Source of the DNA: an uncultured candidatus Brocadiaceae bacterium
Lineage (GTDB): Bacteria; Planctomycetota; UBA11346
Direction of reading: 5' to 3'
NCBI GenBank assembly: GCA_964652775.1
Contig: CAZZAM010000014.1
Coordinates: forward strand, 1,848 to 65,847
Length of the DNA: 64,000 nt
The stretch's first letter is position 1; the number at the start of each line of letters is the position of its first letter. Below the pieces are notes generated by a model. The model was not told the origin of the DNA. It did not search any database and saw only the letters and a program-made list of their open reading frames with translations. A program made the position numbers and the translations under genes. Shown here one piece after another: positions 1 through 64,000 of this stretch.

Positions 1-316
1 GACGGCGCGGCTTGCGCGCTGCCGTGTAGTGGTTGAGCATCGAATCAATGTTACCGGCGCTGACGCCGACGAAGAGGCGTGGCCGACCGCAGACCAGAAA
101 GTCCTCGTCGCATTGCGGTTGAGCGACGATGCCGACGCGAAACCCAGCATCGACCAACGACCGCCCGATCAGGGCGATGCCAAACGACGGATGATCGACG
201 TAGGCGTCGCCGTTGACCAGCAGGATGTCGAGTTCGTCCCAACCCCACCAATCGCGCATCTCGGCCTGCGACATCGGCAGGGGTTTGTCCGAGTCGGGGC
301 GGCGCATGGCCGGCAT
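1..316 (-). CDS. ygiQ: YgiQ-family (UPF0313) radical SAM protein, N-terminal 105 codons only; gene continues off the left edge
   Basis: Absent from the ORF track because no stop lies in the window. Reverse-strand translation from the ATG at 316 gives [105 protein letters not shown]. The block [23 protein letters not shown]...GR.L...GFRVGI.AQP...FVGV.AGN.DSM.N.YTA matches the conserved N-terminus of E. coli YgiQ as I recall it. Confidence 0.8.
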
Positions 317-426
317 GGTGGCGTTGGATGGGGGAACGGAAAGGGACGTACGCCGTAACGCAGACGGCTCTGAGGAGGTGGGTACAATTCACTTATGAAA
401 CCGCCAATCGGCACGGTCTTACCAGC

Positions 427-1434
427 ATGCACGCCCGTTCCATCCTGCTGGTTCTGTCCGTATCCATGACCGTGTGGGGAGCCGATGCGCTGCAACCAGG
501 ATGGAATCTGCTGCCTGACAGCGCCAAGCCTGGCATGCGCTGTCAATCCACCCTAACGGTTGATCCTCAGGCTAGCCGCGTGTATTTGCTGGGTGGCGAT
601 GTCCGAACAGCGCTTGCGGGCCAAGAACGACGTTCGGGCGTGTCGGCGGACCTGTGGTGCTGGTCGATTGCCGGCGGCGGCTGGAAACAAGTTGGGACTG
701 GGGCGCATCCGTCACCACGGATGAATCATGCCGCCTGCTGGGATACGCAGCGCCGCGGGCTGTGGGTATTCGGAGGATCCTATGATGCCGGCATGCTCGG
801 CGATCTGTGGTTTTATGATACGGCCACTGACGCATGGAGTGACAGGCAGGCGACGGAGGTTCGTCCCGACGCTCGCGAAGGACACATCCTGGTGCGCGAT
901 GATCGCCTCGACCGATTGATCCTGGTTGGTGGTCTGACCAGCCTAACCGACAAGCGCGCAGTCAACGACGTGTGGGCGTGGTCGTGCGCGAGCGGTGGAT
1001 GGAAGCGACTCGATGCGACCAACCAAGGCCCTGGCCCGCGCTATCAAGCTGGTGCGTGGCACGACAGCGCCAACCGTCGATTGTTGTCTGGAGGCGGGTT
1101 CACGAGTGGCGGCGAAGCCACGATGAACGCGATGTGGGCGCTAGATCTCAAGCAGATCACTTGGTCTGCCTACGCCGCGCCATTCCACGAATCACCAGCG
1201 CTGACGCTGACGCCCATTTCTGGAAATCGGTTGCTGGCCTTGGCGGGCAACAGCGAGCGCATTCAGGAAGCGCAGGGAGCGTGGAAACAACGTGCGCTGA
1301 TCACTCTGCCGCCGCGACAATTTCACGCGGCCTGCTCTGACGCGAATAACCGTGTGTGGGTCTATGGCGGCACGACCAAGGGACTCACTGATCCATGTGT
1401 CCCGGCTGGCCTGTGGGTACGCGAGAATCCTTAG
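427..1434 (+). CDS. secreted Kelch-repeat beta-propeller protein
   Basis: ORF 328..1434. Start moved to ATG 427, which opens a signal-peptide-like MHARSILLVLSVSMTVWGADA. Repeated Kelch-type blades are visible: VYLLGGD, LWVFGGSYDAGMLGDLWFYDTATDAWS, LILVGGLTS..VNDVWAWSCASGGWKRL, LLSGGGFTSGG..MNAMWALDLKQITWS, VWVYGGTTKG. Confidence 0.65.
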   Translation: MHARSILLVLSVSMTVWGADALQPGWNLLPDSAKPGMRCQSTLTVDPQASRVYLLGGDVRTALAGQERRSGVSADLWCWSIAGGGWKQVGTGAHPSPRMNHAACWDTQRRGLWVFGGSYDAGMLGDLWFYDTATDAWSDRQATEVRPDAREGHILVRDDRLDRLILVGGLTSLTDKRAVNDVWAWSCASGGWKRLDATNQGPGPRYQAGAWHDSANRRLLSGGGFTSGGEATMNAMWALDLKQITWSAYAAPFHESPALTLTPISGNRLLALAGNSERIQEAQGAWKQRALITLPPRQFHAACSDANNRVWVYGGTTKGLTDPCVPAGLWVRENP

Positions 1435-2285
1435 CGATTCAAGAGTGATCGCCACTGCGGTGGCAATCCATTACGCAGCGAATCGGGGAATCCGTCGCGC
1501 CATTTCATGTCATTGAGAACGGTGTTGAGCTCGGTGGCGGACGCGTCCATGAATTGCATGAACATCACGTAGCGCGACTGCGTGAGCGTGTTGCGCGATC
1601 CAGCGTGCAGGCACATCGGGTTAAACATCACCAGATCGCCTTCGTTGGCTGGAATCTCGACCGCTTTGGTTTTATCAACGTTGGCAATGCGTAGAATCTC
1701 TTCCTTGATTGTCTTCTGGTCGAGCATGTCGAACTGGCCGTGGTGCTGATCGGCAAGTTGCTTTGCGGCGGCATAGTGCTGATGGTGCGAGCCGGGGACA
1801 ACCATGGTCGCGCCGCCGCCGGGTTTCACCGTGCTGAGCATGTGGACCATGTGTACGTAGGTCTGCTGCGGGCGGGCCGCGTAGTGCTTGGGATGGAAGG
1901 CCATGTCGATGTGCCAGCCGCACGGGCTGGGGTCGAGGACCTTGGCGGTGTCGGTGCGCAGCAGGACCTGCTCGATCAGGCGCAGTTCGTTGGCTTGGAG
2001 AATCCTGTTGGCCAGCTCGAGGTGCTGTTCGGTAACCATCTCGGCCATGATGTCGCCGGGAATGGGATGACGAAGCGTGGAAATAACCGACTGGTGCGCG
2101 TCGACGTTTGGCGGCTTGGTGCCGATGACGGCGTCAGTGTGCTCGCGTAGGCGCCTGGTCGTCTCGCGGTCGAGGAACCCCGGCAGGATGGTGAACCCCT
2201 GCTTATCAAGCTCGGCTAGGCGGCGGTCCAGCTCGGCGGTGGGGGGGAGGGTCGGTGCACGTGGTGGAGATGCGGTGGTTAGCAT
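1431..2285 (-). CDS. phytanoyl-CoA dioxygenase (PhyH) family Fe(II)/2-oxoglutarate oxygenase
   Basis: 284-aa ORF with HIDMAFHP (His-x-Asp), MVVPGSHH and a distal His in NPMCLHAGS. Size and motif order fit the PhyH family. Its stop overlaps the stop of the convergent Kelch gene by 4 bp. Confidence 0.7.
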   Translation of the reverse strand: MLTTASPPRAPTLPPTAELDRRLAELDKQGFTILPGFLDRETTRRLREHTDAVIGTKPPNVDAHQSVISTLRHPIPGDIMAEMVTEQHLELANRILQANELRLIEQVLLRTDTAKVLDPSPCGWHIDMAFHPKHYAARPQQTYVHMVHMLSTVKPGGGATMVVPGSHHQHYAAAKQLADQHHGQFDMLDQKTIKEEILRIANVDKTKAVEIPANEGDLVMFNPMCLHAGSRNTLTQSRYVMFMQFMDASATELNTVLNDMKWRDGFPDSLRNGLPPQWRSLLNR

Positions 2286-2384
2286 GGCGCTGATGATAAT
2301 GCTGTCGTGACCACAAACGTGCAGACCTCATATGATTCTGTGCTGGAATGCTTTGTTTGACGCAGCAAACACTGCGGTTCACGA

Positions 2385-2574
2385 TTGGTCAACAGCCTAC
2401 AACGGTAGAACGCACCCACACACATGTACCCTAAGCGCCGCAGTTCGCGGTTCGCGGTTCGCGGTTGTCGCACAACGGCTTGAGTCAGATCGGTGCTGTT
2501 TACCCTGCGGGTGAACGTGTGTATATTCTGACTCTGTATGTCCTTGACCAACCGCGAACCGCGAATTGCGGCGC
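2385..2574. repeat. hairpin element A (GTTCGCG-arm family), composite
   Basis: Left arm 2435-2467 is gcgccgcag(ttcgcgg)x3ttg. Right arm 2548-2574 is ccaaccgcgaaccgcgaattgcggcgc. Its reverse complement matches 24 of 25 nt, with one fewer 7-mer unit. Segment 2385-2433 is an inverted, roughly 64%-matching copy of core segment 2503-2551. Both end in ttggtcaa/ttgaccaa. The element ends 6 nt from the GH2 stop. Confidence 0.8.
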
Positions 2575-2580
2575 CTCGGG

Positions 2581-5500
2581 TTAGCTGGCTGTTCGCACGT
2601 CAATACCCGCGAGAGCGACATGGTCTGCTCCCGGGGACAGTTCGGTCGCGGTGAAACGAATAAAACGGGCGGTCATGGTCGTGGGGAGTTCCACGACTTG
2701 CTGGGTGCCATCATCGGCGAAGCGGGCGGTCGCTGCCAAGCGCCAGGTGGCGCCGTCCTGGCTGAGGTGCATGTCGCCAGCCGCGGGCATCGCTGTTGTA
2801 CCAGTTCCCATTTCGGCTTTGAGCGAATAACGCGGTGTCAGGATGCAGGCTGTCACGGAAACCTCGGCGCCCATATCGATGGTGATGTCCTGCGGTGGAG
2901 CAGAGGTTGACTTCAGTTTGTCAAACGTTGTCCAGTAGGTGGTTGGGTCATCGTTGCAGATATTGTGCGGCAGAGCCCGTTCACGGTTATCCCAGAGGTG
3001 TCGGCTCGAGCACGACACGAAGCGCCAGGCGCGTTTGTCGGCACGGAACTCGGCATGGGCGATAGCGGCCGGCACGTCAAGCCCATCTACCGTCGCAGCA
3101 GCTCGCACCAGGCCACCCTGCGGCAATGGGAACGGCGTGACGTAGATGGGTGATGTTGGTCCGGGTTGCTGGCCATCCGTGGTGTAGCGGATGGTGAGAT
3201 TGCGATGAGCTCCGCGGATCCACACCTGACCGTCGGGCTGGCGTCCGATGACCAGTCGGGTGCGTTCGAGTTGTGGTTTCCAACGCGGCTCCATGCAGCG
3301 AAAGAACCTGTCGAGGTCGAAGGCGGCTTGCGGAGCGAAGTCTGGCGAACGGGCATAATCGAGCAGCCGATCCAGCATGGCGTCGGCTTCGGGATAACCC
3401 GATAACAGATTGAGGCCGCAGGCGAGCAGACGGCCGTTTCCGACACGCGCCTGAAAGGCGTGATATTGGAAGTTGAGCGGGTAGCCAACGACTCCAGCTT
3501 TGTATTCGAACTGCTTGCCAGCGCCCACGATCAGAGGTTCCAGACCGAGACAGGGGCTGTCTTGCTCGAGTTGTTCAGCATCGTCGATAAGTCGGAACCA
3601 GCCTTGGTCGAGTCGGCTGTCGAGTGCGAGGCCGGTGAAAGCTGCGTGCGGGACTAGGCGACTGCCAGCCTGGCTACCGACCGCTGAATAGGCCCATTCG
3701 CCGAGGGTTGTGCCAGGCTTGATTGGATCATGTCCAGGCAGCGACAGGCAAAGGACGCGCGCACCACGCTGCAGGGCCTCGGCAACGCCCGGCTCGAGCA
3801 GATTGCGAACGACGAGTAACGCCGCGGGATCGTTGGTTGTGCCATTGAAGACGCCGAGTCGTGGGTGGCGTTTCGCGAGGACAGCGTGAATGGCGGGCGA
3901 GGCGCGCACGTGATCGTCGAGACGTGATGGAACCTGGCGTGGATACAGCCACATTTTCCAGGTATTGAATACCCCGCTGTGCTGGGCGGTCACGCGCAAC
4001 TCGACTTGGCGTGCCTGCGCAACCTCGGGGATGCAGATCGCGCTATGAGCAACCATGGCGACGCTGCCGCGGCTGATGTCGAATGGTGAGGTGGCGCCAG
4101 AGGCCAGGACCGCAGGGCCGTCGCGCAGTTCCCAGCGCAACGCTTCACCGCGCCAGTCCTCGGGCAGGAAATGCGACACAGTCCATGCGACCGACAGCGT
4201 GTCGCCAGAGCGATGGATGACCGATGCCGGATCGCGGCCGAGGACGCCCGCCTGTCCGCCCGCCTGGTAGCGGCCGCAGATCACGGTGGGGCCGTTGAAG
4301 GTGGCGAAAAACTCGGGCGTACTCCATTTGATGTCCCAGAAGTTATCCAAGATGCCGCACTGACCGTTCGGCGAGAGGTCGGTCATCAACCAGAAACTAA
4401 AACCATCAGTCAGCGGATCGAGGCGCACCGCCTCAATGCATATTTTTTGCCAGACGCCCTGGAGGTAGGAACCGGCGTCGAGGCACAGTTCGGCCAAGGT
4501 CCAAGGCAGGCGCAGGGTTCCCTCGACCCGCGCTCGCTGTTCGGCTAGGCGCAGCGTTGGTGCATAACCACTGTGATATTTGCCCTCTTTGCGGGGATCT
4601 TCGTAGATCGTCAGGCTGAAGAACTCATGCCGGATGTGCGGCCATGACTTGCTCGGTAGATCTACTGCATTGGCACCATAGCCATAGGCATGGATGTCGG
4701 ACATTGCCGTCGTGATGTTCCAACCGCCATCGAGACTAATCCAGGGTCGCGACGAATCGAGTTCGTGAGCCAAGTCGCGCATGCGCGTGCCGATTGGCTG
4801 GAGCATGTTGATCTCATTGCCGCCGCTATACACACCGATTGAGACATAGCGGCGGAAATGGGTGACCAACTCATGGAGGTCGGCCTCGGGATTCAGTGGC
4901 GCGCGCGACATGTGGTTCAGTTGGTCGTTGTCAGGCTTGCAGAAGCTGCCCCAGTAGGGCAGTTCGGGTTGGAGCAGGATGCCAACCTCGTCGGCGGCCT
5001 CGAAGTATTCTGGAATCTCACAGTGCGTGTGCATGCGCGCATAGTTGAAGCCGTAGGCCTTCATCGTGCGCAAATTGCGTTTGTGAAAATCACGGTCGGT
5101 GGGCGAGCAGATGGTGTGTGGGTAGGCGTGGTCCTCGCTTCCCGCGCGGACGAAGAAGCGCTGGCCGTTGAGATACAGGTTGGGTCCACGAACCTCAAAC
5201 TTCTTAATGCCAAAGCGCTCGTTCCACGCATCGATGCAGACGCCGTTGCGGAACAGGGCGATCTCAGCCGTGTACAGGTAGGGATGCTCTGGCGACCAGG
5301 GAATGAAACCGGGAATGGGCACCAACTGATTCAGCTTGCCGTCAACGACAGCGAAGTCGGAGGTGGCCACCGTCCTACCGTCGCAGAAGGCACGCACGTT
5401 GACGCGGACCGACAGGCCGGCAGCAGGGCCGCCAAATGTGGCCTGCACGCGCGCAGCCCCAGCATCAAAGTCGCCGTCAACCCAGGCGTAGTCAACCCAT

Positions 5501-6090
5501 GCGTCATCGGTGGTTTCGAGTTCGATACTGCGGAAAATGCCACCGTAGGTGCGCGCACAGTTCGATTCACCGCGCCGGCTGGGGATGTCATTGCGTACCA
5601 CGATGGCGAGGTGTAGTGCCTCGCCGGGACGAACCAGATCAGTGATGTCGTACTTGTAGGTGCCGCAGTATGCGTGGATTTCGGCGACGAAAATGCCGTT
5701 TACGTGGACCCGCCCAACACTATTGATGCCGCCAATTTTCAGCCAGACCCGTTTGCGCAGCCACGGCGCAGGGATGTGCACACTGCGCCGATACCAAGCT
5801 GCCCCGGTGTAGACCGAGAACAGTGGCATGTTCATTTTCTCGAACACGAGATTCAAATCCTGATTGCTCATCCCAGGTTCGCCGACGCCTTGCGCTTCCC
5901 ATGCACCTGGAACGTGGATGGGCAATGACTCAGGCCAGGCCGCACCGGGCTGCTGCCAGCCATCGGTCTCACCACCGAGTTGTGGATCACGGGCAAGCAC
6001 CCACGTGCCGTCGAGGCGCATCGTCCGCCGGGTGCCTGCAGGAATGATGGGGTTGACGACGGCGGGCGTAGCGGTGCGGGGTTGGCTCAT
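2581..6090 (-). CDS. glycoside hydrolase family 2-like enzyme with C-terminal discoidin (F5/8 type C) domain
   Basis: ORF 2581..6216. TIM-barrel block KAYGFNYARMHTHCEIPEYFEAADEVGILLQPELPYWG and SGGNEI are GH2-like. The C-terminus has IRYTTDGQQPGPTSPIY (chitobiase-type module) and a discoidin-like stretch FVSCSSRH..NDDPTTYWTT..ARFIRFT. Start moved to ATG 6090 (MSQPRTATPAVV) because codons 1-42 of the ORF call read through repeat element K. The exact start is uncertain. Confidence 0.75.
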   Translation of the reverse strand: MSQPRTATPAVVNPIIPAGTRRTMRLDGTWVLARDPQLGGETDGWQQPGAAWPESLPIHVPGAWEAQGVGEPGMSNQDLNLVFEKMNMPLFSVYTGAAWYRRSVHIPAPWLRKRVWLKIGGINSVGRVHVNGIFVAEIHAYCGTYKYDITDLVRPGEALHLAIVVRNDIPSRRGESNCARTYGGIFRSIELETTDDAWVDYAWVDGDFDAGAARVQATFGGPAAGLSVRVNVRAFCDGRTVATSDFAVVDGKLNQLVPIPGFIPWSPEHPYLYTAEIALFRNGVCIDAWNERFGIKKFEVRGPNLYLNGQRFFVRAGSEDHAYPHTICSPTDRDFHKRNLRTMKAYGFNYARMHTHCEIPEYFEAADEVGILLQPELPYWGSFCKPDNDQLNHMSRAPLNPEADLHELVTHFRRYVSIGVYSGGNEINMLQPIGTRMRDLAHELDSSRPWISLDGGWNITTAMSDIHAYGYGANAVDLPSKSWPHIRHEFFSLTIYEDPRKEGKYHSGYAPTLRLAEQRARVEGTLRLPWTLAELCLDAGSYLQGVWQKICIEAVRLDPLTDGFSFWLMTDLSPNGQCGILDNFWDIKWSTPEFFATFNGPTVICGRYQAGGQAGVLGRDPASVIHRSGDTLSVAWTVSHFLPEDWRGEALRWELRDGPAVLASGATSPFDISRGSVAMVAHSAICIPEVAQARQVELRVTAQHSGVFNTWKMWLYPRQVPSRLDDHVRASPAIHAVLAKRHPRLGVFNGTTNDPAALLVVRNLLEPGVAEALQRGARVLCLSLPGHDPIKPGTTLGEWAYSAVGSQAGSRLVPHAAFTGLALDSRLDQGWFRLIDDAEQLEQDSPCLGLEPLIVGAGKQFEYKAGVVGYPLNFQYHAFQARVGNGRLLACGLNLLSGYPEADAMLDRLLDYARSPDFAPQAAFDLDRFFRCMEPRWKPQLERTRLVIGRQPDGQVWIRGAHRNLTIRYTTDGQQPGPTSPIYVTPFPLPQGGLVRAAATVDGLDVPAAIAHAEFRADKRAWRFVSCSSRHLWDNRERALPHNICNDDPTTYWTTFDKLKSTSAPPQDITIDMGAEVSVTACILTPRYSLKAEMGTGTTAMPAAGDMHLSQDGATWRLAATARFADDGTQQVVELPTTMTARFIRFTATELSPGADHVALAGIDVRTAS

Positions 6091-6189
6091 GGGGCGGATG
6101 ATGGTCGCAACAGTTGCGGTGGAATGGCTAGCTGAGCACGTTGGTGTATATTTCAGCAACGTCGAGAGTTGGTTATGCTGGGAAACGCA

Positions 6190-6290
6190 TTCGAATTCAT
6201 AGGAGACGCAAGACACAGAGGTCAGCTATGTTGAGCAGGAGCGAATCTATTCCCCGCAGGGTGATCTGTCCCTGTCTCCTAACTTCTTGG
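6190..6290. repeat. hairpin element K (GCAGAG-arm family, inverted copy of element C)
   Basis: 6190-6220, ttcgaattcataggagacgcaagacacagag, matches the reverse complement of the right arm of C, ttcgaattcacaggaggcgcagagacacagag, at 27 of 31 nt. Partner arm is 6266-6290, ctgtccctgtctcctaacttcttgg. The loop carries ccccgcaggg (ccctgcgggg on the minus strand). Confidence 0.6.
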
Positions 6291-6435
6291 AACTCCGCAT
6301 CTGCGTTTTCGCTCTGCGAAACGCGGAGCTTCAATGCTGAATGCAGCAGTCCGGACGTCCAGAAGGTTGCATGCAGGCGTTTTGCGCTTTCCCAATAATG
6401 AGGTTGGACACTAGCATGGACAATCTTGCACAAAC

Positions 6436-8517
6436 TCAGGGAGCGAGCGACAGCAAGCAGAAGCCATGGGCTGGTACGCGGCAGGGGAGCGACAGTAGGC
6501 GTGCTTCGCCATCGTTCTGCCAGGTGGGAACGAACGCGACGGTCGCGTCTCCTTCAGGTGGCAGCAGACGAACATGCTTAGCGGCGGCCAGCTCTGGAGA
6601 CAGACGCAGCACAGGGGTCAACGGGTCGAGGCCGCAGTTGAGTACACCGATGGCGGTGCCACCGTCGCGGCGGCGGCGCACCGTTACCTGAACGTTCGCG
6701 GCATCAACGGTGCACGGCAGCGGGGCGCGTCCGACCCAGGCGAGTAGGCGCTGCAATTGATAGCGGCGGGCATGGCTCCAGTGTAGTTGAAACTCACCGA
6801 ATGCAGCTTCGAGATCCCAGCCGAGTACGGCAAAGCGCCGATCTGTGGCGTCCTGCCAGCGGAGCACGGCCGGTCCGCAGGAGTTGTCAGCGGCGTCGTG
6901 GAAATCACTGACGACGATGGCGTCAGGCAGGGGTTGAACACGGTGGTAGACCGCAGGTCGCGATGACCACATCGCCACCGGTCCACCGGCGAAGGGTCCG
7001 TTCAGCGTGTCATGGAGGAAGCGCTCGACATTGGGCGCTGGTGTTAGCGCTGTGGCGGAGATGCCGCAGGCGATACCGCGGCTGCGCAGCACGTCAGCGG
7101 CGACAGCGTCAAGCACGAGCCCGCGCCCAGCCCAGGCCGTCAGTTCGGCATCGTTCGCGAGCGCGGCTTGCCGCCCAGTGAGCAGCACCGGACCCTGGTC
7201 GCAGTCGTAGGCGACCGGGATGCCCAAGCGAGCACAAAGCTGCAGTGGGGGTGGGCAATCGTGTGACGTCAGCGGCCGTTCAGTTCCGGGCGGATTGGTG
7301 AGACGGCGCATGGCGCCGAGTTTGCACGGCGCAGTCACGCCAAGGTCACGGGCGTCTTCGGGTGCGAGTTCGCAGATGGCGGCATAGCGCGTGCGCTGGT
7401 TGATCAGCGCGTCGGTGTAGCCGGTTTCGAAATGCAGCGGTGAGACATAGCTGCACGCATAACTGAGGAATCGACGCGCTCCGGCGGCAAGCAGTGCCTG
7501 ATGCCATGCGTCATAGGTGGTCACTGGGCAGCGCGTGGACAGGTGCGGGAAGGTGTCGCCCTCGCACATGTCCTCGGCGGTGGGCAGCGCGGCTTTCAGC
7601 CAGGCGCGCTGCTGACGTGTTTGCTCAACAATTCCACCGAGGCTGAAGGGGGGCTTGTGCCCACTCGACAGCCAATAGGGCGCGCCATGACCGCGAAAGA
7701 GCGGCCGCAGCGGACCGGCCATAGCTGAGAGCAGGCGCGGTAAATCGAGGTTATCCCAGCAACTATGCGTAGTGCACAAACCGAGACGAACCTGCGGTGC
7801 AACCGCGCGAATCGCCTCACCGAGAGCGCGGCCGAGGTCGATCTGGCCGTCCTCGTGCACGGACCACCACGCCGCACGCTCTGGTCCAGCTTTACCCGAC
7901 AGCGCCAGGCGTAACAGATCGCGTCGAGGTAGATCAGGCATGCCGCGCCGGCGGAACGCGGCGAGGTGCAGTGGACACATGCACCAGTTCGGATTCTGTC
8001 GGAGGAGGCGGAAGTCGTCATCAAGGATAATGAATTCAGGGCGTGCTCTCGCGATGCGCGCAAGCGCTCCGGTCAAATAGTCGCGCAGGCGCGGACACAG
8101 TGGACAGAGGCAGCTGTCGATCTCTTTGCCATCGACATCCATTTCATGTTGGAAGGGCGGTCGAACGCCAGAGGTCGAACCGTTGAATCCACCTGGATGA
8201 CCAAGGGTTTGGCCCATCCAAAAAGCGACCGGGATGCCGACCGCCGCGAATTGCGCCTGCCGCTGCGCGAGCAACTCGGCCCACAGGTCATAAAAAGCTA
8301 GATCGGGGGCGATACCGAGTAGCGCCACGTCTTGATCGGCGGCGGCTCCCAGGCGGGCGCGATAATGGCGGATCGAGTTCGCCGGGTTGGGCAGCATGGC
8401 GCTGTAGAGGATCACCCGCCCGGCACCAAGGCGCTGCATGGCGGCAACAATGTCGGGCCACGCCGCTTCGTCGTCTTGAACTAACGGCAAGGGAATGGAG
8501 AGGACAGGGGTGTTCAT
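6436..8517 (-). CDS. hypothetical protein (693 aa), possibly a TIM-barrel glycosidase-like enzyme
   Basis: Long uninterrupted ORF in the same orientation as the GH2 gene. It contains Cys clusters SCLCPLCP (CxCxxC) and WCMCPLH. I recognise no confident family motif. Its size and the CxCxxC cluster recall the zinc site reported for GH42 beta-galactosidases, but the usual GH42 N-terminal motif is absent. Confidence 0.6.
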   Translation of the reverse strand: MNTPVLSIPLPLVQDDEAAWPDIVAAMQRLGAGRVILYSAMLPNPANSIRHYRARLGAAADQDVALLGIAPDLAFYDLWAELLAQRQAQFAAVGIPVAFWMGQTLGHPGGFNGSTSGVRPPFQHEMDVDGKEIDSCLCPLCPRLRDYLTGALARIARARPEFIILDDDFRLLRQNPNWCMCPLHLAAFRRRGMPDLPRRDLLRLALSGKAGPERAAWWSVHEDGQIDLGRALGEAIRAVAPQVRLGLCTTHSCWDNLDLPRLLSAMAGPLRPLFRGHGAPYWLSSGHKPPFSLGGIVEQTRQQRAWLKAALPTAEDMCEGDTFPHLSTRCPVTTYDAWHQALLAAGARRFLSYACSYVSPLHFETGYTDALINQRTRYAAICELAPEDARDLGVTAPCKLGAMRRLTNPPGTERPLTSHDCPPPLQLCARLGIPVAYDCDQGPVLLTGRQAALANDAELTAWAGRGLVLDAVAADVLRSRGIACGISATALTPAPNVERFLHDTLNGPFAGGPVAMWSSRPAVYHRVQPLPDAIVVSDFHDAADNSCGPAVLRWQDATDRRFAVLGWDLEAAFGEFQLHWSHARRYQLQRLLAWVGRAPLPCTVDAANVQVTVRRRRDGGTAIGVLNCGLDPLTPVLRLSPELAAAKHVRLLPPEGDATVAFVPTWQNDGEARLLSLPCRVPAHGFCLLSLAP

Positions 8518-8599
8518 AGCGTGCTCCGCTGGGCGCGATGTTCGACGGTGCCGACTGCCCAGCTATGGACCGGCCTGTTGTTGTGATGTACGATCTTGC

Positions 8600-9493
8600 A
8601 TGGCCAACCCTGTCCCGCCGGGCTACCATCGTTTCGTCAACGCCCAATTTGAGCCTCCGGTAGAGATTGCCCCGGCCGTTTTGGTGGCGGTGCAACACCA
8701 GCGTGCCGCCAGTGTCCGTCCGCTGTTCCAGCGCCTGCGTGCGTCGAACTGGGTGATCAACTATGCACCCGAGACCGGCCTGCGCGTGCGCCAGGGCGAC
8801 GGGCCATGGTGGATCCGACCAGCACGACAATGTCACTGCTATGCCCCCGGAACGGTGTACTGGGAGGATTGGGAGCCGGTGGCCGGACGGCGTTTCGGCG
8901 GCAGCTATCTGATCGTGCGTGATGTTCCCGGTGGAGCATTAGAGCGACTGCTTGGCAACGCCCCCGCCCGCTTTGTCGATGATCCGCAGGGGCGCATCGA
9001 GGCCGTACTCGCAACCGCCTTCAGCGACGGAGCGCCCACGTTTTGGGAGGCGCAGGCAGCCCTCGCCACGTTGCTCAGCCTCGTCGCCGCAGCACAACCA
9101 CACGCTGATGCCCCGCACCGCCTCGATGATCGCCCGATCAAGCCGTCGCTGACCCAGCGCGTCGACACCTTGCTGCGGCGTAACCTCGCTGCTCGGCACT
9201 CGCTGGCCAGCCTTGCCAACCAACTCGGACTCAGCTCGTCGGCACTGTCTCACCGCTACGTGGCCGAGACCGGCAACACACCGATGACGCGCCTCGCTCG
9301 CCTGCGCGTCGAGTTGGCCCAGGCCCTGCTCCTCACCGGCACCACCATGGCGGACGCAGCACAGGCCGCCGGCTTCTGCGACCAATTTCACTGCTCACGC
9401 GTCTTCCGCCGCATCGTCGGCGTACCGCCGAGCACCTTCCTGAACCACCGCAGGAAGCCACGTCAGCGCAGGGGGCCAGAGTACACGTGGTGA
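8600..9493 (+). CDS. AraC-family transcriptional regulator (paralog 1)
   Basis: C-terminal AraC HTH: LANQLGLSSSALSHRYVAETGNTPMTRLARLRVELAQALL..AAQAAGFCDQFHCSRVFRRIVGVPPSTF. Start moved from 8495, which overlaps the upstream gene, to ATG 8600 (MANPVPPGYHRF). Confidence 0.8.
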   Translation: MANPVPPGYHRFVNAQFEPPVEIAPAVLVAVQHQRAASVRPLFQRLRASNWVINYAPETGLRVRQGDGPWWIRPARQCHCYAPGTVYWEDWEPVAGRRFGGSYLIVRDVPGGALERLLGNAPARFVDDPQGRIEAVLATAFSDGAPTFWEAQAALATLLSLVAAAQPHADAPHRLDDRPIKPSLTQRVDTLLRRNLAARHSLASLANQLGLSSSALSHRYVAETGNTPMTRLARLRVELAQALLLTGTTMADAAQAAGFCDQFHCSRVFRRIVGVPPSTFLNHRRKPRQRRGPEYTW

Positions 9494-9762
9494 TCGGTAG
9501 CGTAGGAGATCGCTCGCGTTGTGGGACACCTGAAACATAAGAAAGAGGCCATGACCATGTCGCTTATCATGGTTATAGCGACGCAAACGCAGGATAAATA
9601 CAACTCTGACGTGTTCGCAAGCACGTTGACTGTGCTGCGCGCTGCGGCAGAGCTCTCCGGAGTTGGCGAGCACACTGGTATTTGTCCCCAGCAGCAATAT
9701 GGAAGCAAGCCACCGACAATGGTCGTGACCAGACGCGGTGCGGGATATGATCAAACAGCACT

Positions 9763-10701
9763 ATGATGAGCCGCCCTCCGTTTCGCAGCAAACTATCCCG
9801 TCGTGACGGATTCAATCTCTACACCCTGGAGAATGATCACGTCAGCCTGGAAATCGTCCCAGAATTGGGCGGCAAAATGTCCAGCTTACGCTGCGTACCC
9901 AGCGGCCGTGAATGGTTGTGGGCACCGACCGCCGAGCGCCGACTGCACGCTAGTCCCACGCCCAACGATTTCTTGCGCAGTTCACTGATCGGGGCAGATG
10001 AATGTATTCCAACTATCGCTGCCAGCACCGTCGGCGACCGTTCCTACCCTGACCACGGCGAAGCTTGGTCACGGCCTTGGACTATCGATCGTCAGGCTTG
10101 GTCGAACGAAGGCACCATCGTCACCACGGTGCTCTTGCCTACGTCCGAAGCGCGGTTCACCAGAACCGTGAGTCTGGATGGCGAGATCGTGAGGCTCTCT
10201 TATCAGGCGCACAATCTATCATCTGCTCGCCCCTGGCAGTTCATCTACAGCTTCCATCCCTTGCTCGCGCCGCAGCCTGGCGATGTCATCGTGCTGCCAG
10301 CGGAGGTCAGCCGGGTGCACGTCGAGAACTGGGATGGAGCCATCGCCATGTGGCCTCAGATCGTCCCGGGCGCCCGTGCTGACCACCTCGATGTATCCGG
10401 CATAACGCCGGCAACGCTGAAAATGACCACAGCTGACCCACTGCTCGAACCCACGGCTCGGGTAGTAAACAGCGTCACTGGGGATCAACTACGCTTTGAT
10501 TGTGACGACCCGCTGATTACCGCCTTGGGCATTTATATCAATCGCGCCGGATGGGGTGGGCATCATCACTTCGCCATCGAACCCACCAACGCCAGAGCAG
10601 ACGCGCTCGCCGTTTGCCTGGATCGTCGGCTCGGCGGCCAGGTGTTGGATCCAGGGGCATCCGTCGCATGGAGTTTTTCCCTGCGCGTATCCCAAGGCTG
10701 A
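9763..10701 (+). CDS. aldose 1-epimerase / galactose-mutarotase-like protein
   Basis: FNLYTLENDHVSLEIVPELGGKMSSLRCVPSGREWLW near the N-terminus, DHGEAW mid-protein and HHHFAIEPTN near the C-terminus. This motif order is typical of mutarotase-fold proteins. Confidence 0.55.
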   Translation: MMSRPPFRSKLSRRDGFNLYTLENDHVSLEIVPELGGKMSSLRCVPSGREWLWAPTAERRLHASPTPNDFLRSSLIGADECIPTIAASTVGDRSYPDHGEAWSRPWTIDRQAWSNEGTIVTTVLLPTSEARFTRTVSLDGEIVRLSYQAHNLSSARPWQFIYSFHPLLAPQPGDVIVLPAEVSRVHVENWDGAIAMWPQIVPGARADHLDVSGITPATLKMTTADPLLEPTARVVNSVTGDQLRFDCDDPLITALGIYINRAGWGGHHHFAIEPTNARADALAVCLDRRLGGQVLDPGASVAWSFSLRVSQG

Positions 10702-10887
10702 TGGAATCTGGTAACGGGAGTCGCGCTGCGTTGCGCCCCGTGAGCAAATCCCCCGGATGGAGGCAAGAAACAGTAGCGCCGCCGTCAGCAGGATCATACA
10801 TAGCTATGCAGGTACAGCCATTCTGCCCGGCCAATAGACCACCATGATTGACTCACGACTGTAACCCCAACTGCCAAGGAACTTCCC

Positions 10888-11622
10888 GTGAACGTCCTCT
10901 TCGTCGGTGCCCATCCAGATGATATTGAACTTTTTGCTGGCGGTACAGCCGCCCTGTACGCCGCGCGTGGTGACAACGTGACCTTCTGTATTGCCACCAA
11001 TGGCAATGTCGGTTCACCAACCTTGTCGCTCGCCGAAACGGCAGCCCTGCGCCACAAGGAGGCCCAGGCGGCGGCAGCCATTATCGGTGCCAAACTCTTG
11101 TGGCTGGGATTCGATGACGAGTTCCTTTTGGACACGCGCGAGACACGCCTCGCCATCATCGAGGCGATCCGTATAGCCAAGCCAGAAGTCATCTTCTGTC
11201 ATTGGCGCCAAGATTATAATCCGGACCATTCAATTTCAGGCATGATCGTTGATGAATGTGTGCACATGGCGGGGGTGCCCAATATCAAGACGGCCTCGCC
11301 CCCGCATCCCCACATTGCCCATATTTATTTTATGGACACTCCAGCCGGAGTTGGCTTCGAGCCTGAGATTTACGTCGATATCACGTCCACCTTCGCAACC
11401 AAGAAGCGCATGGTGGAGCAACACGCCAGTCAGAACGGCTGGACGAAACACCTCTTTGGTTACGAGTTGGAGGAATTCTTGGGCATTCCTGCGCAATTCC
11501 GCGGATTGCAGGCTGGCTGCCGCATGGCCGAAGCGTTTCGTCCTTCGTATCGCTGGGGTCGTACCTTCCGCGAACACTATCTTCCCGGCTGTCTCCCGGC
11601 GCGCGGAAATCCCCGTCCGTGA
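10888..11622 (+). CDS. PIG-L (LmbE-like) family N-acetyl-sugar deacetylase
   Basis: GTG start. NVLFVGAHPDDIELFAGGT (AHPDD motif) and HWRQDYNPDHS (HxxH-type zinc ligands). Confidence 0.8.
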   Translation: MNVLFVGAHPDDIELFAGGTAALYAARGDNVTFCIATNGNVGSPTLSLAETAALRHKEAQAAAAIIGAKLLWLGFDDEFLLDTRETRLAIIEAIRIAKPEVIFCHWRQDYNPDHSISGMIVDECVHMAGVPNIKTASPPHPHIAHIYFMDTPAGVGFEPEIYVDITSTFATKKRMVEQHASQNGWTKHLFGYELEEFLGIPAQFRGLQAGCRMAEAFRPSYRWGRTFREHYLPGCLPARGNPRP

Positions 11623-12464
11623 TGCCAGAACTGCTCGTCGCTGACGCTGGCCTCCTGGCTGAGAATCCGCTGTGGGACGAGGAGAGTAAAACCCTGGCGT
11701 GGACCGACATCGATAATGGACTGCTGTTGGCGTGGTCGGCAGACAGCAACAGCAAGAGCACACGTATCTACCATGGGCCACAAGTCGGTGGATTCACCCG
11801 CCAACGCGACGGCTCACTGCTCCTGTTCCGGGTCGAGGACATCGCCGTCCTCAACGCTGACGGCACGGTGCGTTCAGTTGCGCGCTGTGCTGATCCCGGC
11901 TCAATCCGCTTCAATGACGTGGTTGCCGATCCATTGGGCCGTGTCTTTGCGGGCACGATCGGCCAGACGCCAGACTCCGGTGGTGTATTCCGCATCGACT
12001 ACGACGGCTCCATCCATAAAGTTATCGGCAGCACCGGCATTTCGAATGGCATGGGCTTCTCTCCGGACCGCCGCACCATGTACTGGACATGTAGTACCAC
12101 CGCCCGCATCTGGGCCTACGACTACGATGTGGGAAGCGGCAGACTGGGCGCGCGCCGCTGCATCCAGGAGCCACCTGCCGACGGCGCATTGCCCGATGGA
12201 TTGACGGTGGACGCCGAGGGCTGTTTGTGGTCGGCCCGCTGGGATGGTTCCTGTGTCGTCCGCATGGATCCCACCGGACGGATCATGACCACCATCCCCA
12301 TGCCGACCCGGAACGTGACGTCACTTACCTTCGGTGGTCCAGATCTGCGCGATCTGTTTATCACTAGTGCCGCCGACGCCGCTCATCCGCATGGTGCACT
12401 ACACCGTGTCCGTGCAGCCGGACAAGGCGTGTCTGAGTTCCGTTCGGCGATTGTTACCTCCTGA
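11619..12464 (+). CDS. SMP-30/gluconolactonase/LRE family lactonase (copy 1)
   Basis: LAENPLWDEESKTLAWTDI, ISNGMGFSPDRRTMYW, PDGLTVDAEGCLWSARW, LTFGGPDLRDLFITSA. ATGA 4-bp overlap with the PIG-L gene. Confidence 0.85.
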   Translation: MMPELLVADAGLLAENPLWDEESKTLAWTDIDNGLLLAWSADSNSKSTRIYHGPQVGGFTRQRDGSLLLFRVEDIAVLNADGTVRSVARCADPGSIRFNDVVADPLGRVFAGTIGQTPDSGGVFRIDYDGSIHKVIGSTGISNGMGFSPDRRTMYWTCSTTARIWAYDYDVGSGRLGARRCIQEPPADGALPDGLTVDAEGCLWSARWDGSCVVRMDPTGRIMTTIPMPTRNVTSLTFGGPDLRDLFITSAADAAHPHGALHRVRAAGQGVSEFRSAIVTS

Positions 12465-12576
12465 AAGTCGAATGGGCTACAAGGAACATGACCTGATGAC
12501 AACTGACCGCCCCGTCTCGGCTGGGATCAAACGGCTGGGTGTGCTGAGCCTGCAACTCGTTACGGAGAACTAAACC

Positions 12577-13350
12577 ATGCCAGGTGAACTCAACGGCAAA
12601 CGCGTCATTGTCACCGGCGGTAGTGGTGGGATTGGTCTCGGTATTGTGCTTGAGGCAGCACAAGCTGGGGCCGATATCGCATTCTGTAGCCGCAGCGATG
12701 CCAGCGCCGTTGTCCGACAAGTTGAGGCCTTGGGACGCCGCTGCCTGCACACGGCGGTTGATGTTTCGGATCTCGCTGCGGCCCGCGCCTTTGTCAACGC
12801 CTCGGTTCGTTTTCTTGGCGGCCTCGATGGCCTCGTCAACAATGCCGGTGCTGACTTCAATCACGGAGTTGCTGGGACTTCGCTGGCCCAAATACAACAG
12901 TGCTTGGCCACCAATTTTCTTTCTGCTTGGGCCATTTCTCAAGAGGCCTATCCAGCTCTGCGGCAAGCGGGACGTGGTGCGGTGGTCAACATTTCCTCGG
13001 TCCACGGTCACCAGACCGTACCTGGAGCATTCCCCTATAATGCAGCCAAAGCGGCAATGGACGCCATGACGATCTCCATGGCCCAAGAGTGGGCTGCGGA
13101 CAACATTCTTGCTGTGTCGGTTTCGCCCGGCTGGGTGAGGACGCCGATGGTCGAGCGTGACTTCGCGCGCCACGGCGATGCCGAAGCGCAACTGCGTCAG
13201 CTTGCATCTCGGCATCTGCTCGGACGCATAGGCACGCCGACTGATATTGCAGCGTTGACCGTTTTCCTCCTCAGCGATCGCAATCAATTCCTGACCGGCT
13301 CGGTCATCATTCAAGATGGCGGCCAACACACGCTCTTCGCTCCGCATTGA
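12577..13350 (+). CDS. short-chain dehydrogenase/reductase (SDR)
   Basis: VIVTGGSGGIGLGI (TGxxxGxG), LVNNAG, SSVHG..YNAAKAAM (S..YxxxK). A GGAG lies about 12 nt upstream of the ATG. Confidence 0.85.
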   Translation: MPGELNGKRVIVTGGSGGIGLGIVLEAAQAGADIAFCSRSDASAVVRQVEALGRRCLHTAVDVSDLAAARAFVNASVRFLGGLDGLVNNAGADFNHGVAGTSLAQIQQCLATNFLSAWAISQEAYPALRQAGRGAVVNISSVHGHQTVPGAFPYNAAKAAMDAMTISMAQEWAADNILAVSVSPGWVRTPMVERDFARHGDAEAQLRQLASRHLLGRIGTPTDIAALTVFLLSDRNQFLTGSVIIQDGGQHTLFAPH

Positions 13351-13401
13351 TCGTAACGCCATTGATACCTCGGCTCACCATGAACCAGGACAAAGCACGC
13401 C

Positions 13402-16029
13402 ATGAAAACAACCATATGCATAGAGTGGATGACTGGCAAACCAGCAGGGAGTATTGAGCTAAAAAATGGCGTCGTTAGGGGGGTTAAAATAGTAAAAGGG
13501 CACGGGAAAACCGCAAAAAACAAGTTTGCGTTCACTGGCAAGGCGCCTTTTCGTCTCGCCGTGAGCCTGGACGGTTTTGACTTCACTTTACAAGCGGACA
13601 AACCGCTTGTGAAGGTAAACACGACTGCGGATCCATTCAGTTTCTTCTTAAGAGATGTTAGTAAGGATTTTCCGATCATTATTCTGGATGGCAGGGTTTG
13701 CGTACTTTCAGGAAACGACAAAAGAAGTTATTTGGAAATAGAGGAGTCGATTTCTGGTCTCCACAAGAAAACCTATCTTGAGCGGATCAAAGAAGAGCCA
13801 GAAGAGGATTTTGACAGCGCTGCTACGAAAGTCAGGAAAATGGTTTGTCCTACCTGGCTCGGGACTGGCAGGCACGACATCCGCAATTTCGAGGTCGGTT
13901 TTGTCAATGAGGATTACCACAGTGCGTGGAACTGGATACAGCCTAAGAACCATCACCGGAATGTGATCCCTCCTGATACGGGTGGAAACGCCATCGTTTA
14001 TTGTTTCTCTCTAGGCCGAGGGATAGGCGTGACCCATCATTTAAAAAAGAGACTCGAGGATGGCGTTCTGCCCATAGTTAATGCCGAATATAAGGACGAA
14101 AGCATTGACTACCGAGTCAAAATCTTCGTTTCTGCTGAAAGCGGTAATGTAAACACCCGTAACATAACTGGTACGCATTACTTGGTGGCAGACAAACATA
14201 GCGGCGGCGTTGTAGTAACAGACAAAGAAAAATATGCTTGTGAGGAAATCTTAAGGAATCAACCCCAACCAAACGAGGAAAGCGTTCTGTTCCTGAAAAT
14301 AGAGGCGGTGAATACCGCCGATGTTCCGCGCTATGCTTGGTTCCAGTCGATTATTCCTGAGGCCGTCGGAGTATTTGCGAAAATAAATTGGCAACTGGAA
14401 CGGGAGACTGGTTTCTCTTCCTATTCGGCTGAGAATATTTTCTGTGTATCCTCTCTGAACGGGGAGCCTCTCTGTGAAAGGGAAAACGCTGTTTTGCTCA
14501 AGCCTGGTGAACATGTGGCCTTCGTCGCTAAAGTCCCGCATGTTCCCATATCACGGGCGCGCGCAAGAAAACTAGCGAACGTTGATTTTGAGAAAGCGTT
14601 TCGGAACTGTAATGCTTTCTGGGCTAAAAAAATAAAGCCTTCTGAGAAGATAACGGTCCCGGAAAAGCGCATCAATGAAATGATCAGAGCTGGACTCGCG
14701 CATCTAGACATTGTGACCTACGGGAAGGATCCGGCTGGAGCATTGGCCGCGTGTGTCGGTGTCTATTCTCCCATCGGCACCGAGAGTTCGCAGATCATTC
14801 AATTCTATGATTCATTGGGCTTGCATGACACCGCGGAAAGATGCCTGGAATATTTCCTCGAAAAACAGCATGAGAACGGCGAGATGATGAACTATGATCG
14901 GTACACCATTGAAACTGGTGCGGTGCTCTGGAATATTGGAGTGCATTACGCCTATACACATGACTTGGCATGGGCGAACAAGATAAAGGGGAAGGTGTTA
15001 CTGGCCTGCAAATTCATCAGCGATTGGCGCGCGAGAAATATGAGCAAGGAGTTGTTGGGCAAGGGCTACGGTATGATCGCAGGGAAATGCGCGGATCCCG
15101 AAGATCCATTCCATTCATTTATGCTGAACGGTTACGCCTACCTGGGTTTGAAGCACTCAGGGAAAATGCTGTTAGACATTGATAGAAATGCGGCCAAAAA
15201 AATCCTGAAAGAAGCAGACGAATTAAAGAATTGTATGGTGTCCACGCTGAACGAGGCGGTGGCTAACTCGCCAGTAGTGCCCTTAGGTGACGGTACCTGG
15301 TGTCGAACCTGTCCAACCTGGCCGGAGATGGACGGTCCGTGTGCTCTGTACGTCGATAAAAAGAACGTTTTGTATTCACATGGCGCCTATATTAGGGACA
15401 TCCTTGGGCCGCTCTATGCTGTTTTTTGTGAAGTGCTCGAACCGAAGGGAAAACTGGCGAACGCACTGCTGAATTCTTCCGCGGAATTGCTGTATCAGAA
15501 TAATTCAGCTTTCAGCCAGCCTTATTACAGCCCGCATCCCTGGATACATTTGCAACGCGGAGAAACGAAGGAATACCTCAAGGCCTACTACAATACTCTG
15601 GCGGCTCTGGCTGATCGGGACACCTATTCCTTCTGGGAGCATCTTTTCAGGGTAAGCCCACATAAGACTCACGAAGAGGGCTGGTTCTTGATGTACTGTC
15701 GCTGGATGCTCTATATGGAACATGGTAATGAGCTAAATCTTTTGTACGGAACGCCGGAAAAATGGTTTGCGGATGGGAATGTTATCGAGGTGAAGAAGGT
15801 CAAATGCTACTTTGGAGAACTTGCCTTTCGCGTTGAGTCAAGCCTGAACCAGGGCCACCTACATATGGAGATTCACTGCAATTCACAGAGGAAGCCGAAG
15901 GCCGTTAACGTAAAGATCCCCACCAGCATCAAGATCACTCGTGTTCAAGGAGGGAGGTATGATAAAATCACTGGCATTATTAGGATAGAAAACTTTACCG
16001 GCCAGGCAAAACTTGTGCTTTACCACTAG
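13402..16029 (+). CDS. hypothetical 875-aa protein on a low-GC island, possibly an (alpha/alpha)6 six-hairpin glycosidase-like fold
   Basis: Uninterrupted 2.6-kb ORF. Hand-counted G+C is 42-45% in sampled lines (13441-13500, 14041-14100) against 58% in the adjacent SDR gene (12601-12660). The central region (DSLGLHDTAERCLEYFLEKQHENGEMMNYDRYTIETGAVLWNIGVHYAYTHDLAWANKIKGK) looks like helical-hairpin repeats of six-hairpin glycosidases. This fold call is tentative. Confidence 0.7.
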   Translation: MKTTICIEWMTGKPAGSIELKNGVVRGVKIVKGHGKTAKNKFAFTGKAPFRLAVSLDGFDFTLQADKPLVKVNTTADPFSFFLRDVSKDFPIIILDGRVCVLSGNDKRSYLEIEESISGLHKKTYLERIKEEPEEDFDSAATKVRKMVCPTWLGTGRHDIRNFEVGFVNEDYHSAWNWIQPKNHHRNVIPPDTGGNAIVYCFSLGRGIGVTHHLKKRLEDGVLPIVNAEYKDESIDYRVKIFVSAESGNVNTRNITGTHYLVADKHSGGVVVTDKEKYACEEILRNQPQPNEESVLFLKIEAVNTADVPRYAWFQSIIPEAVGVFAKINWQLERETGFSSYSAENIFCVSSLNGEPLCERENAVLLKPGEHVAFVAKVPHVPISRARARKLANVDFEKAFRNCNAFWAKKIKPSEKITVPEKRINEMIRAGLAHLDIVTYGKDPAGALAACVGVYSPIGTESSQIIQFYDSLGLHDTAERCLEYFLEKQHENGEMMNYDRYTIETGAVLWNIGVHYAYTHDLAWANKIKGKVLLACKFISDWRARNMSKELLGKGYGMIAGKCADPEDPFHSFMLNGYAYLGLKHSGKMLLDIDRNAAKKILKEADELKNCMVSTLNEAVANSPVVPLGDGTWCRTCPTWPEMDGPCALYVDKKNVLYSHGAYIRDILGPLYAVFCEVLEPKGKLANALLNSSAELLYQNNSAFSQPYYSPHPWIHLQRGETKEYLKAYYNTLAALADRDTYSFWEHLFRVSPHKTHEEGWFLMYCRWMLYMEHGNELNLLYGTPEKWFADGNVIEVKKVKCYFGELAFRVESSLNQGHLHMEIHCNSQRKPKAVNVKIPTSIKITRVQGGRYDKITGIIRIENFTGQAKLVLYH

Positions 16030-16160
16030 AAAACCAAGCTGTTTCGGTTGGGTCGAGTTCCGGACAACGATGGTTCCATTAGTCAGCTTAATTTCAATTT
16101 AAGCGAGTGCTGTACTCCGTTGTTGGACATTAGCGATTCGAGTCGTATGTATGAGAGAGT

Positions 16161-17054
16161 ATGTCCGCAAAGATTTGGAATCGTTTCCAGCACGCCGTCT
16201 TCAAGCCCCCGGCCGCCATGACGCCAGCTGTCCTAGTGGCGGCATCCTACGAACGTACCTGCAGCAACCAGGAAACTGTGAGCCACTGTTGTCATGAAAA
16301 CTGGGTGCTTGACTGTTCGTGGACACCGGGGCTCTATATTCGCATTGGTTCTGCGTCCGAGCCGATGCAGCTGCGTCCGCCTGGTCGGGTTCACTGTTAC
16401 GCCCCTGGCACCAGGTATTGGGAGGACTGCCGCAGCCTGAGTGGCCGACGCATCTCCGGTCAGTATCTGGTTGTCCGCGATCGGGTGGGGGTGTTGAGTC
16501 CCTTAATCACAAAGGGAGCAGCTCTCGTTGATGATGGCGATGGTCGCCTGCGTGCTATCTTGCAGGAAGCGTTCGCGGTATCTGGAGCACCGAGCTTCTG
16601 GCGTTGTCAGGCGCTCTGGTGCACTTTAGTCGAGACACTGTTGATGTCTGTCCCAATATCCGCTGGCCATTGGCATTGCGGGGCCACCGCAGCGGCAGCG
16701 AACTTGGGCGCACAAGTCGAAGAACTGCTGCGCAACGATCTCACGTCCCCCATCTGTTTGGAGGGGCTGGCACGCTCGTTGGGGATCAGTCCCTCGTCAC
16801 TCAGCCACCGTTTCCGGGCCGAAACTGGCGAGTCGGTCATGGGACGGTTGCGCCGACTGCGGGTGGAACGGGCGCTCGCCATGCTGCCCCACGGCCATCG
16901 ACTCGACGATGTTGCCCAGGCCTGCGGTTTCTGTGATCGCTTTCATCTTGCCAAGGCGGTGAGCCGCATCACTGGTCGACCACCGAGTGCATGGAGAACA
17001 GCGCCGACGAGCGGAATGAACGCAGCCACGTCAGTGACCAGGCGTTCGCGTTGA
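16161..17054 (+). CDS. AraC-family transcriptional regulator (paralog 2)
   Basis: HTH LARSLGISPSSLSHRFRAETGESVMGRLRRLRVERALAML..VAQACGFCDRFHLAKAVSRITGRPPSAW. The N-terminal domain is colinear with paralog 1 (VHCYAPGTRYWEDCRSLSGRRISGQYLVVRD versus CHCYAPGTVYWEDWEPVAGRRFGGSYLIVRD). Confidence 0.8.
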   Translation: MSAKIWNRFQHAVFKPPAAMTPAVLVAASYERTCSNQETVSHCCHENWVLDCSWTPGLYIRIGSASEPMQLRPPGRVHCYAPGTRYWEDCRSLSGRRISGQYLVVRDRVGVLSPLITKGAALVDDGDGRLRAILQEAFAVSGAPSFWRCQALWCTLVETLLMSVPISAGHWHCGATAAAANLGAQVEELLRNDLTSPICLEGLARSLGISPSSLSHRFRAETGESVMGRLRRLRVERALAMLPHGHRLDDVAQACGFCDRFHLAKAVSRITGRPPSAWRTAPTSGMNAATSVTRRSR

Positions 17055-17119
17055 GTTTCCCAGAGGTCCACCGAGACGACGGTTGAGGTGATGAGCATAG
17101 CGCGGAGGATAATCCTGCC

Positions 17120-18016
17120 GTGGCAACCAATCTTCAGACCACCTATGATTCAGTGCTTGGTCAGACCAAACTGAAACTCATCAGTTCCTACTATGGCCGC
17201 TGGGATATTCCGCTCGCTCGCGTCGGACGTTGGGACAGTAAGAAGATCCCTGCTGCGTGGACGGTAGTGTGGAGTGGTGCGCAAGGTTACGAAGCGCGAA
17301 TTGCTGATGGTCGAGGAGGGCAGCACGTGGTTGCGCGGGCGCCGCGCTCCTGGGTGATCCATGCTCCTGGTTGTGAATTTCACGAGCGTTTGTCTGCGGT
17401 CGAATTCCAGCGCGAGGTCATGTTCTTAAGCTTTACGTGTACCGGTCACATGCCGCCGTTGACCGGCCGTCTGACAACGGTGGTCGTGGATCCGGAAGAT
17501 CGTCTCGTGGGCATGGTTCGATCAATGCACCACGCGCAGGAACGCGGTTCGCAAGGCGACGGGCTGGTCGCCCATGGTATGCTACTGGCCATGATCGGCG
17601 AGATGCTCGCCTGTGCGCATGATGGCGGTGCAGGGACCGATGCTGATCCGTGGCGACTACGTTCACTGCACACACAGCGCGTTGATAAGGGTTTGTTGGC
17701 TGCAGTTGATCTGCAGGTCTCACGCACGCTGGCTACGCCGCCATCGCGCGATGATTTAGCCAAGGCCCTGGGTATGTCAGTGTCGTCACTGGCGCATCGC
17801 TTCAGTGCTGAAACCGGCCTGACGATCATCGAGCGCATCCGCTGGCTGCGTATCCGTGAGGCGAAGAACCGCTTGGCCGAACCAGAGGCAACCGTGAAAG
17901 CTGTGGCGCGTTCACTTGGCTACAGCAGCCAATTTTATTTTTCCCGCGTGTTCAAAGAAGTCGCGGGGATGACGCCGGAGATGTATCTCGACCAGATGCG
18001 CGGGCAGGGACAATAG
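17120..18016 (+). CDS. AraC-family transcriptional regulator (paralog 3)
   Basis: GTG start. HTH LAKALGMSVSSLAHRFSAETGLTIIERIRWLRIREAKNRL..VARSLGYSSQFYFSRVFKEVAGMTPEMY. Confidence 0.8.
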   Translation: MATNLQTTYDSVLGQTKLKLISSYYGRWDIPLARVGRWDSKKIPAAWTVVWSGAQGYEARIADGRGGQHVVARAPRSWVIHAPGCEFHERLSAVEFQREVMFLSFTCTGHMPPLTGRLTTVVVDPEDRLVGMVRSMHHAQERGSQGDGLVAHGMLLAMIGEMLACAHDGGAGTDADPWRLRSLHTQRVDKGLLAAVDLQVSRTLATPPSRDDLAKALGMSVSSLAHRFSAETGLTIIERIRWLRIREAKNRLAEPEATVKAVARSLGYSSQFYFSRVFKEVAGMTPEMYLDQMRGQGQ

Positions 18017-18245
18017 CCCGAGCAATCCGGAAGTCGCCATACATTCGAGGAAATAGTCCGATTACCCAACGGGTGAATAGCACGAACGCCGTTGGTATCT
18101 GTAGACACCGGATTTCCGAACTGATCCATTATGTTGACCACACAAAGGTGCGCGATCGGCAGCGCAGTCTTACCGGCAAAGTTACGCATCCTCGAATCTT
18201 CGTGGTATCTACCGCAGATAGACCTATATACGCGGGCATCATCGT

Positions 18246-19835
18246 ATGCCGCCAACTTCTATTCCAACGGTTGCTACAGCTACGGTCCGGGTCTTGACCG
18301 GTCCCCTAGCGGGCAGTGAGGCTGAGGTGGCCATCAACCGTCCCTTGTTGATTGGCCGCAATGCCGTTTGTGGTTTGCGTCTGCCTGGTCGTGGGGTCAG
18401 CCGGACGCATGCTCGACTTGATCTGGAAGAACAGGGTCTGCGTTTGGAACGGCTGAGTGCGGTGAATGCGGTGTACGTCAATGGCTTTCCGCGTACGACC
18501 CAGGCGCTCGCGCTGTGGGATACCATCGGCATTGGTTCGCATGTGCTGCGCGTGGAATCGTTGCACGGCGCGCGTGCTGGAGGTAGTCAGCGTGAATTGC
18601 GTTCGGATTCTTCCTTGCTGGCTTGCTTGCTGGAGATCCAGCGGTTGTTGTCGACCGATGTCGATAACATGGTTGAGCGTGCATTGGATAGCCTCTTTCT
18701 CGCCCTGCCGGCAACGCGCTTGTCGCTATTTTCGGTTGATGCCGATGGGGCGTTCGAGCAGGGCTACACGGTAGCGCGTGGTGGCTTGCCGACCACGACC
18801 ATGAGTCGCAGCTTCGTTCGTCATGTACTGGAGGCTGGCCGGGCAGTGTTGCTGAATGATGATAGTACAGCTGCGCCTTTGGCGTTGGAGATGACCTTGC
18901 GGCGGCAAGCGGTGCAGGCGGTTATCGGCGTTCCAGTCAAACATCAGGATCGCACGGTGGCCGTGCTGTTGTGTGATAATCTTGAGCGACCTGGAGCGCT
19001 GGACCACACCCATCTGGATGTGCTGGCAGCGGTAGCACGTGCGCTTGAGCACGTGTTTCAGCGTACGGATCTGCGCCGCCTCGAGCGCGACCGGATGCGT
19101 GCTGAAGTTGAGTTCGATGTCGCCCAAACCGTGCAGCGAACGTTGCTCGATCGTGACATCGCGACGGCCGCCGGTCCATGGCGTTGGGCAGCGCTCTATC
19201 GTCCAGCCCGCGAATTGGCTGGCGACTATTTTGATCACGGGGTTGATGCCACGGGTATGTCGCTCGTGGTTGCTGATGTCAGTGGCAAGGGAGTTGGTGC
19301 TGGCATGGTGGTCGGCATGTTGCGTATTGCGTATAAGGAGTTGTGGACCCGCGGCCTGCCCCCGCACGAACTGCTGATCGCGTTGGATCAACGCTTACGC
19401 GGTGAAGTGCCGGCCCATATGTTTTTTACCGCGCTCGTGTTGCACCTCGCGCCTCATGGCCGACTGCGCTGGGCGGGTATAGGCCATCCCGAGGGGCTGG
19501 TGCTGCGCGGATCGGCGATCACTCATCGGCTTGCCTCGACCGCAGGCATGTGCGGAATCCTGCCCGAGGCGATGCTGCGCGAACGACTGATGACCCAGGA
19601 GCTGCAGCTGCAGCCTGGCGACCGCATATTTTTGTGCACGGATGGTTTAGCCGAGGCGATGGATGCTGAAGACCGCTTGTTTGGTCAAGAGCGTGGCGAA
19701 TCCGCATTATGCCAGTACGCGACAGCGACTCCGGCTGAGGCCCTCGCCGGGGTCATGGCTGCGGTTACGGCCCATGTTGGCACCGCCGAACAGTCCGACG
19801 ACATCGCTCTCTTGGCAGGAGATTACACGCCATGA
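18246..19835 (+). CDS. FHA-GAF-PP2C (SpoIIE/RsbU-type) serine phosphatase
   Basis: FHA: VRVLTGPLAGSEAEVAINRPLLIGRNAVCGLRLPGRGVSRTHARLDLEEQGLRLERLSAVNAVYVNG. The central part is GAF-like. PP2C/SpoIIE: LAGDYFD, LVVADVSGKGVGAGM, LCTDGLAEA, DDIALL. Confidence 0.8.
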   Translation: MPPTSIPTVATATVRVLTGPLAGSEAEVAINRPLLIGRNAVCGLRLPGRGVSRTHARLDLEEQGLRLERLSAVNAVYVNGFPRTTQALALWDTIGIGSHVLRVESLHGARAGGSQRELRSDSSLLACLLEIQRLLSTDVDNMVERALDSLFLALPATRLSLFSVDADGAFEQGYTVARGGLPTTTMSRSFVRHVLEAGRAVLLNDDSTAAPLALEMTLRRQAVQAVIGVPVKHQDRTVAVLLCDNLERPGALDHTHLDVLAAVARALEHVFQRTDLRRLERDRMRAEVEFDVAQTVQRTLLDRDIATAAGPWRWAALYRPARELAGDYFDHGVDATGMSLVVADVSGKGVGAGMVVGMLRIAYKELWTRGLPPHELLIALDQRLRGEVPAHMFFTALVLHLAPHGRLRWAGIGHPEGLVLRGSAITHRLASTAGMCGILPEAMLRERLMTQELQLQPGDRIFLCTDGLAEAMDAEDRLFGQERGESALCQYATATPAEALAGVMAAVTAHVGTAEQSDDIALLAGDYTP

Positions 19836-22834
19836 CTACGGCGGAAGCCGGAGACAGCGGCCATGACTCACGGCTAGAGACAGCGCGTGAGCATGATGAG
19901 AACGCTGTTCCATTGCCACCGCCGGGTGACGGCGGATTGCCGACCGACGCGGTGGCCAGTCCCCGCTACGCCATCGAGGGACAGATCGGCACCGGTGCGA
20001 CGAGCTATGTTCTGGCAGCGCATGACCGTTCGCTTGACCGTCCGGTGGCCTTGAAAGTGTTGTCGGCTGGTAGCGGTCCGGCGATCGCGCACTTTATGCG
20101 TGAGGCGCGCATCACCGCCACGATCAATCACCCCAATGTGATCAGCGTCCATGATCTCGAGTTCGTTCCCAGCGGTACTGCCTGCATCGTGATGCGCCGC
20201 GTCGAAGGTCGTAGCTTGGGCGATGAATTGCGTGCTGGAGAGGTCGGAGACATCAATCGGACGCTCACCATCCTGCTGAAGGTATGCGATGCCTTGGCCA
20301 GTGCCCATACCCGTGGGATCGTGCATCAAGACATCAAGCCGGACAACATCATGCTTGGCCAATTTGGTGAGGTGGTGGTGCTCGATTGGGGTGAAGCCCG
20401 GACGATCACCAATGACACCGACCCACATGAGCGTCGGAGCGTTGGTACGCCTGCCTTCATGAGTCCCGAGCAGGCGCGTGGCGAACCAGCCGATCAACGC
20501 AGCGACGTCTATTCTGTGGCTGCCACCGCCTGGTTAGTGCTGACTGGGCAACACCCGGTCTGGCACGATGATCCAACCACGTTTTGGGAGCGTAAACGCC
20601 GTGGCGTGATCGATCCACTGCCGCCTGCGGTTGCCCGCCGCCTGCCCCGCCGCCTGCTCGCGATCTGCGAAAAGGCGCTGAGTCCAGATCCTGCTGACAG
20701 ATATGCCGATGCGACTGCTTTAGGGGCAGAACTGCAGCGCTATCAAGGTGGCCAAGCCATCGCGGCCTATCGCGAAAGTCTACCAGAGCGGCTGCGGCAG
20801 TGGGTCGTACGTCACGCGGCACGGATCGCCATGTTCAGTTTGATCGGTGGCCTGCTGCTGGCTGCCGGTGTGCTGCTCTACGGCGAACGCATGAAGCGCA
20901 TCGCGCACTGGGGAGCACCGGTCCTCGTCGAGACCTTTACTGATGACAGTTGGCGGACGCGCTGGACGCAAAAGCCAGAAAATTCTTGGCGCTGGGATGG
21001 GAACCGGGTCATTTGCACCAGTGATCGAAATTCAACCATACGCTTGAATCGCACCTTGACGCCTCCTATCGCCATCGAATACGAAGGTGAGATCCTGGAA
21101 GGAAGTATTCCTGGTGATCTTTCCGTGTGCTGGAGGGAAGGTGACGATAACGACTCCAATGCAAGGCTGTATATCCAGGCTGGCGCACACCAAAACTCGT
21201 ATTGTGGTATATGGAGCCAGTATGACGGACACATAACGGCCTATGCCAACCATCAACTTCAAGTGGGGAAACGGCACCAATTTCGCGTCGAATTAGATGG
21301 AAACACCGTTAGTCAGTGGATTGATGGTGAACTAATTCTTCAGTCCCGTGCTGACATAAGGATAGGGGTGGGCCGCCTTGAATTATTTGGATTTTTTTCT
21401 GGCAAGGCGTTTACGAACATTCGTGTTTATGAAAAGGGGATGGCCGAGCAGTTAAGCGCGTTGGCAATCGGCAGCGCTGACTTTGCCGATGGTCGTTTCG
21501 ACGATGCCGCCCGGCACTGGAAACGGGTCGCCGAAGGGCGATCCAATACGGCTCTTGGCGAAGAGGCGTTGTATCTCCAGGGTTTGGCCGAATTTTCGGC
21601 TGGCCATCAACAAACAGCCCTCGATATCTGGTCGCGAATTCGTGATCCTGTATTTGACGCACGGGCTGAAGTCCATCGACTCGGGCTACTCTTTGATGCC
21701 AACCTTGAGAGTGAATTTTTGATTCGCTTTAGCGCACTATTTCAAAATTCATCCAAGGAACGACAGGCACTGTCCAATCGCTGGCGACTCTGGATGGCCA
21801 AACTGCTTGGGCGGTGTGGCCCGGTAGCAGAGCAGCGGATTCTCCGTATGTTTGCACTGCGTGATGCCATGTTCCCATCTGATGAGGCATCGGTCAAAGT
21901 TGCAGCCCAAGCCTTGTGCAAATTAGATCGAGCTTCTGAGGCGTTAACACGTTTTAGCCATCAACCACGAGCCAGGGCTGAAATCTATAGGTGGTTGGGT
22001 CGAAGGCATGAGTTGGAGGAAGCCGAATGGGCTACCCTGGATGAACGTGGGAGAGCCATGGTATACTCGGGAGCATTCGATCGCGCACTCAAAAGTCCAC
22101 ACTGTCCGGAGGAGGCTGTCCTCTTGGCCAGGATCAAGGGGGGGTACATCACGGACGCTGAAGCGGCTGACCCCAACACCTATTCACATACGGCGAGCAA
22201 TTCCGGTGATACGCGTCGTCGTGCATTGTTATTCAAAGGTCAGCTCGGGGAGGCGGTTGCGCCTGCTGCCGACGAAGTTGTTCCTACGGAGTTGTTATAT
22301 CTCATGGGGGATTGGACTACAGGTCGCGCCAGTGAAACCCAGTCGGCTCGCTATGTCCAGTCGGAATGGATGGAGGCCTGCGAATCAGGGCATATTCCCG
22401 ACGAACTGAGATTTCGCGTCGTGCGCACCGGACCACATATATTGCAAGATAAACAATGGTTTTTACCATGGTTCGCTATTCCGCTGGTGGACGAACTGTC
22501 TGGGCATGCAGGAGCCTGGGATGCAGTCGTTCAGGCGGCGATGCTAAAACAACACGACTTCGACGCAGGAATTGTTGGGCATTTTGCGCGATTCTGTGCT
22601 GGGGCTGAAGATGAATCGGCATTTATGAAGCAACCATGTCGAGCAGAAGCTAGTGCTTGGTTGGCCATCGCCAAAGCGTGCAAGGCAGAGGCAGCTAGGC
22701 ATAAAGATGAGGCGCGAGCGGCGTGGGCCGCGTTCCTTGCCTTACCAGCGTATCAGCGACTGCTGAGTGAGTTCTGGCCCGATCCATTGATTGAGCGTTT
22801 TGCCGCATGGCGTATGCGCATGTTAGCGCCTTGA
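19832..22834 (+). CDS. Ser/Thr protein kinase with one TM helix and a long extracytoplasmic tail (jelly-roll/LamG- or DUF1080-like module plus helical repeats)
   Basis: Kinase core: IGTGATSYVL..VALKVL, HPNVISVHDL, IVHQDIKPDNIML, VLDWGEA, GTPAFMSPEQ. TM helix: IAMFSLIGGLLLAAGVLLY. It is followed by ETFTDDSWRTRW..WRWDGNRVICTS..HQFRVELDGNTVSQWIDGELI..FTNIRVYE. ATGA overlap with the phosphatase gene. Confidence 0.8.
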   Translation: MTTAEAGDSGHDSRLETAREHDENAVPLPPPGDGGLPTDAVASPRYAIEGQIGTGATSYVLAAHDRSLDRPVALKVLSAGSGPAIAHFMREARITATINHPNVISVHDLEFVPSGTACIVMRRVEGRSLGDELRAGEVGDINRTLTILLKVCDALASAHTRGIVHQDIKPDNIMLGQFGEVVVLDWGEARTITNDTDPHERRSVGTPAFMSPEQARGEPADQRSDVYSVAATAWLVLTGQHPVWHDDPTTFWERKRRGVIDPLPPAVARRLPRRLLAICEKALSPDPADRYADATALGAELQRYQGGQAIAAYRESLPERLRQWVVRHAARIAMFSLIGGLLLAAGVLLYGERMKRIAHWGAPVLVETFTDDSWRTRWTQKPENSWRWDGNRVICTSDRNSTIRLNRTLTPPIAIEYEGEILEGSIPGDLSVCWREGDDNDSNARLYIQAGAHQNSYCGIWSQYDGHITAYANHQLQVGKRHQFRVELDGNTVSQWIDGELILQSRADIRIGVGRLELFGFFSGKAFTNIRVYEKGMAEQLSALAIGSADFADGRFDDAARHWKRVAEGRSNTALGEEALYLQGLAEFSAGHQQTALDIWSRIRDPVFDARAEVHRLGLLFDANLESEFLIRFSALFQNSSKERQALSNRWRLWMAKLLGRCGPVAEQRILRMFALRDAMFPSDEASVKVAAQALCKLDRASEALTRFSHQPRARAEIYRWLGRRHELEEAEWATLDERGRAMVYSGAFDRALKSPHCPEEAVLLARIKGGYITDAEAADPNTYSHTASNSGDTRRRALLFKGQLGEAVAPAADEVVPTELLYLMGDWTTGRASETQSARYVQSEWMEACESGHIPDELRFRVVRTGPHILQDKQWFLPWFAIPLVDELSGHAGAWDAVVQAAMLKQHDFDAGIVGHFARFCAGAEDESAFMKQPCRAEASAWLAIAKACKAEAARHKDEARAAWAAFLALPAYQRLLSEFWPDPLIERFAAWRMRMLAP

Positions 22835-22908
22835 GCCTAGTCGTCTGTCGAGGATAGACTCTGTTGGCTGGCTTGGTCTCGCTGAGCATTTCCTGTGTTG
22901 TTAACCAA

Positions 22909-23030
22909 GCGCCGCAGTTCGAGGTTCGCAGTTCGCGGTTCGCGGTTGTCGCACAACGACTGAGTCAGATCAGCACTGTCACCCTGCGGATGAGCGTGTG
23001 TGTACGAGCTCTGGCGCTGTATGTCATTGA
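22909..23030. repeat. hairpin-family element B (GTTCGCG family; left arm plus core, right arm missing)
   Basis: 22909-22948 is gcgccgcagttcgaggttcgcagttcgcggttcgcggttg. The following core, gtcgcacaacgactgagtcagatcagcactgtcaccctgcggatgagcgtgtgtgt..ctgtatgtca, aligns by hand at about 80% with the core of A over about 75 nt. It lies between convergent stops (kinase 22834, deacylase 23034). Confidence 0.8.
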
Positions 23031-23033
23031 AGT

Positions 23034-24062
23034 TTAGCGAATAATGCGCGCGACAACTGCGACGTGTTGGCCACGGCGGACTGGATTGGTCCACGCGCGC
23101 GCTAGGACCACGCCATCGACGCCAGCACGGATTGCGTGTGGTGGTTCGTCGATGCGGTCGAAATCGTGCAGCCAGCCAACAACGTCACCGGCCTTCGCTG
23201 GCTGTCCGGCCTCAATCACTGGTTCGTAGTGACCGCTGAACGGAGCAGGCGTGTAACAGGCGCGATCGACAATATCCACGCGCATTTGAGTGCCGTCACG
23301 GTGGTGATCGATGCGTTCGATCGTGCCTGAGAGCTGACCGTGGTTGATCGCTGCGGCCAACACGCCTTGGCGAGTGTAGCGTACGCCATCGGGATCGATT
23401 GAGCGACCGTAGCCAAGCTCGGTGCCGACGGTGATTTTACCAAGCCGCTCGGCTTCGCTGGTCAGCAAGCCTTGGGTTTGATTCTGGTAGGTCATCACGA
23501 ATGGGACACCAAACCAGCGCGCGGTTTCCTCGACCTGGCGGGATTGCTCGGGATCGTCGATTGGGTGGAAGCTGGTGATATGCGGCAGTTTCGCGACATC
23601 TCCGCCAGAATGAATATCGAGAACGACATGCACGCGCGGCCACAGGTATTCGCGTACGAAAGCGACGATGCGGTGGGTGATGCCGGACAGCGCTGGCGTC
23701 TTACCGGCCTGATCGACGAAGGCGCGGTTCATGTTCACGCCATCGTCCTCGATGCTTTCGCGAGTGCCGGTGCGGAATGCGGCCACGTTTAGGATGGGGA
23801 TAATGATGATGCGTCCGCGCACCTTGGCGGGATCGATTTCGCGGATCAGGTGCTTGAGCGCGACTGGACCTTCGAACTCGTTGCCGTGATTTGATCCGAA
23901 GGCGACCAGTCCGCGTCCGGCAGCGACTTCTGTGCCGACCATGACGGTGAGCGGGATCAGGTGATCGCCCCAGATGCTGTCGTGTTCGAGGGCGACGAGG
24001 TAGTCGCGGCGTCCCGGCGAATCGAGGTCGAGCAAGTGGGGACGAACGATGGGTCGGGACAT
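23034..24062 (-). CDS. succinylglutamate desuccinylase/aspartoacylase (AstE/AspA) family zinc deacylase
   Basis: VAFGSNHGNEFEGPVALKHL (HxxE zinc motif), VVLDIHSGG, and a C-terminal beta-domain. Length of 342 aa is typical for the family. Confidence 0.7.
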   Translation of the reverse strand: MSRPIVRPHLLDLDSPGRRDYLVALEHDSIWGDHLIPLTVMVGTEVAAGRGLVAFGSNHGNEFEGPVALKHLIREIDPAKVRGRIIIIPILNVAAFRTGTRESIEDDGVNMNRAFVDQAGKTPALSGITHRIVAFVREYLWPRVHVVLDIHSGGDVAKLPHITSFHPIDDPEQSRQVEETARWFGVPFVMTYQNQTQGLLTSEAERLGKITVGTELGYGRSIDPDGVRYTRQGVLAAAINHGQLSGTIERIDHHRDGTQMRVDIVDRACYTPAPFSGHYEPVIEAGQPAKAGDVVGWLHDFDRIDEPPHAIRAGVDGVVLARAWTNPVRRGQHVAVVARIIR

Positions 24063-24079
24063 GGGAGCCTCTCGTGGTC

Positions 24080-25264
24080 TCAGCGACCGGTGATTGCTGG
24101 AGTTTTATAGAGCACGCTGCCGCCGACGCGAATTTCCGCATCGACGAGGTAGCGGGCGATCACCGACTCGTCAGGCGTCATGCCCAGCCCTGGCGTGACT
24201 GGGATCTGGATCATGCCGTTGCCGTCAGGAAGCAATCGCTCGCGAGTCAACTGTGCTGACAGCGGCTTCGACTCCGTGGGATACTCGCACAGTTCATGTT
24301 CGCGCATGCCGGCGTACGGCTGCAGCGAGGCGCTCAATGACAACTGCGACGTGAACGTGTGGTTGACGTAGGTGACGCCCGTGTTGCAGGCGTAATCAGC
24401 GACCTGTTTCGCTGGCGTAATACCGCCGATGCGACCGGTGTCGATCTGTACAAAGCCGATGCCGCCGTGATCGATGAGGTGGCGCGCCATGTGGACGTTG
24501 TGGCTGCCTTCGCCGCCGGCCACGCGTACCGGCCCGCATTGACGTGCAAGCGCAGCGTAGGCATTGAGTGCGCCGGTGTGGAACGGTTCTTCGATCCAGG
24601 TCACGCGCGCTTCACGCAGCGCGGCTATGCGTTCGCAGGCACGATCGATGTCTTCATTCCAGATCGTTCCAGCATCGATGAGTACGATGCCATCTGGACC
24701 AAGACCTTCGCGCGCGGCCATGATCTGATCGCGGTCGGCGGCGGCGGTTCCCTGTCCAAATGGTCCCCAGCCAAACTTACCGGCGCGGAATCCAGCAGCG
24801 CGCGAACGGCGTGCTTTTTCCAGGGTTTCTTGCGCCGTGTCGCCGAACAGTACCGAAGCATACGGTAGTTTGGGATAGGCCTGTTGGTATCCAAGCAGAC
24901 GCCACACCGGTTCTCCGCGTTGCTTACCCAAGAGATCCCACAGCGCGATGTCGATGCCCGACAACGTGTGTTCGGCTTGCAGCAGGTCGAGGCTAGCGCT
25001 TCGTACGGCGTTACCGATGCGTACAATGTCGTCCGGCGTATTGAGTGTCTGGCCAAGCACGGATGCGGAGACTGGTTTGCATGCGCTGTGCGAGAGGGGG
25101 CACACGAAGGCGGCGATCGAGGTGAGCGGAGACGCTTCGCATTGGCCCCAGCCGACCAATCCGCCAGCGGTCACACGGACGAGGGTCGCATCTTGGCTGC
25201 CATCACCGATGTCGAGAACTTCTGGCATGCGCAGGTAGAAGAAATCAACCGATTCAATGCGCAT
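24080..25264 (-). CDS. enolase-superfamily (mandelate racemase/muconate lactonizing enzyme family) sugar-acid dehydratase or cycloisomerase
   Basis: SGIDIALWDLLGK, VLIDAG (Asp), TWIEEPF (Glu), VAGGE (Glu), VQIDTGRIGGIT. Confidence 0.85.
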   Translation of the reverse strand: MRIESVDFFYLRMPEVLDIGDGSQDATLVRVTAGGLVGWGQCEASPLTSIAAFVCPLSHSACKPVSASVLGQTLNTPDDIVRIGNAVRSASLDLLQAEHTLSGIDIALWDLLGKQRGEPVWRLLGYQQAYPKLPYASVLFGDTAQETLEKARRSRAAGFRAGKFGWGPFGQGTAAADRDQIMAAREGLGPDGIVLIDAGTIWNEDIDRACERIAALREARVTWIEEPFHTGALNAYAALARQCGPVRVAGGEGSHNVHMARHLIDHGGIGFVQIDTGRIGGITPAKQVADYACNTGVTYVNHTFTSQLSLSASLQPYAGMREHELCEYPTESKPLSAQLTRERLLPDGNGMIQIPVTPGLGMTPDESVIARYLVDAEIRVGGSVLYKTPAITGR

Positions 25265-25309
25265 GACAACTCCAACGGCGGTGGGTGCTCAACATGAATC
25301 TAAGCTCCG

Positions 25310-25452
25310 AATTTCGAAGAACAGGAGACGCAGAGGCGCAGAGTTTCGATGGAGTTAGGAGGTATGGACGGATATTCCTGCGGATAACGAAATCGCTTTG
25401 GATAAACTCTTCGGGCCTCTGTGTCTCTGCGCCTCCTGTGAATTCGAAAATT
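25310..25452. repeat. hairpin element C (GCAGAG-arm family)
   Basis: Arms are 25310-25343, aatttcgaagaacaggagacgcagaggcgcagag, and 25417-25452, ctctgtgtctctgcgcctcctgtgaattcgaaaatt. About 27 of 34 positions are complementary by hand. The loop is 73 nt and contains tcctgcggataacgaaatcgct. It lies 18 nt after the lactonase stop. Confidence 0.75.
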
Positions 25453-25470
25453 TTCTCTAGCATGAATAGA

Positions 25471-26334
25471 TCAGAGGCTGGCATGGGTTGGCAGTCCGGC
25501 AACGCCTGGTCGGCAGTGAAAAACATGACCGGCCAGTGGTTGCTGCGTTGGATCGGTGTCACGTGCGGCGGTGGTGATGTAGAGATCACGCAGATCGGGA
25601 CCGCCAAAGGCACAGGCAGTTACCTGGGTGACCGGCAGCGGAATGTACTCAAGGAACACGCCACGGATTGGATCGCAGCGTTGGACGCGTGACGTGCCCC
25701 ACATGCCAACCCACACCATGCCTTCGACGTCGACGGCGAGGCCATCTGGACTGCCGATAGGTTCGGGAAATTCCAGCGCCGTGCGACGATTCGAGATGTT
25801 TCCGGTGACAATATCAAACGCAAAAGCATCGAGCCGACGCGTGATGGTGTCGATGTAATACAGCGTCCGTCCATCTGGTGACCATCCGATACCGTTTGAG
25901 CAACCAACGTGCTCCAGCACGCGGCGTCTGGTACGACCATCCCAGCAGTAGAGATGTGCCCTTGAAACGCCGGGATAGGACAGTGTCCCAACCCACAGCC
26001 GTCCGTTGGCATCGCACTTGCCATCGTTGAAGCGGAAGCCATCGCCGTGTTCGTGGCCAACACCAAGCGGCGTGACATTCCCTTGTTCATCTAACGCGAC
26101 GAGGCCTTCGTTGAGCGCCACCACCGCGCCGCCGTTGCGGCGCGGCACAATTGTTCCTGGTTCTGAAGTCATGCGCCAGGATTCGTTGCGACCACTGATC
26201 GGATCGTGGCGATGCACCATGCAGCCGTCGATGTCGATCCACCACAGACGTTGCGTGGCGGCATCCCAGATCGGACCTTCGCCGAGGATTGCTCGGACAG
26301 GGATGACAGACTGCGGCATGAAGGGGGCGATCAT
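25471..26334 (-). CDS. SMP-30/gluconolactonase/LRE family lactonase (copy 2)
   Basis: ILGEGPIWDAATQRLWWIDI, CSNGIGWSPDGRTLYYID, PDGLAVDVEGMVWVGMW, CAFGGPDLRDLYITTA. ORF call 25471..26442 trimmed to ATG 26334 because the first 36 codons read through repeat D. ATG 26319 is an alternative start. Confidence 0.85.
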   Translation of the reverse strand: MIAPFMPQSVIPVRAILGEGPIWDAATQRLWWIDIDGCMVHRHDPISGRNESWRMTSEPGTIVPRRNGGAVVALNEGLVALDEQGNVTPLGVGHEHGDGFRFNDGKCDANGRLWVGTLSYPGVSRAHLYCWDGRTRRRVLEHVGCSNGIGWSPDGRTLYYIDTITRRLDAFAFDIVTGNISNRRTALEFPEPIGSPDGLAVDVEGMVWVGMWGTSRVQRCDPIRGVFLEYIPLPVTQVTACAFGGPDLRDLYITTAARDTDPTQQPLAGHVFHCRPGVAGLPTHASL

Positions 26335-26359
26335 CTTGGATTGCCCCACTGTAATTCGC

Positions 26360-26513
26360 CAAGGCAACCGCAGAGGCGCAGAGGCCGCGGAGATCGCAGA
26401 GGATTGGGCGATGATGTCATTACCAATGAGAGATTGCCGCAAGTGAGGTCGGTAGATTCTGGCCTCAATCCTCTGCGACCTCTGCGTAACTCTGCGCCTC
26501 TGCGGTTGCCTTG
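26360..26513. repeat. hairpin element D (GCAGAGGC-arm family)
   Basis: Arms are 26360-26406 and 26466-26513. The outer 24 bp (caaggcaaccgcagaggcgcagag) and the inner 13 bp (tcgcagaggattg) are perfectly complementary, separated by an internal mismatch block of about 10 nt. The loop is 59 nt. It lies 22 nt after the SDR stop. Confidence 0.85.
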
Positions 26514-26535
26514 AAAGGAATGGTCTAGGTCCATG

Positions 26536-27291
26536 TCAGTAGGTCGCGCGGCCGCCGGACAGATCGAAGGCGAATCCGGTCGTGAATGCACACTCCGGCG
26601 AAACGATCCACGCTGACATCGCTGCGGCTTCGTCCAGGGTTCCGGTGCGTTTCATGGGAATTTTATCGGTCATATAGGCGACCTGGCGCGGATCCATCGC
26701 ATCGACCAGGCCGGTGCGGATAACGCCCGGAGCAATCGCATTGACGGTGATGCCGCTCTCGGCGTATTCCTTGCCGACCGATTTCGCGAGTCCGATCACC
26801 GCAGCTTTAGTTGATGAGTACGGCGACATGCCGGCATTGCCTTCTTTGCCAGCGATCGAAGCGAAGAGCAGGATGCGACCATAACGACGTGGCAGCATCG
26901 CACGGACGGCGTGCTTGGTAACCAGAAAGCTTCCGCGTTGGTTGATGCGATAGACGCGGTCATAGTCCTCAATCGATACATCAACGATCGAGCGTTGGTT
27001 GGGGCCGACGATGCCCGCGCAATGCACGATCACGTCGAGTCGGCCGGTCGCCTGCACGGCCGCGTCGATCGCGGCACTGACCGGTGCTTCCTCAGCAACA
27101 TCGACCACGGCACCAGTCGCGGAGAGTCCTTCAACGGTGAAGGCAGCGACGCAGGCGTCGATAGCAGCACGATCAATGTCCCAGATGCACACGGTTGCAC
27201 CCTCGCGTGCCAGGCGATGAGCGACTGCGCGACCGATGCCGGCGGCACCGCCGGTGACGATGGCTGTTTGCTGAGAGAAGCGATTATTCAT
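26536..27291 (-). CDS. SDR oxidoreductase (FabG-like), candidate 2-keto-3-deoxy-sugar-acid 4-dehydrogenase
   Basis: AIVTGGAAGIGRAV, HCAG, SIAG..YSSTKAAVIGL. 4-bp overlap with the FAH gene. The specific substrate is inference from context. Confidence 0.85.
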   Translation of the reverse strand: MNNRFSQQTAIVTGGAAGIGRAVAHRLAREGATVCIWDIDRAAIDACVAAFTVEGLSATGAVVDVAEEAPVSAAIDAAVQATGRLDVIVHCAGIVGPNQRSIVDVSIEDYDRVYRINQRGSFLVTKHAVRAMLPRRYGRILLFASIAGKEGNAGMSPYSSTKAAVIGLAKSVGKEYAESGITVNAIAPGVIRTGLVDAMDPRQVAYMTDKIPMKRTGTLDEAAAMSAWIVSPECAFTTGFAFDLSGGRATY

Positions 27292-28157
27292 GGGTTTTTA
27301 CCAGGTATTTGTGGTGTAGCGACGAAACGTTGCCGCTGCGTCCCCAAGCCAGTGATCGTGAGTTCGACGACATCACCAGGCGATAGGAAACGCGGTGGCT
27401 TGTGGCCGAGGCCGACGCCCGGCGGCGTTCCGGTCGAAATCAGATCGCCGGCTTCCAGGGTCATGAACTGCGAGAGATAATGCACCAGGACGGTGATCGG
27501 AAAGATCATCGTCGCGGTGCTGCCGGTCTGCATGCGTTGTCCATTCACGTCGAGACTCATCGCCAACTGTTGCGGATCGCCAACTTGGTCAGGCGTCATC
27601 AGCCATGGCCCGAGGGGATTGAAGGTGTCGCAGGATTTCCCCTTGGTCCACTGGCCGCCGCGTTCGAGTTGGAACTCGCGTTCGGACACATCATGTGAGA
27701 TGCAGTAGCCAGCGATGTGTGCGGCGGCTTCGGCTGGTGATGCAAGATAACTCGCGTCACGACCGATGACCACGCCCAGCTCGACTTCCCAATCGGTCTT
27801 GGTCGAGAGGCGAGGGATGCGGACGTCATCATACGGACCAACCACCGTGTTCGCGGCCTTCATGAAAATGATCGGCTCGGCCGGAATCGGCATGCCCGAT
27901 TCTTTGGCGTGATCGCTGTAGTTCAGGCCAATGCAGATGACCTTGCCCGGTCGCGGCACGCAGGCGGCCCAGCGCTCGGAGTCGTTCACCTGTGGCAGGG
28001 TAGAGAGATCGCGTCGGGCCAATTCGGCAAGTTTGCCGCTGCGTAAAACGGAGGCCGTCCAATCGCTGATCCAGGCTGAACAATCACGGCGAATACCGTC
28101 GTTTTCGATAATGGCGGGGCGTTCGTTGCCAACTGGTCCGAAGCGAGCGATGCGCAT
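27288..28157 (-). CDS. fumarylacetoacetate hydrolase (FAH) family protein
   Basis: GKVICIGLNYSDHAKE, DWEVELGVVIG, ISTGTPPGVG. Confidence 0.85.
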   Translation of the reverse strand: MRIARFGPVGNERPAIIENDGIRRDCSAWISDWTASVLRSGKLAELARRDLSTLPQVNDSERWAACVPRPGKVICIGLNYSDHAKESGMPIPAEPIIFMKAANTVVGPYDDVRIPRLSTKTDWEVELGVVIGRDASYLASPAEAAAHIAGYCISHDVSEREFQLERGGQWTKGKSCDTFNPLGPWLMTPDQVGDPQQLAMSLDVNGQRMQTGSTATMIFPITVLVHYLSQFMTLEAGDLISTGTPPGVGLGHKPPRFLSPGDVVELTITGLGTQRQRFVATPQIPGKNP

Positions 28158-28175
28158 ATGGACTTGCTTTTAGTT

Positions 28176-28189
28176 TTTTATCAATAAAA
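28176..28189. promoter_or_regulatory. AT-rich near-palindrome TTTTATCAATAAAA in the 39-bp divergent gap between the FAH operon and the GntR gene; candidate operator
   Basis: 12 of 14 positions are self-complementary. It is the only AT-rich patch in the 28158-28196 gap, which must carry or abut both divergent promoters. There is no direct evidence of binding. Confidence 0.2.
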
Positions 28190-28196
28190 GTCAATC

Positions 28197-29093
28197 ATGC
28201 GATCGCGCGGCGTTTCTCCCCTGGTTCAACGAACGGCGAATGGGGTTATCGATCTCATCGCGACCAAGGACATGGTCCTGCCGGCGGAATCAGCGATGGC
28301 GTTGCAACTTGGGGTCAGCCGCTCGCCACTGCGCCGGGCACTCGACCTCCTGCGTCAACGCGGCGTTGTCCGCGATGGACCCGAGGGGATCCAAGCGGCA
28401 CGGCGACCGCGGACGGCAGATCGCTTCGCGATTCAAACTCCGCATCACACGAAATCTGGTGCATTCACCGATCTGTTCCTGGCCAAGTTGGCGCGTGGCG
28501 ATCTGAAGCCAGGCCAAGAATTCAGTGAGCTGGAATTGGCCCGCGAGGCTGGGCTTTCGACGGTTCCGATTCGCGAGGCGCTGCTGGCGATCAGCGCGGT
28601 CGGACTCATCGCCAAGGTGCCGCGACGGCATTGGGTCGTAGTGCGCTTCACCGACGCGATGGTCGATGAACTATACGACCTGCGCATCCTGCTTGAACTC
28701 GAGGTGCTGTCGCGGGCGATGACGCTGGCTGAGGATCACCCGGTCCGCGCCGAGCTGCATGCCATACAGCAGGAGCACGACGCGATGCGGCGATCCACGC
28801 ATGACGTCGAGCGTTTTTTGGATCTTGATCAGCGCTTTCACGGCAGCATGTTCCGCGCCGGTGGAAACCGTTTTATTACCCGGGAATTTTCGGCAATTTC
28901 GACATTGTTGCGCTTTCAGTTGCAACCGACCGAAGTTGGTATCCGTGGGATGGAACTGGGTTTGGAACAGCATCCGCCGATCATCACCGCCATCCTTGAC
29001 CAGGATCTGGTGGCTGGGAAGCGGCTGCTACGCGCCCATCTGTGTACGTCACGGGAACTGATGAAGCAGTCCCTGGGCGAAGTGGTTCCATGA
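28197..29093 (+). CDS. GntR-family regulator with FCD-type C-terminal domain and two tandem winged-HTH-like segments
   Basis: wHTH 1: LPAESAMALQLGVSRSPLRRALDLLRQRGVV. wHTH 2: FSELELAREAGLSTVPIREALLAISAVGLIAKVPRRHWVV. Then an FCD-like helical domain (LYDLRILLELEV..FHGSMFRAGGN). At 298 aa it is about 60 aa longer than typical FadR-type GntR proteins. Confidence 0.75.
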   Translation: MRSRGVSPLVQRTANGVIDLIATKDMVLPAESAMALQLGVSRSPLRRALDLLRQRGVVRDGPEGIQAARRPRTADRFAIQTPHHTKSGAFTDLFLAKLARGDLKPGQEFSELELAREAGLSTVPIREALLAISAVGLIAKVPRRHWVVVRFTDAMVDELYDLRILLELEVLSRAMTLAEDHPVRAELHAIQQEHDAMRRSTHDVERFLDLDQRFHGSMFRAGGNRFITREFSAISTLLRFQLQPTEVGIRGMELGLEQHPPIITAILDQDLVAGKRLLRAHLCTSRELMKQSLGEVVP

Positions 29094-29171
29094 CACGAAA
29101 GTATATGCATCATGCACATTCGTCATCATCTCTGCCGTAGCATGCAAACAACCCCGCATAGGAGCCACACG

Positions 29172-30041
29172 ATGTACCTGAGTATGAGTTTGATTCTGGG
29201 TTTCCTGATTCTGGCGCACGCTCCTTTTTTATCTGCTGGCGAGCCGCAGAAGATCGATGATGGCGGCATGGTGTTCAAAGAGGCCGGACCAGGAGCGCCG
29301 GAGGACATCGACTTCACCAGTACTCTCGACGGCACGGTGCAGAAGTATGTGCGGATCTTGCCACCTGGTTACAAGGTTGGTGACCAGCGCGACGCGCTGA
29401 TCTGCCTACATGGTCACGGCTCGGACCGCTGGCAGTACATCAAGTTGCCGCGCGGTGAAACCAAAGGCGCGCGCGATACGGCCGCCAAGTACGGAATGAT
29501 CCTCGTCTCGCCAGACTACCGGACGAATTCCTGGATGGGGCCGAAGGGCGAAGCCGATGTGCTGCAGATCATCAGTGATCTGCGGAGCAAGCAGGGGGTG
29601 AAGCGGATCTTCCTCACCGGTGGATCCATGGGTGGCACCTCGGTGCTGATCTTCACGATCCTCCATCCTGAACTGATCGCTGGCGTTGCCAGTCTCAACG
29701 GCATGGCCAACATGGTCGAGTACGACAAGTTCAGCGAAGCGATTGTGCCGTCCTATGGTGGCACCAAGGCCGAGAAGCCTGACGAGTATAAGAAGCGCAG
29801 TGCTGAGCTGTTTCCGCACAAGTTCACCATGCCAGTGGCGATTACGGCCGGCGGCAAGGACACGGCGGTACCGCCACAGAGTGTGCTGCGTCTCGGTGAT
29901 GCCCTCAAGAAGATCAATCAGCATGTGTTGGTCATCAATCGCGAGACGACTGGGCATTCGACCAACTACGAGGACACAGTTGCCGCCATTGAGTTTGTGA
30001 TCAAGGCAGCGGCGCCATGGAATGCAGCCAGGAAGAAGTAG
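29172..30041 (+). CDS. secreted alpha/beta-hydrolase (esterase/peptidase S9-like), paralog 1
   Basis: Start moved to ATG 29172, which is preceded by AGGAG and opens the signal peptide MYLSMSLILGFLILAHAPFLSAGE. Motifs LHGHGSDRWQY and the nucleophile elbow GGSMGG. Confidence 0.75.
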   Translation: MYLSMSLILGFLILAHAPFLSAGEPQKIDDGGMVFKEAGPGAPEDIDFTSTLDGTVQKYVRILPPGYKVGDQRDALICLHGHGSDRWQYIKLPRGETKGARDTAAKYGMILVSPDYRTNSWMGPKGEADVLQIISDLRSKQGVKRIFLTGGSMGGTSVLIFTILHPELIAGVASLNGMANMVEYDKFSEAIVPSYGGTKAEKPDEYKKRSAELFPHKFTMPVAITAGGKDTAVPPQSVLRLGDALKKINQHVLVINRETTGHSTNYEDTVAAIEFVIKAAAPWNAARKK

Positions 30042-30077
30042 GTGCCTGCCGTCCACCCATCGGTTGGAGATCTGTGC

Positions 30078-30911
30078 ATGTGTACGGCCCGCTTCCTTCT
30101 TCTTGGCGTGGTGCTCATGAATCCGGCCCACACAGTCACGGTCACGGTCGCGCCACAGGCACCTGAGGAGGTGCAGTTCACCAGTTCGCTGGATGGGACG
30201 GTACAGCGCTACGTGCAGATTTTGCCACCCGGCTTCAAGCCGGGCGAACCACACTCCGTTCTGATCGGGTTGCATGGTCATGGATCCGATCGTTGGCAAT
30301 ACATCAAGGTTGAGCGTGGTGAATGCCGTGGTGCCCGCGATGTGGCGGCGAAGCATGGAATGGTCTTCGTGTCGCCGGATTATCGGTTGAACTCGTTCAT
30401 GAGTCCGGCGGCAGAGGCGGATCTCGTCCAGATCATCGCTGAATTGAAGAAGAAATACGGTGTGCAGCAGGTGTTCCTGACTGGCGGTTCGATGGGAGGG
30501 ATCAGCGGGTTGATCTTCGCCATGCTGCATCCGGACCTGATCGCCGGCGTGTGTAGTGAGAACGGGCATGCCAACATGCTGGAGCTGGAGATCTATGACA
30601 AGTACTCCAAGGACATTGATGCGGCGTACGGCGCGACCAGGGCAGCCAAGCCCGAGGTGTATCGCAAGCGCAGCGCAGAATATTTTGTTTCGGCATTTAC
30701 CATGCCGGTGTCGATTACGGTTGGAGGCCAAGACAAGCAATTGCCGCCGTTTAGCGCCATCCGCTTCGGCGCAGCGCTCAAGAAGATCAACCCACGGACT
30801 CTAGTCATCAATCGTGAAAGGACCGGTCATGAGACCAATTATGATGACACGGTCGAGGCAATTGAGTTCGTCATCCGATCTGCAACGCCGCTGAAAGTTG
30901 GCGGGAAATAA
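30078..30911 (+). CDS. alpha/beta-hydrolase, tandem paralog 2
   Basis: Colinear with paralog 1: SLDGTVQRYVQILPPGFKPG..LHGHGSDRWQYIK..ARD.AAK.GM..VSPDYR.NS.M...EAD..QII..L....GV...FLTGGSMGG. Start is either GTG 30042, immediately after the upstream stop, or ATG 30078. Confidence 0.75.
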   Translation: MCTARFLLLGVVLMNPAHTVTVTVAPQAPEEVQFTSSLDGTVQRYVQILPPGFKPGEPHSVLIGLHGHGSDRWQYIKVERGECRGARDVAAKHGMVFVSPDYRLNSFMSPAAEADLVQIIAELKKKYGVQQVFLTGGSMGGISGLIFAMLHPDLIAGVCSENGHANMLELEIYDKYSKDIDAAYGATRAAKPEVYRKRSAEYFVSAFTMPVSITVGGQDKQLPPFSAIRFGAALKKINPRTLVINRERTGHETNYDDTVEAIEFVIRSATPLKVGGK

Positions 30912-30956
30912 ACGGTCGATTTGGCTTTGGTAGCGTCCCTCATCCAAAGGAAACAC

Positions 30957-32315
30957 ATGCGTTCATCAAACGTCGGTCTGGTCCTTGTGAGTTGTATGTT
31001 CTTTACCTCATCCGGCATAGCCGCCGACTACTGGGTAGACGCAGTGAAGGGGGATGATGTTGCTAGCGGATTAGAGGCGACGCCTTGGAAGACGGTCCAG
31101 TTTGCGATCAAAAAATGTTCTCCAGGTGATACGGTGAACGTTCGTGACGGGCAATATGACGAGATCGTTGCGATTGATGTTTCAGGAACCAAAGAAAATC
31201 CGATATCCATTCGAGCACAGAACTCACGTAAGGCACGACTGCAACGGATAACGATTGATGGTGACTTCATCCGCGCGAGCGGTTTCGAGATCACCAGCGA
31301 AGCGGGAGGACTCCAAGTCGCCGGAATCATGATCAGTAAGGGTCGCTTCAATGAAGTTACGGATAACTATATTCACGACATACCTGGAACTGTAGGTGTT
31401 AGCGTGATGGGCGAAGGCAATATCGTCGCGAAGAACCGGATCTATCGTATGAATAAAGGGATCAACGTCGGTGGAAAGAATAATCTCATCGAACGCAACG
31501 AGGTTGAACGCCTGATCTATAACAACCAGGACGCGGACTACTTCCGCTTCATGGGCGATGGCCTCGTGTTCCGCAACAACTGGATGCATGGAACGCGAGC
31601 CGAGGACATCGGAAAATCCCACACGGATGGATTCCAAACCTTCGCGGTTAGTCCCGGACAGGTTTTTTCGAACGTGACCATCGAAGGCAACCTGCTGATG
31701 GATTACCATGCCCAGGGGATGATGCTTGAGGGTCAGCCGGACTTCGATGGCCGCCCATTTTCCGGTGATGGTTTGTTTATTCGGAACAATGTGTGGTCGG
31801 GCGGTAACCATGTCATCATGGCCATGAGCATTAACAACGTCGTCGTCACCGGGAACACCTTCATCGGCTATACCGGCATGGGCGTGCTGCCCGGTTTAAA
31901 ATTTCCGGACAAGATCAAAGAAAAAGTCGAGAAGGGACTCAAGTTCAAAACGGTGGTAAAGAACAATATTTTCTACAACTGCGCTGCATTTGTCGGCTGG
32001 TACAAGGGTAAGCCGGGCATGGATCTCACCAACGAGGCGAATCTCTACTACAATCCGGCGAAGCCACTGGTCGACAAGGAGGGCGGCTGGTCGAAGGACA
32101 TACTCAACCTTGATCCGATGCTGGTCGACGCCAAGAACCTGCTTGGTCCAGATGGAATTCCGTTCACTGCGGATGATGGTTATCTGCTTCAAGCTGGCAG
32201 TCCGGCGATCGACAAAGGAGTGAAGCTCGAACACAGCGACGCCCAGGATATTTTTGGAACAGCGCGACCCCAGGGTGCTGGCTGGGATCTTGGTGCCCAA
32301 GAATACAAACGCTGA
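30957..32315 (+). CDS. secreted right-handed parallel beta-helix (pectate-lyase-fold) protein
   Basis: ATG 30957 preceded by AAGGA. Signal peptide MRSSNVGLVLVSCMFFTSSGIAA. N-terminal cap YWVDAVKGDDVASGLEATPWKTVQFAIKKCSPGDTVNVRDGQY, followed by repetitive N/G-rich coils (NRIYRMNKGINVGGKNNLIERN, VTIEGNLL, VVVTGNTFIGY). Confidence 0.7.
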   Translation: MRSSNVGLVLVSCMFFTSSGIAADYWVDAVKGDDVASGLEATPWKTVQFAIKKCSPGDTVNVRDGQYDEIVAIDVSGTKENPISIRAQNSRKARLQRITIDGDFIRASGFEITSEAGGLQVAGIMISKGRFNEVTDNYIHDIPGTVGVSVMGEGNIVAKNRIYRMNKGINVGGKNNLIERNEVERLIYNNQDADYFRFMGDGLVFRNNWMHGTRAEDIGKSHTDGFQTFAVSPGQVFSNVTIEGNLLMDYHAQGMMLEGQPDFDGRPFSGDGLFIRNNVWSGGNHVIMAMSINNVVVTGNTFIGYTGMGVLPGLKFPDKIKEKVEKGLKFKTVVKNNIFYNCAAFVGWYKGKPGMDLTNEANLYYNPAKPLVDKEGGWSKDILNLDPMLVDAKNLLGPDGIPFTADDGYLLQAGSPAIDKGVKLEHSDAQDIFGTARPQGAGWDLGAQEYKR

Positions 32316-32340
32316 ATCGGGTGTCTTTTACAGAGGTTGC

Positions 32341-33525
32341 ATGAAAATTACCGCGATCCGCGCCACGCCCGTCAACATCCCGCTGGAAGCACCATTCCTG
32401 TTCTCCTGCGGCACGTATCCAGGCGACACCAAGGTTGTGATCGAGATCGAGACTGATGCGGGCCTTGTCGGTCTCGGCGAAGCGCCATCACCGGACTGTG
32501 CCGAAGTCATTACCAAGCGGCTGGCGCCGCAACTCAAGGGCCGCGATCCCTTGGATATTCATGGCTGCGAGCGCGCCTGCCTGCCTGATGTGCAGCTCAT
32601 GCCGAACACGAGCGATAGTACGTTGGTGCGTGCGTTCGGCGGGATCGAGATCGGTTTGTGGGATTTGCGCGGAAAAGCATGGAATACGCCGCTGTACATG
32701 TTGCTTGGCGGAGCGTTCAGAAAACAGATTCCATTCGCTGAGTATTTTTCTTTTCGCCAGCGAGTAGGGAATATTGGCGGAGAACGCACTCCGTCTGAAA
32801 TAGCTGCTTATTGCGCACGGATGCACGATCTTCACGGCTCGACCTACTTTGAAGGCAAGTTGCAGTTGGCTGATCCGCAGCTGGAGATCGATTCGGTCAA
32901 GGCGATTCGTCATGCGATCGGATCCAAGGCGATGTTGCGTCTGGATGGCAACATGTCGTGGTCACTGGCGACGGCGCGCCGGATCCTGGCCGAAATTGCG
33001 CCCTATAACATCCGCAACTACGAAGATCCAGTCGCGACCTTCGAGGACATGGCCAAGCTACGTCAGCACAGTGCGATCTCATTTTCGACCCATACGGTCG
33101 ATCTGCAGAAAGCCATTCGCCTTGGCGTTCCGGATACGTTTGTGACCAACCTCAGCGTCCTCGGTGGTATCTCGCGGGCGGTCCGCTTCATCGCCGCGTG
33201 TGAGAAGATGCGCGTCGGTTTCTGGACCTACAGCGGTGAAACCGGCATCGGCATCGCCGCCTATTTGCATTTGATCGCGGCTACCGAATGGATTCACGAG
33301 CCAGCGCAATGCATCTTGCATTGGCAGACCGACGACGTGATCGAAGAGGGTCCATTCAATCCCAAAAAGAACGTCGTGGCGGTTCCGGAAGGTCCTGGCT
33401 TGGGTGTGACCTTGTCACCAGTGCGGCTCAAGCGTTGCCACGAGCGGTTTGTGAAGGACGGCGCTTACAATTATTTCCGTGATCCAGATGCGCCTGGCAC
33501 GTATCGTCGCGTACCCTTCGACTGA
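32341..33525 (+). CDS. enolase-superfamily (mandelate racemase/MLE family) enzyme, copy 2
   Basis: Start at ATG 32341 (MKITAIRATPVNIPLEAPF). Motifs GGIEIGLWDLRGK, MLRLDGN, IRNYEDPV. Confidence 0.8.
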   Translation: MKITAIRATPVNIPLEAPFLFSCGTYPGDTKVVIEIETDAGLVGLGEAPSPDCAEVITKRLAPQLKGRDPLDIHGCERACLPDVQLMPNTSDSTLVRAFGGIEIGLWDLRGKAWNTPLYMLLGGAFRKQIPFAEYFSFRQRVGNIGGERTPSEIAAYCARMHDLHGSTYFEGKLQLADPQLEIDSVKAIRHAIGSKAMLRLDGNMSWSLATARRILAEIAPYNIRNYEDPVATFEDMAKLRQHSAISFSTHTVDLQKAIRLGVPDTFVTNLSVLGGISRAVRFIAACEKMRVGFWTYSGETGIGIAAYLHLIAATEWIHEPAQCILHWQTDDVIEEGPFNPKKNVVAVPEGPGLGVTLSPVRLKRCHERFVKDGAYNYFRDPDAPGTYRRVPFD

Positions 33526-33547
33526 ATTCGATCGCAAAAAAAGCCGT

Positions 33548-34747
33548 TCACTTTTCGGCGGCTGTCATCGGTGGAGGTGGTTGCAGTTTGGCCTGAATCC
33601 ACCACCACGCTTTGGCGGTGCGGACGGCTCCGTTCATATTCATGCGTGATCGGCTGCCCGGTGAGGCCCAGGCGGGTTGGCTGCGTTCACCTTCAGCATC
33701 GACGGCCGGCTGACCATCATCTCCGGTCGATTGGATAGCAGCAATATCCAGCAGCGGTTTGCCGTGGGCTGATGCATAGGATCTGACGTTGGCATTGAAT
33801 GCGTTGCGCAGGCCGTTGCGTGATGCAGCCAGCGGTATGGTGGTCCAGACAACGTTGGCAGACGACCACGTCTGCTCCATGCGCTCAAGACTCTGGCGGT
33901 AATACTCGAACGCGACGTGCGGATCGCGCGCATTGGTTTGCTGGGCCAGCGCATCCAGGTGCTCATTCCAGGACGACGAAAAACCAACACCTCCGAGCGG
34001 AACAACCGCAGATGTTTGCACCTTGGTGAAATCAATTTCTGGAATGGTGAGTGGATAGCTGGTAGTAGCTGAGGCACCGACCGCGGGTCCAGCCTGCGCG
34101 ACCGGTCCACCAGGCCAAGTGGGTGGCGTTGTGTTGGGAATTGGTGGGCCAAAGCGTCGCCACTGGTGGACCTGTGCATTCTGGCCAGTGATAGTCATGA
34201 TCCCGGTCGGCAAATCGTCGCGCGTGTGCACAAAGCGTCCGTCGTCGAGATCCTGGGTCGATAGCTGCATGGCCACGGTAGCGGGTGCGGTCGGGAAACG
34301 CTTGTTAACAACGCTCTGATGCAACGACTTGGCGCGGTTGTCCAAGCGGGTTGATCCAAGCTGGAAGCTGGCGACGCCTGCTGGCATCCGTTTAGCGTCC
34401 ATGCCTTCGGCGTAGGTGATGGCGAAGCGCGGTTCACGCTTGGCCAATTCACGCAGGCCGGCACTCAGCGTATCGGTTTCGGAGGGAGTGATGACCAGGC
34501 CGATCTGTTTTCGTATCGGCGCAAGTTCGCTATCGGAGAGTGCATCGGCCGAAGCAATGGCGTCAGCGCGTGCAATCAGCGTGGACGGTGCGTTCAGGGT
34601 CACGGCTTCGATAGCCGGAGCGGTGAAGTCATCGGCTCCGGATAGGACTCCAAGTCCTGTCGCACTGGCACAAACCAGAAAGACCGTCGTGGCAGCGGTC
34701 CCGCGTAGACGGCTGCGTAATGACCCGCGTTCGTTGTGGTTATCCAT
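33548..34747 (-). CDS. hypothetical secreted protein (399 aa)
   Basis: N-terminal hydrophobic segment TAATTVFLVCASATGLGVLSGA. No family motif recognised. Same strand as the LysM protein gene and 66 bp downstream of it. Confidence 0.55.
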   Translation of the reverse strand: MDNHNERGSLRSRLRGTAATTVFLVCASATGLGVLSGADDFTAPAIEAVTLNAPSTLIARADAIASADALSDSELAPIRKQIGLVITPSETDTLSAGLRELAKREPRFAITYAEGMDAKRMPAGVASFQLGSTRLDNRAKSLHQSVVNKRFPTAPATVAMQLSTQDLDDGRFVHTRDDLPTGIMTITGQNAQVHQWRRFGPPIPNTTPPTWPGGPVAQAGPAVGASATTSYPLTIPEIDFTKVQTSAVVPLGGVGFSSSWNEHLDALAQQTNARDPHVAFEYYRQSLERMEQTWSSANVVWTTIPLAASRNGLRNAFNANVRSYASAHGKPLLDIAAIQSTGDDGQPAVDAEGERSQPAWASPGSRSRMNMNGAVRTAKAWWWIQAKLQPPPPMTAAEK

Positions 34748-34813
34748 AGGGCATCCCCTGTCGCAGAAGACAGGGCCGAACCCGCGATGATAACCAGGAG
34801 TTACAACCAGAAT

Positions 34814-37771
34814 TTATTTGGCTGTTTTCGGCTCGATTTCCAGGCGCAAACGCAGGGCGTAGGACGTAGTTTCCGCATCGCGGCGAGAAGGACGTCCTAA
34901 GTGGACCGTGTTCGCAGTCGGTATGGTCAGCACCTGACCAGGAGCCAGCGTGTTGGTGTGCAAATCGTTGCGCTCAACGAGGGCCTCGATGGTCGTATTC
35001 TTGGCACGAGCGATCGACACGAGGGTGTCGCCGCGCTGGACGGTGTAAGCTGATTCACCATTCGCTGCTGCTGGCTTCCCTTCAGCGGCTGCTGGTTCGG
35101 CAGGGGGCAACTCCTCAAAGCCGATCCCGGCCGAGATGCGGGCGATGCTGGCCAGCGCGGCGGGAACCTCAGGACCTTCCTTAGCTGCGAAGTCGTTGCC
35201 ATAGACGGTTGATTCCATGGTCAGCCAACGTTCGTTCCACACGTAGTTGCCGCCGCCTGGGCAGGTCAGTCGCGTGCCCCACAGACGTTCGTGCACAGCA
35301 ACCGGATCTTCATTGGGGAACAGGCGCTTCCACTCGTTGAGGATGGCGATGTTGGCGAGTGAACGTTCGCGTAGCCAGCCACTGAGTGAGGTGTGATCCT
35401 CAATGACATTGATGACCGTTTGAATGGCCGCTGGATCAACGCTAAGCGCGGCGTGCGTTCCGGGCCACGGAGTTGGCACGGCCGGTTTGCCAGTGGTGCT
35501 GACTGCGCGAGTCGCCAAGATTCGGTCGATGGCGCGTTGGATGACGGCTTCGTTGGGCGACACGGTCAGTCCCTCGGGCAGCGCAACGTAACCGATCTGC
35601 ATATCTCTGGGTCCCATCATGCCGCGCGCTTGCGCCGCGGGCGAGATCATCACGTAAGGAATGTCCTTCCAGGTGCGTTGGTTCCATTCCGCCATGCCCG
35701 GAGCTGATTGATCAACCATGCCGCGCAGGGCAGTCAGGCACAAGGCCAGCTTGAGCGGATCGGCAACCGACACGTTGAGGCCAAGCGGCAAACGGCTGAT
35801 GTTGTCCTGAACAAAACGTAGGCGTTTGAGACTGCCGGGCACTGCTGCAAGTTCAGCCCAGATAGGATCCGGATCAACGTAGAGCGACGCCGTACGGCCA
35901 ATCCATCCCAGCGGCGAGGTGATACGGCCCAGCGTGCGCCCCACGTTGCGGTCGGCTTCAGCCAGCAGTTCGCCATCGCGATCGATCGCGAGTGCGATCT
36001 GAAAGAGCGCAGCGTGCGGATCACCCGCGCCCGCCTCCAAGCTCGCTGTGCCAACCAGGCGGATCAGTTGACGGTATTCGCTGCCGGCGATCAGCGGAAG
36101 AACGCTGAGATCAACGCTGAGACTGCCGCTCGTACTGCGTCCCAGGCGCACCGCCAACGGATCGAAGTAGTCGCGCCACTGGCTCTGATAGCGTTCATGG
36201 AAGCGCTTGTAGGCGTCGGCTTCGCCCTGGGTGACCGTGGCGAACGCCAGTTCGGCGATTGGCGTCAGAAATGCCACGCTGCCGTATACTGAAGAGCGAA
36301 GGCCATTGCGGCCGACGCTGAGCGTGCCGAGGTCAGTCGGTGCGGACACCGGCTTCCAATCAGGATGAGCGCCATCGGCAACCCATTCGGCCTGCAGCGT
36401 GAGCAGCAATTGCGCTGCACGCATCCGCCGCGAATCGCCAATGCGCCAGCGCGCTGAACACCAACGCCGGATCGTAGCGTCGCTGATCACCGCGAGGGCG
36501 ATCTCGTCGGTTGCGCCACGGGTGTAGCGGCGGCGGAAGAACGACATCTCGGGAGCGGTAGCTAATGCGGGACGACTGCCAGCGCGCACGGCGGCGTAGG
36601 CTTCAAGCTGCACAATAGAGTTGGCGACCACGGCAACGTCTCCATCGATCAGCAGATAGCATGATACCGAGCGATCGTCGCGCACGGCGCCACGCCAGGT
36701 CAAAGTGCCAAGCGTGCCGCTCACGGCCTTGGCCCCAGCCTGGACCAGAAGATCGATCTTAGCGGTCAGGAAAGTTGCCAGCAGCATGGGCTGTTTGGCG
36801 CGAAATAGTAACGCGACATCGGTGCCTGCTTTGAGGAACGGATCCGATCCAGTCATGGCTACCTGATCAACGACCTGCGCGCCGAAGCGCTTGGCGAGTT
36901 CACTCATCTCCAGTCCAAGTTGCCGCTGATAGCGGCGGATCGCGCCAGCTTCATCACTGCGTCCACTGACAGCCAACAACGGCGCACCGAGGAGTCCGTC
37001 AACCCGCGTCATGCCGTCGGCAAGGGCATCAAAAGATGGGAACAATACGGCGTGCTGATCGGATGGGATGCGCGCAGTCAATTCATCCAGTGTCACCGCG
37101 CCGGTGTTGTTGGGCATGCGCTCCCAGGGAACTTCGCGCGTGGTCAGGGTCGGTAGGGTGGCGAGGGCGACGTTGGCATCGCCATCACCGCTGATGCGCA
37201 GTGTGCGGTCAAACTGGAGATTCTCCTCAAACACGGTTGTTCCCGTGAATAGATCGACAGTTTCACCGAGGTCATCGCGCCGCCGCCGATTCGGGTCGGT
37301 TGTGTCGCCGGGTCCGCCTGCCCCCGCACGCACGAGTGACCACCACGCCCGCGAGCCACGGTCGAGCGATTGAGATAACAGATCATTGCGCCGACGCTGC
37401 GTGTTATCGAGTTGCCGATCACACCACTGCCGCTGGGCGGTGCGAAAGGCCACGCCGGCATCGGGCGCTGCCGCCATGGCCGCAGCTGGCACGGTGAACG
37501 CAACGCGGAGTGCTTCCTTCCCGGGCTGGTCGTAGATCGCCAGGAATCCACGGACGTCTTTTCCTGCCGGCATACGGACGAGGAGTGAACGTTTGGCGTC
37601 AGCGCCCTGCACAAACACCTCGCCGCCAGCTATGGTCGCATCCCACGCGGCCTTTTCAGTGGGTAATGTTCCTTCACTGATCGTGAGATCGCTCAGTTTG
37701 AGTTCGCGGACGTACTCATTCGCTGTCAGTGTCGTGCAGAACAGGATGAGGACGATGGCGAGTCTGGTCAT
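34814..37771 (-). CDS. large secreted protein (985 aa) with C-terminal LysM domain
   Basis: Start moved to ATG 37771 (MTRLAIVLILFCTTLTANE, signal peptide). C-terminal LysM: YTVQRGDTLVSIARAKNTTIEALVERNDLHTNTLAPGQVLTIP. The remainder is unassigned. Confidence 0.7.
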   Translation of the reverse strand: MTRLAIVLILFCTTLTANEYVRELKLSDLTISEGTLPTEKAAWDATIAGGEVFVQGADAKRSLLVRMPAGKDVRGFLAIYDQPGKEALRVAFTVPAAAMAAAPDAGVAFRTAQRQWCDRQLDNTQRRRNDLLSQSLDRGSRAWWSLVRAGAGGPGDTTDPNRRRRDDLGETVDLFTGTTVFEENLQFDRTLRISGDGDANVALATLPTLTTREVPWERMPNNTGAVTLDELTARIPSDQHAVLFPSFDALADGMTRVDGLLGAPLLAVSGRSDEAGAIRRYQRQLGLEMSELAKRFGAQVVDQVAMTGSDPFLKAGTDVALLFRAKQPMLLATFLTAKIDLLVQAGAKAVSGTLGTLTWRGAVRDDRSVSCYLLIDGDVAVVANSIVQLEAYAAVRAGSRPALATAPEMSFFRRRYTRGATDEIALAVISDATIRRWCSARWRIGDSRRMRAAQLLLTLQAEWVADGAHPDWKPVSAPTDLGTLSVGRNGLRSSVYGSVAFLTPIAELAFATVTQGEADAYKRFHERYQSQWRDYFDPLAVRLGRSTSGSLSVDLSVLPLIAGSEYRQLIRLVGTASLEAGAGDPHAALFQIALAIDRDGELLAEADRNVGRTLGRITSPLGWIGRTASLYVDPDPIWAELAAVPGSLKRLRFVQDNISRLPLGLNVSVADPLKLALCLTALRGMVDQSAPGMAEWNQRTWKDIPYVMISPAAQARGMMGPRDMQIGYVALPEGLTVSPNEAVIQRAIDRILATRAVSTTGKPAVPTPWPGTHAALSVDPAAIQTVINVIEDHTSLSGWLRERSLANIAILNEWKRLFPNEDPVAVHERLWGTRLTCPGGGNYVWNERWLTMESTVYGNDFAAKEGPEVPAALASIARISAGIGFEELPPAEPAAAEGKPAAANGESAYTVQRGDTLVSIARAKNTTIEALVERNDLHTNTLAPGQVLTIPTANTVHLGRPSRRDAETTSYALRLRLEIEPKTAK

Positions 37772-38151
37772 GTGAACTCCGGGGCGGGCATGTGATCGCT
37801 GCTTCGGCGCGCCGCAAGTGGCCCACCGCATCAATTGCAACAATTCACGGTTGCTGTGCTGCGCTGCCGCACAGGCTGAACGCATGGAGTTAGCAAAAGC
37901 GGAAACCATCTTGCGCGGGTTGAGTGATGATCATCCCTATCCGGCGATGGTCATCGATCGGATCTTGATAGATGTGGAGCGCGCACACGGCCATGCGGCG
38001 GTGAATCACTTGATCACGGCGTGTGCGCTCACCCGCCGTTTCGGTATTCGCAAAGTATGGCCAGACCAAGGCCAAGGTCGCGGAAGCGGGTCGACCTGAT
38101 CGAGGCACGCACGCTGCGTTGGCATGGGCAGCCATTACTGTACGGCAGGTA

Positions 38152-38225
38152 ATGTAGAATGCTCGAATGGCGAAAGAAAATACTCCACGCGCATGGTTTT
38201 TAGTACCCATTCGAGCATTCTACAT
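38152..38225. repeat. hairpin element H (GAATGCT family, short form)
   Basis: A perfect 19-bp inverted repeat, atgtagaatgctcgaatgg (38152-38170) and ccattcgagcattctacat (38207-38225), with a 36-nt loop. It sits in the 539-bp gap between divergent genes. Confidence 0.85.
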
Positions 38226-38310
38226 GCAGTCCCTGTTTCAGACCTGACCTTGACGGCATTGATGGGTAGATGCCACTAGCCACTTGGCAATGCTCGCATA
38301 GCCTTTGTCC

Positions 38311-38919
38311 ATGGTTGCAGGAACAAGCAAAAGCATGGCCTGGGTCGCATTCCTGGGCATCTTGATTCCCCTCGGTATCGGGCTGTGGTTTATGGCACCG
38401 GTGTTCTTGCCCATCTACATGTGGACCAAGGTCGATCTCAAGGCGATCAGCGCAGCCAAGGGGATTCCTGAAACGCAACTAACGACGGAGTTCAAGTTGA
38501 AGGTCCGTTACAATCCACGCGATGGCAAGGAGAGCGATCCCATGCCATGGCAAATCATCGAGATGGAACCGACGTGGGCATCACTGCATCCCAACGATAG
38601 CGATAACGACGAGAATAAAACGCTGGTTCGCTGCACGTTCATCAGCGGCAATGACGGCAAGTCACCGTCGAAGGCATTCATCAATTCCTGGAAGGATTGG
38701 TATTGGACCTGCAAAGCCATCCGCTTGCCCCCTGGTTCGCTCGGATTCAACACGAAGCGACCGGTGGTGATCTATGACTCGACAACCATGACCAAGATGG
38801 ACTTCACCAACACCGATACGACGCATCGCGACATTCTTATGGGCAGCTGGGACAGTGACGACAAGGTGCGCGACTGGCCAGACCGCGACGACGGCTTCGT
38901 GTGGTCGGGCGCGCAGTAG
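38311..38919 (+). CDS. hypothetical membrane-anchored protein
   Basis: One N-terminal TM helix (WVAFLGILIPLGIGLWFMAPVFLPIYMW). No recognised motif. Start is ambiguous among TTG 38305, ATG 38311 and ATG 38335. Confidence 0.45.
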   Translation: MVAGTSKSMAWVAFLGILIPLGIGLWFMAPVFLPIYMWTKVDLKAISAAKGIPETQLTTEFKLKVRYNPRDGKESDPMPWQIIEMEPTWASLHPNDSDNDENKTLVRCTFISGNDGKSPSKAFINSWKDWYWTCKAIRLPPGSLGFNTKRPVVIYDSTTMTKMDFTNTDTTHRDILMGSWDSDDKVRDWPDRDDGFVWSGAQ

Positions 38920-38942
38920 AGCCCGTCCGACCAGTGCGTTGT

Positions 38943-39791
38943 TTAGGCGAGCAGTTCGGTCAAATCCGCTGGCTGATGACGTAGTCCAACAAAGAATGGC
39001 CCGAACTCTGCGTACCAGGCGCTCGCGGGATCATAACGCATCTCGGTGACCAGCTTCTTGAAGACGAGCGGATCATTGGCGTGCAGGCTGACGCCCCACT
39101 CCCAGTCATCGAGGCCGATCGCACCCGTGACGATCTGCAGGACTTGATCGCGATACTGCGCTCCAACTCGACCGTGCGAGCGCATGAAATCGCGGCGTTC
39201 GTCGCCGGTCAATGCGTACCAATTCTTGATCTCGCCCCGGCGCTTACTCATCGGATAGAAGCAGATGTGCGAATGCGAGGGGATCTTGCGGAACAGGCGT
39301 TCCTTGAGGCCTTCGGTGTTCCGTTCAACTTCGGCTTTATAGGCCTCGTTCCAGCTGGCTGATTCTGGCGTGAGTCCACGCGCCATGAGTGACCGCCGTG
39401 CGCCAGCGGTGACTTCGTAAAGTCCGAGCTCGATCACCGACAGGAACGAGTAACTGGGTTTGAGGTAACCGTGCAGGCGCAGGCGGCGGAATGACAGCTC
39501 GACCTCGTCCAGTGCGGCGACGCTTTCTCGGTAGTGCAGGAACAGGAAGTCGGCTTTCTGTCCAACCACCGAATACAGTGCGGTGTCGCCACGCTCAATG
39601 CTGGAATGACGCTCGAACCAGGCCTTGGCCTCATCGATGACGTCATTGCCCTCGTGACAGGCGCGCCATAGCGGCCAGTCAACGACGTAGCAGTCATGGA
39701 GGACGTACCAGCCCTCGCGGGTCTGGGGGATCTCAATCTGGGCTTCACTCATGCGCGGCAGCGTAGTGCTAGGCTCGGCCAGGCCAGTCAT
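38943..39791 (-). CDS. chdC: chlorite-dismutase-family coproheme decarboxylase (ChdC/HemQ-like)
   Basis: ICFYPMSKRRGEIKNWYALTGDERRDFMRSHGRVGAQYRDQVLQIVTGAIGLDDWEWGVSLHANDPLVFKKLVTEMRYDPASAWYAEFGPFFVG. This closely follows the conserved C-terminal half of Firmicute-type HemQ as I recall it. ATG 39752 is an alternative start. Confidence 0.8.
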   Translation of the reverse strand: MTGLAEPSTTLPRMSEAQIEIPQTREGWYVLHDCYVVDWPLWRACHEGNDVIDEAKAWFERHSSIERGDTALYSVVGQKADFLFLHYRESVAALDEVELSFRRLRLHGYLKPSYSFLSVIELGLYEVTAGARRSLMARGLTPESASWNEAYKAEVERNTEGLKERLFRKIPSHSHICFYPMSKRRGEIKNWYALTGDERRDFMRSHGRVGAQYRDQVLQIVTGAIGLDDWEWGVSLHANDPLVFKKLVTEMRYDPASAWYAEFGPFFVGLRHQPADLTELLA

Positions 39792-39885
39792 CGTCAGTTT
39801 GCCTAGCCTTTACCACAGTTGCATCGAGGGTGTTTTCCTCTACGGTTCCGCGCGTCATCCACCGCCAAGCTAGCGAGGAGCAATC

Positions 39886-40647
39886 ATGAGTAATCCCGTC
39901 CTGTCCGAAGAGCGCTGGAGCCAACTCCGCGATGTGAGCAACGTCGGCAGCAACGTCATGACCGTCGATGGCACGGTCACCAAGACCGGTTTCTTGCTCG
40001 TGATCCTGCTTGCCACGGTTGGGCTCATGTGGAACGCGTTTTGGAACGGTGGCGCCATCGACATGAAGGCTGTGATGCCCTGGTTGATCGGTGGTTCGAT
40101 CGGCGGCTTGATTCTCGCCCTTGTCGGCATGTTTGCTCCGCGCTGGGCGATGCTCACCGGCACGCTGTATGCAGTCGCTCAGGGTCTTGTTATTGGCGGC
40201 TTGACGATGTTCTTTGAGTCGATGCCGGCATATCACGGTTTGGCACTGACGGCGGCTGCATTCACCGCCGCGACGTTGATCGGCATGCTGATCCTCTATC
40301 GCACCGGCATCATCAAGGCGACGCCTGGTCTGATCAAAGGCATCATCATGGCGACAGCCGGCCTCATGCTGGGCATCGGCATCTTGTTCCTGCTCAACCT
40401 GTTCGGCATCGGCGGCGGCATCGTGGCCACCCTCTACGGCAACGGCCCGATCGGCATTGGCTTCAGCGTCCTGTGCGTTGGCCTCGCTGCATTCAATCTG
40501 ATCGTCGATTTCCATGTCATTGAAGAAGGCGCCAAACACAACGCGCCGAAGTACATGGAATGGGTCGGCGCCTTTGGCCTGTTGGTGACCCTGGTGTGGC
40601 TCTACATCGAGATCCTGCGTCTGCTCGCCAAGCTGCGTAGCCGCTGA
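39886..40647 (+). CDS. Bax-inhibitor-1/YccA-like multi-pass membrane protein (COG4760-type)
   Basis: GGAG lies 5-8 nt upstream of the ATG. The N-terminus MSNPVLSEERW..VMTVDGTVTKTGFLLVILL is followed by about 7 hydrophobic helices and a C-terminal basic tail, EILRLLAKLRSR. Confidence 0.65.
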   Translation: MSNPVLSEERWSQLRDVSNVGSNVMTVDGTVTKTGFLLVILLATVGLMWNAFWNGGAIDMKAVMPWLIGGSIGGLILALVGMFAPRWAMLTGTLYAVAQGLVIGGLTMFFESMPAYHGLALTAAAFTAATLIGMLILYRTGIIKATPGLIKGIIMATAGLMLGIGILFLLNLFGIGGGIVATLYGNGPIGIGFSVLCVGLAAFNLIVDFHVIEEGAKHNAPKYMEWVGAFGLLVTLVWLYIEILRLLAKLRSR

Positions 40648-40659
40648 CCGACCGCGGTC

Positions 40660-41298
40660 ATGACGTTGCTAAGCGGAGTCGCCATACGATGGACGGCGCT
40701 CTTGGGCGTTCTGTTTCTGGCGTTGGGCTGCGGCAACAGTGAGCCCGCAAAACCGTGGCCGCCCGTGGTTGGTCAACGCTATCCAGATCTGACCGTGCAG
40801 GCACTCGATGGATCTCAGTTCCAGCTCGCACGTTTGGCGGGTAAACCAGTGCTGATTGAACTGGTCGGGATGACCTGTGTCGGCTGCCAAGCATTTCTCG
40901 GCGGCAACAACAAGGGGATCGGTGGTTTCGGAGGTAAACAACCACAGGCAGACCTATCTGCGGTGGACGAGTATCTCAAACAATATGCACGCGGTCTGAC
41001 CAAGGGCGATGCACGTTATACGTCGGTCATTCTCATTCTTTATGGAATGGATGAGGGTGCACCGACGTTGGCTGAGGCCAAGAAATTTGCCGAGCACTTT
41101 GCGTTGACCACGGTGGCGCATCAGCTCGTTCTGATCGGTGACGCCCGTTACATTCGCGACGATTCCCGCAGTCTTATCCCGGGATTTCACCTGCTTGATC
41201 GCGAGTTCATCTTGCGTTCTGACGCTGCTGGAATCCACGCGCCACACCACTATTGGGATCACTCATTTCCACTGCTCGCCACGCTTGTCGGGCAGTGA
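40660..41298 (+). CDS. thioredoxin-fold (TlpA/redoxin-like) lipoprotein
   Basis: Lipobox LFLALGCG. Redox motif in VLIELVGMTCVGCQ (CxxC) at the position expected for TlpA/ResA-type proteins. Confidence 0.55.
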   Translation: MTLLSGVAIRWTALLGVLFLALGCGNSEPAKPWPPVVGQRYPDLTVQALDGSQFQLARLAGKPVLIELVGMTCVGCQAFLGGNNKGIGGFGGKQPQADLSAVDEYLKQYARGLTKGDARYTSVILILYGMDEGAPTLAEAKKFAEHFALTTVAHQLVLIGDARYIRDDSRSLIPGFHLLDREFILRSDAAGIHAPHHYWDHSFPLLATLVGQ

Positions 41299-41390
41299 AC
41301 ATCGGAGTCGGTCGGGAATCGACTCGGTCGGCTGGATCAATTGGGGAACAAGAGGACTTGATGAACCAAAAAAATGGGCGTGTAGAATGA

Positions 41391-44300
41391 TCAGAACAAG
41401 CCCAGACGATACGATAGACGCAGCCACCGTTTACTCATCCAAGCAAGTGGTCCTGGCTGAACGATCAGTTCAAGTGCCCGGACTGCGGCACTGCGCAGAC
41501 TGACATCAGATCCCAGGGTGTATTCATGTCCGGTCAGGGCGTGTCGCCATCTCGTCAGTCGCTGTTCTGGTACTTCGGTCAGGGCCTGAACGAGGCCATG
41601 GATGATCTTAGCGCTAGCGTCCGCGTCCTTTTCCAGTGCGGGTAGCGGGTCGGGAGCCGTGCCACCGAGCGCAGTTTCAAACGCGACCCAACGGCGGTGC
41701 TTGGGTAGTGTCTGATCTTCTGGGTGGGTCTTGGCAAGTTCCAACGCGCGCTGTCCGATGTGTAGAGCCTCGGTCGGTAGACCAATTAAACGTCGGCTTT
41801 CTGCGGCATTCCACAGCATCCATGGCTCCGCATCAGCGCGTTCTTGCCAGTCGCTAGTCCAACTCACCGCATCCTGGGCACGATCAAGTCGCATGTAGGC
41901 ATAGCTGACGGTTCCCCACGATGACGTCGCCGCACGCAAGACGGAGGCGAAGCGTTTAACCGCTGCGGTTACGTCAAACCCGCGCACTGTCTCGGCAGCG
42001 ACTTCAAGATGATGGACGAGTGCTGCGCGTTGTGCCTCAGTGCCGAGCGCGGCGATCCGATCGAGTATGCGTCGGGTCTGCAGGCGATCGACGAAGCCTC
42101 GTGCACGTTTTCGGCTGATGCGGATTGCCCAATGTCCGGCAAGTCCGACTCCGGCGGAAGAGTTACAGGCACGATCAATGATATGCCACGCCTGTTTGGT
42201 CAGGCCGGATTCATCACAAGCTTGCAACGCTCGCGACATGTCAGCAAACGGGCAGTTCGGATCATGAGTCAATGTGGTCAGTGCTTGGGTGGCAGCATCG
42301 CGATCGCCGATCCGTGCGAACGTCACCACCTGCCACGCCTGCGCCCAAGAACCAGGTGCTAATTGCAATAATTGCGCAACCGTAGCGCGTGCTTCATCGT
42401 GCAAACGAAGATCCAGAGCAAGATCCAAGCGCCAGGCCTGGGCAAAGCGGTAATCGTGTTCGATCGCAATCGCTTTGCGGAATGCTTCAATCGCTTCCTG
42501 CTTGTTATTATGCATGGCCTTCGCTTCACCAAGACGCGCCCAGGCGCCGGCATCGGTTGGCATCAGACGGGTCAGTGCCTCGGTTTCTTGCAACGCTTCG
42601 TCGCGGCGATCTAACTCGACCAGCCAGTCGATGAGCAGGCGACGCGCATCAATGGCATTTGGTAATTCGCCAATCAGTTGGCGCAGCATGGTGATACCAG
42701 TGTCCAGCCCAGACATGCGCGACTCAATGAGGGCAAGACGAATCCGCAATTCAACTGGTGGCTTCCCGCCAAAGATCGGCGGATTGCATGCGAGTCTTGC
42801 TTCGACGGTGTTGCCAAGCCGATCCAGTTGTTCGGCCAGGAGGTCGTTACTCTCAAGGTGGTGCGCATCGATAGCCAGTGCAGCGCGCAAGCAGCGCAGT
42901 CGTTCCTCTCCCTGTTTGATCGGATCCAGCAAGCGTGCAAGTGCCAATTGAGCAGCGCGATCGCGCGGACGCCGTTGGGCTAAATCACGGGCAAGTTCAA
43001 GTGCGCGTCCAGGAATTCCCGCGCGATCTTCGTTTTCAGCGAGGCTTCGCCAGGACCACGCATATCCAGGATCAATGCGCAGGGATCGCTCCCATGCGGC
43101 GCACGCTTCAGCAATTTTTCCTGATTTGGCGAGGGCATCGGCGAGCCAGCCATAGTTCAAGGGATCCTGTGGATCTTGCTTGATGATGCGTTGCAGTTCG
43201 GCAAGTGCCTGGGCAGGTTGTCCATTGGCTTCAAGTGCGGCTGCCAGTTGACGAGCCGGAGTTCCCCAGCTTGGTGACAACGCGATTGCGTGACGCAACG
43301 CTGCCATTTCGCCAACGCGATCGCCAAGCTGGTGCAGGCATTGCGCCAACTCCACACGGGCGCGCGGCAAGAGGGGGAATTTCTTGCAGCATTGATCAAG
43401 CAGCACGAGCGCATCGGCGCCACGGCCTAGATCGCGTAACTGCGCTGCTGTGGCGCACCAAGCATGCCATAAATCGGGGCGTGCGGCGAGCGCTTGCTGG
43501 AGGTGGCTCAACAGTTCCTCGGGCGGAACCGTGCCGGTGGCAAAGCGTCGATAGGCGAGCAGTCCATCGCCCATTACCACCTGTCGACGTAATTCATCGT
43601 GGTAGGCGCCTAGAATGTTATGGCGTTCGTGCACATCCCCATGCAGGTCCAACCAGCGGTGAAGTGCATATTCACTGTCAGCATCGATTGCCAGAGCGCG
43701 GCGATAGGCGGCGCCCGCAGCCACGCGATCATTGCGCGCGCGAGCAACATCGCCGGTGAGGTTCCAAGTTCCTAGATCGCGATCAGCCAGAGCTTGAGCG
43801 CGTTGAGCATCGGCCAAGGCACCGTTGATGTGAGCGAGCGAGAGGCGCAGAAATCCACGTTGGCGAATCCACCATGCGTCGTCCGGACGCATGCGGATCT
43901 GTTCGTCGGCGTGCTGTTCAGCGGCTATCGGGTCGTCAGCGCGCAGCCAGTCGCTGAACGCCATCGCGAGTTCGCGACTCCACGGTAACAATTTCGACGC
44001 TTCCCGTAGGACAGCAACCGCAGCCGGTGGTCCATCGCGATCGGCCCGCAATCGCGCTATGCTGCGATGCAGGTCGGCAGCGTATGGCTCGCTGGCGGAC
44101 GCTTCCTCAAGCAGGCGCAGCGACTCGTCACGCTCACCGAGCATTTCTTGGATTGATGCGGCACCACGCAGCCACTCGCCCCGGTGTACACGGCCGTCGG
44201 CCTTGGTTAGGTGATGGCGCGCTGCGTCTGGATCGCTGATTGCTCGGCGTCGTGCCAGGAGCATGTGCAGCGATCCATCGTCGGGTGCAGCGGTAAGTGC

Positions 44301-46346
44301 CGCAGACAGAATCTGTTCGGATTCGGAATCACGATCAAGCCGATCCAAGGCCCAGGCAAGCATGATGGCTGGTTGCGGAGATAGTTTCTTGGATTCGTTC
44401 CATTGCCAGCGCAGTAGTGCTATTGCCGCCGATTCTTCGCGGCAGAGTCGCGCAGCGTCGACGTAGGCATAGGCATGCTGATCTGCAGCTGGGTCCAGGC
44501 AGCGCGCCCAACGAAAGCAGCGCGCTCGCATGGCCGGTTCTTCTTCAAGATTGCCGAGTATGTGGTAGGTGCCTGCGTCCTGGCCGAGTCGACGCACGGC
44601 GCGTTTCGCCAGCGCCAGTGCCTCGGCATGATGACGACGATCGTAGGCGAGCCGTTGCGCGAGCTGTGCGGTCAGCGTCGGATCGGCATCGGCTGTGCGT
44701 CCTAATCGTTCGAGGAGTTCAAGGCGTTCACCGTGACGGTCGAGCGACCAGAGACAGCTGAGGACGGCCAAGGCAAGGCGCGCATCATTGGGAAATGCTG
44801 CGGCCTGGCGACGGGCGGCGGTAAGCCGAGTTTCATGATCGCCATCATAGGCGGCGATGCGTTGCTGTGCTTCTAACGTCAAAGGGTGATCGGGAGCCTG
44901 GCGTTCCATATCGGCAAGCGCTTGTGCACTGCGTAGTCGGTCGTGTTGTCCAAGTGATTCCAGCAGATTGAAGCGTAAATCCCAGAGTATTGCGTCGGTC
45001 AGGTCGAGGCCAAGTAACTCGTCGCGTCGAGCGTCGGGTGCGACGATGAGTCCACGCAGTGGTACTTGTTCATAGCGAGCGTACCATTCCTTCCAGGCAA
45101 CCTCTCGCCGATACCATGAACCGGGATCACGCAGAATGATGGTCCCCAATCCGCTATCATATCCAGCAACGGCCTGCAAATGCGCCGAGGCTGATTCGCG
45201 TGTAGTGACGGCAAATGGCAGTCCGCGATCAATCAACGCACAGAGCGTCTCCCAGGTGACCGTGAATTCACGGACAACCAAACCACGCTTCACGCACCAT
45301 GAGCGTTCCTTCCAGTCGGAAGTTCCGATCCACCAGATCGCGTCGCGGACTTCGTCCTGTCCGCCAGGTAGGCCATGAAAGGCCAGGAGCGAGGCGAGCG
45401 TCGCTGGCCCGCAGGTGGCGTGATCTTGTAGTACGATGGGCACCGCGAGTACACGTCGCTGCGATTGGTCGCTGGCAGCCATCAGGCGCTCATGCAACTT
45501 CGGATCGGCGTTGACGGATAAGGTACGTGCCCCGACGCGATCACCGCGCCGCCAGCGGTCTTGGGCGAGACGGCCAGCTATGGTTGGTCGAAGTTGGTCA
45601 TCTGCCAGCGGTGCAAGCGTCGGGCAGCGACTCGCAGCGGCGTCTGCCTCGTCCCAGAGTTCAAGCTCCGACGCCAGGTACAGGCGTTGCCAACACACCA
45701 TAAAACTCTGACCAGTTGCCTCATCGCCACGCCGGAGCCAAGTAAGTGCCTCATCGATGCGTCCAAGTCGAACTAATAAATCAGCGCCACTGAGGATCGC
45801 CGGTCGAAATCCTGGCCATTGCTGCAGCGTTTTTGCAAAACAAGCGAGTGCCTCGTCTGGTCGGCCTTGGGCGGTGAGCAAGCTTGGACGAATCGTGCTG
45901 AGCCACGGCTCATCGGGAATGGCAGTGTCGAGGGTGTCGACCAGTTCGGAAACGGCCGCGAGATCCCGCACCGAAAGCAGCAGTTCACAACGAAGCCCGC
46001 GCGCGCGGGCATCGTTGTCAGCCCAGCTTGCAGACAGTTCGCTAAGAGCTCGCCACGCCGCATCGGTTCCGCGGCGCGACCAAATCAGGCGGATGCGACC
46101 CTCGATCGCCACCGGATCATGGCGCTGCAAACGCCACATGCGCCAGACGAGTTGGTCATGACGCTTGCTGTCGCCAAGTTGGCGTACCAATAAGGCGCCC
46201 CAATACAGCGCCGTCGGATCGCTCCAAGATTCAGGCGCGGACCAGCGTTGACAGAAATCCCACGCATCAAGGAATCGTCCATCGCGATACAGGCGTTGCC
46301 CGGCCAGAACGTCTGAGCGGAGCGGTTCGTTGGTTGACTGCGCCAT
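41391..46346 (-). CDS. 1651-aa TPR/helical-repeat protein with an embedded C39-like (papain-fold) peptidase core
   Basis: Most of the length is helical-repeat sequence with TPR-like signatures (for example AWERSLRIDPGYAWSWRSLA, AYRRALAIDADSEYAL, AFRKAIAIEHDYRFA). Residues about 300-430 (nt about 45057-45449) read VLQDHATCGPATLASLLAFHGL..ASAHLQAVAGYDSGLGTIILRDP. This gives Gln/Cys...His...Asp in the order of peptidase C39-like domains. No TM or signal peptide seen. Confidence 0.7.
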   Translation of the reverse strand: MAQSTNEPLRSDVLAGQRLYRDGRFLDAWDFCQRWSAPESWSDPTALYWGALLVRQLGDSKRHDQLVWRMWRLQRHDPVAIEGRIRLIWSRRGTDAAWRALSELSASWADNDARARGLRCELLLSVRDLAAVSELVDTLDTAIPDEPWLSTIRPSLLTAQGRPDEALACFAKTLQQWPGFRPAILSGADLLVRLGRIDEALTWLRRGDEATGQSFMVCWQRLYLASELELWDEADAAASRCPTLAPLADDQLRPTIAGRLAQDRWRRGDRVGARTLSVNADPKLHERLMAASDQSQRRVLAVPIVLQDHATCGPATLASLLAFHGLPGGQDEVRDAIWWIGTSDWKERSWCVKRGLVVREFTVTWETLCALIDRGLPFAVTTRESASAHLQAVAGYDSGLGTIILRDPGSWYRREVAWKEWYARYEQVPLRGLIVAPDARRDELLGLDLTDAILWDLRFNLLESLGQHDRLRSAQALADMERQAPDHPLTLEAQQRIAAYDGDHETRLTAARRQAAAFPNDARLALAVLSCLWSLDRHGERLELLERLGRTADADPTLTAQLAQRLAYDRRHHAEALALAKRAVRRLGQDAGTYHILGNLEEEPAMRARCFRWARCLDPAADQHAYAYVDAARLCREESAAIALLRWQWNESKKLSPQPAIMLAWALDRLDRDSESEQILSAALTAAPDDGSLHMLLARRRAISDPDAARHHLTKADGRVHRGEWLRGAASIQEMLGERDESLRLLEEASASEPYAADLHRSIARLRADRDGPPAAVAVLREASKLLPWSRELAMAFSDWLRADDPIAAEQHADEQIRMRPDDAWWIRQRGFLRLSLAHINGALADAQRAQALADRDLGTWNLTGDVARARNDRVAAGAAYRRALAIDADSEYALHRWLDLHGDVHERHNILGAYHDELRRQVVMGDGLLAYRRFATGTVPPEELLSHLQQALAARPDLWHAWCATAAQLRDLGRGADALVLLDQCCKKFPLLPRARVELAQCLHQLGDRVGEMAALRHAIALSPSWGTPARQLAAALEANGQPAQALAELQRIIKQDPQDPLNYGWLADALAKSGKIAEACAAWERSLRIDPGYAWSWRSLAENEDRAGIPGRALELARDLAQRRPRDRAAQLALARLLDPIKQGEERLRCLRAALAIDAHHLESNDLLAEQLDRLGNTVEARLACNPPIFGGKPPVELRIRLALIESRMSGLDTGITMLRQLIGELPNAIDARRLLIDWLVELDRRDEALQETEALTRLMPTDAGAWARLGEAKAMHNNKQEAIEAFRKAIAIEHDYRFAQAWRLDLALDLRLHDEARATVAQLLQLAPGSWAQAWQVVTFARIGDRDAATQALTTLTHDPNCPFADMSRALQACDESGLTKQAWHIIDRACNSSAGVGLAGHWAIRISRKRARGFVDRLQTRRILDRIAALGTEAQRAALVHHLEVAAETVRGFDVTAAVKRFASVLRAATSSWGTVSYAYMRLDRAQDAVSWTSDWQERADAEPWMLWNAAESRRLIGLPTEALHIGQRALELAKTHPEDQTLPKHRRWVAFETALGGTAPDPLPALEKDADASAKIIHGLVQALTEVPEQRLTRWRHALTGHEYTLGSDVSLRSAAVRALELIVQPGPLAWMSKRWLRLSYRLGLF

Positions 46347-46424
46347 GTGGCATCACACTGAGGGTGATCGACGAGAGGGAATGCGGCGAGACGTAGACGG
46401 CCAACAGCAGATCCAGTTGCTCTC

Positions 46425-47285
46425 CTACTTCAAATAGCGAATCGCCACTACGCGATTGCCCTTCGCATTGTAGATCACCTTATCCATCAAATTTTTGATC
46501 AAGTGCACGCCGTAGCCGCCGAGGCGTTTGCCCTCGTTTTGCCGGCGTTCGATGTGGCCGATCGGATCGGCGCTGGGATCAGGTAAGCGACCAGGATCGA
46601 AGCCGGGGCCTTCGTCTTCAATGTAGACCATCACCTTGCCGGGCAGGATGCGGCAGCCAAAGACGACTTTTTTATTGGCGTCGAAGCGGTTGCCCCACTC
46701 GATCGCGTTGCGGCCAAATTCATCAAGGGCGAGGCGGACTTCGCTGGCGATCGGTTCCTGAATGCGGAAACGTTCGAGCAGGCCGAGAAACTTACGATAC
46801 TTGAACAGGATCGACTCGCTGGTCTGGCCAGTGACTTCGAACCAGCCCATGGGGTCATATTCAACTTTCATCGCTTCGCCGACCATCGGGCGATGCTGAA
46901 GGGCGTTCGCTGCCGAGGCGAGCAAATCGTCAATAGATACCGGTTTGACGAGAAAGTCGCAGGCACCACGTTTGAGGCAGCGCACGACAACGTCATCATG
47001 CCCGAGGGCCGTCAGCATGATGACCGCACCGGGATATTGTCGCTGATGTAATTCTTCAAGCAGTGCCTCGCCATCTAAGCGCGGCATGATGATGTCGCTG
47101 ATGATGAGATTGTAACGCGTTGGATGCTGAATCAGGCGATCAAGCGCATCGCGTCCATCGGGCGAGGTATCGACCGTGACATGGGGCCCGAGGTCGCGCA
47201 ACGTTTCGGCAAAATGATCACGCAGTGCTGGCTTATCCTCAACCACGAGGATCGTCGCTGGATTCTGCTGCTCGCTGTCGGTCAT
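46425..47285 (-). CDS. response-regulator receiver fused to an RsbW/SpoIIAB-like HATPase (anti-sigma-type Ser kinase) domain
   Basis: REC: ILVVEDKPALRD..LIISDIIMPRLDGEALL..LVKP. C-terminal HATPase_c_2-like: LALDEFGRNAIEWGN, VYIEDEGPGFDP, GGYGVHLIKNLMDKV. Confidence 0.75.
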   Translation of the reverse strand: MTDSEQQNPATILVVEDKPALRDHFAETLRDLGPHVTVDTSPDGRDALDRLIQHPTRYNLIISDIIMPRLDGEALLEELHQRQYPGAVIMLTALGHDDVVVRCLKRGACDFLVKPVSIDDLLASAANALQHRPMVGEAMKVEYDPMGWFEVTGQTSESILFKYRKFLGLLERFRIQEPIASEVRLALDEFGRNAIEWGNRFDANKKVVFGCRILPGKVMVYIEDEGPGFDPGRLPDPSADPIGHIERRQNEGKRLGGYGVHLIKNLMDKVIYNAKGNRVVAIRYLK

Positions 47286-47382
47286 GCCGCCCTCTGGCGG
47301 GATGGTGTCGGCCCGGCGACGGGTTCCAAGGGTGGAGTGCAGATCGTGGGTACCGGAAAAGGACTGGGCTGGGCATGGCTAC

Positions 47383-47530
47383 GAAATGCTGGAATGCTGG
47401 AATGTTGGAATGCTGGAATGGAGAGACTAAGGAGGCCTAGACTTGCACGCTGTTGCTGGGACTTGAACGAGTTTGGGATTACTCAAGCGTGGTAACGCTC
47501 AGTTTCCAGCATTCCAGCATTTGGCATTCG
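47383..47530. repeat. hairpin element F (GGAATGCT-arm family)
   Basis: The left arm carries tandem ggaatgct/ggaatgtt units (47383-47421). The right arm is ccagcattccagcatttggcattcg (47506-47530). There is a perfect 15-bp complement between 47386-47400 and 47506-47520. It lies 13 nt after the xer stop. Confidence 0.8.
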
Positions 47531-47543
47531 TGGCTTCCCTCAC

Positions 47544-48446
47544 TCACGCCCGCGGATGAAACTTCCGATGAATATCCCGCAGTCGTGACGCATCGACGTG
47601 GGTGTAGCGTTCCGTGGTGGTAAGGCTCGCGTGCCCAAGCAGGGCCTGCACGGTGCGTAAATCCGCTCCGCCTTGCAGCAGGTGGGTCGCGAAGCTATGG
47701 CGCAGTAAATGCGGCCAGACCGGCTTAGTGATCCCAGCGAGCTGTGCCGCATCGTGGACGAGCTTCCACAGGCCTTGGCGATGCCACGGGCGACCACGCG
47801 GAGAGAGCAGCAGTGGCTCGACGCGTCCAGCGGGGTCAAGCGTATGGCGCAGGCCATCGCGATACGCCTTCACGGCGCGTCGGCAGCGCTCGCCAATTGG
47901 AACCAGTCGCTCTTTGCCGCCTTTGCCGCGCAGGAGTGCCAAACGGCCTTTCTCTTTTAGGTCGGTGCAGCCAAGAGTGATGACTTCTGTGGCCCGACCA
48001 CCGAGGGCATAGAGCAGTTCAAGAGCGGCCTTGTCACGTGGACGCATGGGTCCATCAGGTGGGCTGGCAAGCAGACGATCAACTTCATCAGGGCTGAGGA
48101 TGTCCGGAACCGTTTGCCAGATTCTTGGTGCTGGGGTGAGGTGAATGCGATCACGGACGAGTGCGCCCTCTTCGACCAGAAAGCGCGACCACATGCGCCA
48201 TGCAACCAAGCTTTGTGCCAGGGTGGCTGGTCCGAGGTTACGGTGATCACGCAACCAGCCGAGACAGCTGGCGATCTCATCGGGGCCGAGTGCGTCTGGT
48301 GTTGCTAGGCCAAGCGCCTGCATGGCGTCATGCAGATGACGGAGCGCGGTCCGGTAATCACGCACGGTGTTTGCCGACAAGGCGAGTGCGAGACGAACGT
48401 GATCAAGAAAGCGGTCCGCCAATAATGGCAGAGCAGCGTCCTTCAT
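47544..48446 (-). CDS. tyrosine recombinase, XerC/XerD family
   Basis: ORF call 47544..48881 trimmed to ATG 48446 (MKDAALPLLADRFLDHVRLALALSANTVRDYRTAL), giving 300 aa. Catalytic signature: GGRATEV (Arg), HLLRHSFATHLL (HxxR), LLGHASLTTTERYTHV (His..Tyr). Confidence 0.85.
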   Translation of the reverse strand: MKDAALPLLADRFLDHVRLALALSANTVRDYRTALRHLHDAMQALGLATPDALGPDEIASCLGWLRDHRNLGPATLAQSLVAWRMWSRFLVEEGALVRDRIHLTPAPRIWQTVPDILSPDEVDRLLASPPDGPMRPRDKAALELLYALGGRATEVITLGCTDLKEKGRLALLRGKGGKERLVPIGERCRRAVKAYRDGLRHTLDPAGRVEPLLLSPRGRPWHRQGLWKLVHDAAQLAGITKPVWPHLLRHSFATHLLQGGADLRTVQALLGHASLTTTERYTHVDASRLRDIHRKFHPRA

Positions 48447-48489
48447 GCTGAATGCCACAATCCGGAATTCCGGGCAGCACGAGTGAAAT

Positions 48490-51042
48490 TCATGCGCGTT
48501 TAGCAGCGCGAGTGAGGATGCCTGCCAGGTGGCTGGCTCGTGGTGGCGATGGCACCCAGGCATCGAACCCAGGCGGGGCGGCCTGTTCAGCTCCACCGGC
48601 GAGAACGAGTGCAGCAGTTGAGCGGTGACGCCGGAGCTCGGCAGCGATCTTGAGCGCGCCGTGCGGTGGCAGGTCGGCAGCCAGGATGATGGCAGCATAG
48701 GCGACACGTTCTGCTGCAGCGATGCATTCTTCGGAGTCGGCAGCCATATCGACGCGACAGCCAAGGTCAGTGAGCATGGTTGACAGTACCCGAAGATTGC
48801 CCAGTCGGGCGTCAGCGATGAGTACCTGCAATCCATCGAAGCGGCGAGAGAACATGCCGGTACCAGCATGGCGTCGGGCACCGAGGAGCGTTGAACAGAG
48901 ATTGCGGACCTGACGTCGGCGTATCGGTTTGCTGGAGTAGGCGATGCCCAATTGATCAGTCGGATGCAGACGGACGAAGCTGGTCAACAAGAGCAGCGGA
49001 ACTTCGGTGAATGCGGGAATGGCGCGGAAGACACGTGCGATCTCGGTGGGATCATCGTCCACTCCGGCGGCATCAAGAATGGCCAATTCGGGACTGGCCT
49101 CACCAAGGATGGCTTGCGCTTCGTCAAGATCAGGAACGGCGACAACGTCACTTCCGCATTCAGCAAGGATGGAAGCAGTGACTGATCGAGCACTGTCGTG
49201 ATCATCGATGATCAGCACCAGACGTCCGGTCAGCTCAGCCTGGAAGGGCGACGAACTGGTGGCGTCTTCACGCTCCAAGGTTAATTCGGCTGCGAATTCG
49301 CTGCCTTGATCGACCGCGCTGGACACCGAGATGCGTCCTCCCATGGCTTCGATGAGGCGCTTGCTGATCGCGAGGCCGAGTCCCGTGCCGCCAAAGCGAC
49401 GGCTGATCGAATTGTCGGCCTGGGAGAACGGCTTGAACAACGTTTTTAATTGGTCGGGATTAACGCCGATGCCCGTGTCGCGTACGGCAACCCGGACCAG
49501 CGGGCGTTGGGGATGATCGCGAACCAGACGAACGGTGACGAAGATCTCGCCGCGTTCGGTGAACTTCACCGCGTTCGATACGAGGTTCAGCAGCAACTGG
49601 CGCAGTCGCGACGGATCACCACGCAGACGTTCGCCCAGTCGGGGATCGACCTCGCCAACCAATTCGAGATTCTTGGCATGGGCGCGATCGGCGATGACCT
49701 GTAGCACTTCTTCCAGCAAATCGCGGGGATCAAAGGGCAGATTCTCCAAGGCAACCTTGCCGGCTTCGAGCTTCGAGTAGTCGAGGATGTCGTTAATGAT
49801 CTCCAGCAAACCCATGGCGCAGGAGCGTGAGGTTTCGGCGAAGTCGCGCTGTTGAGGATCAAGGTCACTGTCAAGCAGCAGGGTTGTCATACCGATCACA
49901 CCGTTGAGCGGCGTGCGCAGTTCGTGACTCATGACGGCCAGGAATTCATCTTTGGCTGCTGCCGCCTCCTTGGCTTGGGCCAGGGTCCGGCTGAGATCGA
50001 CTTGGGCATTGCGCAGATCAGCGGTCATGCGCTCGGCAAGACGGCGCGCGCGCTGCTGGCGATTCTGAAACTGGTATCGGAGGAGCAGACCCAGGAGACC
50101 AAGTCCAAGCGTACAGCCAGCCAGCAACCAGGGGACGGTTCTCACCCAGCCCGGTGTATTGGACGCGTAGGTCACGCGGAGGGTCCAGGGTCTGCCGCCA
50201 ATGGCGCACGGCACGTCTATTCTGGGTCCAGTAGATTCGAATTTTGTGGCAGTAGATGCAAGTAGAGACTGTGGCGAGGGAGCGCCATCATAGACCTCAA
50301 GACCGCTGATCTCGGTGGTTATCGATACGACGTTGTTGAGTAACCGTGGCACTTCGATCAGCGTGAATACGACGCCGGCCATCGTTCCGAGACGATCATG
50401 CGGATTCCCTGGTTGAATTCCACTTTCGTAAATGGGCATTACGAGAAGCACAGAGCCAGCCCGCGAACCGGTTTGCAGCTGATCCGTGACCGCGTCTTGT
50501 CCGGTGGCCACTGCGGTGGTCAATGTAGTAGTGAAAGAGGGAATTCCGCTCAGGTCGAGGCCAGTAAACACATGTGCGAGATTCGCGGGGTGAGCATATT
50601 GGACGGGATAGGCTATGGGGTCTGTACCTTCACCATGGATGGCGAAATCCTCGCGATTCACTCGTTGTTCCTGAGCAACAAACTCGGAAAGCTTCGGTCG
50701 CGGTACCCTGGGTGCCCAGCCGATTCCGGTCAGAGAATGTACCGGCCAGTCGGACAGTGCAGAGGCGAAGGCGTCCCACGTTGCGGGGCTGATATCCAGG
50801 TGCGCGTTGAAGAGACCGCGTGTGCTGCGCAATAACTGGGTGTAGATTTGAAAGCGGCGCTCGAAGGTGCGACTGACGCGATCGGCGGCCGTATTAAAAC
50901 GATCTTGCTCAATGTTTTCCGCTTGATGGAGCGCGATGAGCAACACCGCGACCGGCAACAGCACAAGCGCCACCAACCAGATCACGACACTGGTCAGCGG
51001 GCGCTTGGCGAGACTAAGCCGAATGACTGAGGTGTCGCCCAT
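48490..51042 (-). CDS. hybrid sensor histidine kinase with periplasmic CHASE domain and two C-terminal receiver-like domains
   Basis: TM helix, then CHASE-like GIGWAPRVPRPKLSEFVAQEQ..YPVQYAHP..GLDL..LVMPIY, then a second TM. HisKA: FLAVMSHELRTPLNGVIG. HATPase: LLLNLVSNAVKFT, VRDTGIG, GGTGLGLAISKRL. Then LVLIIDDHDSARSV.. and LQVLIADARLGNLRVL.. REC-like segments. Confidence 0.85.
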   Translation of the reverse strand: MGDTSVIRLSLAKRPLTSVVIWLVALVLLPVAVLLIALHQAENIEQDRFNTAADRVSRTFERRFQIYTQLLRSTRGLFNAHLDISPATWDAFASALSDWPVHSLTGIGWAPRVPRPKLSEFVAQEQRVNREDFAIHGEGTDPIAYPVQYAHPANLAHVFTGLDLSGIPSFTTTLTTAVATGQDAVTDQLQTGSRAGSVLLVMPIYESGIQPGNPHDRLGTMAGVVFTLIEVPRLLNNVVSITTEISGLEVYDGAPSPQSLLASTATKFESTGPRIDVPCAIGGRPWTLRVTYASNTPGWVRTVPWLLAGCTLGLGLLGLLLRYQFQNRQQRARRLAERMTADLRNAQVDLSRTLAQAKEAAAAKDEFLAVMSHELRTPLNGVIGMTTLLLDSDLDPQQRDFAETSRSCAMGLLEIINDILDYSKLEAGKVALENLPFDPRDLLEEVLQVIADRAHAKNLELVGEVDPRLGERLRGDPSRLRQLLLNLVSNAVKFTERGEIFVTVRLVRDHPQRPLVRVAVRDTGIGVNPDQLKTLFKPFSQADNSISRRFGGTGLGLAISKRLIEAMGGRISVSSAVDQGSEFAAELTLEREDATSSSPFQAELTGRLVLIIDDHDSARSVTASILAECGSDVVAVPDLDEAQAILGEASPELAILDAAGVDDDPTEIARVFRAIPAFTEVPLLLLTSFVRLHPTDQLGIAYSSKPIRRRQVRNLCSTLLGARRHAGTGMFSRRFDGLQVLIADARLGNLRVLSTMLTDLGCRVDMAADSEECIAAAERVAYAAIILAADLPPHGALKIAAELRRHRSTAALVLAGGAEQAAPPGFDAWVPSPPRASHLAGILTRAAKRA

Positions 51043-51059
51043 GGATCAGGATGCGTCGG

Positions 51060-51548
51060 TCAAGCGCGACCAAACCAGAGGTCGGATGACTTGAGATCGG
51101 CGATGCCGGCCGCCTTGGCCTGAAGGAACAACTGCATGCGGTAGCCGATGCACATCGTGAGCGTGCCCTGAAACAGCGATTGGGCCAGCGGGAGTGTCCC
51201 CTTGCCGCCCATCTGCTTGACCCGCTTCAGCGCGAAGTCGCGTTCAGACAGCGATTTCAGCTGCTTGGTGATGGCCTTTTCCTGCTTCTTGAGCGCGGCG
51301 GCGAAGTTGCGCAGGGTCACTTTCTTGGAACTGGCTTCGAGCTTGTCCCAGTGGTCCCATGAGCCGGTCACATGGTAGCCGACGCCAGCTTGGGCATTGA
51401 TCGTCAGGTACTGCAGCAGATCGAGCGTCGAACGCTGCGGCTTGGTGAAGCGGAACTTCAGGTGCTTGGGGCGCAGGCGTCCGGCGAGGTGGGTGAGGAT
51501 GGCACTCTCGCGCTTGAGTGCGGCGAGGAATTCGGTCTTGGTCAGCAT
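51060..51548 (-). CDS. hypothetical protein (162 aa), possibly a DinB-like four-helix bundle
   Basis: ORF call 51060..51668 trimmed to ATG 51548 (MLTKTEFLAALKRE) because the first 40 codons read through repeat G. The family call is weak. Confidence 0.5.
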   Translation of the reverse strand: MLTKTEFLAALKRESAILTHLAGRLRPKHLKFRFTKPQRSTLDLLQYLTINAQAGVGYHVTGSWDHWDKLEASSKKVTLRNFAAALKKQEKAITKQLKSLSERDFALKRVKQMGGKGTLPLAQSLFQGTLTMCIGYRMQLFLQAKAAGIADLKSSDLWFGRA

Positions 51549-51606
51549 GGTCAATCTCCGGGCGCGGGTGTATGGCGCAGGGTGGGTGGGCGCAATGGGG
51601 AGGAGG

Positions 51607-51767
51607 GGAATGCTGGAATGCTGGAATGCTGGAATGCTCGAATGTTCGAACGATGTGATCAGGCGCATTGGTCGAGATCTCGTCTTAAGTTCCGCAACCC
51701 GGGTCTGGATCGTTGTCCTCTCTCCATTCTAGCATTCCAGCATTCCAGCATTCCAGCATTTGGCATT
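51607..51767. repeat. hairpin element G (GGAATGCT-arm family)
   Basis: (ggaatgct)x4 at 51607-51638 is perfectly complementary over 30 nt (51609-51638) to (agcattcc)x3agcatt at 51731-51760. The right end, agcatttggcatt, is shared with element F. It lies 11 nt after the methyltransferase-like gene stop. Confidence 0.9.
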
Positions 51768-51778
51768 TCTGTTATCAC

Positions 51779-52621
51779 TTAACCTCTCCACGGGCGATGT
51801 AGTCGACCCAACCGCGTGATGATCTCGCGGGCGCGCAGAACTGCTGGGTGATCGCTGTCGGCGAATGGTGGCGGTTGATTGGGGTCGGGTTCAGGAATAG
51901 TGCCTGTTCCCACAATCACATTGCCGGTGAACGAGCCGTCGTAGTCGCGTACCGGTAGCAGGGTCTTGGCTGGCCAACCACAGTCGGCTAGCAATTCGGC
52001 ACAAGTATGAGCGGCGGTCAGCAGGACGTCGTCGATTTCGAGGACGTTGACCCACAACTCGGCGCAGTGGCCATGCAGCGCATTCAGCAATTCGCTGGGA
52101 TAATAACTGCTTGGGCCGGTGCGAAAGGCGTCGAGCAGTCCAAGTGACCACTGATCACCACGGTGCAGCCAAGCGTATTCAAGAATATCCTGCTGTACGA
52201 TGTCGATGCGGCCGCTGTGCACCGCATCGGTCAACGCTGGGAAATGGGCGAGGGCGAGGGTGATCACCGCCGGATCAATCTCCACGATGGTTACGCGCAC
52301 ATCTGGCAGGGAGGTGGTCAACGCTACCGCTCCGGCGCCACAGCCGAGCCCAGCCATGAGGATGGATCCGCGCGGCTGTCGTCGGGCCGGCAATAGCCAG
52401 GCTAGGTGGTACGGTGGATCGGGGATTGGACCTGGTTGTGCGCCAGCTGAAGTCCCTGGGGCAAGACGATAAGCGCCCTGACACAGGCAGCCGCACCAGA
52501 ACGAACGGATGCCATCGTGATCGCGCACTTCCAGGCGACCAAACATACCAGTGGCATGGGCGACAAGGACTCCGGCTGGCTCATCAAAAACCATGGGATT
52601 ACCGTGCGATCTGGTGGTCAC
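51779..52621 (-). CDS. spermidine-synthase-like class I SAM-dependent methyltransferase-fold protein
   Basis: ILMAGLGCGAGAVAL (motif I, GxGxG), VTIVEIDPAVITLA (acidic loop) and DIVQQD fit the spermine/spermidine synthase family. Either it overlaps the upstream gene by 23 bp, or it starts at ATG 52594. Confidence 0.6.
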   Translation of the reverse strand: MTTRSHGNPMVFDEPAGVLVAHATGMFGRLEVRDHDGIRSFWCGCLCQGAYRLAPGTSAGAQPGPIPDPPYHLAWLLPARRQPRGSILMAGLGCGAGAVALTTSLPDVRVTIVEIDPAVITLALAHFPALTDAVHSGRIDIVQQDILEYAWLHRGDQWSLGLLDAFRTGPSSYYPSELLNALHGHCAELWVNVLEIDDVLLTAAHTCAELLADCGWPAKTLLPVRDYDGSFTGNVIVGTGTIPEPDPNQPPPFADSDHPAVLRAREIITRLGRLHRPWRG

Positions 52622-54164
52622 GGTAAGGAATGGGCGGTAAAACCTGACCCGCCTGCAGCAGGTCTGCTCCCCACGTCAGCACGTGGCCGTTCTCGTTACT
52701 GGCATTGAACAGGGTGACTCCGATATCAAGAAAACTCGCCAAGCGTTCATCGCGGCGCGGCGTCAGTCCAGCGCCAATGAACAGGAGCGGCACGTATTCG
52801 CGCTGACCGGATGCATCGCGTGTTATTGCACTCTGCCAGCCCGGGCGATCGACATTGGCAGCGTGATCACCAAAGATGACAACCAGTCCAGTTGGCGATG
52901 CGGTTAAGAATCCGCTGATGAGTCGATCCAGCGGTGCATCTATGGCAGCCAACGCACTGAGATAGTCATTCGCCTGGTCGTCGCTGGTCAGGCGTGGGCC
53001 GTTCCACCACGCTTTATGATTCTGGAACGGCGCGTGGCTGGACATAGTGACGACGTGGAGGACGCGTGGTGATGGCAACAGCGGCAAGCGGGCGAGAACG
53101 GCGGTGACCAGCTCAGTATCGCGCGCACCGAATTCACCGGGATGTTGCCTAAGGCCGAGCGTGGTCAGGTCCCACAGGTCGAAACCGAGGCGTGGCATGA
53201 CCTGGGCGAAATTGAAATAGATACCAGGCAGACCATGGGCGAGGGCGGCGCTCCAGCCAGCGCGCCGGAGTTCGGCGACCCACGAGTGTGGCCACGCGTA
53301 GCCGCGCACATCAAACGATACCCGATCCCACAGCGGTTGGCAGCCAGCGATGATCGCTACATCGGCGTCGGAGCTGCCGCCGGGGCCGTGAAAACTAAGA
53401 CACTGCGGATAATAGATCCCGCTGGGAATCCGCGCCGCGAGCAATGGCATCGCCCATTCGATGCCGCCGACATCCAGCGATTCACATTGGATCAGGAGGA
53501 TGTCGCGGCGTTCGCTGCCACTGCTCAGTGTGCGCAATGACGCACCGTAATGGAATCCATCCGCCCCATTCGGCCCAGCGAGCAGATCATGCACTTGAAT
53601 GGCCAGCAAGCCGAACTCCGGCACAAACACGGTTGGTGCGCTGTAACGCTCCATGCGGTCGCGCTCCATGTGTCGCAGCACAGCATGCGTACGCCACCAC
53701 AACAAGCCGGTGACGATCGTCAGCAGCGTCGCACAGACTCCCGCCACTCGCCAGTTCGCTGGCTTCGACTCGCGATACCGCAACCACAGCAGCAGGAACG
53801 GCAGATCGAGCAGGATCCACAGCATCGGCAGGCTGAGGGGAATGGCTCCATGGCCGACCGCAGTGGCGCCTTCGTTGCCTGAGGACAGCACAGTGTACAC
53901 CGACAGATAGAGTCCGAAGTAGGTGAAGTAACTCCAACACACGGTCAGGTAGAGCGCTTGCAGTATCCACGCAATAATCGCTGCGCTGCGGCCCAGAGAG
54001 CACGCGGTCAGCCACCACAACGCTGACAAGATCAACGAGACAACAACGCCCGACTCGGTCTTCCAGGCATCGAAGTGACAGAAAGACAGATACCAGTCGA
54101 ATAGCGACAGCTTAGCCGTACTGGCAATGATCAACGTCAGGGGAATCAGGAGCCGCGCGCCCAT
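52599..54164 (-). CDS. membrane-anchored sulfatase-fold transferase (LTA synthase / phosphoglycerol- or phosphoethanolamine-transferase-like)
   Basis: About 5 N-terminal TM helices, followed by ILLIQCESLD, HVVTMSSHAPF and VVIFGDHA. This is the alkaline-phosphatase-superfamily motif order. Confidence 0.65.
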   Translation of the reverse strand: MGARLLIPLTLIIASTAKLSLFDWYLSFCHFDAWKTESGVVVSLILSALWWLTACSLGRSAAIIAWILQALYLTVCWSYFTYFGLYLSVYTVLSSGNEGATAVGHGAIPLSLPMLWILLDLPFLLLWLRYRESKPANWRVAGVCATLLTIVTGLLWWRTHAVLRHMERDRMERYSAPTVFVPEFGLLAIQVHDLLAGPNGADGFHYGASLRTLSSGSERRDILLIQCESLDVGGIEWAMPLLAARIPSGIYYPQCLSFHGPGGSSDADVAIIAGCQPLWDRVSFDVRGYAWPHSWVAELRRAGWSAALAHGLPGIYFNFAQVMPRLGFDLWDLTTLGLRQHPGEFGARDTELVTAVLARLPLLPSPRVLHVVTMSSHAPFQNHKAWWNGPRLTSDDQANDYLSALAAIDAPLDRLISGFLTASPTGLVVIFGDHAANVDRPGWQSAITRDASGQREYVPLLFIGAGLTPRRDERLASFLDIGVTLFNASNENGHVLTWGADLLQAGQVLPPIPYRDHQIAR

Positions 54165-54180
54165 GCTAGAAAGCTCTCTT

Positions 54181-54333
54181 CAAGGCAACCGCAGAGGCGC
54201 AGAGGCCGCAGAGGTCGCGGAGGTAGAGGTTTGTTGCGAGATTCCAACTGACTGAATGTTTTCTGTTAGATGACTGCCAAATGAAGGCCTCCTCTGCGAT
54301 CTCCGCGGCCTCTGCGCCTCTGAGGTTGCCTTG
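54181..54333. repeat. hairpin element E (GCAGAGGC-arm family)
   Basis: Arms are 54181-54229 and 54288-54333, with about 41 of 46 positions complementary by hand. The first 29 nt of the left arm (caaggcaaccgcagaggcgcagaggccgc) are identical to element D, 28 kb away. The loop is 58 nt. It lies 26 nt after the gltX stop. Confidence 0.85.
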
Positions 54334-54359
54334 GATGTATTCAACAGAAACGGTTATGT

Positions 54360-55847
54360 TCACCGGAGTTTCAATAACGCCGCCGCGATGCGTTCCTGAC
54401 AGCGCAACGCGCCGATCGCCGCGACGGTTTCGAACAGCGGCGGTGTCTCACGCCGGCCAGTCGTTGCGACGCGCAGCAGGCTGAAGGCGATCTTCGGCGA
54501 CCACAGCGCGGCGCGCGCCACATCGTCGGGCGTTGGCTCGGCAGGCTGCTTGCTCTGTTCAGTGCAGACCGCGCGGATTGCCGCTTCGACCGTGGCGGTA
54601 TTCCACGGGCTATCGGCAGCCTGCAATTCCTTGATCGCTTTCTGAAAGGCTTCCAGCACGGCGCGGGCCTTGTCCTTCTCGACGCCCTTGGGCAGCAGGT
54701 CTTCGAGGTGATGGGTGACCGCGACGGCGTAGAACGGTTCACTTTGCGCGAGGAAATCGCCACCGCGAGTCAGGCGCTCCTTCAGCAGTGGAAACAATTC
54801 ACTGAACCGGGTATCGACCGCGCGCACGACCTCGTCGCGCATGCGCTCAGGCGAGAGCTGGCGGAACCACAGGCCCTGGATGTGATCAAGCTTCTTGAGA
54901 TCGAAGACCGGGCCGACCACGTTGATGCGGTCGAGGTCGAAGAAGCCAGCCATGTCGGCCAGCGAAAACTGATCTTTTCCCTCCGGATGGCTGTGACCGA
55001 GCTGGGCGAGGAAGTTGAGCAGTGCCTCAGGCAGGAAGCCCTGGCGTTCGTACCACAACAGGCTGGTTGGATTCTTGCGCTTGCTGATTTTCGACTTGTC
55101 GGCATTGCGCAGCAGACCGACGTGGACGTATTCGGGCGGCGTAAAACCGAGATGCTGGTTGAGCCAAATGTGCTTCGACAGACTGTTCAGCCATTCTTCT
55201 GCGCGAATCACGTGGGTGATGCCCATCAGGTGATCATCGACCACGGCGGCGAGGTGATAGGTCGGCCAGCCGTCGCCCTTGAGCAGCACTTGGTCGTCGA
55301 TGTCCTTCCACGATTTCACGATCGGCTGTTTGCGCAGACGATCCTTGTACACGAAGTCGCCCTCCAGTGGCGTCTTCATGCGAATGACATGCGCGACTCC
55401 GGTTGCAGCGCGGACCTTGGCCTCGGCGACGGGGATCATTCGGCAGCGGCGATCGTACATGATCGGTAACTTGGCGGCGGATTGTGCGGCGCGCATCGTC
55501 GCGAGATCGGCGGCAGTACAAAAACAGTGATAGGCATCGCCCTGTTCAACCAATTGGTCGGCATACTTCCGATAGATGCCTAGCTTGACGCGCTCGGACT
55601 GAACGTATGGCCCGTGAGTACCGCCGACATCGGGACCCTCATCGTAGGTCAGGCCGAGCCATTTCAGCGAGCGGTAGATCGCCTGGGCGCTCTCGGGCGT
55701 ACAGCGGGTCTGATCGGTGTCTTCGATGCGCAGGATGAACTTGCCGCCGTGGCGACGGGCGAAACACCAGTTGAGCAACCCGATATAGGCGGTCCCAACG
55801 TGGGGTTCGCCAGTCGGGGATGGAGCAATGCGCACGCGGACGGTCAT
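54360..55847 (-). CDS. gltX: glutamate--tRNA ligase
   Basis: RIAPSPTGEPHVGTAYIGLLN (HIGH region), FILRIEDTD, KISKRK (KMSKS region). 495 aa. Confidence 0.9.
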   Translation of the reverse strand: MTVRVRIAPSPTGEPHVGTAYIGLLNWCFARRHGGKFILRIEDTDQTRCTPESAQAIYRSLKWLGLTYDEGPDVGGTHGPYVQSERVKLGIYRKYADQLVEQGDAYHCFCTAADLATMRAAQSAAKLPIMYDRRCRMIPVAEAKVRAATGVAHVIRMKTPLEGDFVYKDRLRKQPIVKSWKDIDDQVLLKGDGWPTYHLAAVVDDHLMGITHVIRAEEWLNSLSKHIWLNQHLGFTPPEYVHVGLLRNADKSKISKRKNPTSLLWYERQGFLPEALLNFLAQLGHSHPEGKDQFSLADMAGFFDLDRINVVGPVFDLKKLDHIQGLWFRQLSPERMRDEVVRAVDTRFSELFPLLKERLTRGGDFLAQSEPFYAVAVTHHLEDLLPKGVEKDKARAVLEAFQKAIKELQAADSPWNTATVEAAIRAVCTEQSKQPAEPTPDDVARAALWSPKIAFSLLRVATTGRRETPPLFETVAAIGALRCQERIAAALLKLR

Positions 55848-55895
55848 GGGGGGCGGAGTGTTGGGCTAGCGCACGATGAGCAAGGAGGCAGAGGC

Positions 55896-55983
55896 GGAGA
55901 AAAGGAAGAAGGAGGAAGGATGAATGATGAAAACCGAATGCGTTTTCTCATAATTCTGCCTTCTTCCTTCTTCCTTTTTCCCC
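55896..55983. repeat. hairpin element I (polypurine/polypyrimidine arms)
   Basis: The left arm ggagaaaaggaagaaggaggaaggatgaatgatgaaaac pairs with gttttctcataattctgccttcttccttcttcctttttcccc around a 7-nt loop, cgaatgc. Perfect runs of 10 bp and 6 bp exist, and roughly three quarters of positions pair by hand. It lies between the divergent gltX and metG starts and ends 15 nt before the metG ATG. Confidence 0.8.
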
Positions 55984-55998
55984 TATAAGCCCTTCCCC

Positions 55999-57933
55999 AT
56001 GACCACGCCGTCCGGCCCTCCTGACATCGCGACCATCCTGTCACGGGTGAAACGTCCGAGCCGCATGGTGGTGACGGCGGGCATGCCGTATGCCAATGGA
56101 CCACTTCATGTCGGCCATCTGGCCGGCGCGCATCTGCCGGCGGATATCTATGCGCGCTGGTGTCGCATGTTGATCGGGGCCGAGAACGTGCTGTTCGTCT
56201 GCGGCACTGACGACTTCGGATCGGCGAGTCCATTGGCGGCTGAGAAAGCCGGCAAGTCGCTTGATGGATTTCTCGCCGAGGTCCATGCCAAGCAACGGAC
56301 CACGCTCGCACGCTATTCAATCCAGCTTGATATCTATTCAGGCACCTCGCGTCCCGAGAGTCGCTCAACGCATGTTGCGCATGCTCAGGACATGCTGGTG
56401 CGACTGCATGGCAATGGTCTGCTCCTCAAGCGCACCAGTCAGCAGTGGTTTGATCCGGCGATTGGTCGCTTTTTGTCTGATCGCTTTGTGCGCGGGACGT
56501 GTCCGAATCAAAGATGCGGTTCGCCCGACGCCTACAGCGACGAGTGTGATCGCTGTGGACATCAGCACGCTCCGGATGAATTACTCAACCCGCGCAGCGA
56601 GTTGAGTAGCGCGACTCCAGAACTGCGTCCGACCAAGCATTGGTGGCTCGACATGTGGTCGGTGTCGGAAACGTTGCGCGTGTGGTTGCAAGGCAAGGAG
56701 AAGACGTGGCGGCGCAGCGTGCTGGCCGACTCGCTTGATCGCGTGCATCCAGCCGTGCATTTCCCCAATACGTTCGAGGCCGCCTACAAGGACCTCAAAG
56801 CGACGCTGCCGCCGCATAAGAGCAAGTACACGGCTGGTAAACGCGTGCTGTTGCAGTTTGTCGACAAGGCTGCCCTCGAAACTGGCCGTGCACAGTTGAC
56901 GGCGGCTGGCATCGAAAGTGTCTACGCCGATGAGTGGGCGTACCGTTCGATCACGCGCGATATCCCGTGGGGCATCGACCTGCCGCCGATCGATCCTGAT
57001 CTTGCCGGCAAGACACTCTATGTCTGGCCCGATTCACTGATCGCGCCGATCGCGTTTACCCAGGCGGCATTGAAAGCCAAAGGCCGTGATCCCCAGGAGT
57101 GGAAGCAGTACTGGTGTGATCCGTCAGCGCGGACGGTGCAGTTCCTTGGCCAAGACAACATCTTCTTTTACGTGCTGATGCAGGGTGCGCTGTGGATCGG
57201 CTCGCAGGCGGATCCCAAGCGGTTGCCGATTGCTGGCGAGTTGCAGCTCACCGATGTCGTTGCCAACTGCCACCTGATGGTCAACGGCGAGAAGATGAGC
57301 AAGACGCGCGGCAATTTCTTCACTGGCGATCAGCTGCTGGATGAACGCGGCTACGACGCCGATCAGATCCGCTACTACATGGCGCTGCTCGCGCTGTCGG
57401 AACGACCGTCTGACTTCGAGTTCCAGAAGCTCGACGATCGCAACGCATTCCTCGCCGGTCCGATGAACGCCGCGTTCGAGAAACCGATCTCCGCCGTCCA
57501 CGCCAAATTCGGCGGTCGTGTGCCCGAAGGCGTGGTCGGTGAGAAGGTCATGGCCGAAACCACGCGGATTATCGCGCGCTATGTCAAAGCGATGGATCGC
57601 GCCGACTACCCGAGCCTGCTCTTCGAGATCGAAAACTACGCGCGCACGGTCAACTCACTGTTCGCCCAGCATAAACCGCACGACGATCGTTTTCCTGAAC
57701 CGGCGCGGCGCGATGCGTTGTTCGCTTCATTCCATGTGGTTAAGAATCTGATGATCATGCTGTACCCGTTCGTCCCGGCGACGATGGAACGCGTGCGCGA
57801 ATCGCTGCGCCTGCCGAAGGACGTGTTCCGCATCGATGAACTAGGCAGTTCAATTCCAGTCGGACACGAGATTGGTCCGAAGGGGACGTACTTCCCTTCC
57901 GTGGGTCCACCACAGCAGATGGCGAATAGTTAG
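55999..57933 (+). CDS. metG: methionine--tRNA ligase (no C-terminal tRNA-binding appendix)
   Basis: PYANGPLHVGHLAG (HIGH), zinc knuckle CPNQRCGSPDAYSDECDRCG, KMSKTRGN (KMSKS). Confidence 0.9.
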   Translation: MTTPSGPPDIATILSRVKRPSRMVVTAGMPYANGPLHVGHLAGAHLPADIYARWCRMLIGAENVLFVCGTDDFGSASPLAAEKAGKSLDGFLAEVHAKQRTTLARYSIQLDIYSGTSRPESRSTHVAHAQDMLVRLHGNGLLLKRTSQQWFDPAIGRFLSDRFVRGTCPNQRCGSPDAYSDECDRCGHQHAPDELLNPRSELSSATPELRPTKHWWLDMWSVSETLRVWLQGKEKTWRRSVLADSLDRVHPAVHFPNTFEAAYKDLKATLPPHKSKYTAGKRVLLQFVDKAALETGRAQLTAAGIESVYADEWAYRSITRDIPWGIDLPPIDPDLAGKTLYVWPDSLIAPIAFTQAALKAKGRDPQEWKQYWCDPSARTVQFLGQDNIFFYVLMQGALWIGSQADPKRLPIAGELQLTDVVANCHLMVNGEKMSKTRGNFFTGDQLLDERGYDADQIRYYMALLALSERPSDFEFQKLDDRNAFLAGPMNAAFEKPISAVHAKFGGRVPEGVVGEKVMAETTRIIARYVKAMDRADYPSLLFEIENYARTVNSLFAQHKPHDDRFPEPARRDALFASFHVVKNLMIMLYPFVPATMERVRESLRLPKDVFRIDELGSSIPVGHEIGPKGTYFPSVGPPQQMANS

Positions 57934-57942
57934 TATTCAGTC

Positions 57943-58257
57943 ATGAAACGCTGGTGGATTCTTGTCATGGTTGGTTTGATTGTCTATCTTGTGGCCTATG
58001 CCCTACTGAGAGTGAATGGAAACATCATCATCTACACGCGGCTGGACACGTTTATGCGTGATGGCGTTGGGAATTCATTAGAGGGGAACCCTGACGAATC
58101 CAGGCCACATGGTTTTGTGGCCCTTTCAGAGTTTCGATGCTGTGTGATTTATTTCGACTCAGGTGCGCTGGAAGTGGTCGCCAAGATAGTATTCTGGCCG
58201 ACCATAAAGATGGAATCCATATGCCTCAGTGCGCATGGATTTGTTCGGTCATTTTAA
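57943..58257 (+). CDS. small hypothetical membrane protein (104 aa), low GC
   Basis: Starts 10 nt after the metG stop. N-terminal TM helix WWILVMVGLIVYLVAYALL. The first 60 nt hand-count to 45% G+C. No family recognised. Confidence 0.4.
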   Translation: MKRWWILVMVGLIVYLVAYALLRVNGNIIIYTRLDTFMRDGVGNSLEGNPDESRPHGFVALSEFRCCVIYFDSGALEVVAKIVFWPTIKMESICLSAHGFVRSF

Positions 58258-58374
58258 GATTTCGGCAATCTGTCGGTTTATCACGAGGTCGTTGATCTGC
58301 AGAACGTGCAATTACCGGACTGGCGTCTGGTATTGGGACAAATGAATCAGCCATATTGTACATGGGTCAACCAG

Positions 58375-58560
58375 CCCCAACGGGGCGGCGCTATCCCAGC
58401 CCAGGGCAACGCCCTGGGAACGTGGCGTTCTCTGCACCTGAGCCCTGTAGGGGCGACCCACACGATGTCCGACGCGATGGATCGCCCCTTCAGGGCTCGA
58501 ACGAGGGGATGCCTAAACCCAGGGCGTTGCCCTGGGCTGGGATCAGTCGCCCCGTTGGGG
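58375..58560. repeat. nested hairpin element J (CCCAGGGC-arm family)
   Basis: The outer arms 58375-58418 and 58518-58560 have 13 bp plus 26 bp of perfect complement around a 4-5 nt mismatch. Each arm contains its own 8-bp palindrome, cccagggc..gccctggg. The 99-nt loop holds an inner hairpin, 58440-58456 with 58482-58498, pairing 16 of 17 positions. It lies between convergent stops, 27 nt from the 58588 stop. Confidence 0.85.
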
Positions 58561-58587
58561 CTTACGAAAAGTAAATGGAAACTAGCC

Positions 58588-61461
58588 TCAGTGCGCCGCC
58601 GCGGCCTTCTTCGGCTCTAGCAGCTTGGCCATGAACTGTGCTTCTTCGGTGAACGACGCGTCGTCCTTGAAGCGTGCGGCAGCCATGTTCGCCGTAGCGA
58701 TGGCCTGCTTGGGCGCGCCGGCGATGGCGGCCGTCCACGCGATCGAGAACCACTTCGGCTTGTAATCGACCTCGTCGGCCCAGGCCTTCAGCACGGCTTG
58801 CCACTGCTTGTCATCGCACAGCGGGGCCATTTGTCCGATCAGCATCGCGGTCGCGTCGCGCAGTCGTTTGTCGTTTTGGCGTTTGACGAAGCGGAGTCGC
58901 TCGCGCAGACCTTTGTCATCAGCAGCGGCGATGGACCCCATGACGCCAGCATGGTGTTCAACTACGTCCAGGGACTCGTCGATGATGTTCAACTTCTTGC
59001 AGGCGTCGCGCGCTTCGGTGACCCGTTTCACCGACTCGGCAAGGCGAGTGCGATTGACTTTGGCCGGTTCGAGGACTTCACCGGCAGCGGACTCATCAGC
59101 GTCATCATCGGTCTTGCCGCGGAGTGCGCGGGAGGCTTCGCCCAGCCAGAATTGTGGGCAGATACGGATCCAGGGTAGATCACCTTCGCGCGAGGCCGAC
59201 GCTGGTCCGGCGCTGCGCAGCATGTGGTTCTTTTTGCCAGCGGCTGGAGGTTTGGCAGCAAGTACTGCCGCCACCAGTTCGTCACGCTTCATATCCAGGG
59301 AATGGACGCGAGCGGCCAAGGCATAGACGCTGAGCGCTTCGGGTGGAGTCGGACCATCGAGGAATGCCAGCTTGGCGAACCACATGTCCAATACATCGCG
59401 GGCATTCTTCAGCATGGGATCCTTGTCGGCGGCGTCTCCCGCATGTTCCAGTTGGGAGATGAGGCAGCCGGAAAACACGCGGGTGATCCGCCTGACCGAG
59501 GCAAACTGGGGATCTTCGGACCACGCGGTAAGCGGGACGTTTTTGGCAGAAAAAATCATCACCATGCGCTGGGTCAGCGCTGCGATAGGGCCGAATGCCG
59601 AACTGGTGAATACCTTGCGAGCGCCTTCGGCGTCACCGACTGCCAACATGACCTGCGAGAGGCGCATGGAGAGTTCGGCGAAGCTGTTGCCAACTTTTGG
59701 CTTCAACTCGTCCAATGAACCAACGATGTCCTGGATCACCTTCTTGGCTTCGTCAGTCTTGCCACCACGGCGCAGAATGCCGATCAGACTCATGCGCTCC
59801 TGGAATAGAGATACAGGATCTTTGACCGCGGCGATCACCTCGCGGTAAAGCTTGGCCGAGGCATCCCATTGGCCGGTGGCGCGGAAAAGTCCGCCGAGTT
59901 CGCTGAAGTTGGCGGGGTCTTTATCTCCTGCTGCAATGAGTTTCTCCATCTTTGCGATGCCGCGCGCGTAGGTCTGATACTGCCAGTCACGCTGCACATC
60001 GATCATCGTCTTGGCGTAGGCCTCATCGGTGAAGATGCGCCAGCCGAGCTGGAACGGGCCGCGCGTGTTTTCGCCTGAGAAGCGCAGCAGGAGGCCGACC
60101 TGATCGGGCGAGAACGGCGCGTTGGGATCGAAGTGCGCGTGCGCGGCGCGCAGGGCGTTGGCCGCTTCGGGATCACGGAAGGCAACCGTTGGGCCGGTTT
60201 GCATGACTTCGACAACCCAGTCATTCCCTTCCTTGTGTGCGGAAGCAAAGGCGGTGTGCGACGGGAGAATCAACAGATGGCCGAAGCGGCCCTGACGCTC
60301 GGCGAGAGTTTGGTAGAGTTCAGCGAGATCATCGCAGTCTCCACGACATTGACCGCCAGTCGTTGCGCCAAGGGTTTGGACAGCCGTTTGGTGGATCTCG
60401 CCTTTGAATTCATTGTTGCCAATAACGAATGGGAAGCGTGGATCTGGACTGTCGTAGACGTAGGTGAAGAAGTACTCGCCGATCAGGTCAAGGTGCGCGG
60501 TGTCGGGCAGGGCTTTCGCTGATTCGGACAGGAAGCGTTCCATCTCAGCGGGCGTGTCGTTGCGAACGGGGACAACGGAACCGCGCAGGGTGATCAATCG
60601 GTTGATATCACCGTCGAGTCCACAGAGGAGCAGATGTGGTGGCAGCAGTCCGGTTGGCGTTGTTCGGCTTTTGCTTTCCTTAACCGCGTTGCGCCAGGTG
60701 CTGAGGTCGGCGACCAACTTGTCATCCTTGGCCGTCCAGGTTGCGAGCGTTGTGGTTCCATGCAGCACGGCAGCGGAGAGTGCTTTGCCAATGTCGCGTA
60801 CGGGATCCGCTTTGGCCGGTAGTTCGACGACCAGGGCCAGTTTGAGACCACGGATGAGTCGCGGGTCGATTAATTCAGGCACTTGATGAGCGACTGATAT
60901 GGCGGTGCGATCGCCCGTGAGGACCCAGCCACCGATGCCGAAAGCGTCGTTGCGTTCTTCGAGATGCGCCTTCTGTGGCCCATCAAATCCATTGATCGCT
61001 TGCGGTATGCACGCATCAGCGACGGCTTTTTCCAGAGCGGTGACACTAGCGAGATCGGCACCGCATTTGCGCAGAGCCCCACCACGTACGGCGCGGCGAG
61101 CAAATTCCGGACTGTAATCATCTGCCCGCGTGGTTGTGCCCTCGCTGGCTAGCTTTTTGACAAAGGCTGCCAATGCGCGTTGCGCTGGCACGTCGGGACC
61201 GTCTTTGGCTGCCTTGACTGATCCGAGGAAGCGTTCGCCAGCGGTGGTGATCGCCTTGCGCTCGGCCGAGCGGTCCGGCGCGGTGACGGTCGCTATTTGC
61301 CACGAACCGGCGGGCACTGCGAGCGCTGCGATCAGCACCGAGCGTTCAGCAAGCTCCTTTTCATCGAGCGTGGTTGGGGCTGGTGCGGGTGTCGGCGCAG
61401 GCACGGCCTCGCCAGAAAAGAGGCTGAAGACGCAGACCAGGAGGGTGCAGGTACGAAGCAT
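58588..61461 (-). CDS. large secreted protein (957 aa) with a possible transglutaminase-like Cys-His core and helical repeats
   Basis: ATG 61461 is preferred over TTG 61494 and opens MLRTCTLLVCVFSLFSGEAVPAP (signal peptide). Mid-protein GGQCRGDCDDLAELYQTLAERQGRFGHLLILPSHTAFASAHKEGNDWVVEV resembles the Cys..His core of transglutaminase-like proteases. That assignment is tentative. Confidence 0.6.
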   Translation of the reverse strand: MLRTCTLLVCVFSLFSGEAVPAPTPAPAPTTLDEKELAERSVLIAALAVPAGSWQIATVTAPDRSAERKAITTAGERFLGSVKAAKDGPDVPAQRALAAFVKKLASEGTTTRADDYSPEFARRAVRGGALRKCGADLASVTALEKAVADACIPQAINGFDGPQKAHLEERNDAFGIGGWVLTGDRTAISVAHQVPELIDPRLIRGLKLALVVELPAKADPVRDIGKALSAAVLHGTTTLATWTAKDDKLVADLSTWRNAVKESKSRTTPTGLLPPHLLLCGLDGDINRLITLRGSVVPVRNDTPAEMERFLSESAKALPDTAHLDLIGEYFFTYVYDSPDPRFPFVIGNNEFKGEIHQTAVQTLGATTGGQCRGDCDDLAELYQTLAERQGRFGHLLILPSHTAFASAHKEGNDWVVEVMQTGPTVAFRDPEAANALRAAHAHFDPNAPFSPDQVGLLLRFSGENTRGPFQLGWRIFTDEAYAKTMIDVQRDWQYQTYARGIAKMEKLIAAGDKDPANFSELGGLFRATGQWDASAKLYREVIAAVKDPVSLFQERMSLIGILRRGGKTDEAKKVIQDIVGSLDELKPKVGNSFAELSMRLSQVMLAVGDAEGARKVFTSSAFGPIAALTQRMVMIFSAKNVPLTAWSEDPQFASVRRITRVFSGCLISQLEHAGDAADKDPMLKNARDVLDMWFAKLAFLDGPTPPEALSVYALAARVHSLDMKRDELVAAVLAAKPPAAGKKNHMLRSAGPASASREGDLPWIRICPQFWLGEASRALRGKTDDDADESAAGEVLEPAKVNRTRLAESVKRVTEARDACKKLNIIDESLDVVEHHAGVMGSIAAADDKGLRERLRFVKRQNDKRLRDATAMLIGQMAPLCDDKQWQAVLKAWADEVDYKPKWFSIAWTAAIAGAPKQAIATANMAAARFKDDASFTEEAQFMAKLLEPKKAAAAH

Positions 61462-61567
61462 GTGCGCACGCTGGAGCGTTTGCCGAGTTGACAAGCGATG
61501 GGTACGGTTTTGTTTGGCAACAACCAGCGGTCACGTGTGGCACACTCCGGTGCATCGCCGCGAAAAT

Positions 61568-64000
61568 TCAGCTCAACGTTTTAACTTCGGCGGGCTCTGG
61601 CACCCAGGCGCCTGAGCGCCACCACAGCGTCCAGCCGGTCGCCTTACCATCCTTTTCAGATGATAAGTAGTGTTCTCCAGCCTTCTTGGCGAAGCGGACG
61701 TGGACTGCGTTTTTCTTGGGGTCCTCGGCCGGGCCGGTTGCTAAGTGACGGTACTTGTCTGGCAGTTCTGCAGCGTGGCGCTGCAGATCGGCGACCGTCG
61801 GATTCTTAGTCTCACGCACGCGCGGGTAGGTACTGGCCGACAAGAACAGGCCGTTGCCGCCATCGCGGAGCATGAAGTGGTCGTCGGCCTTGGTGCAACG
61901 CAACTCGGGCATGTGCACGGGCGGAATTTTCGGCGGTGCGGGCTGACCGCTGCGCAGCAGCTTGCGGGTGTTCTTGCAGTCGGGCCAGCCAGTGCAGGCA
62001 AAGTACTTGCCGAAGCGCCCGGTCTTGAGCTGCATCGGCTTCTCGCACTTGTCGCACGGGAAGGTCGGGCCGTCGTAGCCTTTGATCTTGAACTGGCCTT
62101 CTTCGACTTCGACGCCGGGACAGTTCGGACTGTTGCCACACAGATGCAGTTTGCGCTTCTCATCCAGCAGCCATGCGTCCATCGACGTGCTGCAGAGCGG
62201 ACAGCGACGATGGGCGATGAGCGCAGCAACTTCGGCTTCGCTTGCCTGTGGGGCCTCGTCGCCTTCTTGTTCGTCGACTGGCTTCACGGTTTCGGCTTCG
62301 GCGCCGGTTACCAGATTCATGGTCTTGGCGCAGCGTTCTTTCGCTGGCAGGCCGTAACCGCTACAGGTCAGGAACACGCCGGTGCGGGCGAACTTCACCG
62401 CCATCGGACGTTTGCAGTCGGGGCATGGGATCGGCGTCGGCACCGGCATGACGGCTTCGAGCGTCTTTTCGACGTCGATCAGGCGCGCTTTGAACGGCTT
62501 GTAGAACGCGTCGAGCGTCTTCTTCCAGTCAGCGTTCGCCTCGGCGATTTTATCGAGGTCCAGTTCCATATTCGCGGTGAAACCAAAGTCGAGCAGATCG
62601 GGAAACGCTTTGACCAAGCGATCGGTGGTGATTTCGCCCAGCTTTTCAGCGCGAAAACGGCGCGCATCAAGGCGGACGTAACCGCGATCCTGCACGGTCG
62701 AGATGATCGATGCGTAGGTGGACGGCCGACCGATGCCGCGCTTTTCCATTTCCTTCACCAGTGAAGCTTCTGAAAAACGGCCTGGTGGCTTGGTGAAGTG
62801 CTGGGTTGGATCGAGCCTCTCCAACTTCAGCGTTTCACCGACGGTCAGCTCGGGCAGCACGACGTCATCGGACTTGGCTGGCGGCTGGACCTTGAAGAAA
62901 CCGTCAAAGCGCAACACGCGTCCGCGCACCGCCAATTCACAATCACCGGCGCTGATCGTGACTGTGGTCGTATCAAACTCCGCCGGTGGCATCTGGCAGG
63001 CGACGAACTGGCGCCAGATCAGATCGTAGAGACGCACCGCATCCGACTCGGCTTCAAGCTGGTTCGCGCCGAGGTTTGCATCCGATGGACGGATCGCTTC
63101 GTGTGCTTCCTGAGCACCGGCTTTCGACTTGTACGAGATCGCCTGCTCGGGCAGGTACTCTTTGCCGTAACGCTGCGCGATCAGCTCGCGTGCTGCGGTC
63201 ACGGCCTGTGCCGACAGATTCACGCTGTCGGTACGCATGTAGGTGATGTGGCCGGCTTCGTAGAGCCGTTGTGCCAGCGTCATCGTCTTTTTCACCGAGA
63301 AACCCAGGCGAATCGACGCGGCGGCCTGCAAGGTCGAGGTGATGAACGGCGCTGACGGGAACGAACGCTGCGGCTTGCGCTCGCTGGCGCTGATCCGGTA
63401 CGTCGCGGGCTGCAGAATTTTCAGTGCGGCGTCGATGTGCGCGCGTGTCGTCGGTTCGAACTTGGCGCCACCACGGCGGACGACTTCGGCGCGTATGGGT
63501 GCTTTGCCAACGAGGTCGGCGTGCAGTTGCCAGTATTCGTCCGGTTTGAACGCCTTGATCTCGCGCTCGCGATCAACGATCAGGCGAACGGCCACCGATT
63601 GAACGCGACCAGCGCTCAGCCCGCGTGCGACCTTCGCCCACAACAGTGGCGACACTTGAAAGCCGACGACGCGATCGAGGAAACGTCGCGCCTGCTGCGC
63701 GTCGACGCGGTCCTGATTGATGTGACCTGGGTTGGCGAATGACTCTTGAATCGCTGCCTTGGTGATTTCGTTGAAGGTCACGCGAGCGAAGCGCGAATCG
63801 GGACCGCCGATGCATTCCTTGAGATGCCACGCGATCGCTTCTCCTTCGCGGTCCAAGTCGGACGCAAGCCAGACCTTCTCGGCCTTCTCGGCCGCGGCGC
63901 GCAGTTCAGCGATGACCTTTTCCTTGCCCGGCACGATTTCGTAGGTCGCTTCCCAGCCACGCTCAGGATCAACGCCCATCCGGCGGACCAGGGCGTCGGC
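61568..64000 (-). CDS. topA: DNA topoisomerase I, 5' end off the right edge
   Basis: The frame stays open to nt 64000 (..ADALVRRMGVDPERGWEATYEIVPGKEKVIAEL). TOPRIM motif ASDLDREGEAIAWHL. SAGRVQSVAVRLIVDREREI. Active-site region GHITYMRTDS. C-terminal Cys4 zinc ribbons and SSEKDGKATGW. Colinear and highly similar to E. coli TopA as I recall it. Confidence 0.95.
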   Translation of the reverse strand, partial: ADALVRRMGVDPERGWEATYEIVPGKEKVIAELRAAAEKAEKVWLASDLDREGEAIAWHLKECIGGPDSRFARVTFNEITKAAIQESFANPGHINQDRVDAQQARRFLDRVVGFQVSPLLWAKVARGLSAGRVQSVAVRLIVDREREIKAFKPDEYWQLHADLVGKAPIRAEVVRRGGAKFEPTTRAHIDAALKILQPATYRISASERKPQRSFPSAPFITSTLQAAASIRLGFSVKKTMTLAQRLYEAGHITYMRTDSVNLSAQAVTAARELIAQRYGKEYLPEQAISYKSKAGAQEAHEAIRPSDANLGANQLEAESDAVRLYDLIWRQFVACQMPPAEFDTTTVTISAGDCELAVRGRVLRFDGFFKVQPPAKSDDVVLPELTVGETLKLERLDPTQHFTKPPGRFSEASLVKEMEKRGIGRPSTYASIISTVQDRGYVRLDARRFRAEKLGEITTDRLVKAFPDLLDFGFTANMELDLDKIAEANADWKKTLDAFYKPFKARLIDVEKTLEAVMPVPTPIPCPDCKRPMAVKFARTGVFLTCSGYGLPAKERCAKTMNLVTGAEAETVKPVDEQEGDEAPQASEAEVAALIAHRRCPLCSTSMDAWLLDEKRKLHLCGNSPNCPGVEVEEGQFKIKGYDGPTFPCDKCEKPMQLKTGRFGKYFACTGWPDCKNTRKLLRSGQPAPPKIPPVHMPELRCTKADDHFMLRDGGNGLFLSASTYPRVRETKNPTVADLQRHAAELPDKYRHLATGPAEDPKKNAVHVRFAKKAGEHYLSSEKDGKATGWTLWWRSGAWVPEPAEVKTLS

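Follow-up and report, generated by a model that had tools for sequence, protein, structure and literature searches.

Intergenic hairpins with tandem-oligomer arms in a groundwater planctomycete and their likeness to IVS-like foldback elements

Hairpins between the genes of the window

The window, the whole stretch of 64,000 nucleotides of a groundwater planctomycete genome analysed here, has many of the gaps between its genes filled by hairpins of 75-190 nt. An earlier note, made from the sequence alone, had described eleven hairpin-bearing gaps; independent tools recovered the inverted repeats and tandem units where it had placed them, and of its eleven elements nine fold into strong hairpins, at z -4.5 to -16 (free energy against 100 dinucleotide shuffles per element): A, C, D, E, F, G, H, I and J, all of them intergenic. 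B forms no hairpin and K only one of 12 bp. Every inverted repeat of the window with at least 85% complementarity is intergenic, and the three gaps that had been called empty (9494-9762, 10702-10887 and 18017-18245) indeed have z close to 0. The arms of most of the strong hairpins are tandem 7-9-mers (periods of 7-9 nt), the loops (11-106 nt) contain no ORF, and the small ORFs adjoining the elements have no Pfam match. In eight elements the edge is 0-24 nt past the stop of a minus-strand gene, and H and I are between divergent genes, in line with the first description; most elements sit within runs of co-directional genes, where the next start is 14-50 nt away.

Three pairs (A and B, D and E, F and G) are dispersed copies within the window. 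Element A (2428-2581; -90.8 kcal, z -8.7) has arms at 2428-2467 and 2549-2581, containing (GTTCGCG)x4, the outer pair of which abuts the GH2 stop codon (2581-2583), and its 80-nt core folds as an inner hairpin carrying TTTACCCTGCGGGTGAA. Element B (22895-23033; z +0.9 and +0.18 in two runs) is an A-type copy cut short, which retains the left arm and the conserved core and lacks the right arm; its alignment with A runs to about 23030 and is lost at the stop codon of gene 23034-24062, and the two cores are about 85-90% identical, with some 130 nt of non-repetitive core in common. Element D (26360-26513; -109.7 kcal, z -11.9), flanked by the stop of the SDR gene (26536) and the start of the lactonase gene (26334), has arms of the form CAAGGCAACC(GCAGAGGC)n, the outer 24 bp of which are perfectly paired, with pairing extending inward. 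Element E (54179-54335; -102.9 kcal, z -10.9) has the same 43-nt arms as D around an unrelated loop, and lies 24 nt past the gltX stop and 14 nt ahead of the next start. Element F (47380-47526; z -5.4), 17 nt past the stop of a XerD/C-like recombinase gene, has (GGAATGCT)n arms; those of G (51605-51762; z -8.5) are (GGAATGCT)x4.5, 36 nt long and 97% complementary.

Element C (25310-25445; z -4.5 to -5.5) has arms of canonical type, reading TTCACAGGAGGCGCAGAGACACAGAGG ... CTCTGCGCCTCTGCGTCTCCTG on the minus strand. The divergent-gene elements are H (38152-38225; z -7.0 to -7.9), a perfect 19-bp hairpin (ATGTAGAATGCTCGAATGG), and I (55896-55982; z -7.1 to -7.4), a purine-rich hairpin (GGAAGAAGGAGGAAGG...) that fills the gltX/metG spacer. 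Element J (58373-58563; -159.3 kcal, z -16.3) is a composite 190-nt palindrome, in which two inverted Acido-Lenti-1-like modules (CCCAGGGC-GTT-GCCCTGGG ... GCCCCGTTGGGGC) surround an inner hairpin (58440-58498) containing GTAG; this architecture, full and half, is also found in IMG/VR contigs. Element K is a remnant (6288-6331; z -3.35), a 12-bp hairpin of decayed GCAGAG, GCAGAT and GCGGAG units, and the whole gap (6217-6435) has z -1.0, with no significant structure outside that hairpin. The YTGCGG hexamer pointed out in the loops is in excess (6 against 1.5 expected, P about 0.004), but the motif was picked post hoc, and the counts are not independent because A and B are homologous copies.

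Cassettes with such arms in other genomes

The arms of C, D and E (AACC-GCAGAGG-repeat) match arms in many phyla: the D/E 15-mer occurs at no fewer than 120 loci across many phyla, and among the 120 matches listed 59 have forward and reverse units within 350 nt, as in the hairpin ...ACCGCAGAGGCGCAGAGG...CCTCTGCGCCTCTGCGGT.... In other genomes arms of this type bracket genes for GxxExxY (PD-(D/E)XK-like) proteins. When GxxExxY genes were collected by protein similarity alone (TIGR04256, E 1e-40), their flanks had a median inverted-repeat score of 41, where controls gave 17.5 and 19; a score of at least 40 was reached by 38 of 72 loci and, in the reversed control, by 1 of 72. Of 62 cassette arms, 54 have ACC ahead of the first unit; the most frequent unit is GCAGAG. 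The cassettes are mostly co-oriented with the upstream gene (42 against 8), and the left arm begins at a median of about 6 nt past the stop codon of that gene. A sequence search of the PDB with GxxExxY found no related solved structure.

Defining the GxxExxY arm as ACC followed by at least three RCNGAGR units at 7-10-nt spacing, mirrored on the opposite side, we find this pattern in D and E (CAACC-GCAGAGGC-GCAGAGGCC-GCAGAGG) and a variant of the family in C, but not in A, F, G, H, I or J. Arm sequence is thus shared with cargo cassettes only by C, D, E and K; A/B and F/G/H are tied to them by architecture alone. A profile search of six-frame translations (E up to 10) detected no GxxExxY remnant in 61 ORF-less loops, so these loops are not recognisable deletion derivatives of the cassettes.

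GxxExxY is one of several cargoes. All eight PF05635 (23S-rRNA-IVS protein) genes examined are bracketed by tandem-oligomer arms of diverse units, one of which, GGAAGAAGGAAGGAGG, resembles element I, and one MazE/PIN pair is bracketed by arms of CCCATCG units. The retrieved loci contained no IVS-protein genes by regular expression or tblastn, and in viral contigs the arrays of GGAATGCT and of GTTCGCG, mostly one-sided or coding, with one short hairpin (at locus L208), yielded no cargo-carrying cassette with either unit. In the literature that we searched, coverage of which is incomplete, arms of tandem oligomers are not described for either GxxExxY or PF05635 genes.

The 23S rRNA IVS is one published example of this tandem-arm foldback design. 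The IVSs of Salmonella, Leptospira and Coxiella have, like the window elements, a long terminal inverted-repeat stem and tandem units in the arm (PMC4990558), and we count their sporadic, apparently horizontal spread as a further likeness (PMC4990558; 10.1101/2024.02.27.582315). The Coxiella IVS has a 28-bp terminal stem with three to four tandem GACAGAT heptamers, the number varying among strains; its loop encodes the IVS-protein ORF, and it is excised by RNase III (PMC4990558). In a 2024 preprint the IVS protein was still called functionally uncharacterized (10.1101/2024.02.27.582315). Within the window, the stems of A and C-J (19-45 bp) are of the length of the IVS type (at least about 20 bp) and the arms are likewise of short tandem units. 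PF05635 genes outside rRNA also have arms of the IVS-like kind. An IVS loop is either empty or holds a PF05635 ORF, and the loops of the window are all without one; rRNA IVSs lacking an ORF exist, a cargo ORF not being strictly required of the class. Whereas the IVSs lie in rRNA helices 25 and 45, there is no rRNA in the window, and its elements sit in mRNA spacers between protein-coding genes.

Gain, loss and mobility

Two elements are missing at orthologous sites in relatives, which are distant ones (52-84% amino-acid identity). C is absent from the lactonase/MR_MLE junction of two of them, where both genes overlap, and E from the orthologous gltX-sulfatase spacer of L253, which is 61 nt long and has no such hairpin. 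The closest lactonase homologues (P0004 and P0005) are not syntenic and so of no use for an empty-site comparison, and L123, the same genome region from the source sample, differs by 7 SNPs over 15 kb, all of them outside the hairpins, and therefore carries no polymorphism information on these. The contig holding the ortholog of the 280-aa gene (L247) stops 13 nt past the stop codon and is uninformative.

Among the roles that the earlier note had offered, that of a MITE-like element fits best, given the missing C and E, the dispersed copies, the recurrence of the arms across many phyla and the assembly breaks at the G arm. Like MITEs and intergenic palindromes (Correia, ERIC, Nezha), the window elements are non-coding, dispersed and multicopy, with terminal inverted repeats, and C and E share with Correia/ERIC/Nezha-type MITEs their presence or absence at orthologous sites. 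Unlike MITEs, they have tandem-oligomer arms and loops that are unrelated within a family, and no transposase-encoding parent is known for them. A convincing target-site duplication was not found: duplications of at least 3 bp were no commoner than by chance and 2-bp flank matches slightly in excess (14 against 5.9 expected), both counts being subject to uncertain element boundaries. The window ORFs scanned include no known transposase, a Y1 transposase among them, and since the partner cargo is GxxExxY, PF05635 or toxin-antitoxin, none of it a known transposase, an autonomous partner of the MITE kind does not emerge from it either.

Eukaryotic Foldback (FB) transposons also have long inverted arms of short tandem subrepeats, an arm length that differs among copies and a centre that is variable or absent and sometimes holds genes; they differ in being eukaryotic and kilobase-scale, with no sequence relationship to the window elements.

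Foldback insertion elements and alternative readings

With moderate confidence we explain the hairpins as ORF-less members of a widespread group of IVS-like palindromic foldback insertion elements, each arm being a tandem array of a 7-9-nt unit. In other genomes this architecture, with for C, D and E the arm sequence as well, brackets GxxExxY, IVS-protein (a four-helix bundle) or toxin-antitoxin cargo. Lying in operon spacers a few nt past the upstream stop, the elements are predicted to be transcribed with the upstream gene; the 19-45-bp RNA stem would then probably be cut by RNase III, which is demonstrated for rRNA IVSs, and the insert looped out or excised. Because the stem joins both flanks, insertion could be nearly harmless, even at tight gene junctions. 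Arms of tandem units would readily undergo slippage and arm-to-arm correction, and candidates for the means of spread are recombination between arms and a cargo-encoded nuclease. The two elements flanked by divergent genes, H and I, may have come to serve the host; in the case of I, its positional conservation in relatives argues, against the insertion reading, for a host function at the gltX/metG site.

We also propose, as a tentative extension that we hold somewhat improbable, a single unrecognised superfamily of bacterial foldback cassettes, with inverted arms of tandem oligomers, that inserts right past stop codons along the direction of transcription, with GxxExxY nucleases, IVS protein, toxin-antitoxin or nothing as cargo. 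Here the rRNA IVSs would be those members whose insertion site was in rRNA; mobilisation would be of a new kind, driven by the small GxxExxY protein or by host recombination at the arms, with RNase III cleavage rendering insertions harmless. Where 23S rRNA IVSs come from, how they spread and what the IVS protein does have been open questions since about 1990; should IVSs be one landing site of a much larger hairpin-cassette class, which appears to be widespread and barely described, these questions become testable in ordinary operons, and the large, patchy families of GxxExxY and IVS-protein paralogues scattered in unrelated operons would be explained.

Alternatively, the hairpins could be RNA structures selected by the host at gene 3' ends, as U-tract-less terminators, barriers to 3'-exonucleases or processing sites that set differing mRNA levels within operons, their families having arisen by duplication or convergence and not by mobility. 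We consider this unlikely. It accords with the start of eight elements just past stop codons, with the setting of ORF-less hairpins in other genomes (18 co-directional, 8 convergent and 2 divergent), and with element I, which kept its position while its sequence turned over: the gltX/metG spacer of three relatives (L250, L251 and L252) holds a tandem-unit hairpin of GGCGGAA units that differs in sequence from I. This is the only element found to retain structure despite sequence change. The earlier proposal of selection on structure and not on sequence fails for the main family, in which ACC and the GCAGAG-type arm sequence are conserved across phyla, and its observation that arms are kept while loops diverge holds for D versus E and F versus G but not for the similar cores of A and B. 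Arm mismatches are not biased toward G.U (70 sense-strand and 92 antisense-strand cases, with 188 transversions), and folding of the plus strand is 5-11 kcal more favourable than that of the strand actually transcribed; thus no RNA-level selection is shown, nor did either comparison give evidence of compensatory change. Against host selection there also stand the co-directional runs, with their next start close by, the lack of any U-tract or terminator-like site (none at F, G, E, I or J, in agreement with the dismissal of intrinsic terminators in the earlier note), and the identical arms that bracket selfish-type cargo in distant phyla. The host, moreover, manages without C and E where the orthologous genes overlap or lie 61 nt apart.

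Less probable still is a by-product at the level of DNA, in which a short unit is expanded by replication slippage and then transferred to the opposite arm by intrastrand template switching (quasipalindrome correction), so that palindromes grow in place without transposition or an RNA role, cruciform extrusion being possible. The great diversity of units within one genome and among genomes, the lack of convincing target-site duplications and the varying heptamer number of Coxiella strains (PMC4990558) are consistent with this, as are one-sided tandem arrays of the same units. The one-sided arrays in IMG/VR contigs resemble the cyanobacterial STRR and the TAACTGA arrays of Beggiatoaceae, intergenic 7-mers sporadic across phyla (PMC4679880), which unlike the window elements are direct, have no inverted partner and lie mostly upstream of start codons. 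However, the non-repetitive outer arm CAAGGCAACC is identical in D and E, arms of ACC and GCAGAG recur across phyla, and A and B share their non-repetitive core, all of which indicates that whole units were copied between loci.

For J at least, mobilisation of a REP/REPIN-type element by a RAYT or TIRYT (IS200-like Y1) transposase deserves mention, very unlikely as it is. J is a composite of short GC-rich palindromes with GTAG in the inner hairpin, and tyrosine-transposase-linked REP and TIR families are reported in Planctomycetes and Acidobacteria (PMC3733652). REPs and REPINs are, like the window elements, abundant extragenic palindromes often 3' of genes, inverted doublets of which give long hairpins; yet the arms of A-I have no GTAG or CGTC tag, are not themselves palindromes and are far longer than REPs, the elements measure 75-190 nt, and no Y1 transposase or RAYT gene is present in the window. 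The earlier view that the elements are neither REP-sized nor CRISPR holds. No part of the window matches Rfam at gathering thresholds. At permissive ones the sole meaningful match is that of the right half of J to Acido-Lenti-1 (RF01687; 34.6 bits against a gathering threshold of 37, E 4e-4 over the window), which covers the full 46-position model with both hairpins; miRNA-precursor matches of I, H and J reflect hairpin shape only. The family, described in Acidobacteria and Lentisphaerae, is without a known function (PMC2864571); J differs from it in that two such modules, in inverted orientation, enclose a third hairpin. To say that the elements have no known relative was thus too strong, as half of J is near Acido-Lenti-1 and the architecture matches that of 23S rRNA IVSs (PMC4990558).

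Integron attC sites closing gene cassettes are a very remote reading, favoured by the form of the window elements, imperfect palindromes of 75-190 nt just past stop codons, and by the tyrosine recombinase gene adjoining F. We reject it, as we do classical terminators: the recombinase is of the XerD/C-like type (262 bits), its IntI score of 116 bits falling short of the cutoff of 265, the genes on either side are large or housekeeping ones (GH2, gltX, metG) and the arm ends have no RYYYAAC/GTTRRRY core sites.

By adding false N-terminal extensions to ORFs, the hairpins mislead gene calling; that the lactonase extension is false, as had been suspected, is borne out by an independent gene call that starts at MIAPFM. 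They also break short-read assemblies of environmental genomes: in two other sequencing runs of the same organism, contigs end inside an arm of G.

Hairpin elements between the genes of the window

The window elements are hairpins whose arms are built from tandem units. The repeat features described in the earlier note were each recovered independently by Tandem Repeats Finder and by a separate inverted-repeat search: a CGCGGTT array at 2439-2466 with its mirror at 2550-2565, mirrored AATGCTGG arrays at 47385-47420 and 51607-51644, mirrored CGCAGAGG arrays at 26369-26402 and 54190-54224, and purine-rich 7-mers at 55902-55931 with their mirror at 55954-55981. All inverted repeats of at least 85% complementarity in the window lie between genes. 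Eleven hairpin elements (A to K) had been claimed, and A and C to J stand by their fold z-scores against dinucleotide shuffles: -8.7 (A), -4.5 to -5.5 (C), -11.9 (D), -10.9 (E), -5.4 (F), -8.5 (G), -7 to -7.9 (H), -7.1 to -7.4 (I) and -16.3 (J), with values of about 0 in the three gaps that had been named empty. B and K fail. B (z +0.9 and +0.18) consists of the left arm and conserved core of an A-type element and breaks off where the next gene has its stop codon; the K gap, taken whole, is unstructured (z -1.0) and contains only one 12-bp hairpin (6288-6331), made from GCAGAG, GCAGAT and GCGGAG units.

On a gene map drawn from Pfam and NCBIfam annotation, A, C, D, E, F, G and K are flanked by co-directional minus-strand genes, B and J by convergent gene ends, and H and I by divergent starts, I lying between gltX and metG. 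For A, B, D, E, F, G and J the edge of the element is 0-24 nt past the stop of the upstream gene; C, counted with its extended stem, reaches its stop codon as well, and in several cases the next start codon follows after 14-50 nt. As the earlier note had held, these are not canonical terminators: F, G, E, I and J are followed by no T-run and a terminator scan flags none of the five, so that reading fails, as does that of integron attC sites, because the recombinase gene adjoining F is XerD/C-like and not an integron integrase. The recombinase ORF (47544-48881, 445 codons) shows homology from residue 155 only, reflecting either an unusual N-terminal extension or a miscalled start, and it overlaps the end of an 850-codon ORF at 48490-51042.

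The window has a G+C content of about 60%, its gltX homologues carry Planctomycetota annotation, and a 17.5-kb identical stretch is present in a Hainich groundwater metagenome (ENA ERZ1292639). Its sole stretch of markedly low G+C (0.48 versus about 0.60) holds an 875-codon ORF without a Pfam match at 13402-16029, which may be foreign DNA. Two SMP-30/gluconolactonase paralogues (11619-12464 and 25471-26334) lie within 14 kb, and three AraC-family regulators (8495-9493, 16161-17054 and 17120-18016) within 10 kb.

Arm families and gene-bearing cassettes in other genomes

By their arm units C, D and E belong to a GCAGAG family, and this arm sequence is not private to the window genome. The 15-mer GCAGAGGCGCAGAGG, scanned against one genome per species, matched at least 120 loci, where chance alone would be expected to give about a thousand matches in so large a collection; the matches listed come from Planctomycetota, Verrucomicrobiota, Acidobacteriota, Burkholderiales, Rhodocyclales, Bacteroidota, Chloroflexota and others. 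In 59 of the 120 listed loci forward and reverse units stand no more than 350 nt apart and fold into the same hairpin type, typically T(T/C/A)ACC-GCAGAGGCGCAGAGG, a loop of 9-250 nt and CCTCTGCGCCTCTGC-GGT(G/T)AA. At four of these loci a gene of some 120 codons lies within or beside the arms; two intact products were scored, and both are TIGR04256 'GxxExxY protein' (E 1e-40 to 1e-43), a family (PDDEXK_3) recorded with unknown function and multiple transfers (PMC3424549).

As an independent test, GxxExxY genes were drawn from metagenomes by protein similarity alone, their flanks being inspected afterwards. At the 72 loci whose flanks were usable, the best-scoring inverted repeat between the 200 nt upstream and the 200 nt downstream of the gene had a median score of 41, versus 17.5 for a direct and 19 for a reversed control, and scored 40 or more at 38 loci, versus a single locus of the 72 under the reversed control. 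These arms consist of tandem 7-9-mers whose conserved core is GCAGAG, ACAGAG, GCGGAG, GCCGAG or ACGGAG (also ACGAAG and CATGAAG), and in 54 of 62 the first unit has ACC in front of it; the arms of D and E, CAACC-GCAGAGGC-GCAGAGGCC-GCAGAGG, are of the commonest type. Judged by these arms, counterparts of the window elements that carry a cargo gene exist in other genomes. The cassettes share the orientation of their upstream neighbour (42 versus 8) and of their downstream neighbour (36 versus 12), and the left arm starts a median of about 6 nt past the upstream stop codon, so that starting just after stop codons, first remarked in the window, is a property of the whole class. Directly 3′ of one GxxExxY gene (L109:1094-1175) a right-arm array continues as a left-arm one (…CTCTGCGGTAAATCTCACCGCAGAG…), as if two cassettes met end to end; loci L018 and L050 likewise have nested or multiple arms.

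Other cargo is bracketed in the same way. A consensus IVS-protein probe retrieved IMG/VR contigs whose matches were confirmed by Pfam PF05635 (E 1e-33 to 1e-40), and inverted tandem-oligomer arms bracket all eight of the PF05635 genes found. Their units vary by case (GGCAGGA, GGCAGAA, TTCGGCR, GCTGTTG, AGGGTATAGGAAAC, CCCGATCGTTCC), and one further unit, GGAAGAAGGAAGGAGGAAGAAGGATGA, closely resembles the arm of element I. Three loci (L238:560-700, L239:600-700 and L243:620-700) have the extended -10-like sequences TGATATAAT, ATGATATAGT and TGGTATACT in the stretch from the left arm to the start codon of the IVS-protein gene, suggesting that some cargo genes may bring their own promoter. A pair of MazE-type antitoxin and PIN-domain toxin lies inside inverted CCCATCG-unit arms (L088:1185-1931), which suggests that toxin-antitoxin modules also travel in such brackets. 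ORF-less bystander hairpins in the fetched loci have still other heptamers, including GTCCCGG, GCGTGGG, TTAGTAG and GCTGGTT, and on a contig of the nearest lactonase relative a GTCCGAC-unit hairpin stands immediately past a stop codon. The unit variety of the window (GTTCGCG, GCAGAGGC, GGAATGCT, GGAAGAAGG) thus mirrors that of the class. One IMG/VR spacer of about 570 nt separating two genes (L206:3760-4310) is full of consecutive one-directional arrays, in order (AACCGCG)x6, (AACCAAG)x4, a CTCTGYG array and a long array reading through as a repetitive ORF, with no inverted partner near them.

Gain and persistence at single junctions

Comparison with relatives shows two junctions at which an element was gained and one at which it persisted. 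In two relatives, L246 (lactonase 70% and MR_MLE 84% identical) and a JGI contig (lactonase 64% identical), no spacer separates lactonase from MR_MLE, the stop of the first overlapping the start of the second; the same junction in the window spans 206 nt that include C, and the lactonase has an altered C-terminus. By this comparison C is an insertion. E is likewise absent from a relative (L253; gltX 72%, sulfatase 52% identical), where the gltX-sulfatase spacer is 61 nt with no long hairpin, versus 195 nt with E in the window. The spacer past the sulfatase gene of that relative (L253:9137-9352) contains five direct copies of GGCACTATCAGC, and its beginning, CCTCCGCGCCTCAGCG, looks like a lone right arm of the canonical family.

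In relatives whose gltX is 80% identical, the divergent metG/gltX spacer is likewise filled with a hairpin of tandem units (106 nt, -71 kcal; 124 nt, -66 kcal), built from GGCGGAA where element I has GGAAGAAGG. Position and structure are conserved and the sequence has turned over, which suggests a host role for element I at this site; the same CU-rich strand precedes both gltX and metG. In two other sequencing runs, contigs belonging to this organism stop within the GGAATGCT arm of G, an element that appears to be multi-copy.

Likeness to rRNA intervening sequences and a possible mechanism

In Coxiella 23S rRNA the intervening sequence (IVS) has a 28-bp terminal inverted-repeat stem, three or four GACAGAT tandem heptamers (the count differing among strains) and a loop holding the IVS-protein ORF, and its excision by RNase III has been demonstrated in vitro, with ends mapped by RACE (PMC4990558). 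The IVS protein is still functionally uncharacterized and IVSs are thought to be horizontally transferred, according to a 2024 preprint (10.1101/2024.02.27.582315). A literature search, which was not exhaustive, found no description of tandem-oligomer arms around GxxExxY or PF05635 genes outside rRNA.

By analogy with this published work, the elements would be transcribed together with the upstream gene and their stem would be a substrate of RNase III. Its geometry would place the stop codon on the upstream side next to the start codon on the downstream side, which would explain why insertion is tolerated where genes originally overlapped, and a ribosome ending translation a few nucleotides ahead of the stem would open its base. 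GGAG and GAGG, which are Shine-Dalgarno-like, abound in the purine-rich arm, and the partner arm is anti-SD-like, so translation of a cargo gene could be coupled to that of the host gene.

A simple RNA account, in which secondary structure and not primary sequence is selected, had been proposed in the earlier note and is not borne out: arm sequence is conserved, and mismatches in the arms of 58 cassettes (70 sense-strand G.U, 92 antisense-strand G.U and 188 transversions) have no sense-strand G.U excess. In the window elements the fold of the plus strand is 5-11 kcal better than that of the minus strand, which is the one transcribed, and neither comparison gives any sign of pairing being kept up in the RNA. 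Nothing convincing as a target-site duplication and no known transposase turned up, and the ORF-less loops contain no GxxExxY remnant.

The right half of J scores 34.6 bits against the full Rfam model of Acido-Lenti-1 (gathering threshold 37), a motif catalogued solely as a candidate RNA whose function is unknown (PMC2864571). IMG/VR contains complete J-type elements that share with J the two inverted modules around an inner GCCCTG-N-AGGGC hairpin, and half elements also occur. The YTGCGG loop motif is enriched (6 occurrences in 891 nt of loops versus 1.5 expected, P about 0.004), a figure weakened by the post hoc nature of the test and the homology of A and B. In the canonical right arm (...CTCTGCGGTGAA), too, CTGCGG forms the last part. 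The A core has at its centre (2495-2515) a mini-palindrome, TTTACC-CTGC-GGGTGAA, whose resemblance to two canonical-arm termini (TTCACC ... GGTGAA) placed end to end is suggestive only; B and C contain similar CCTGCGGAT sequences.
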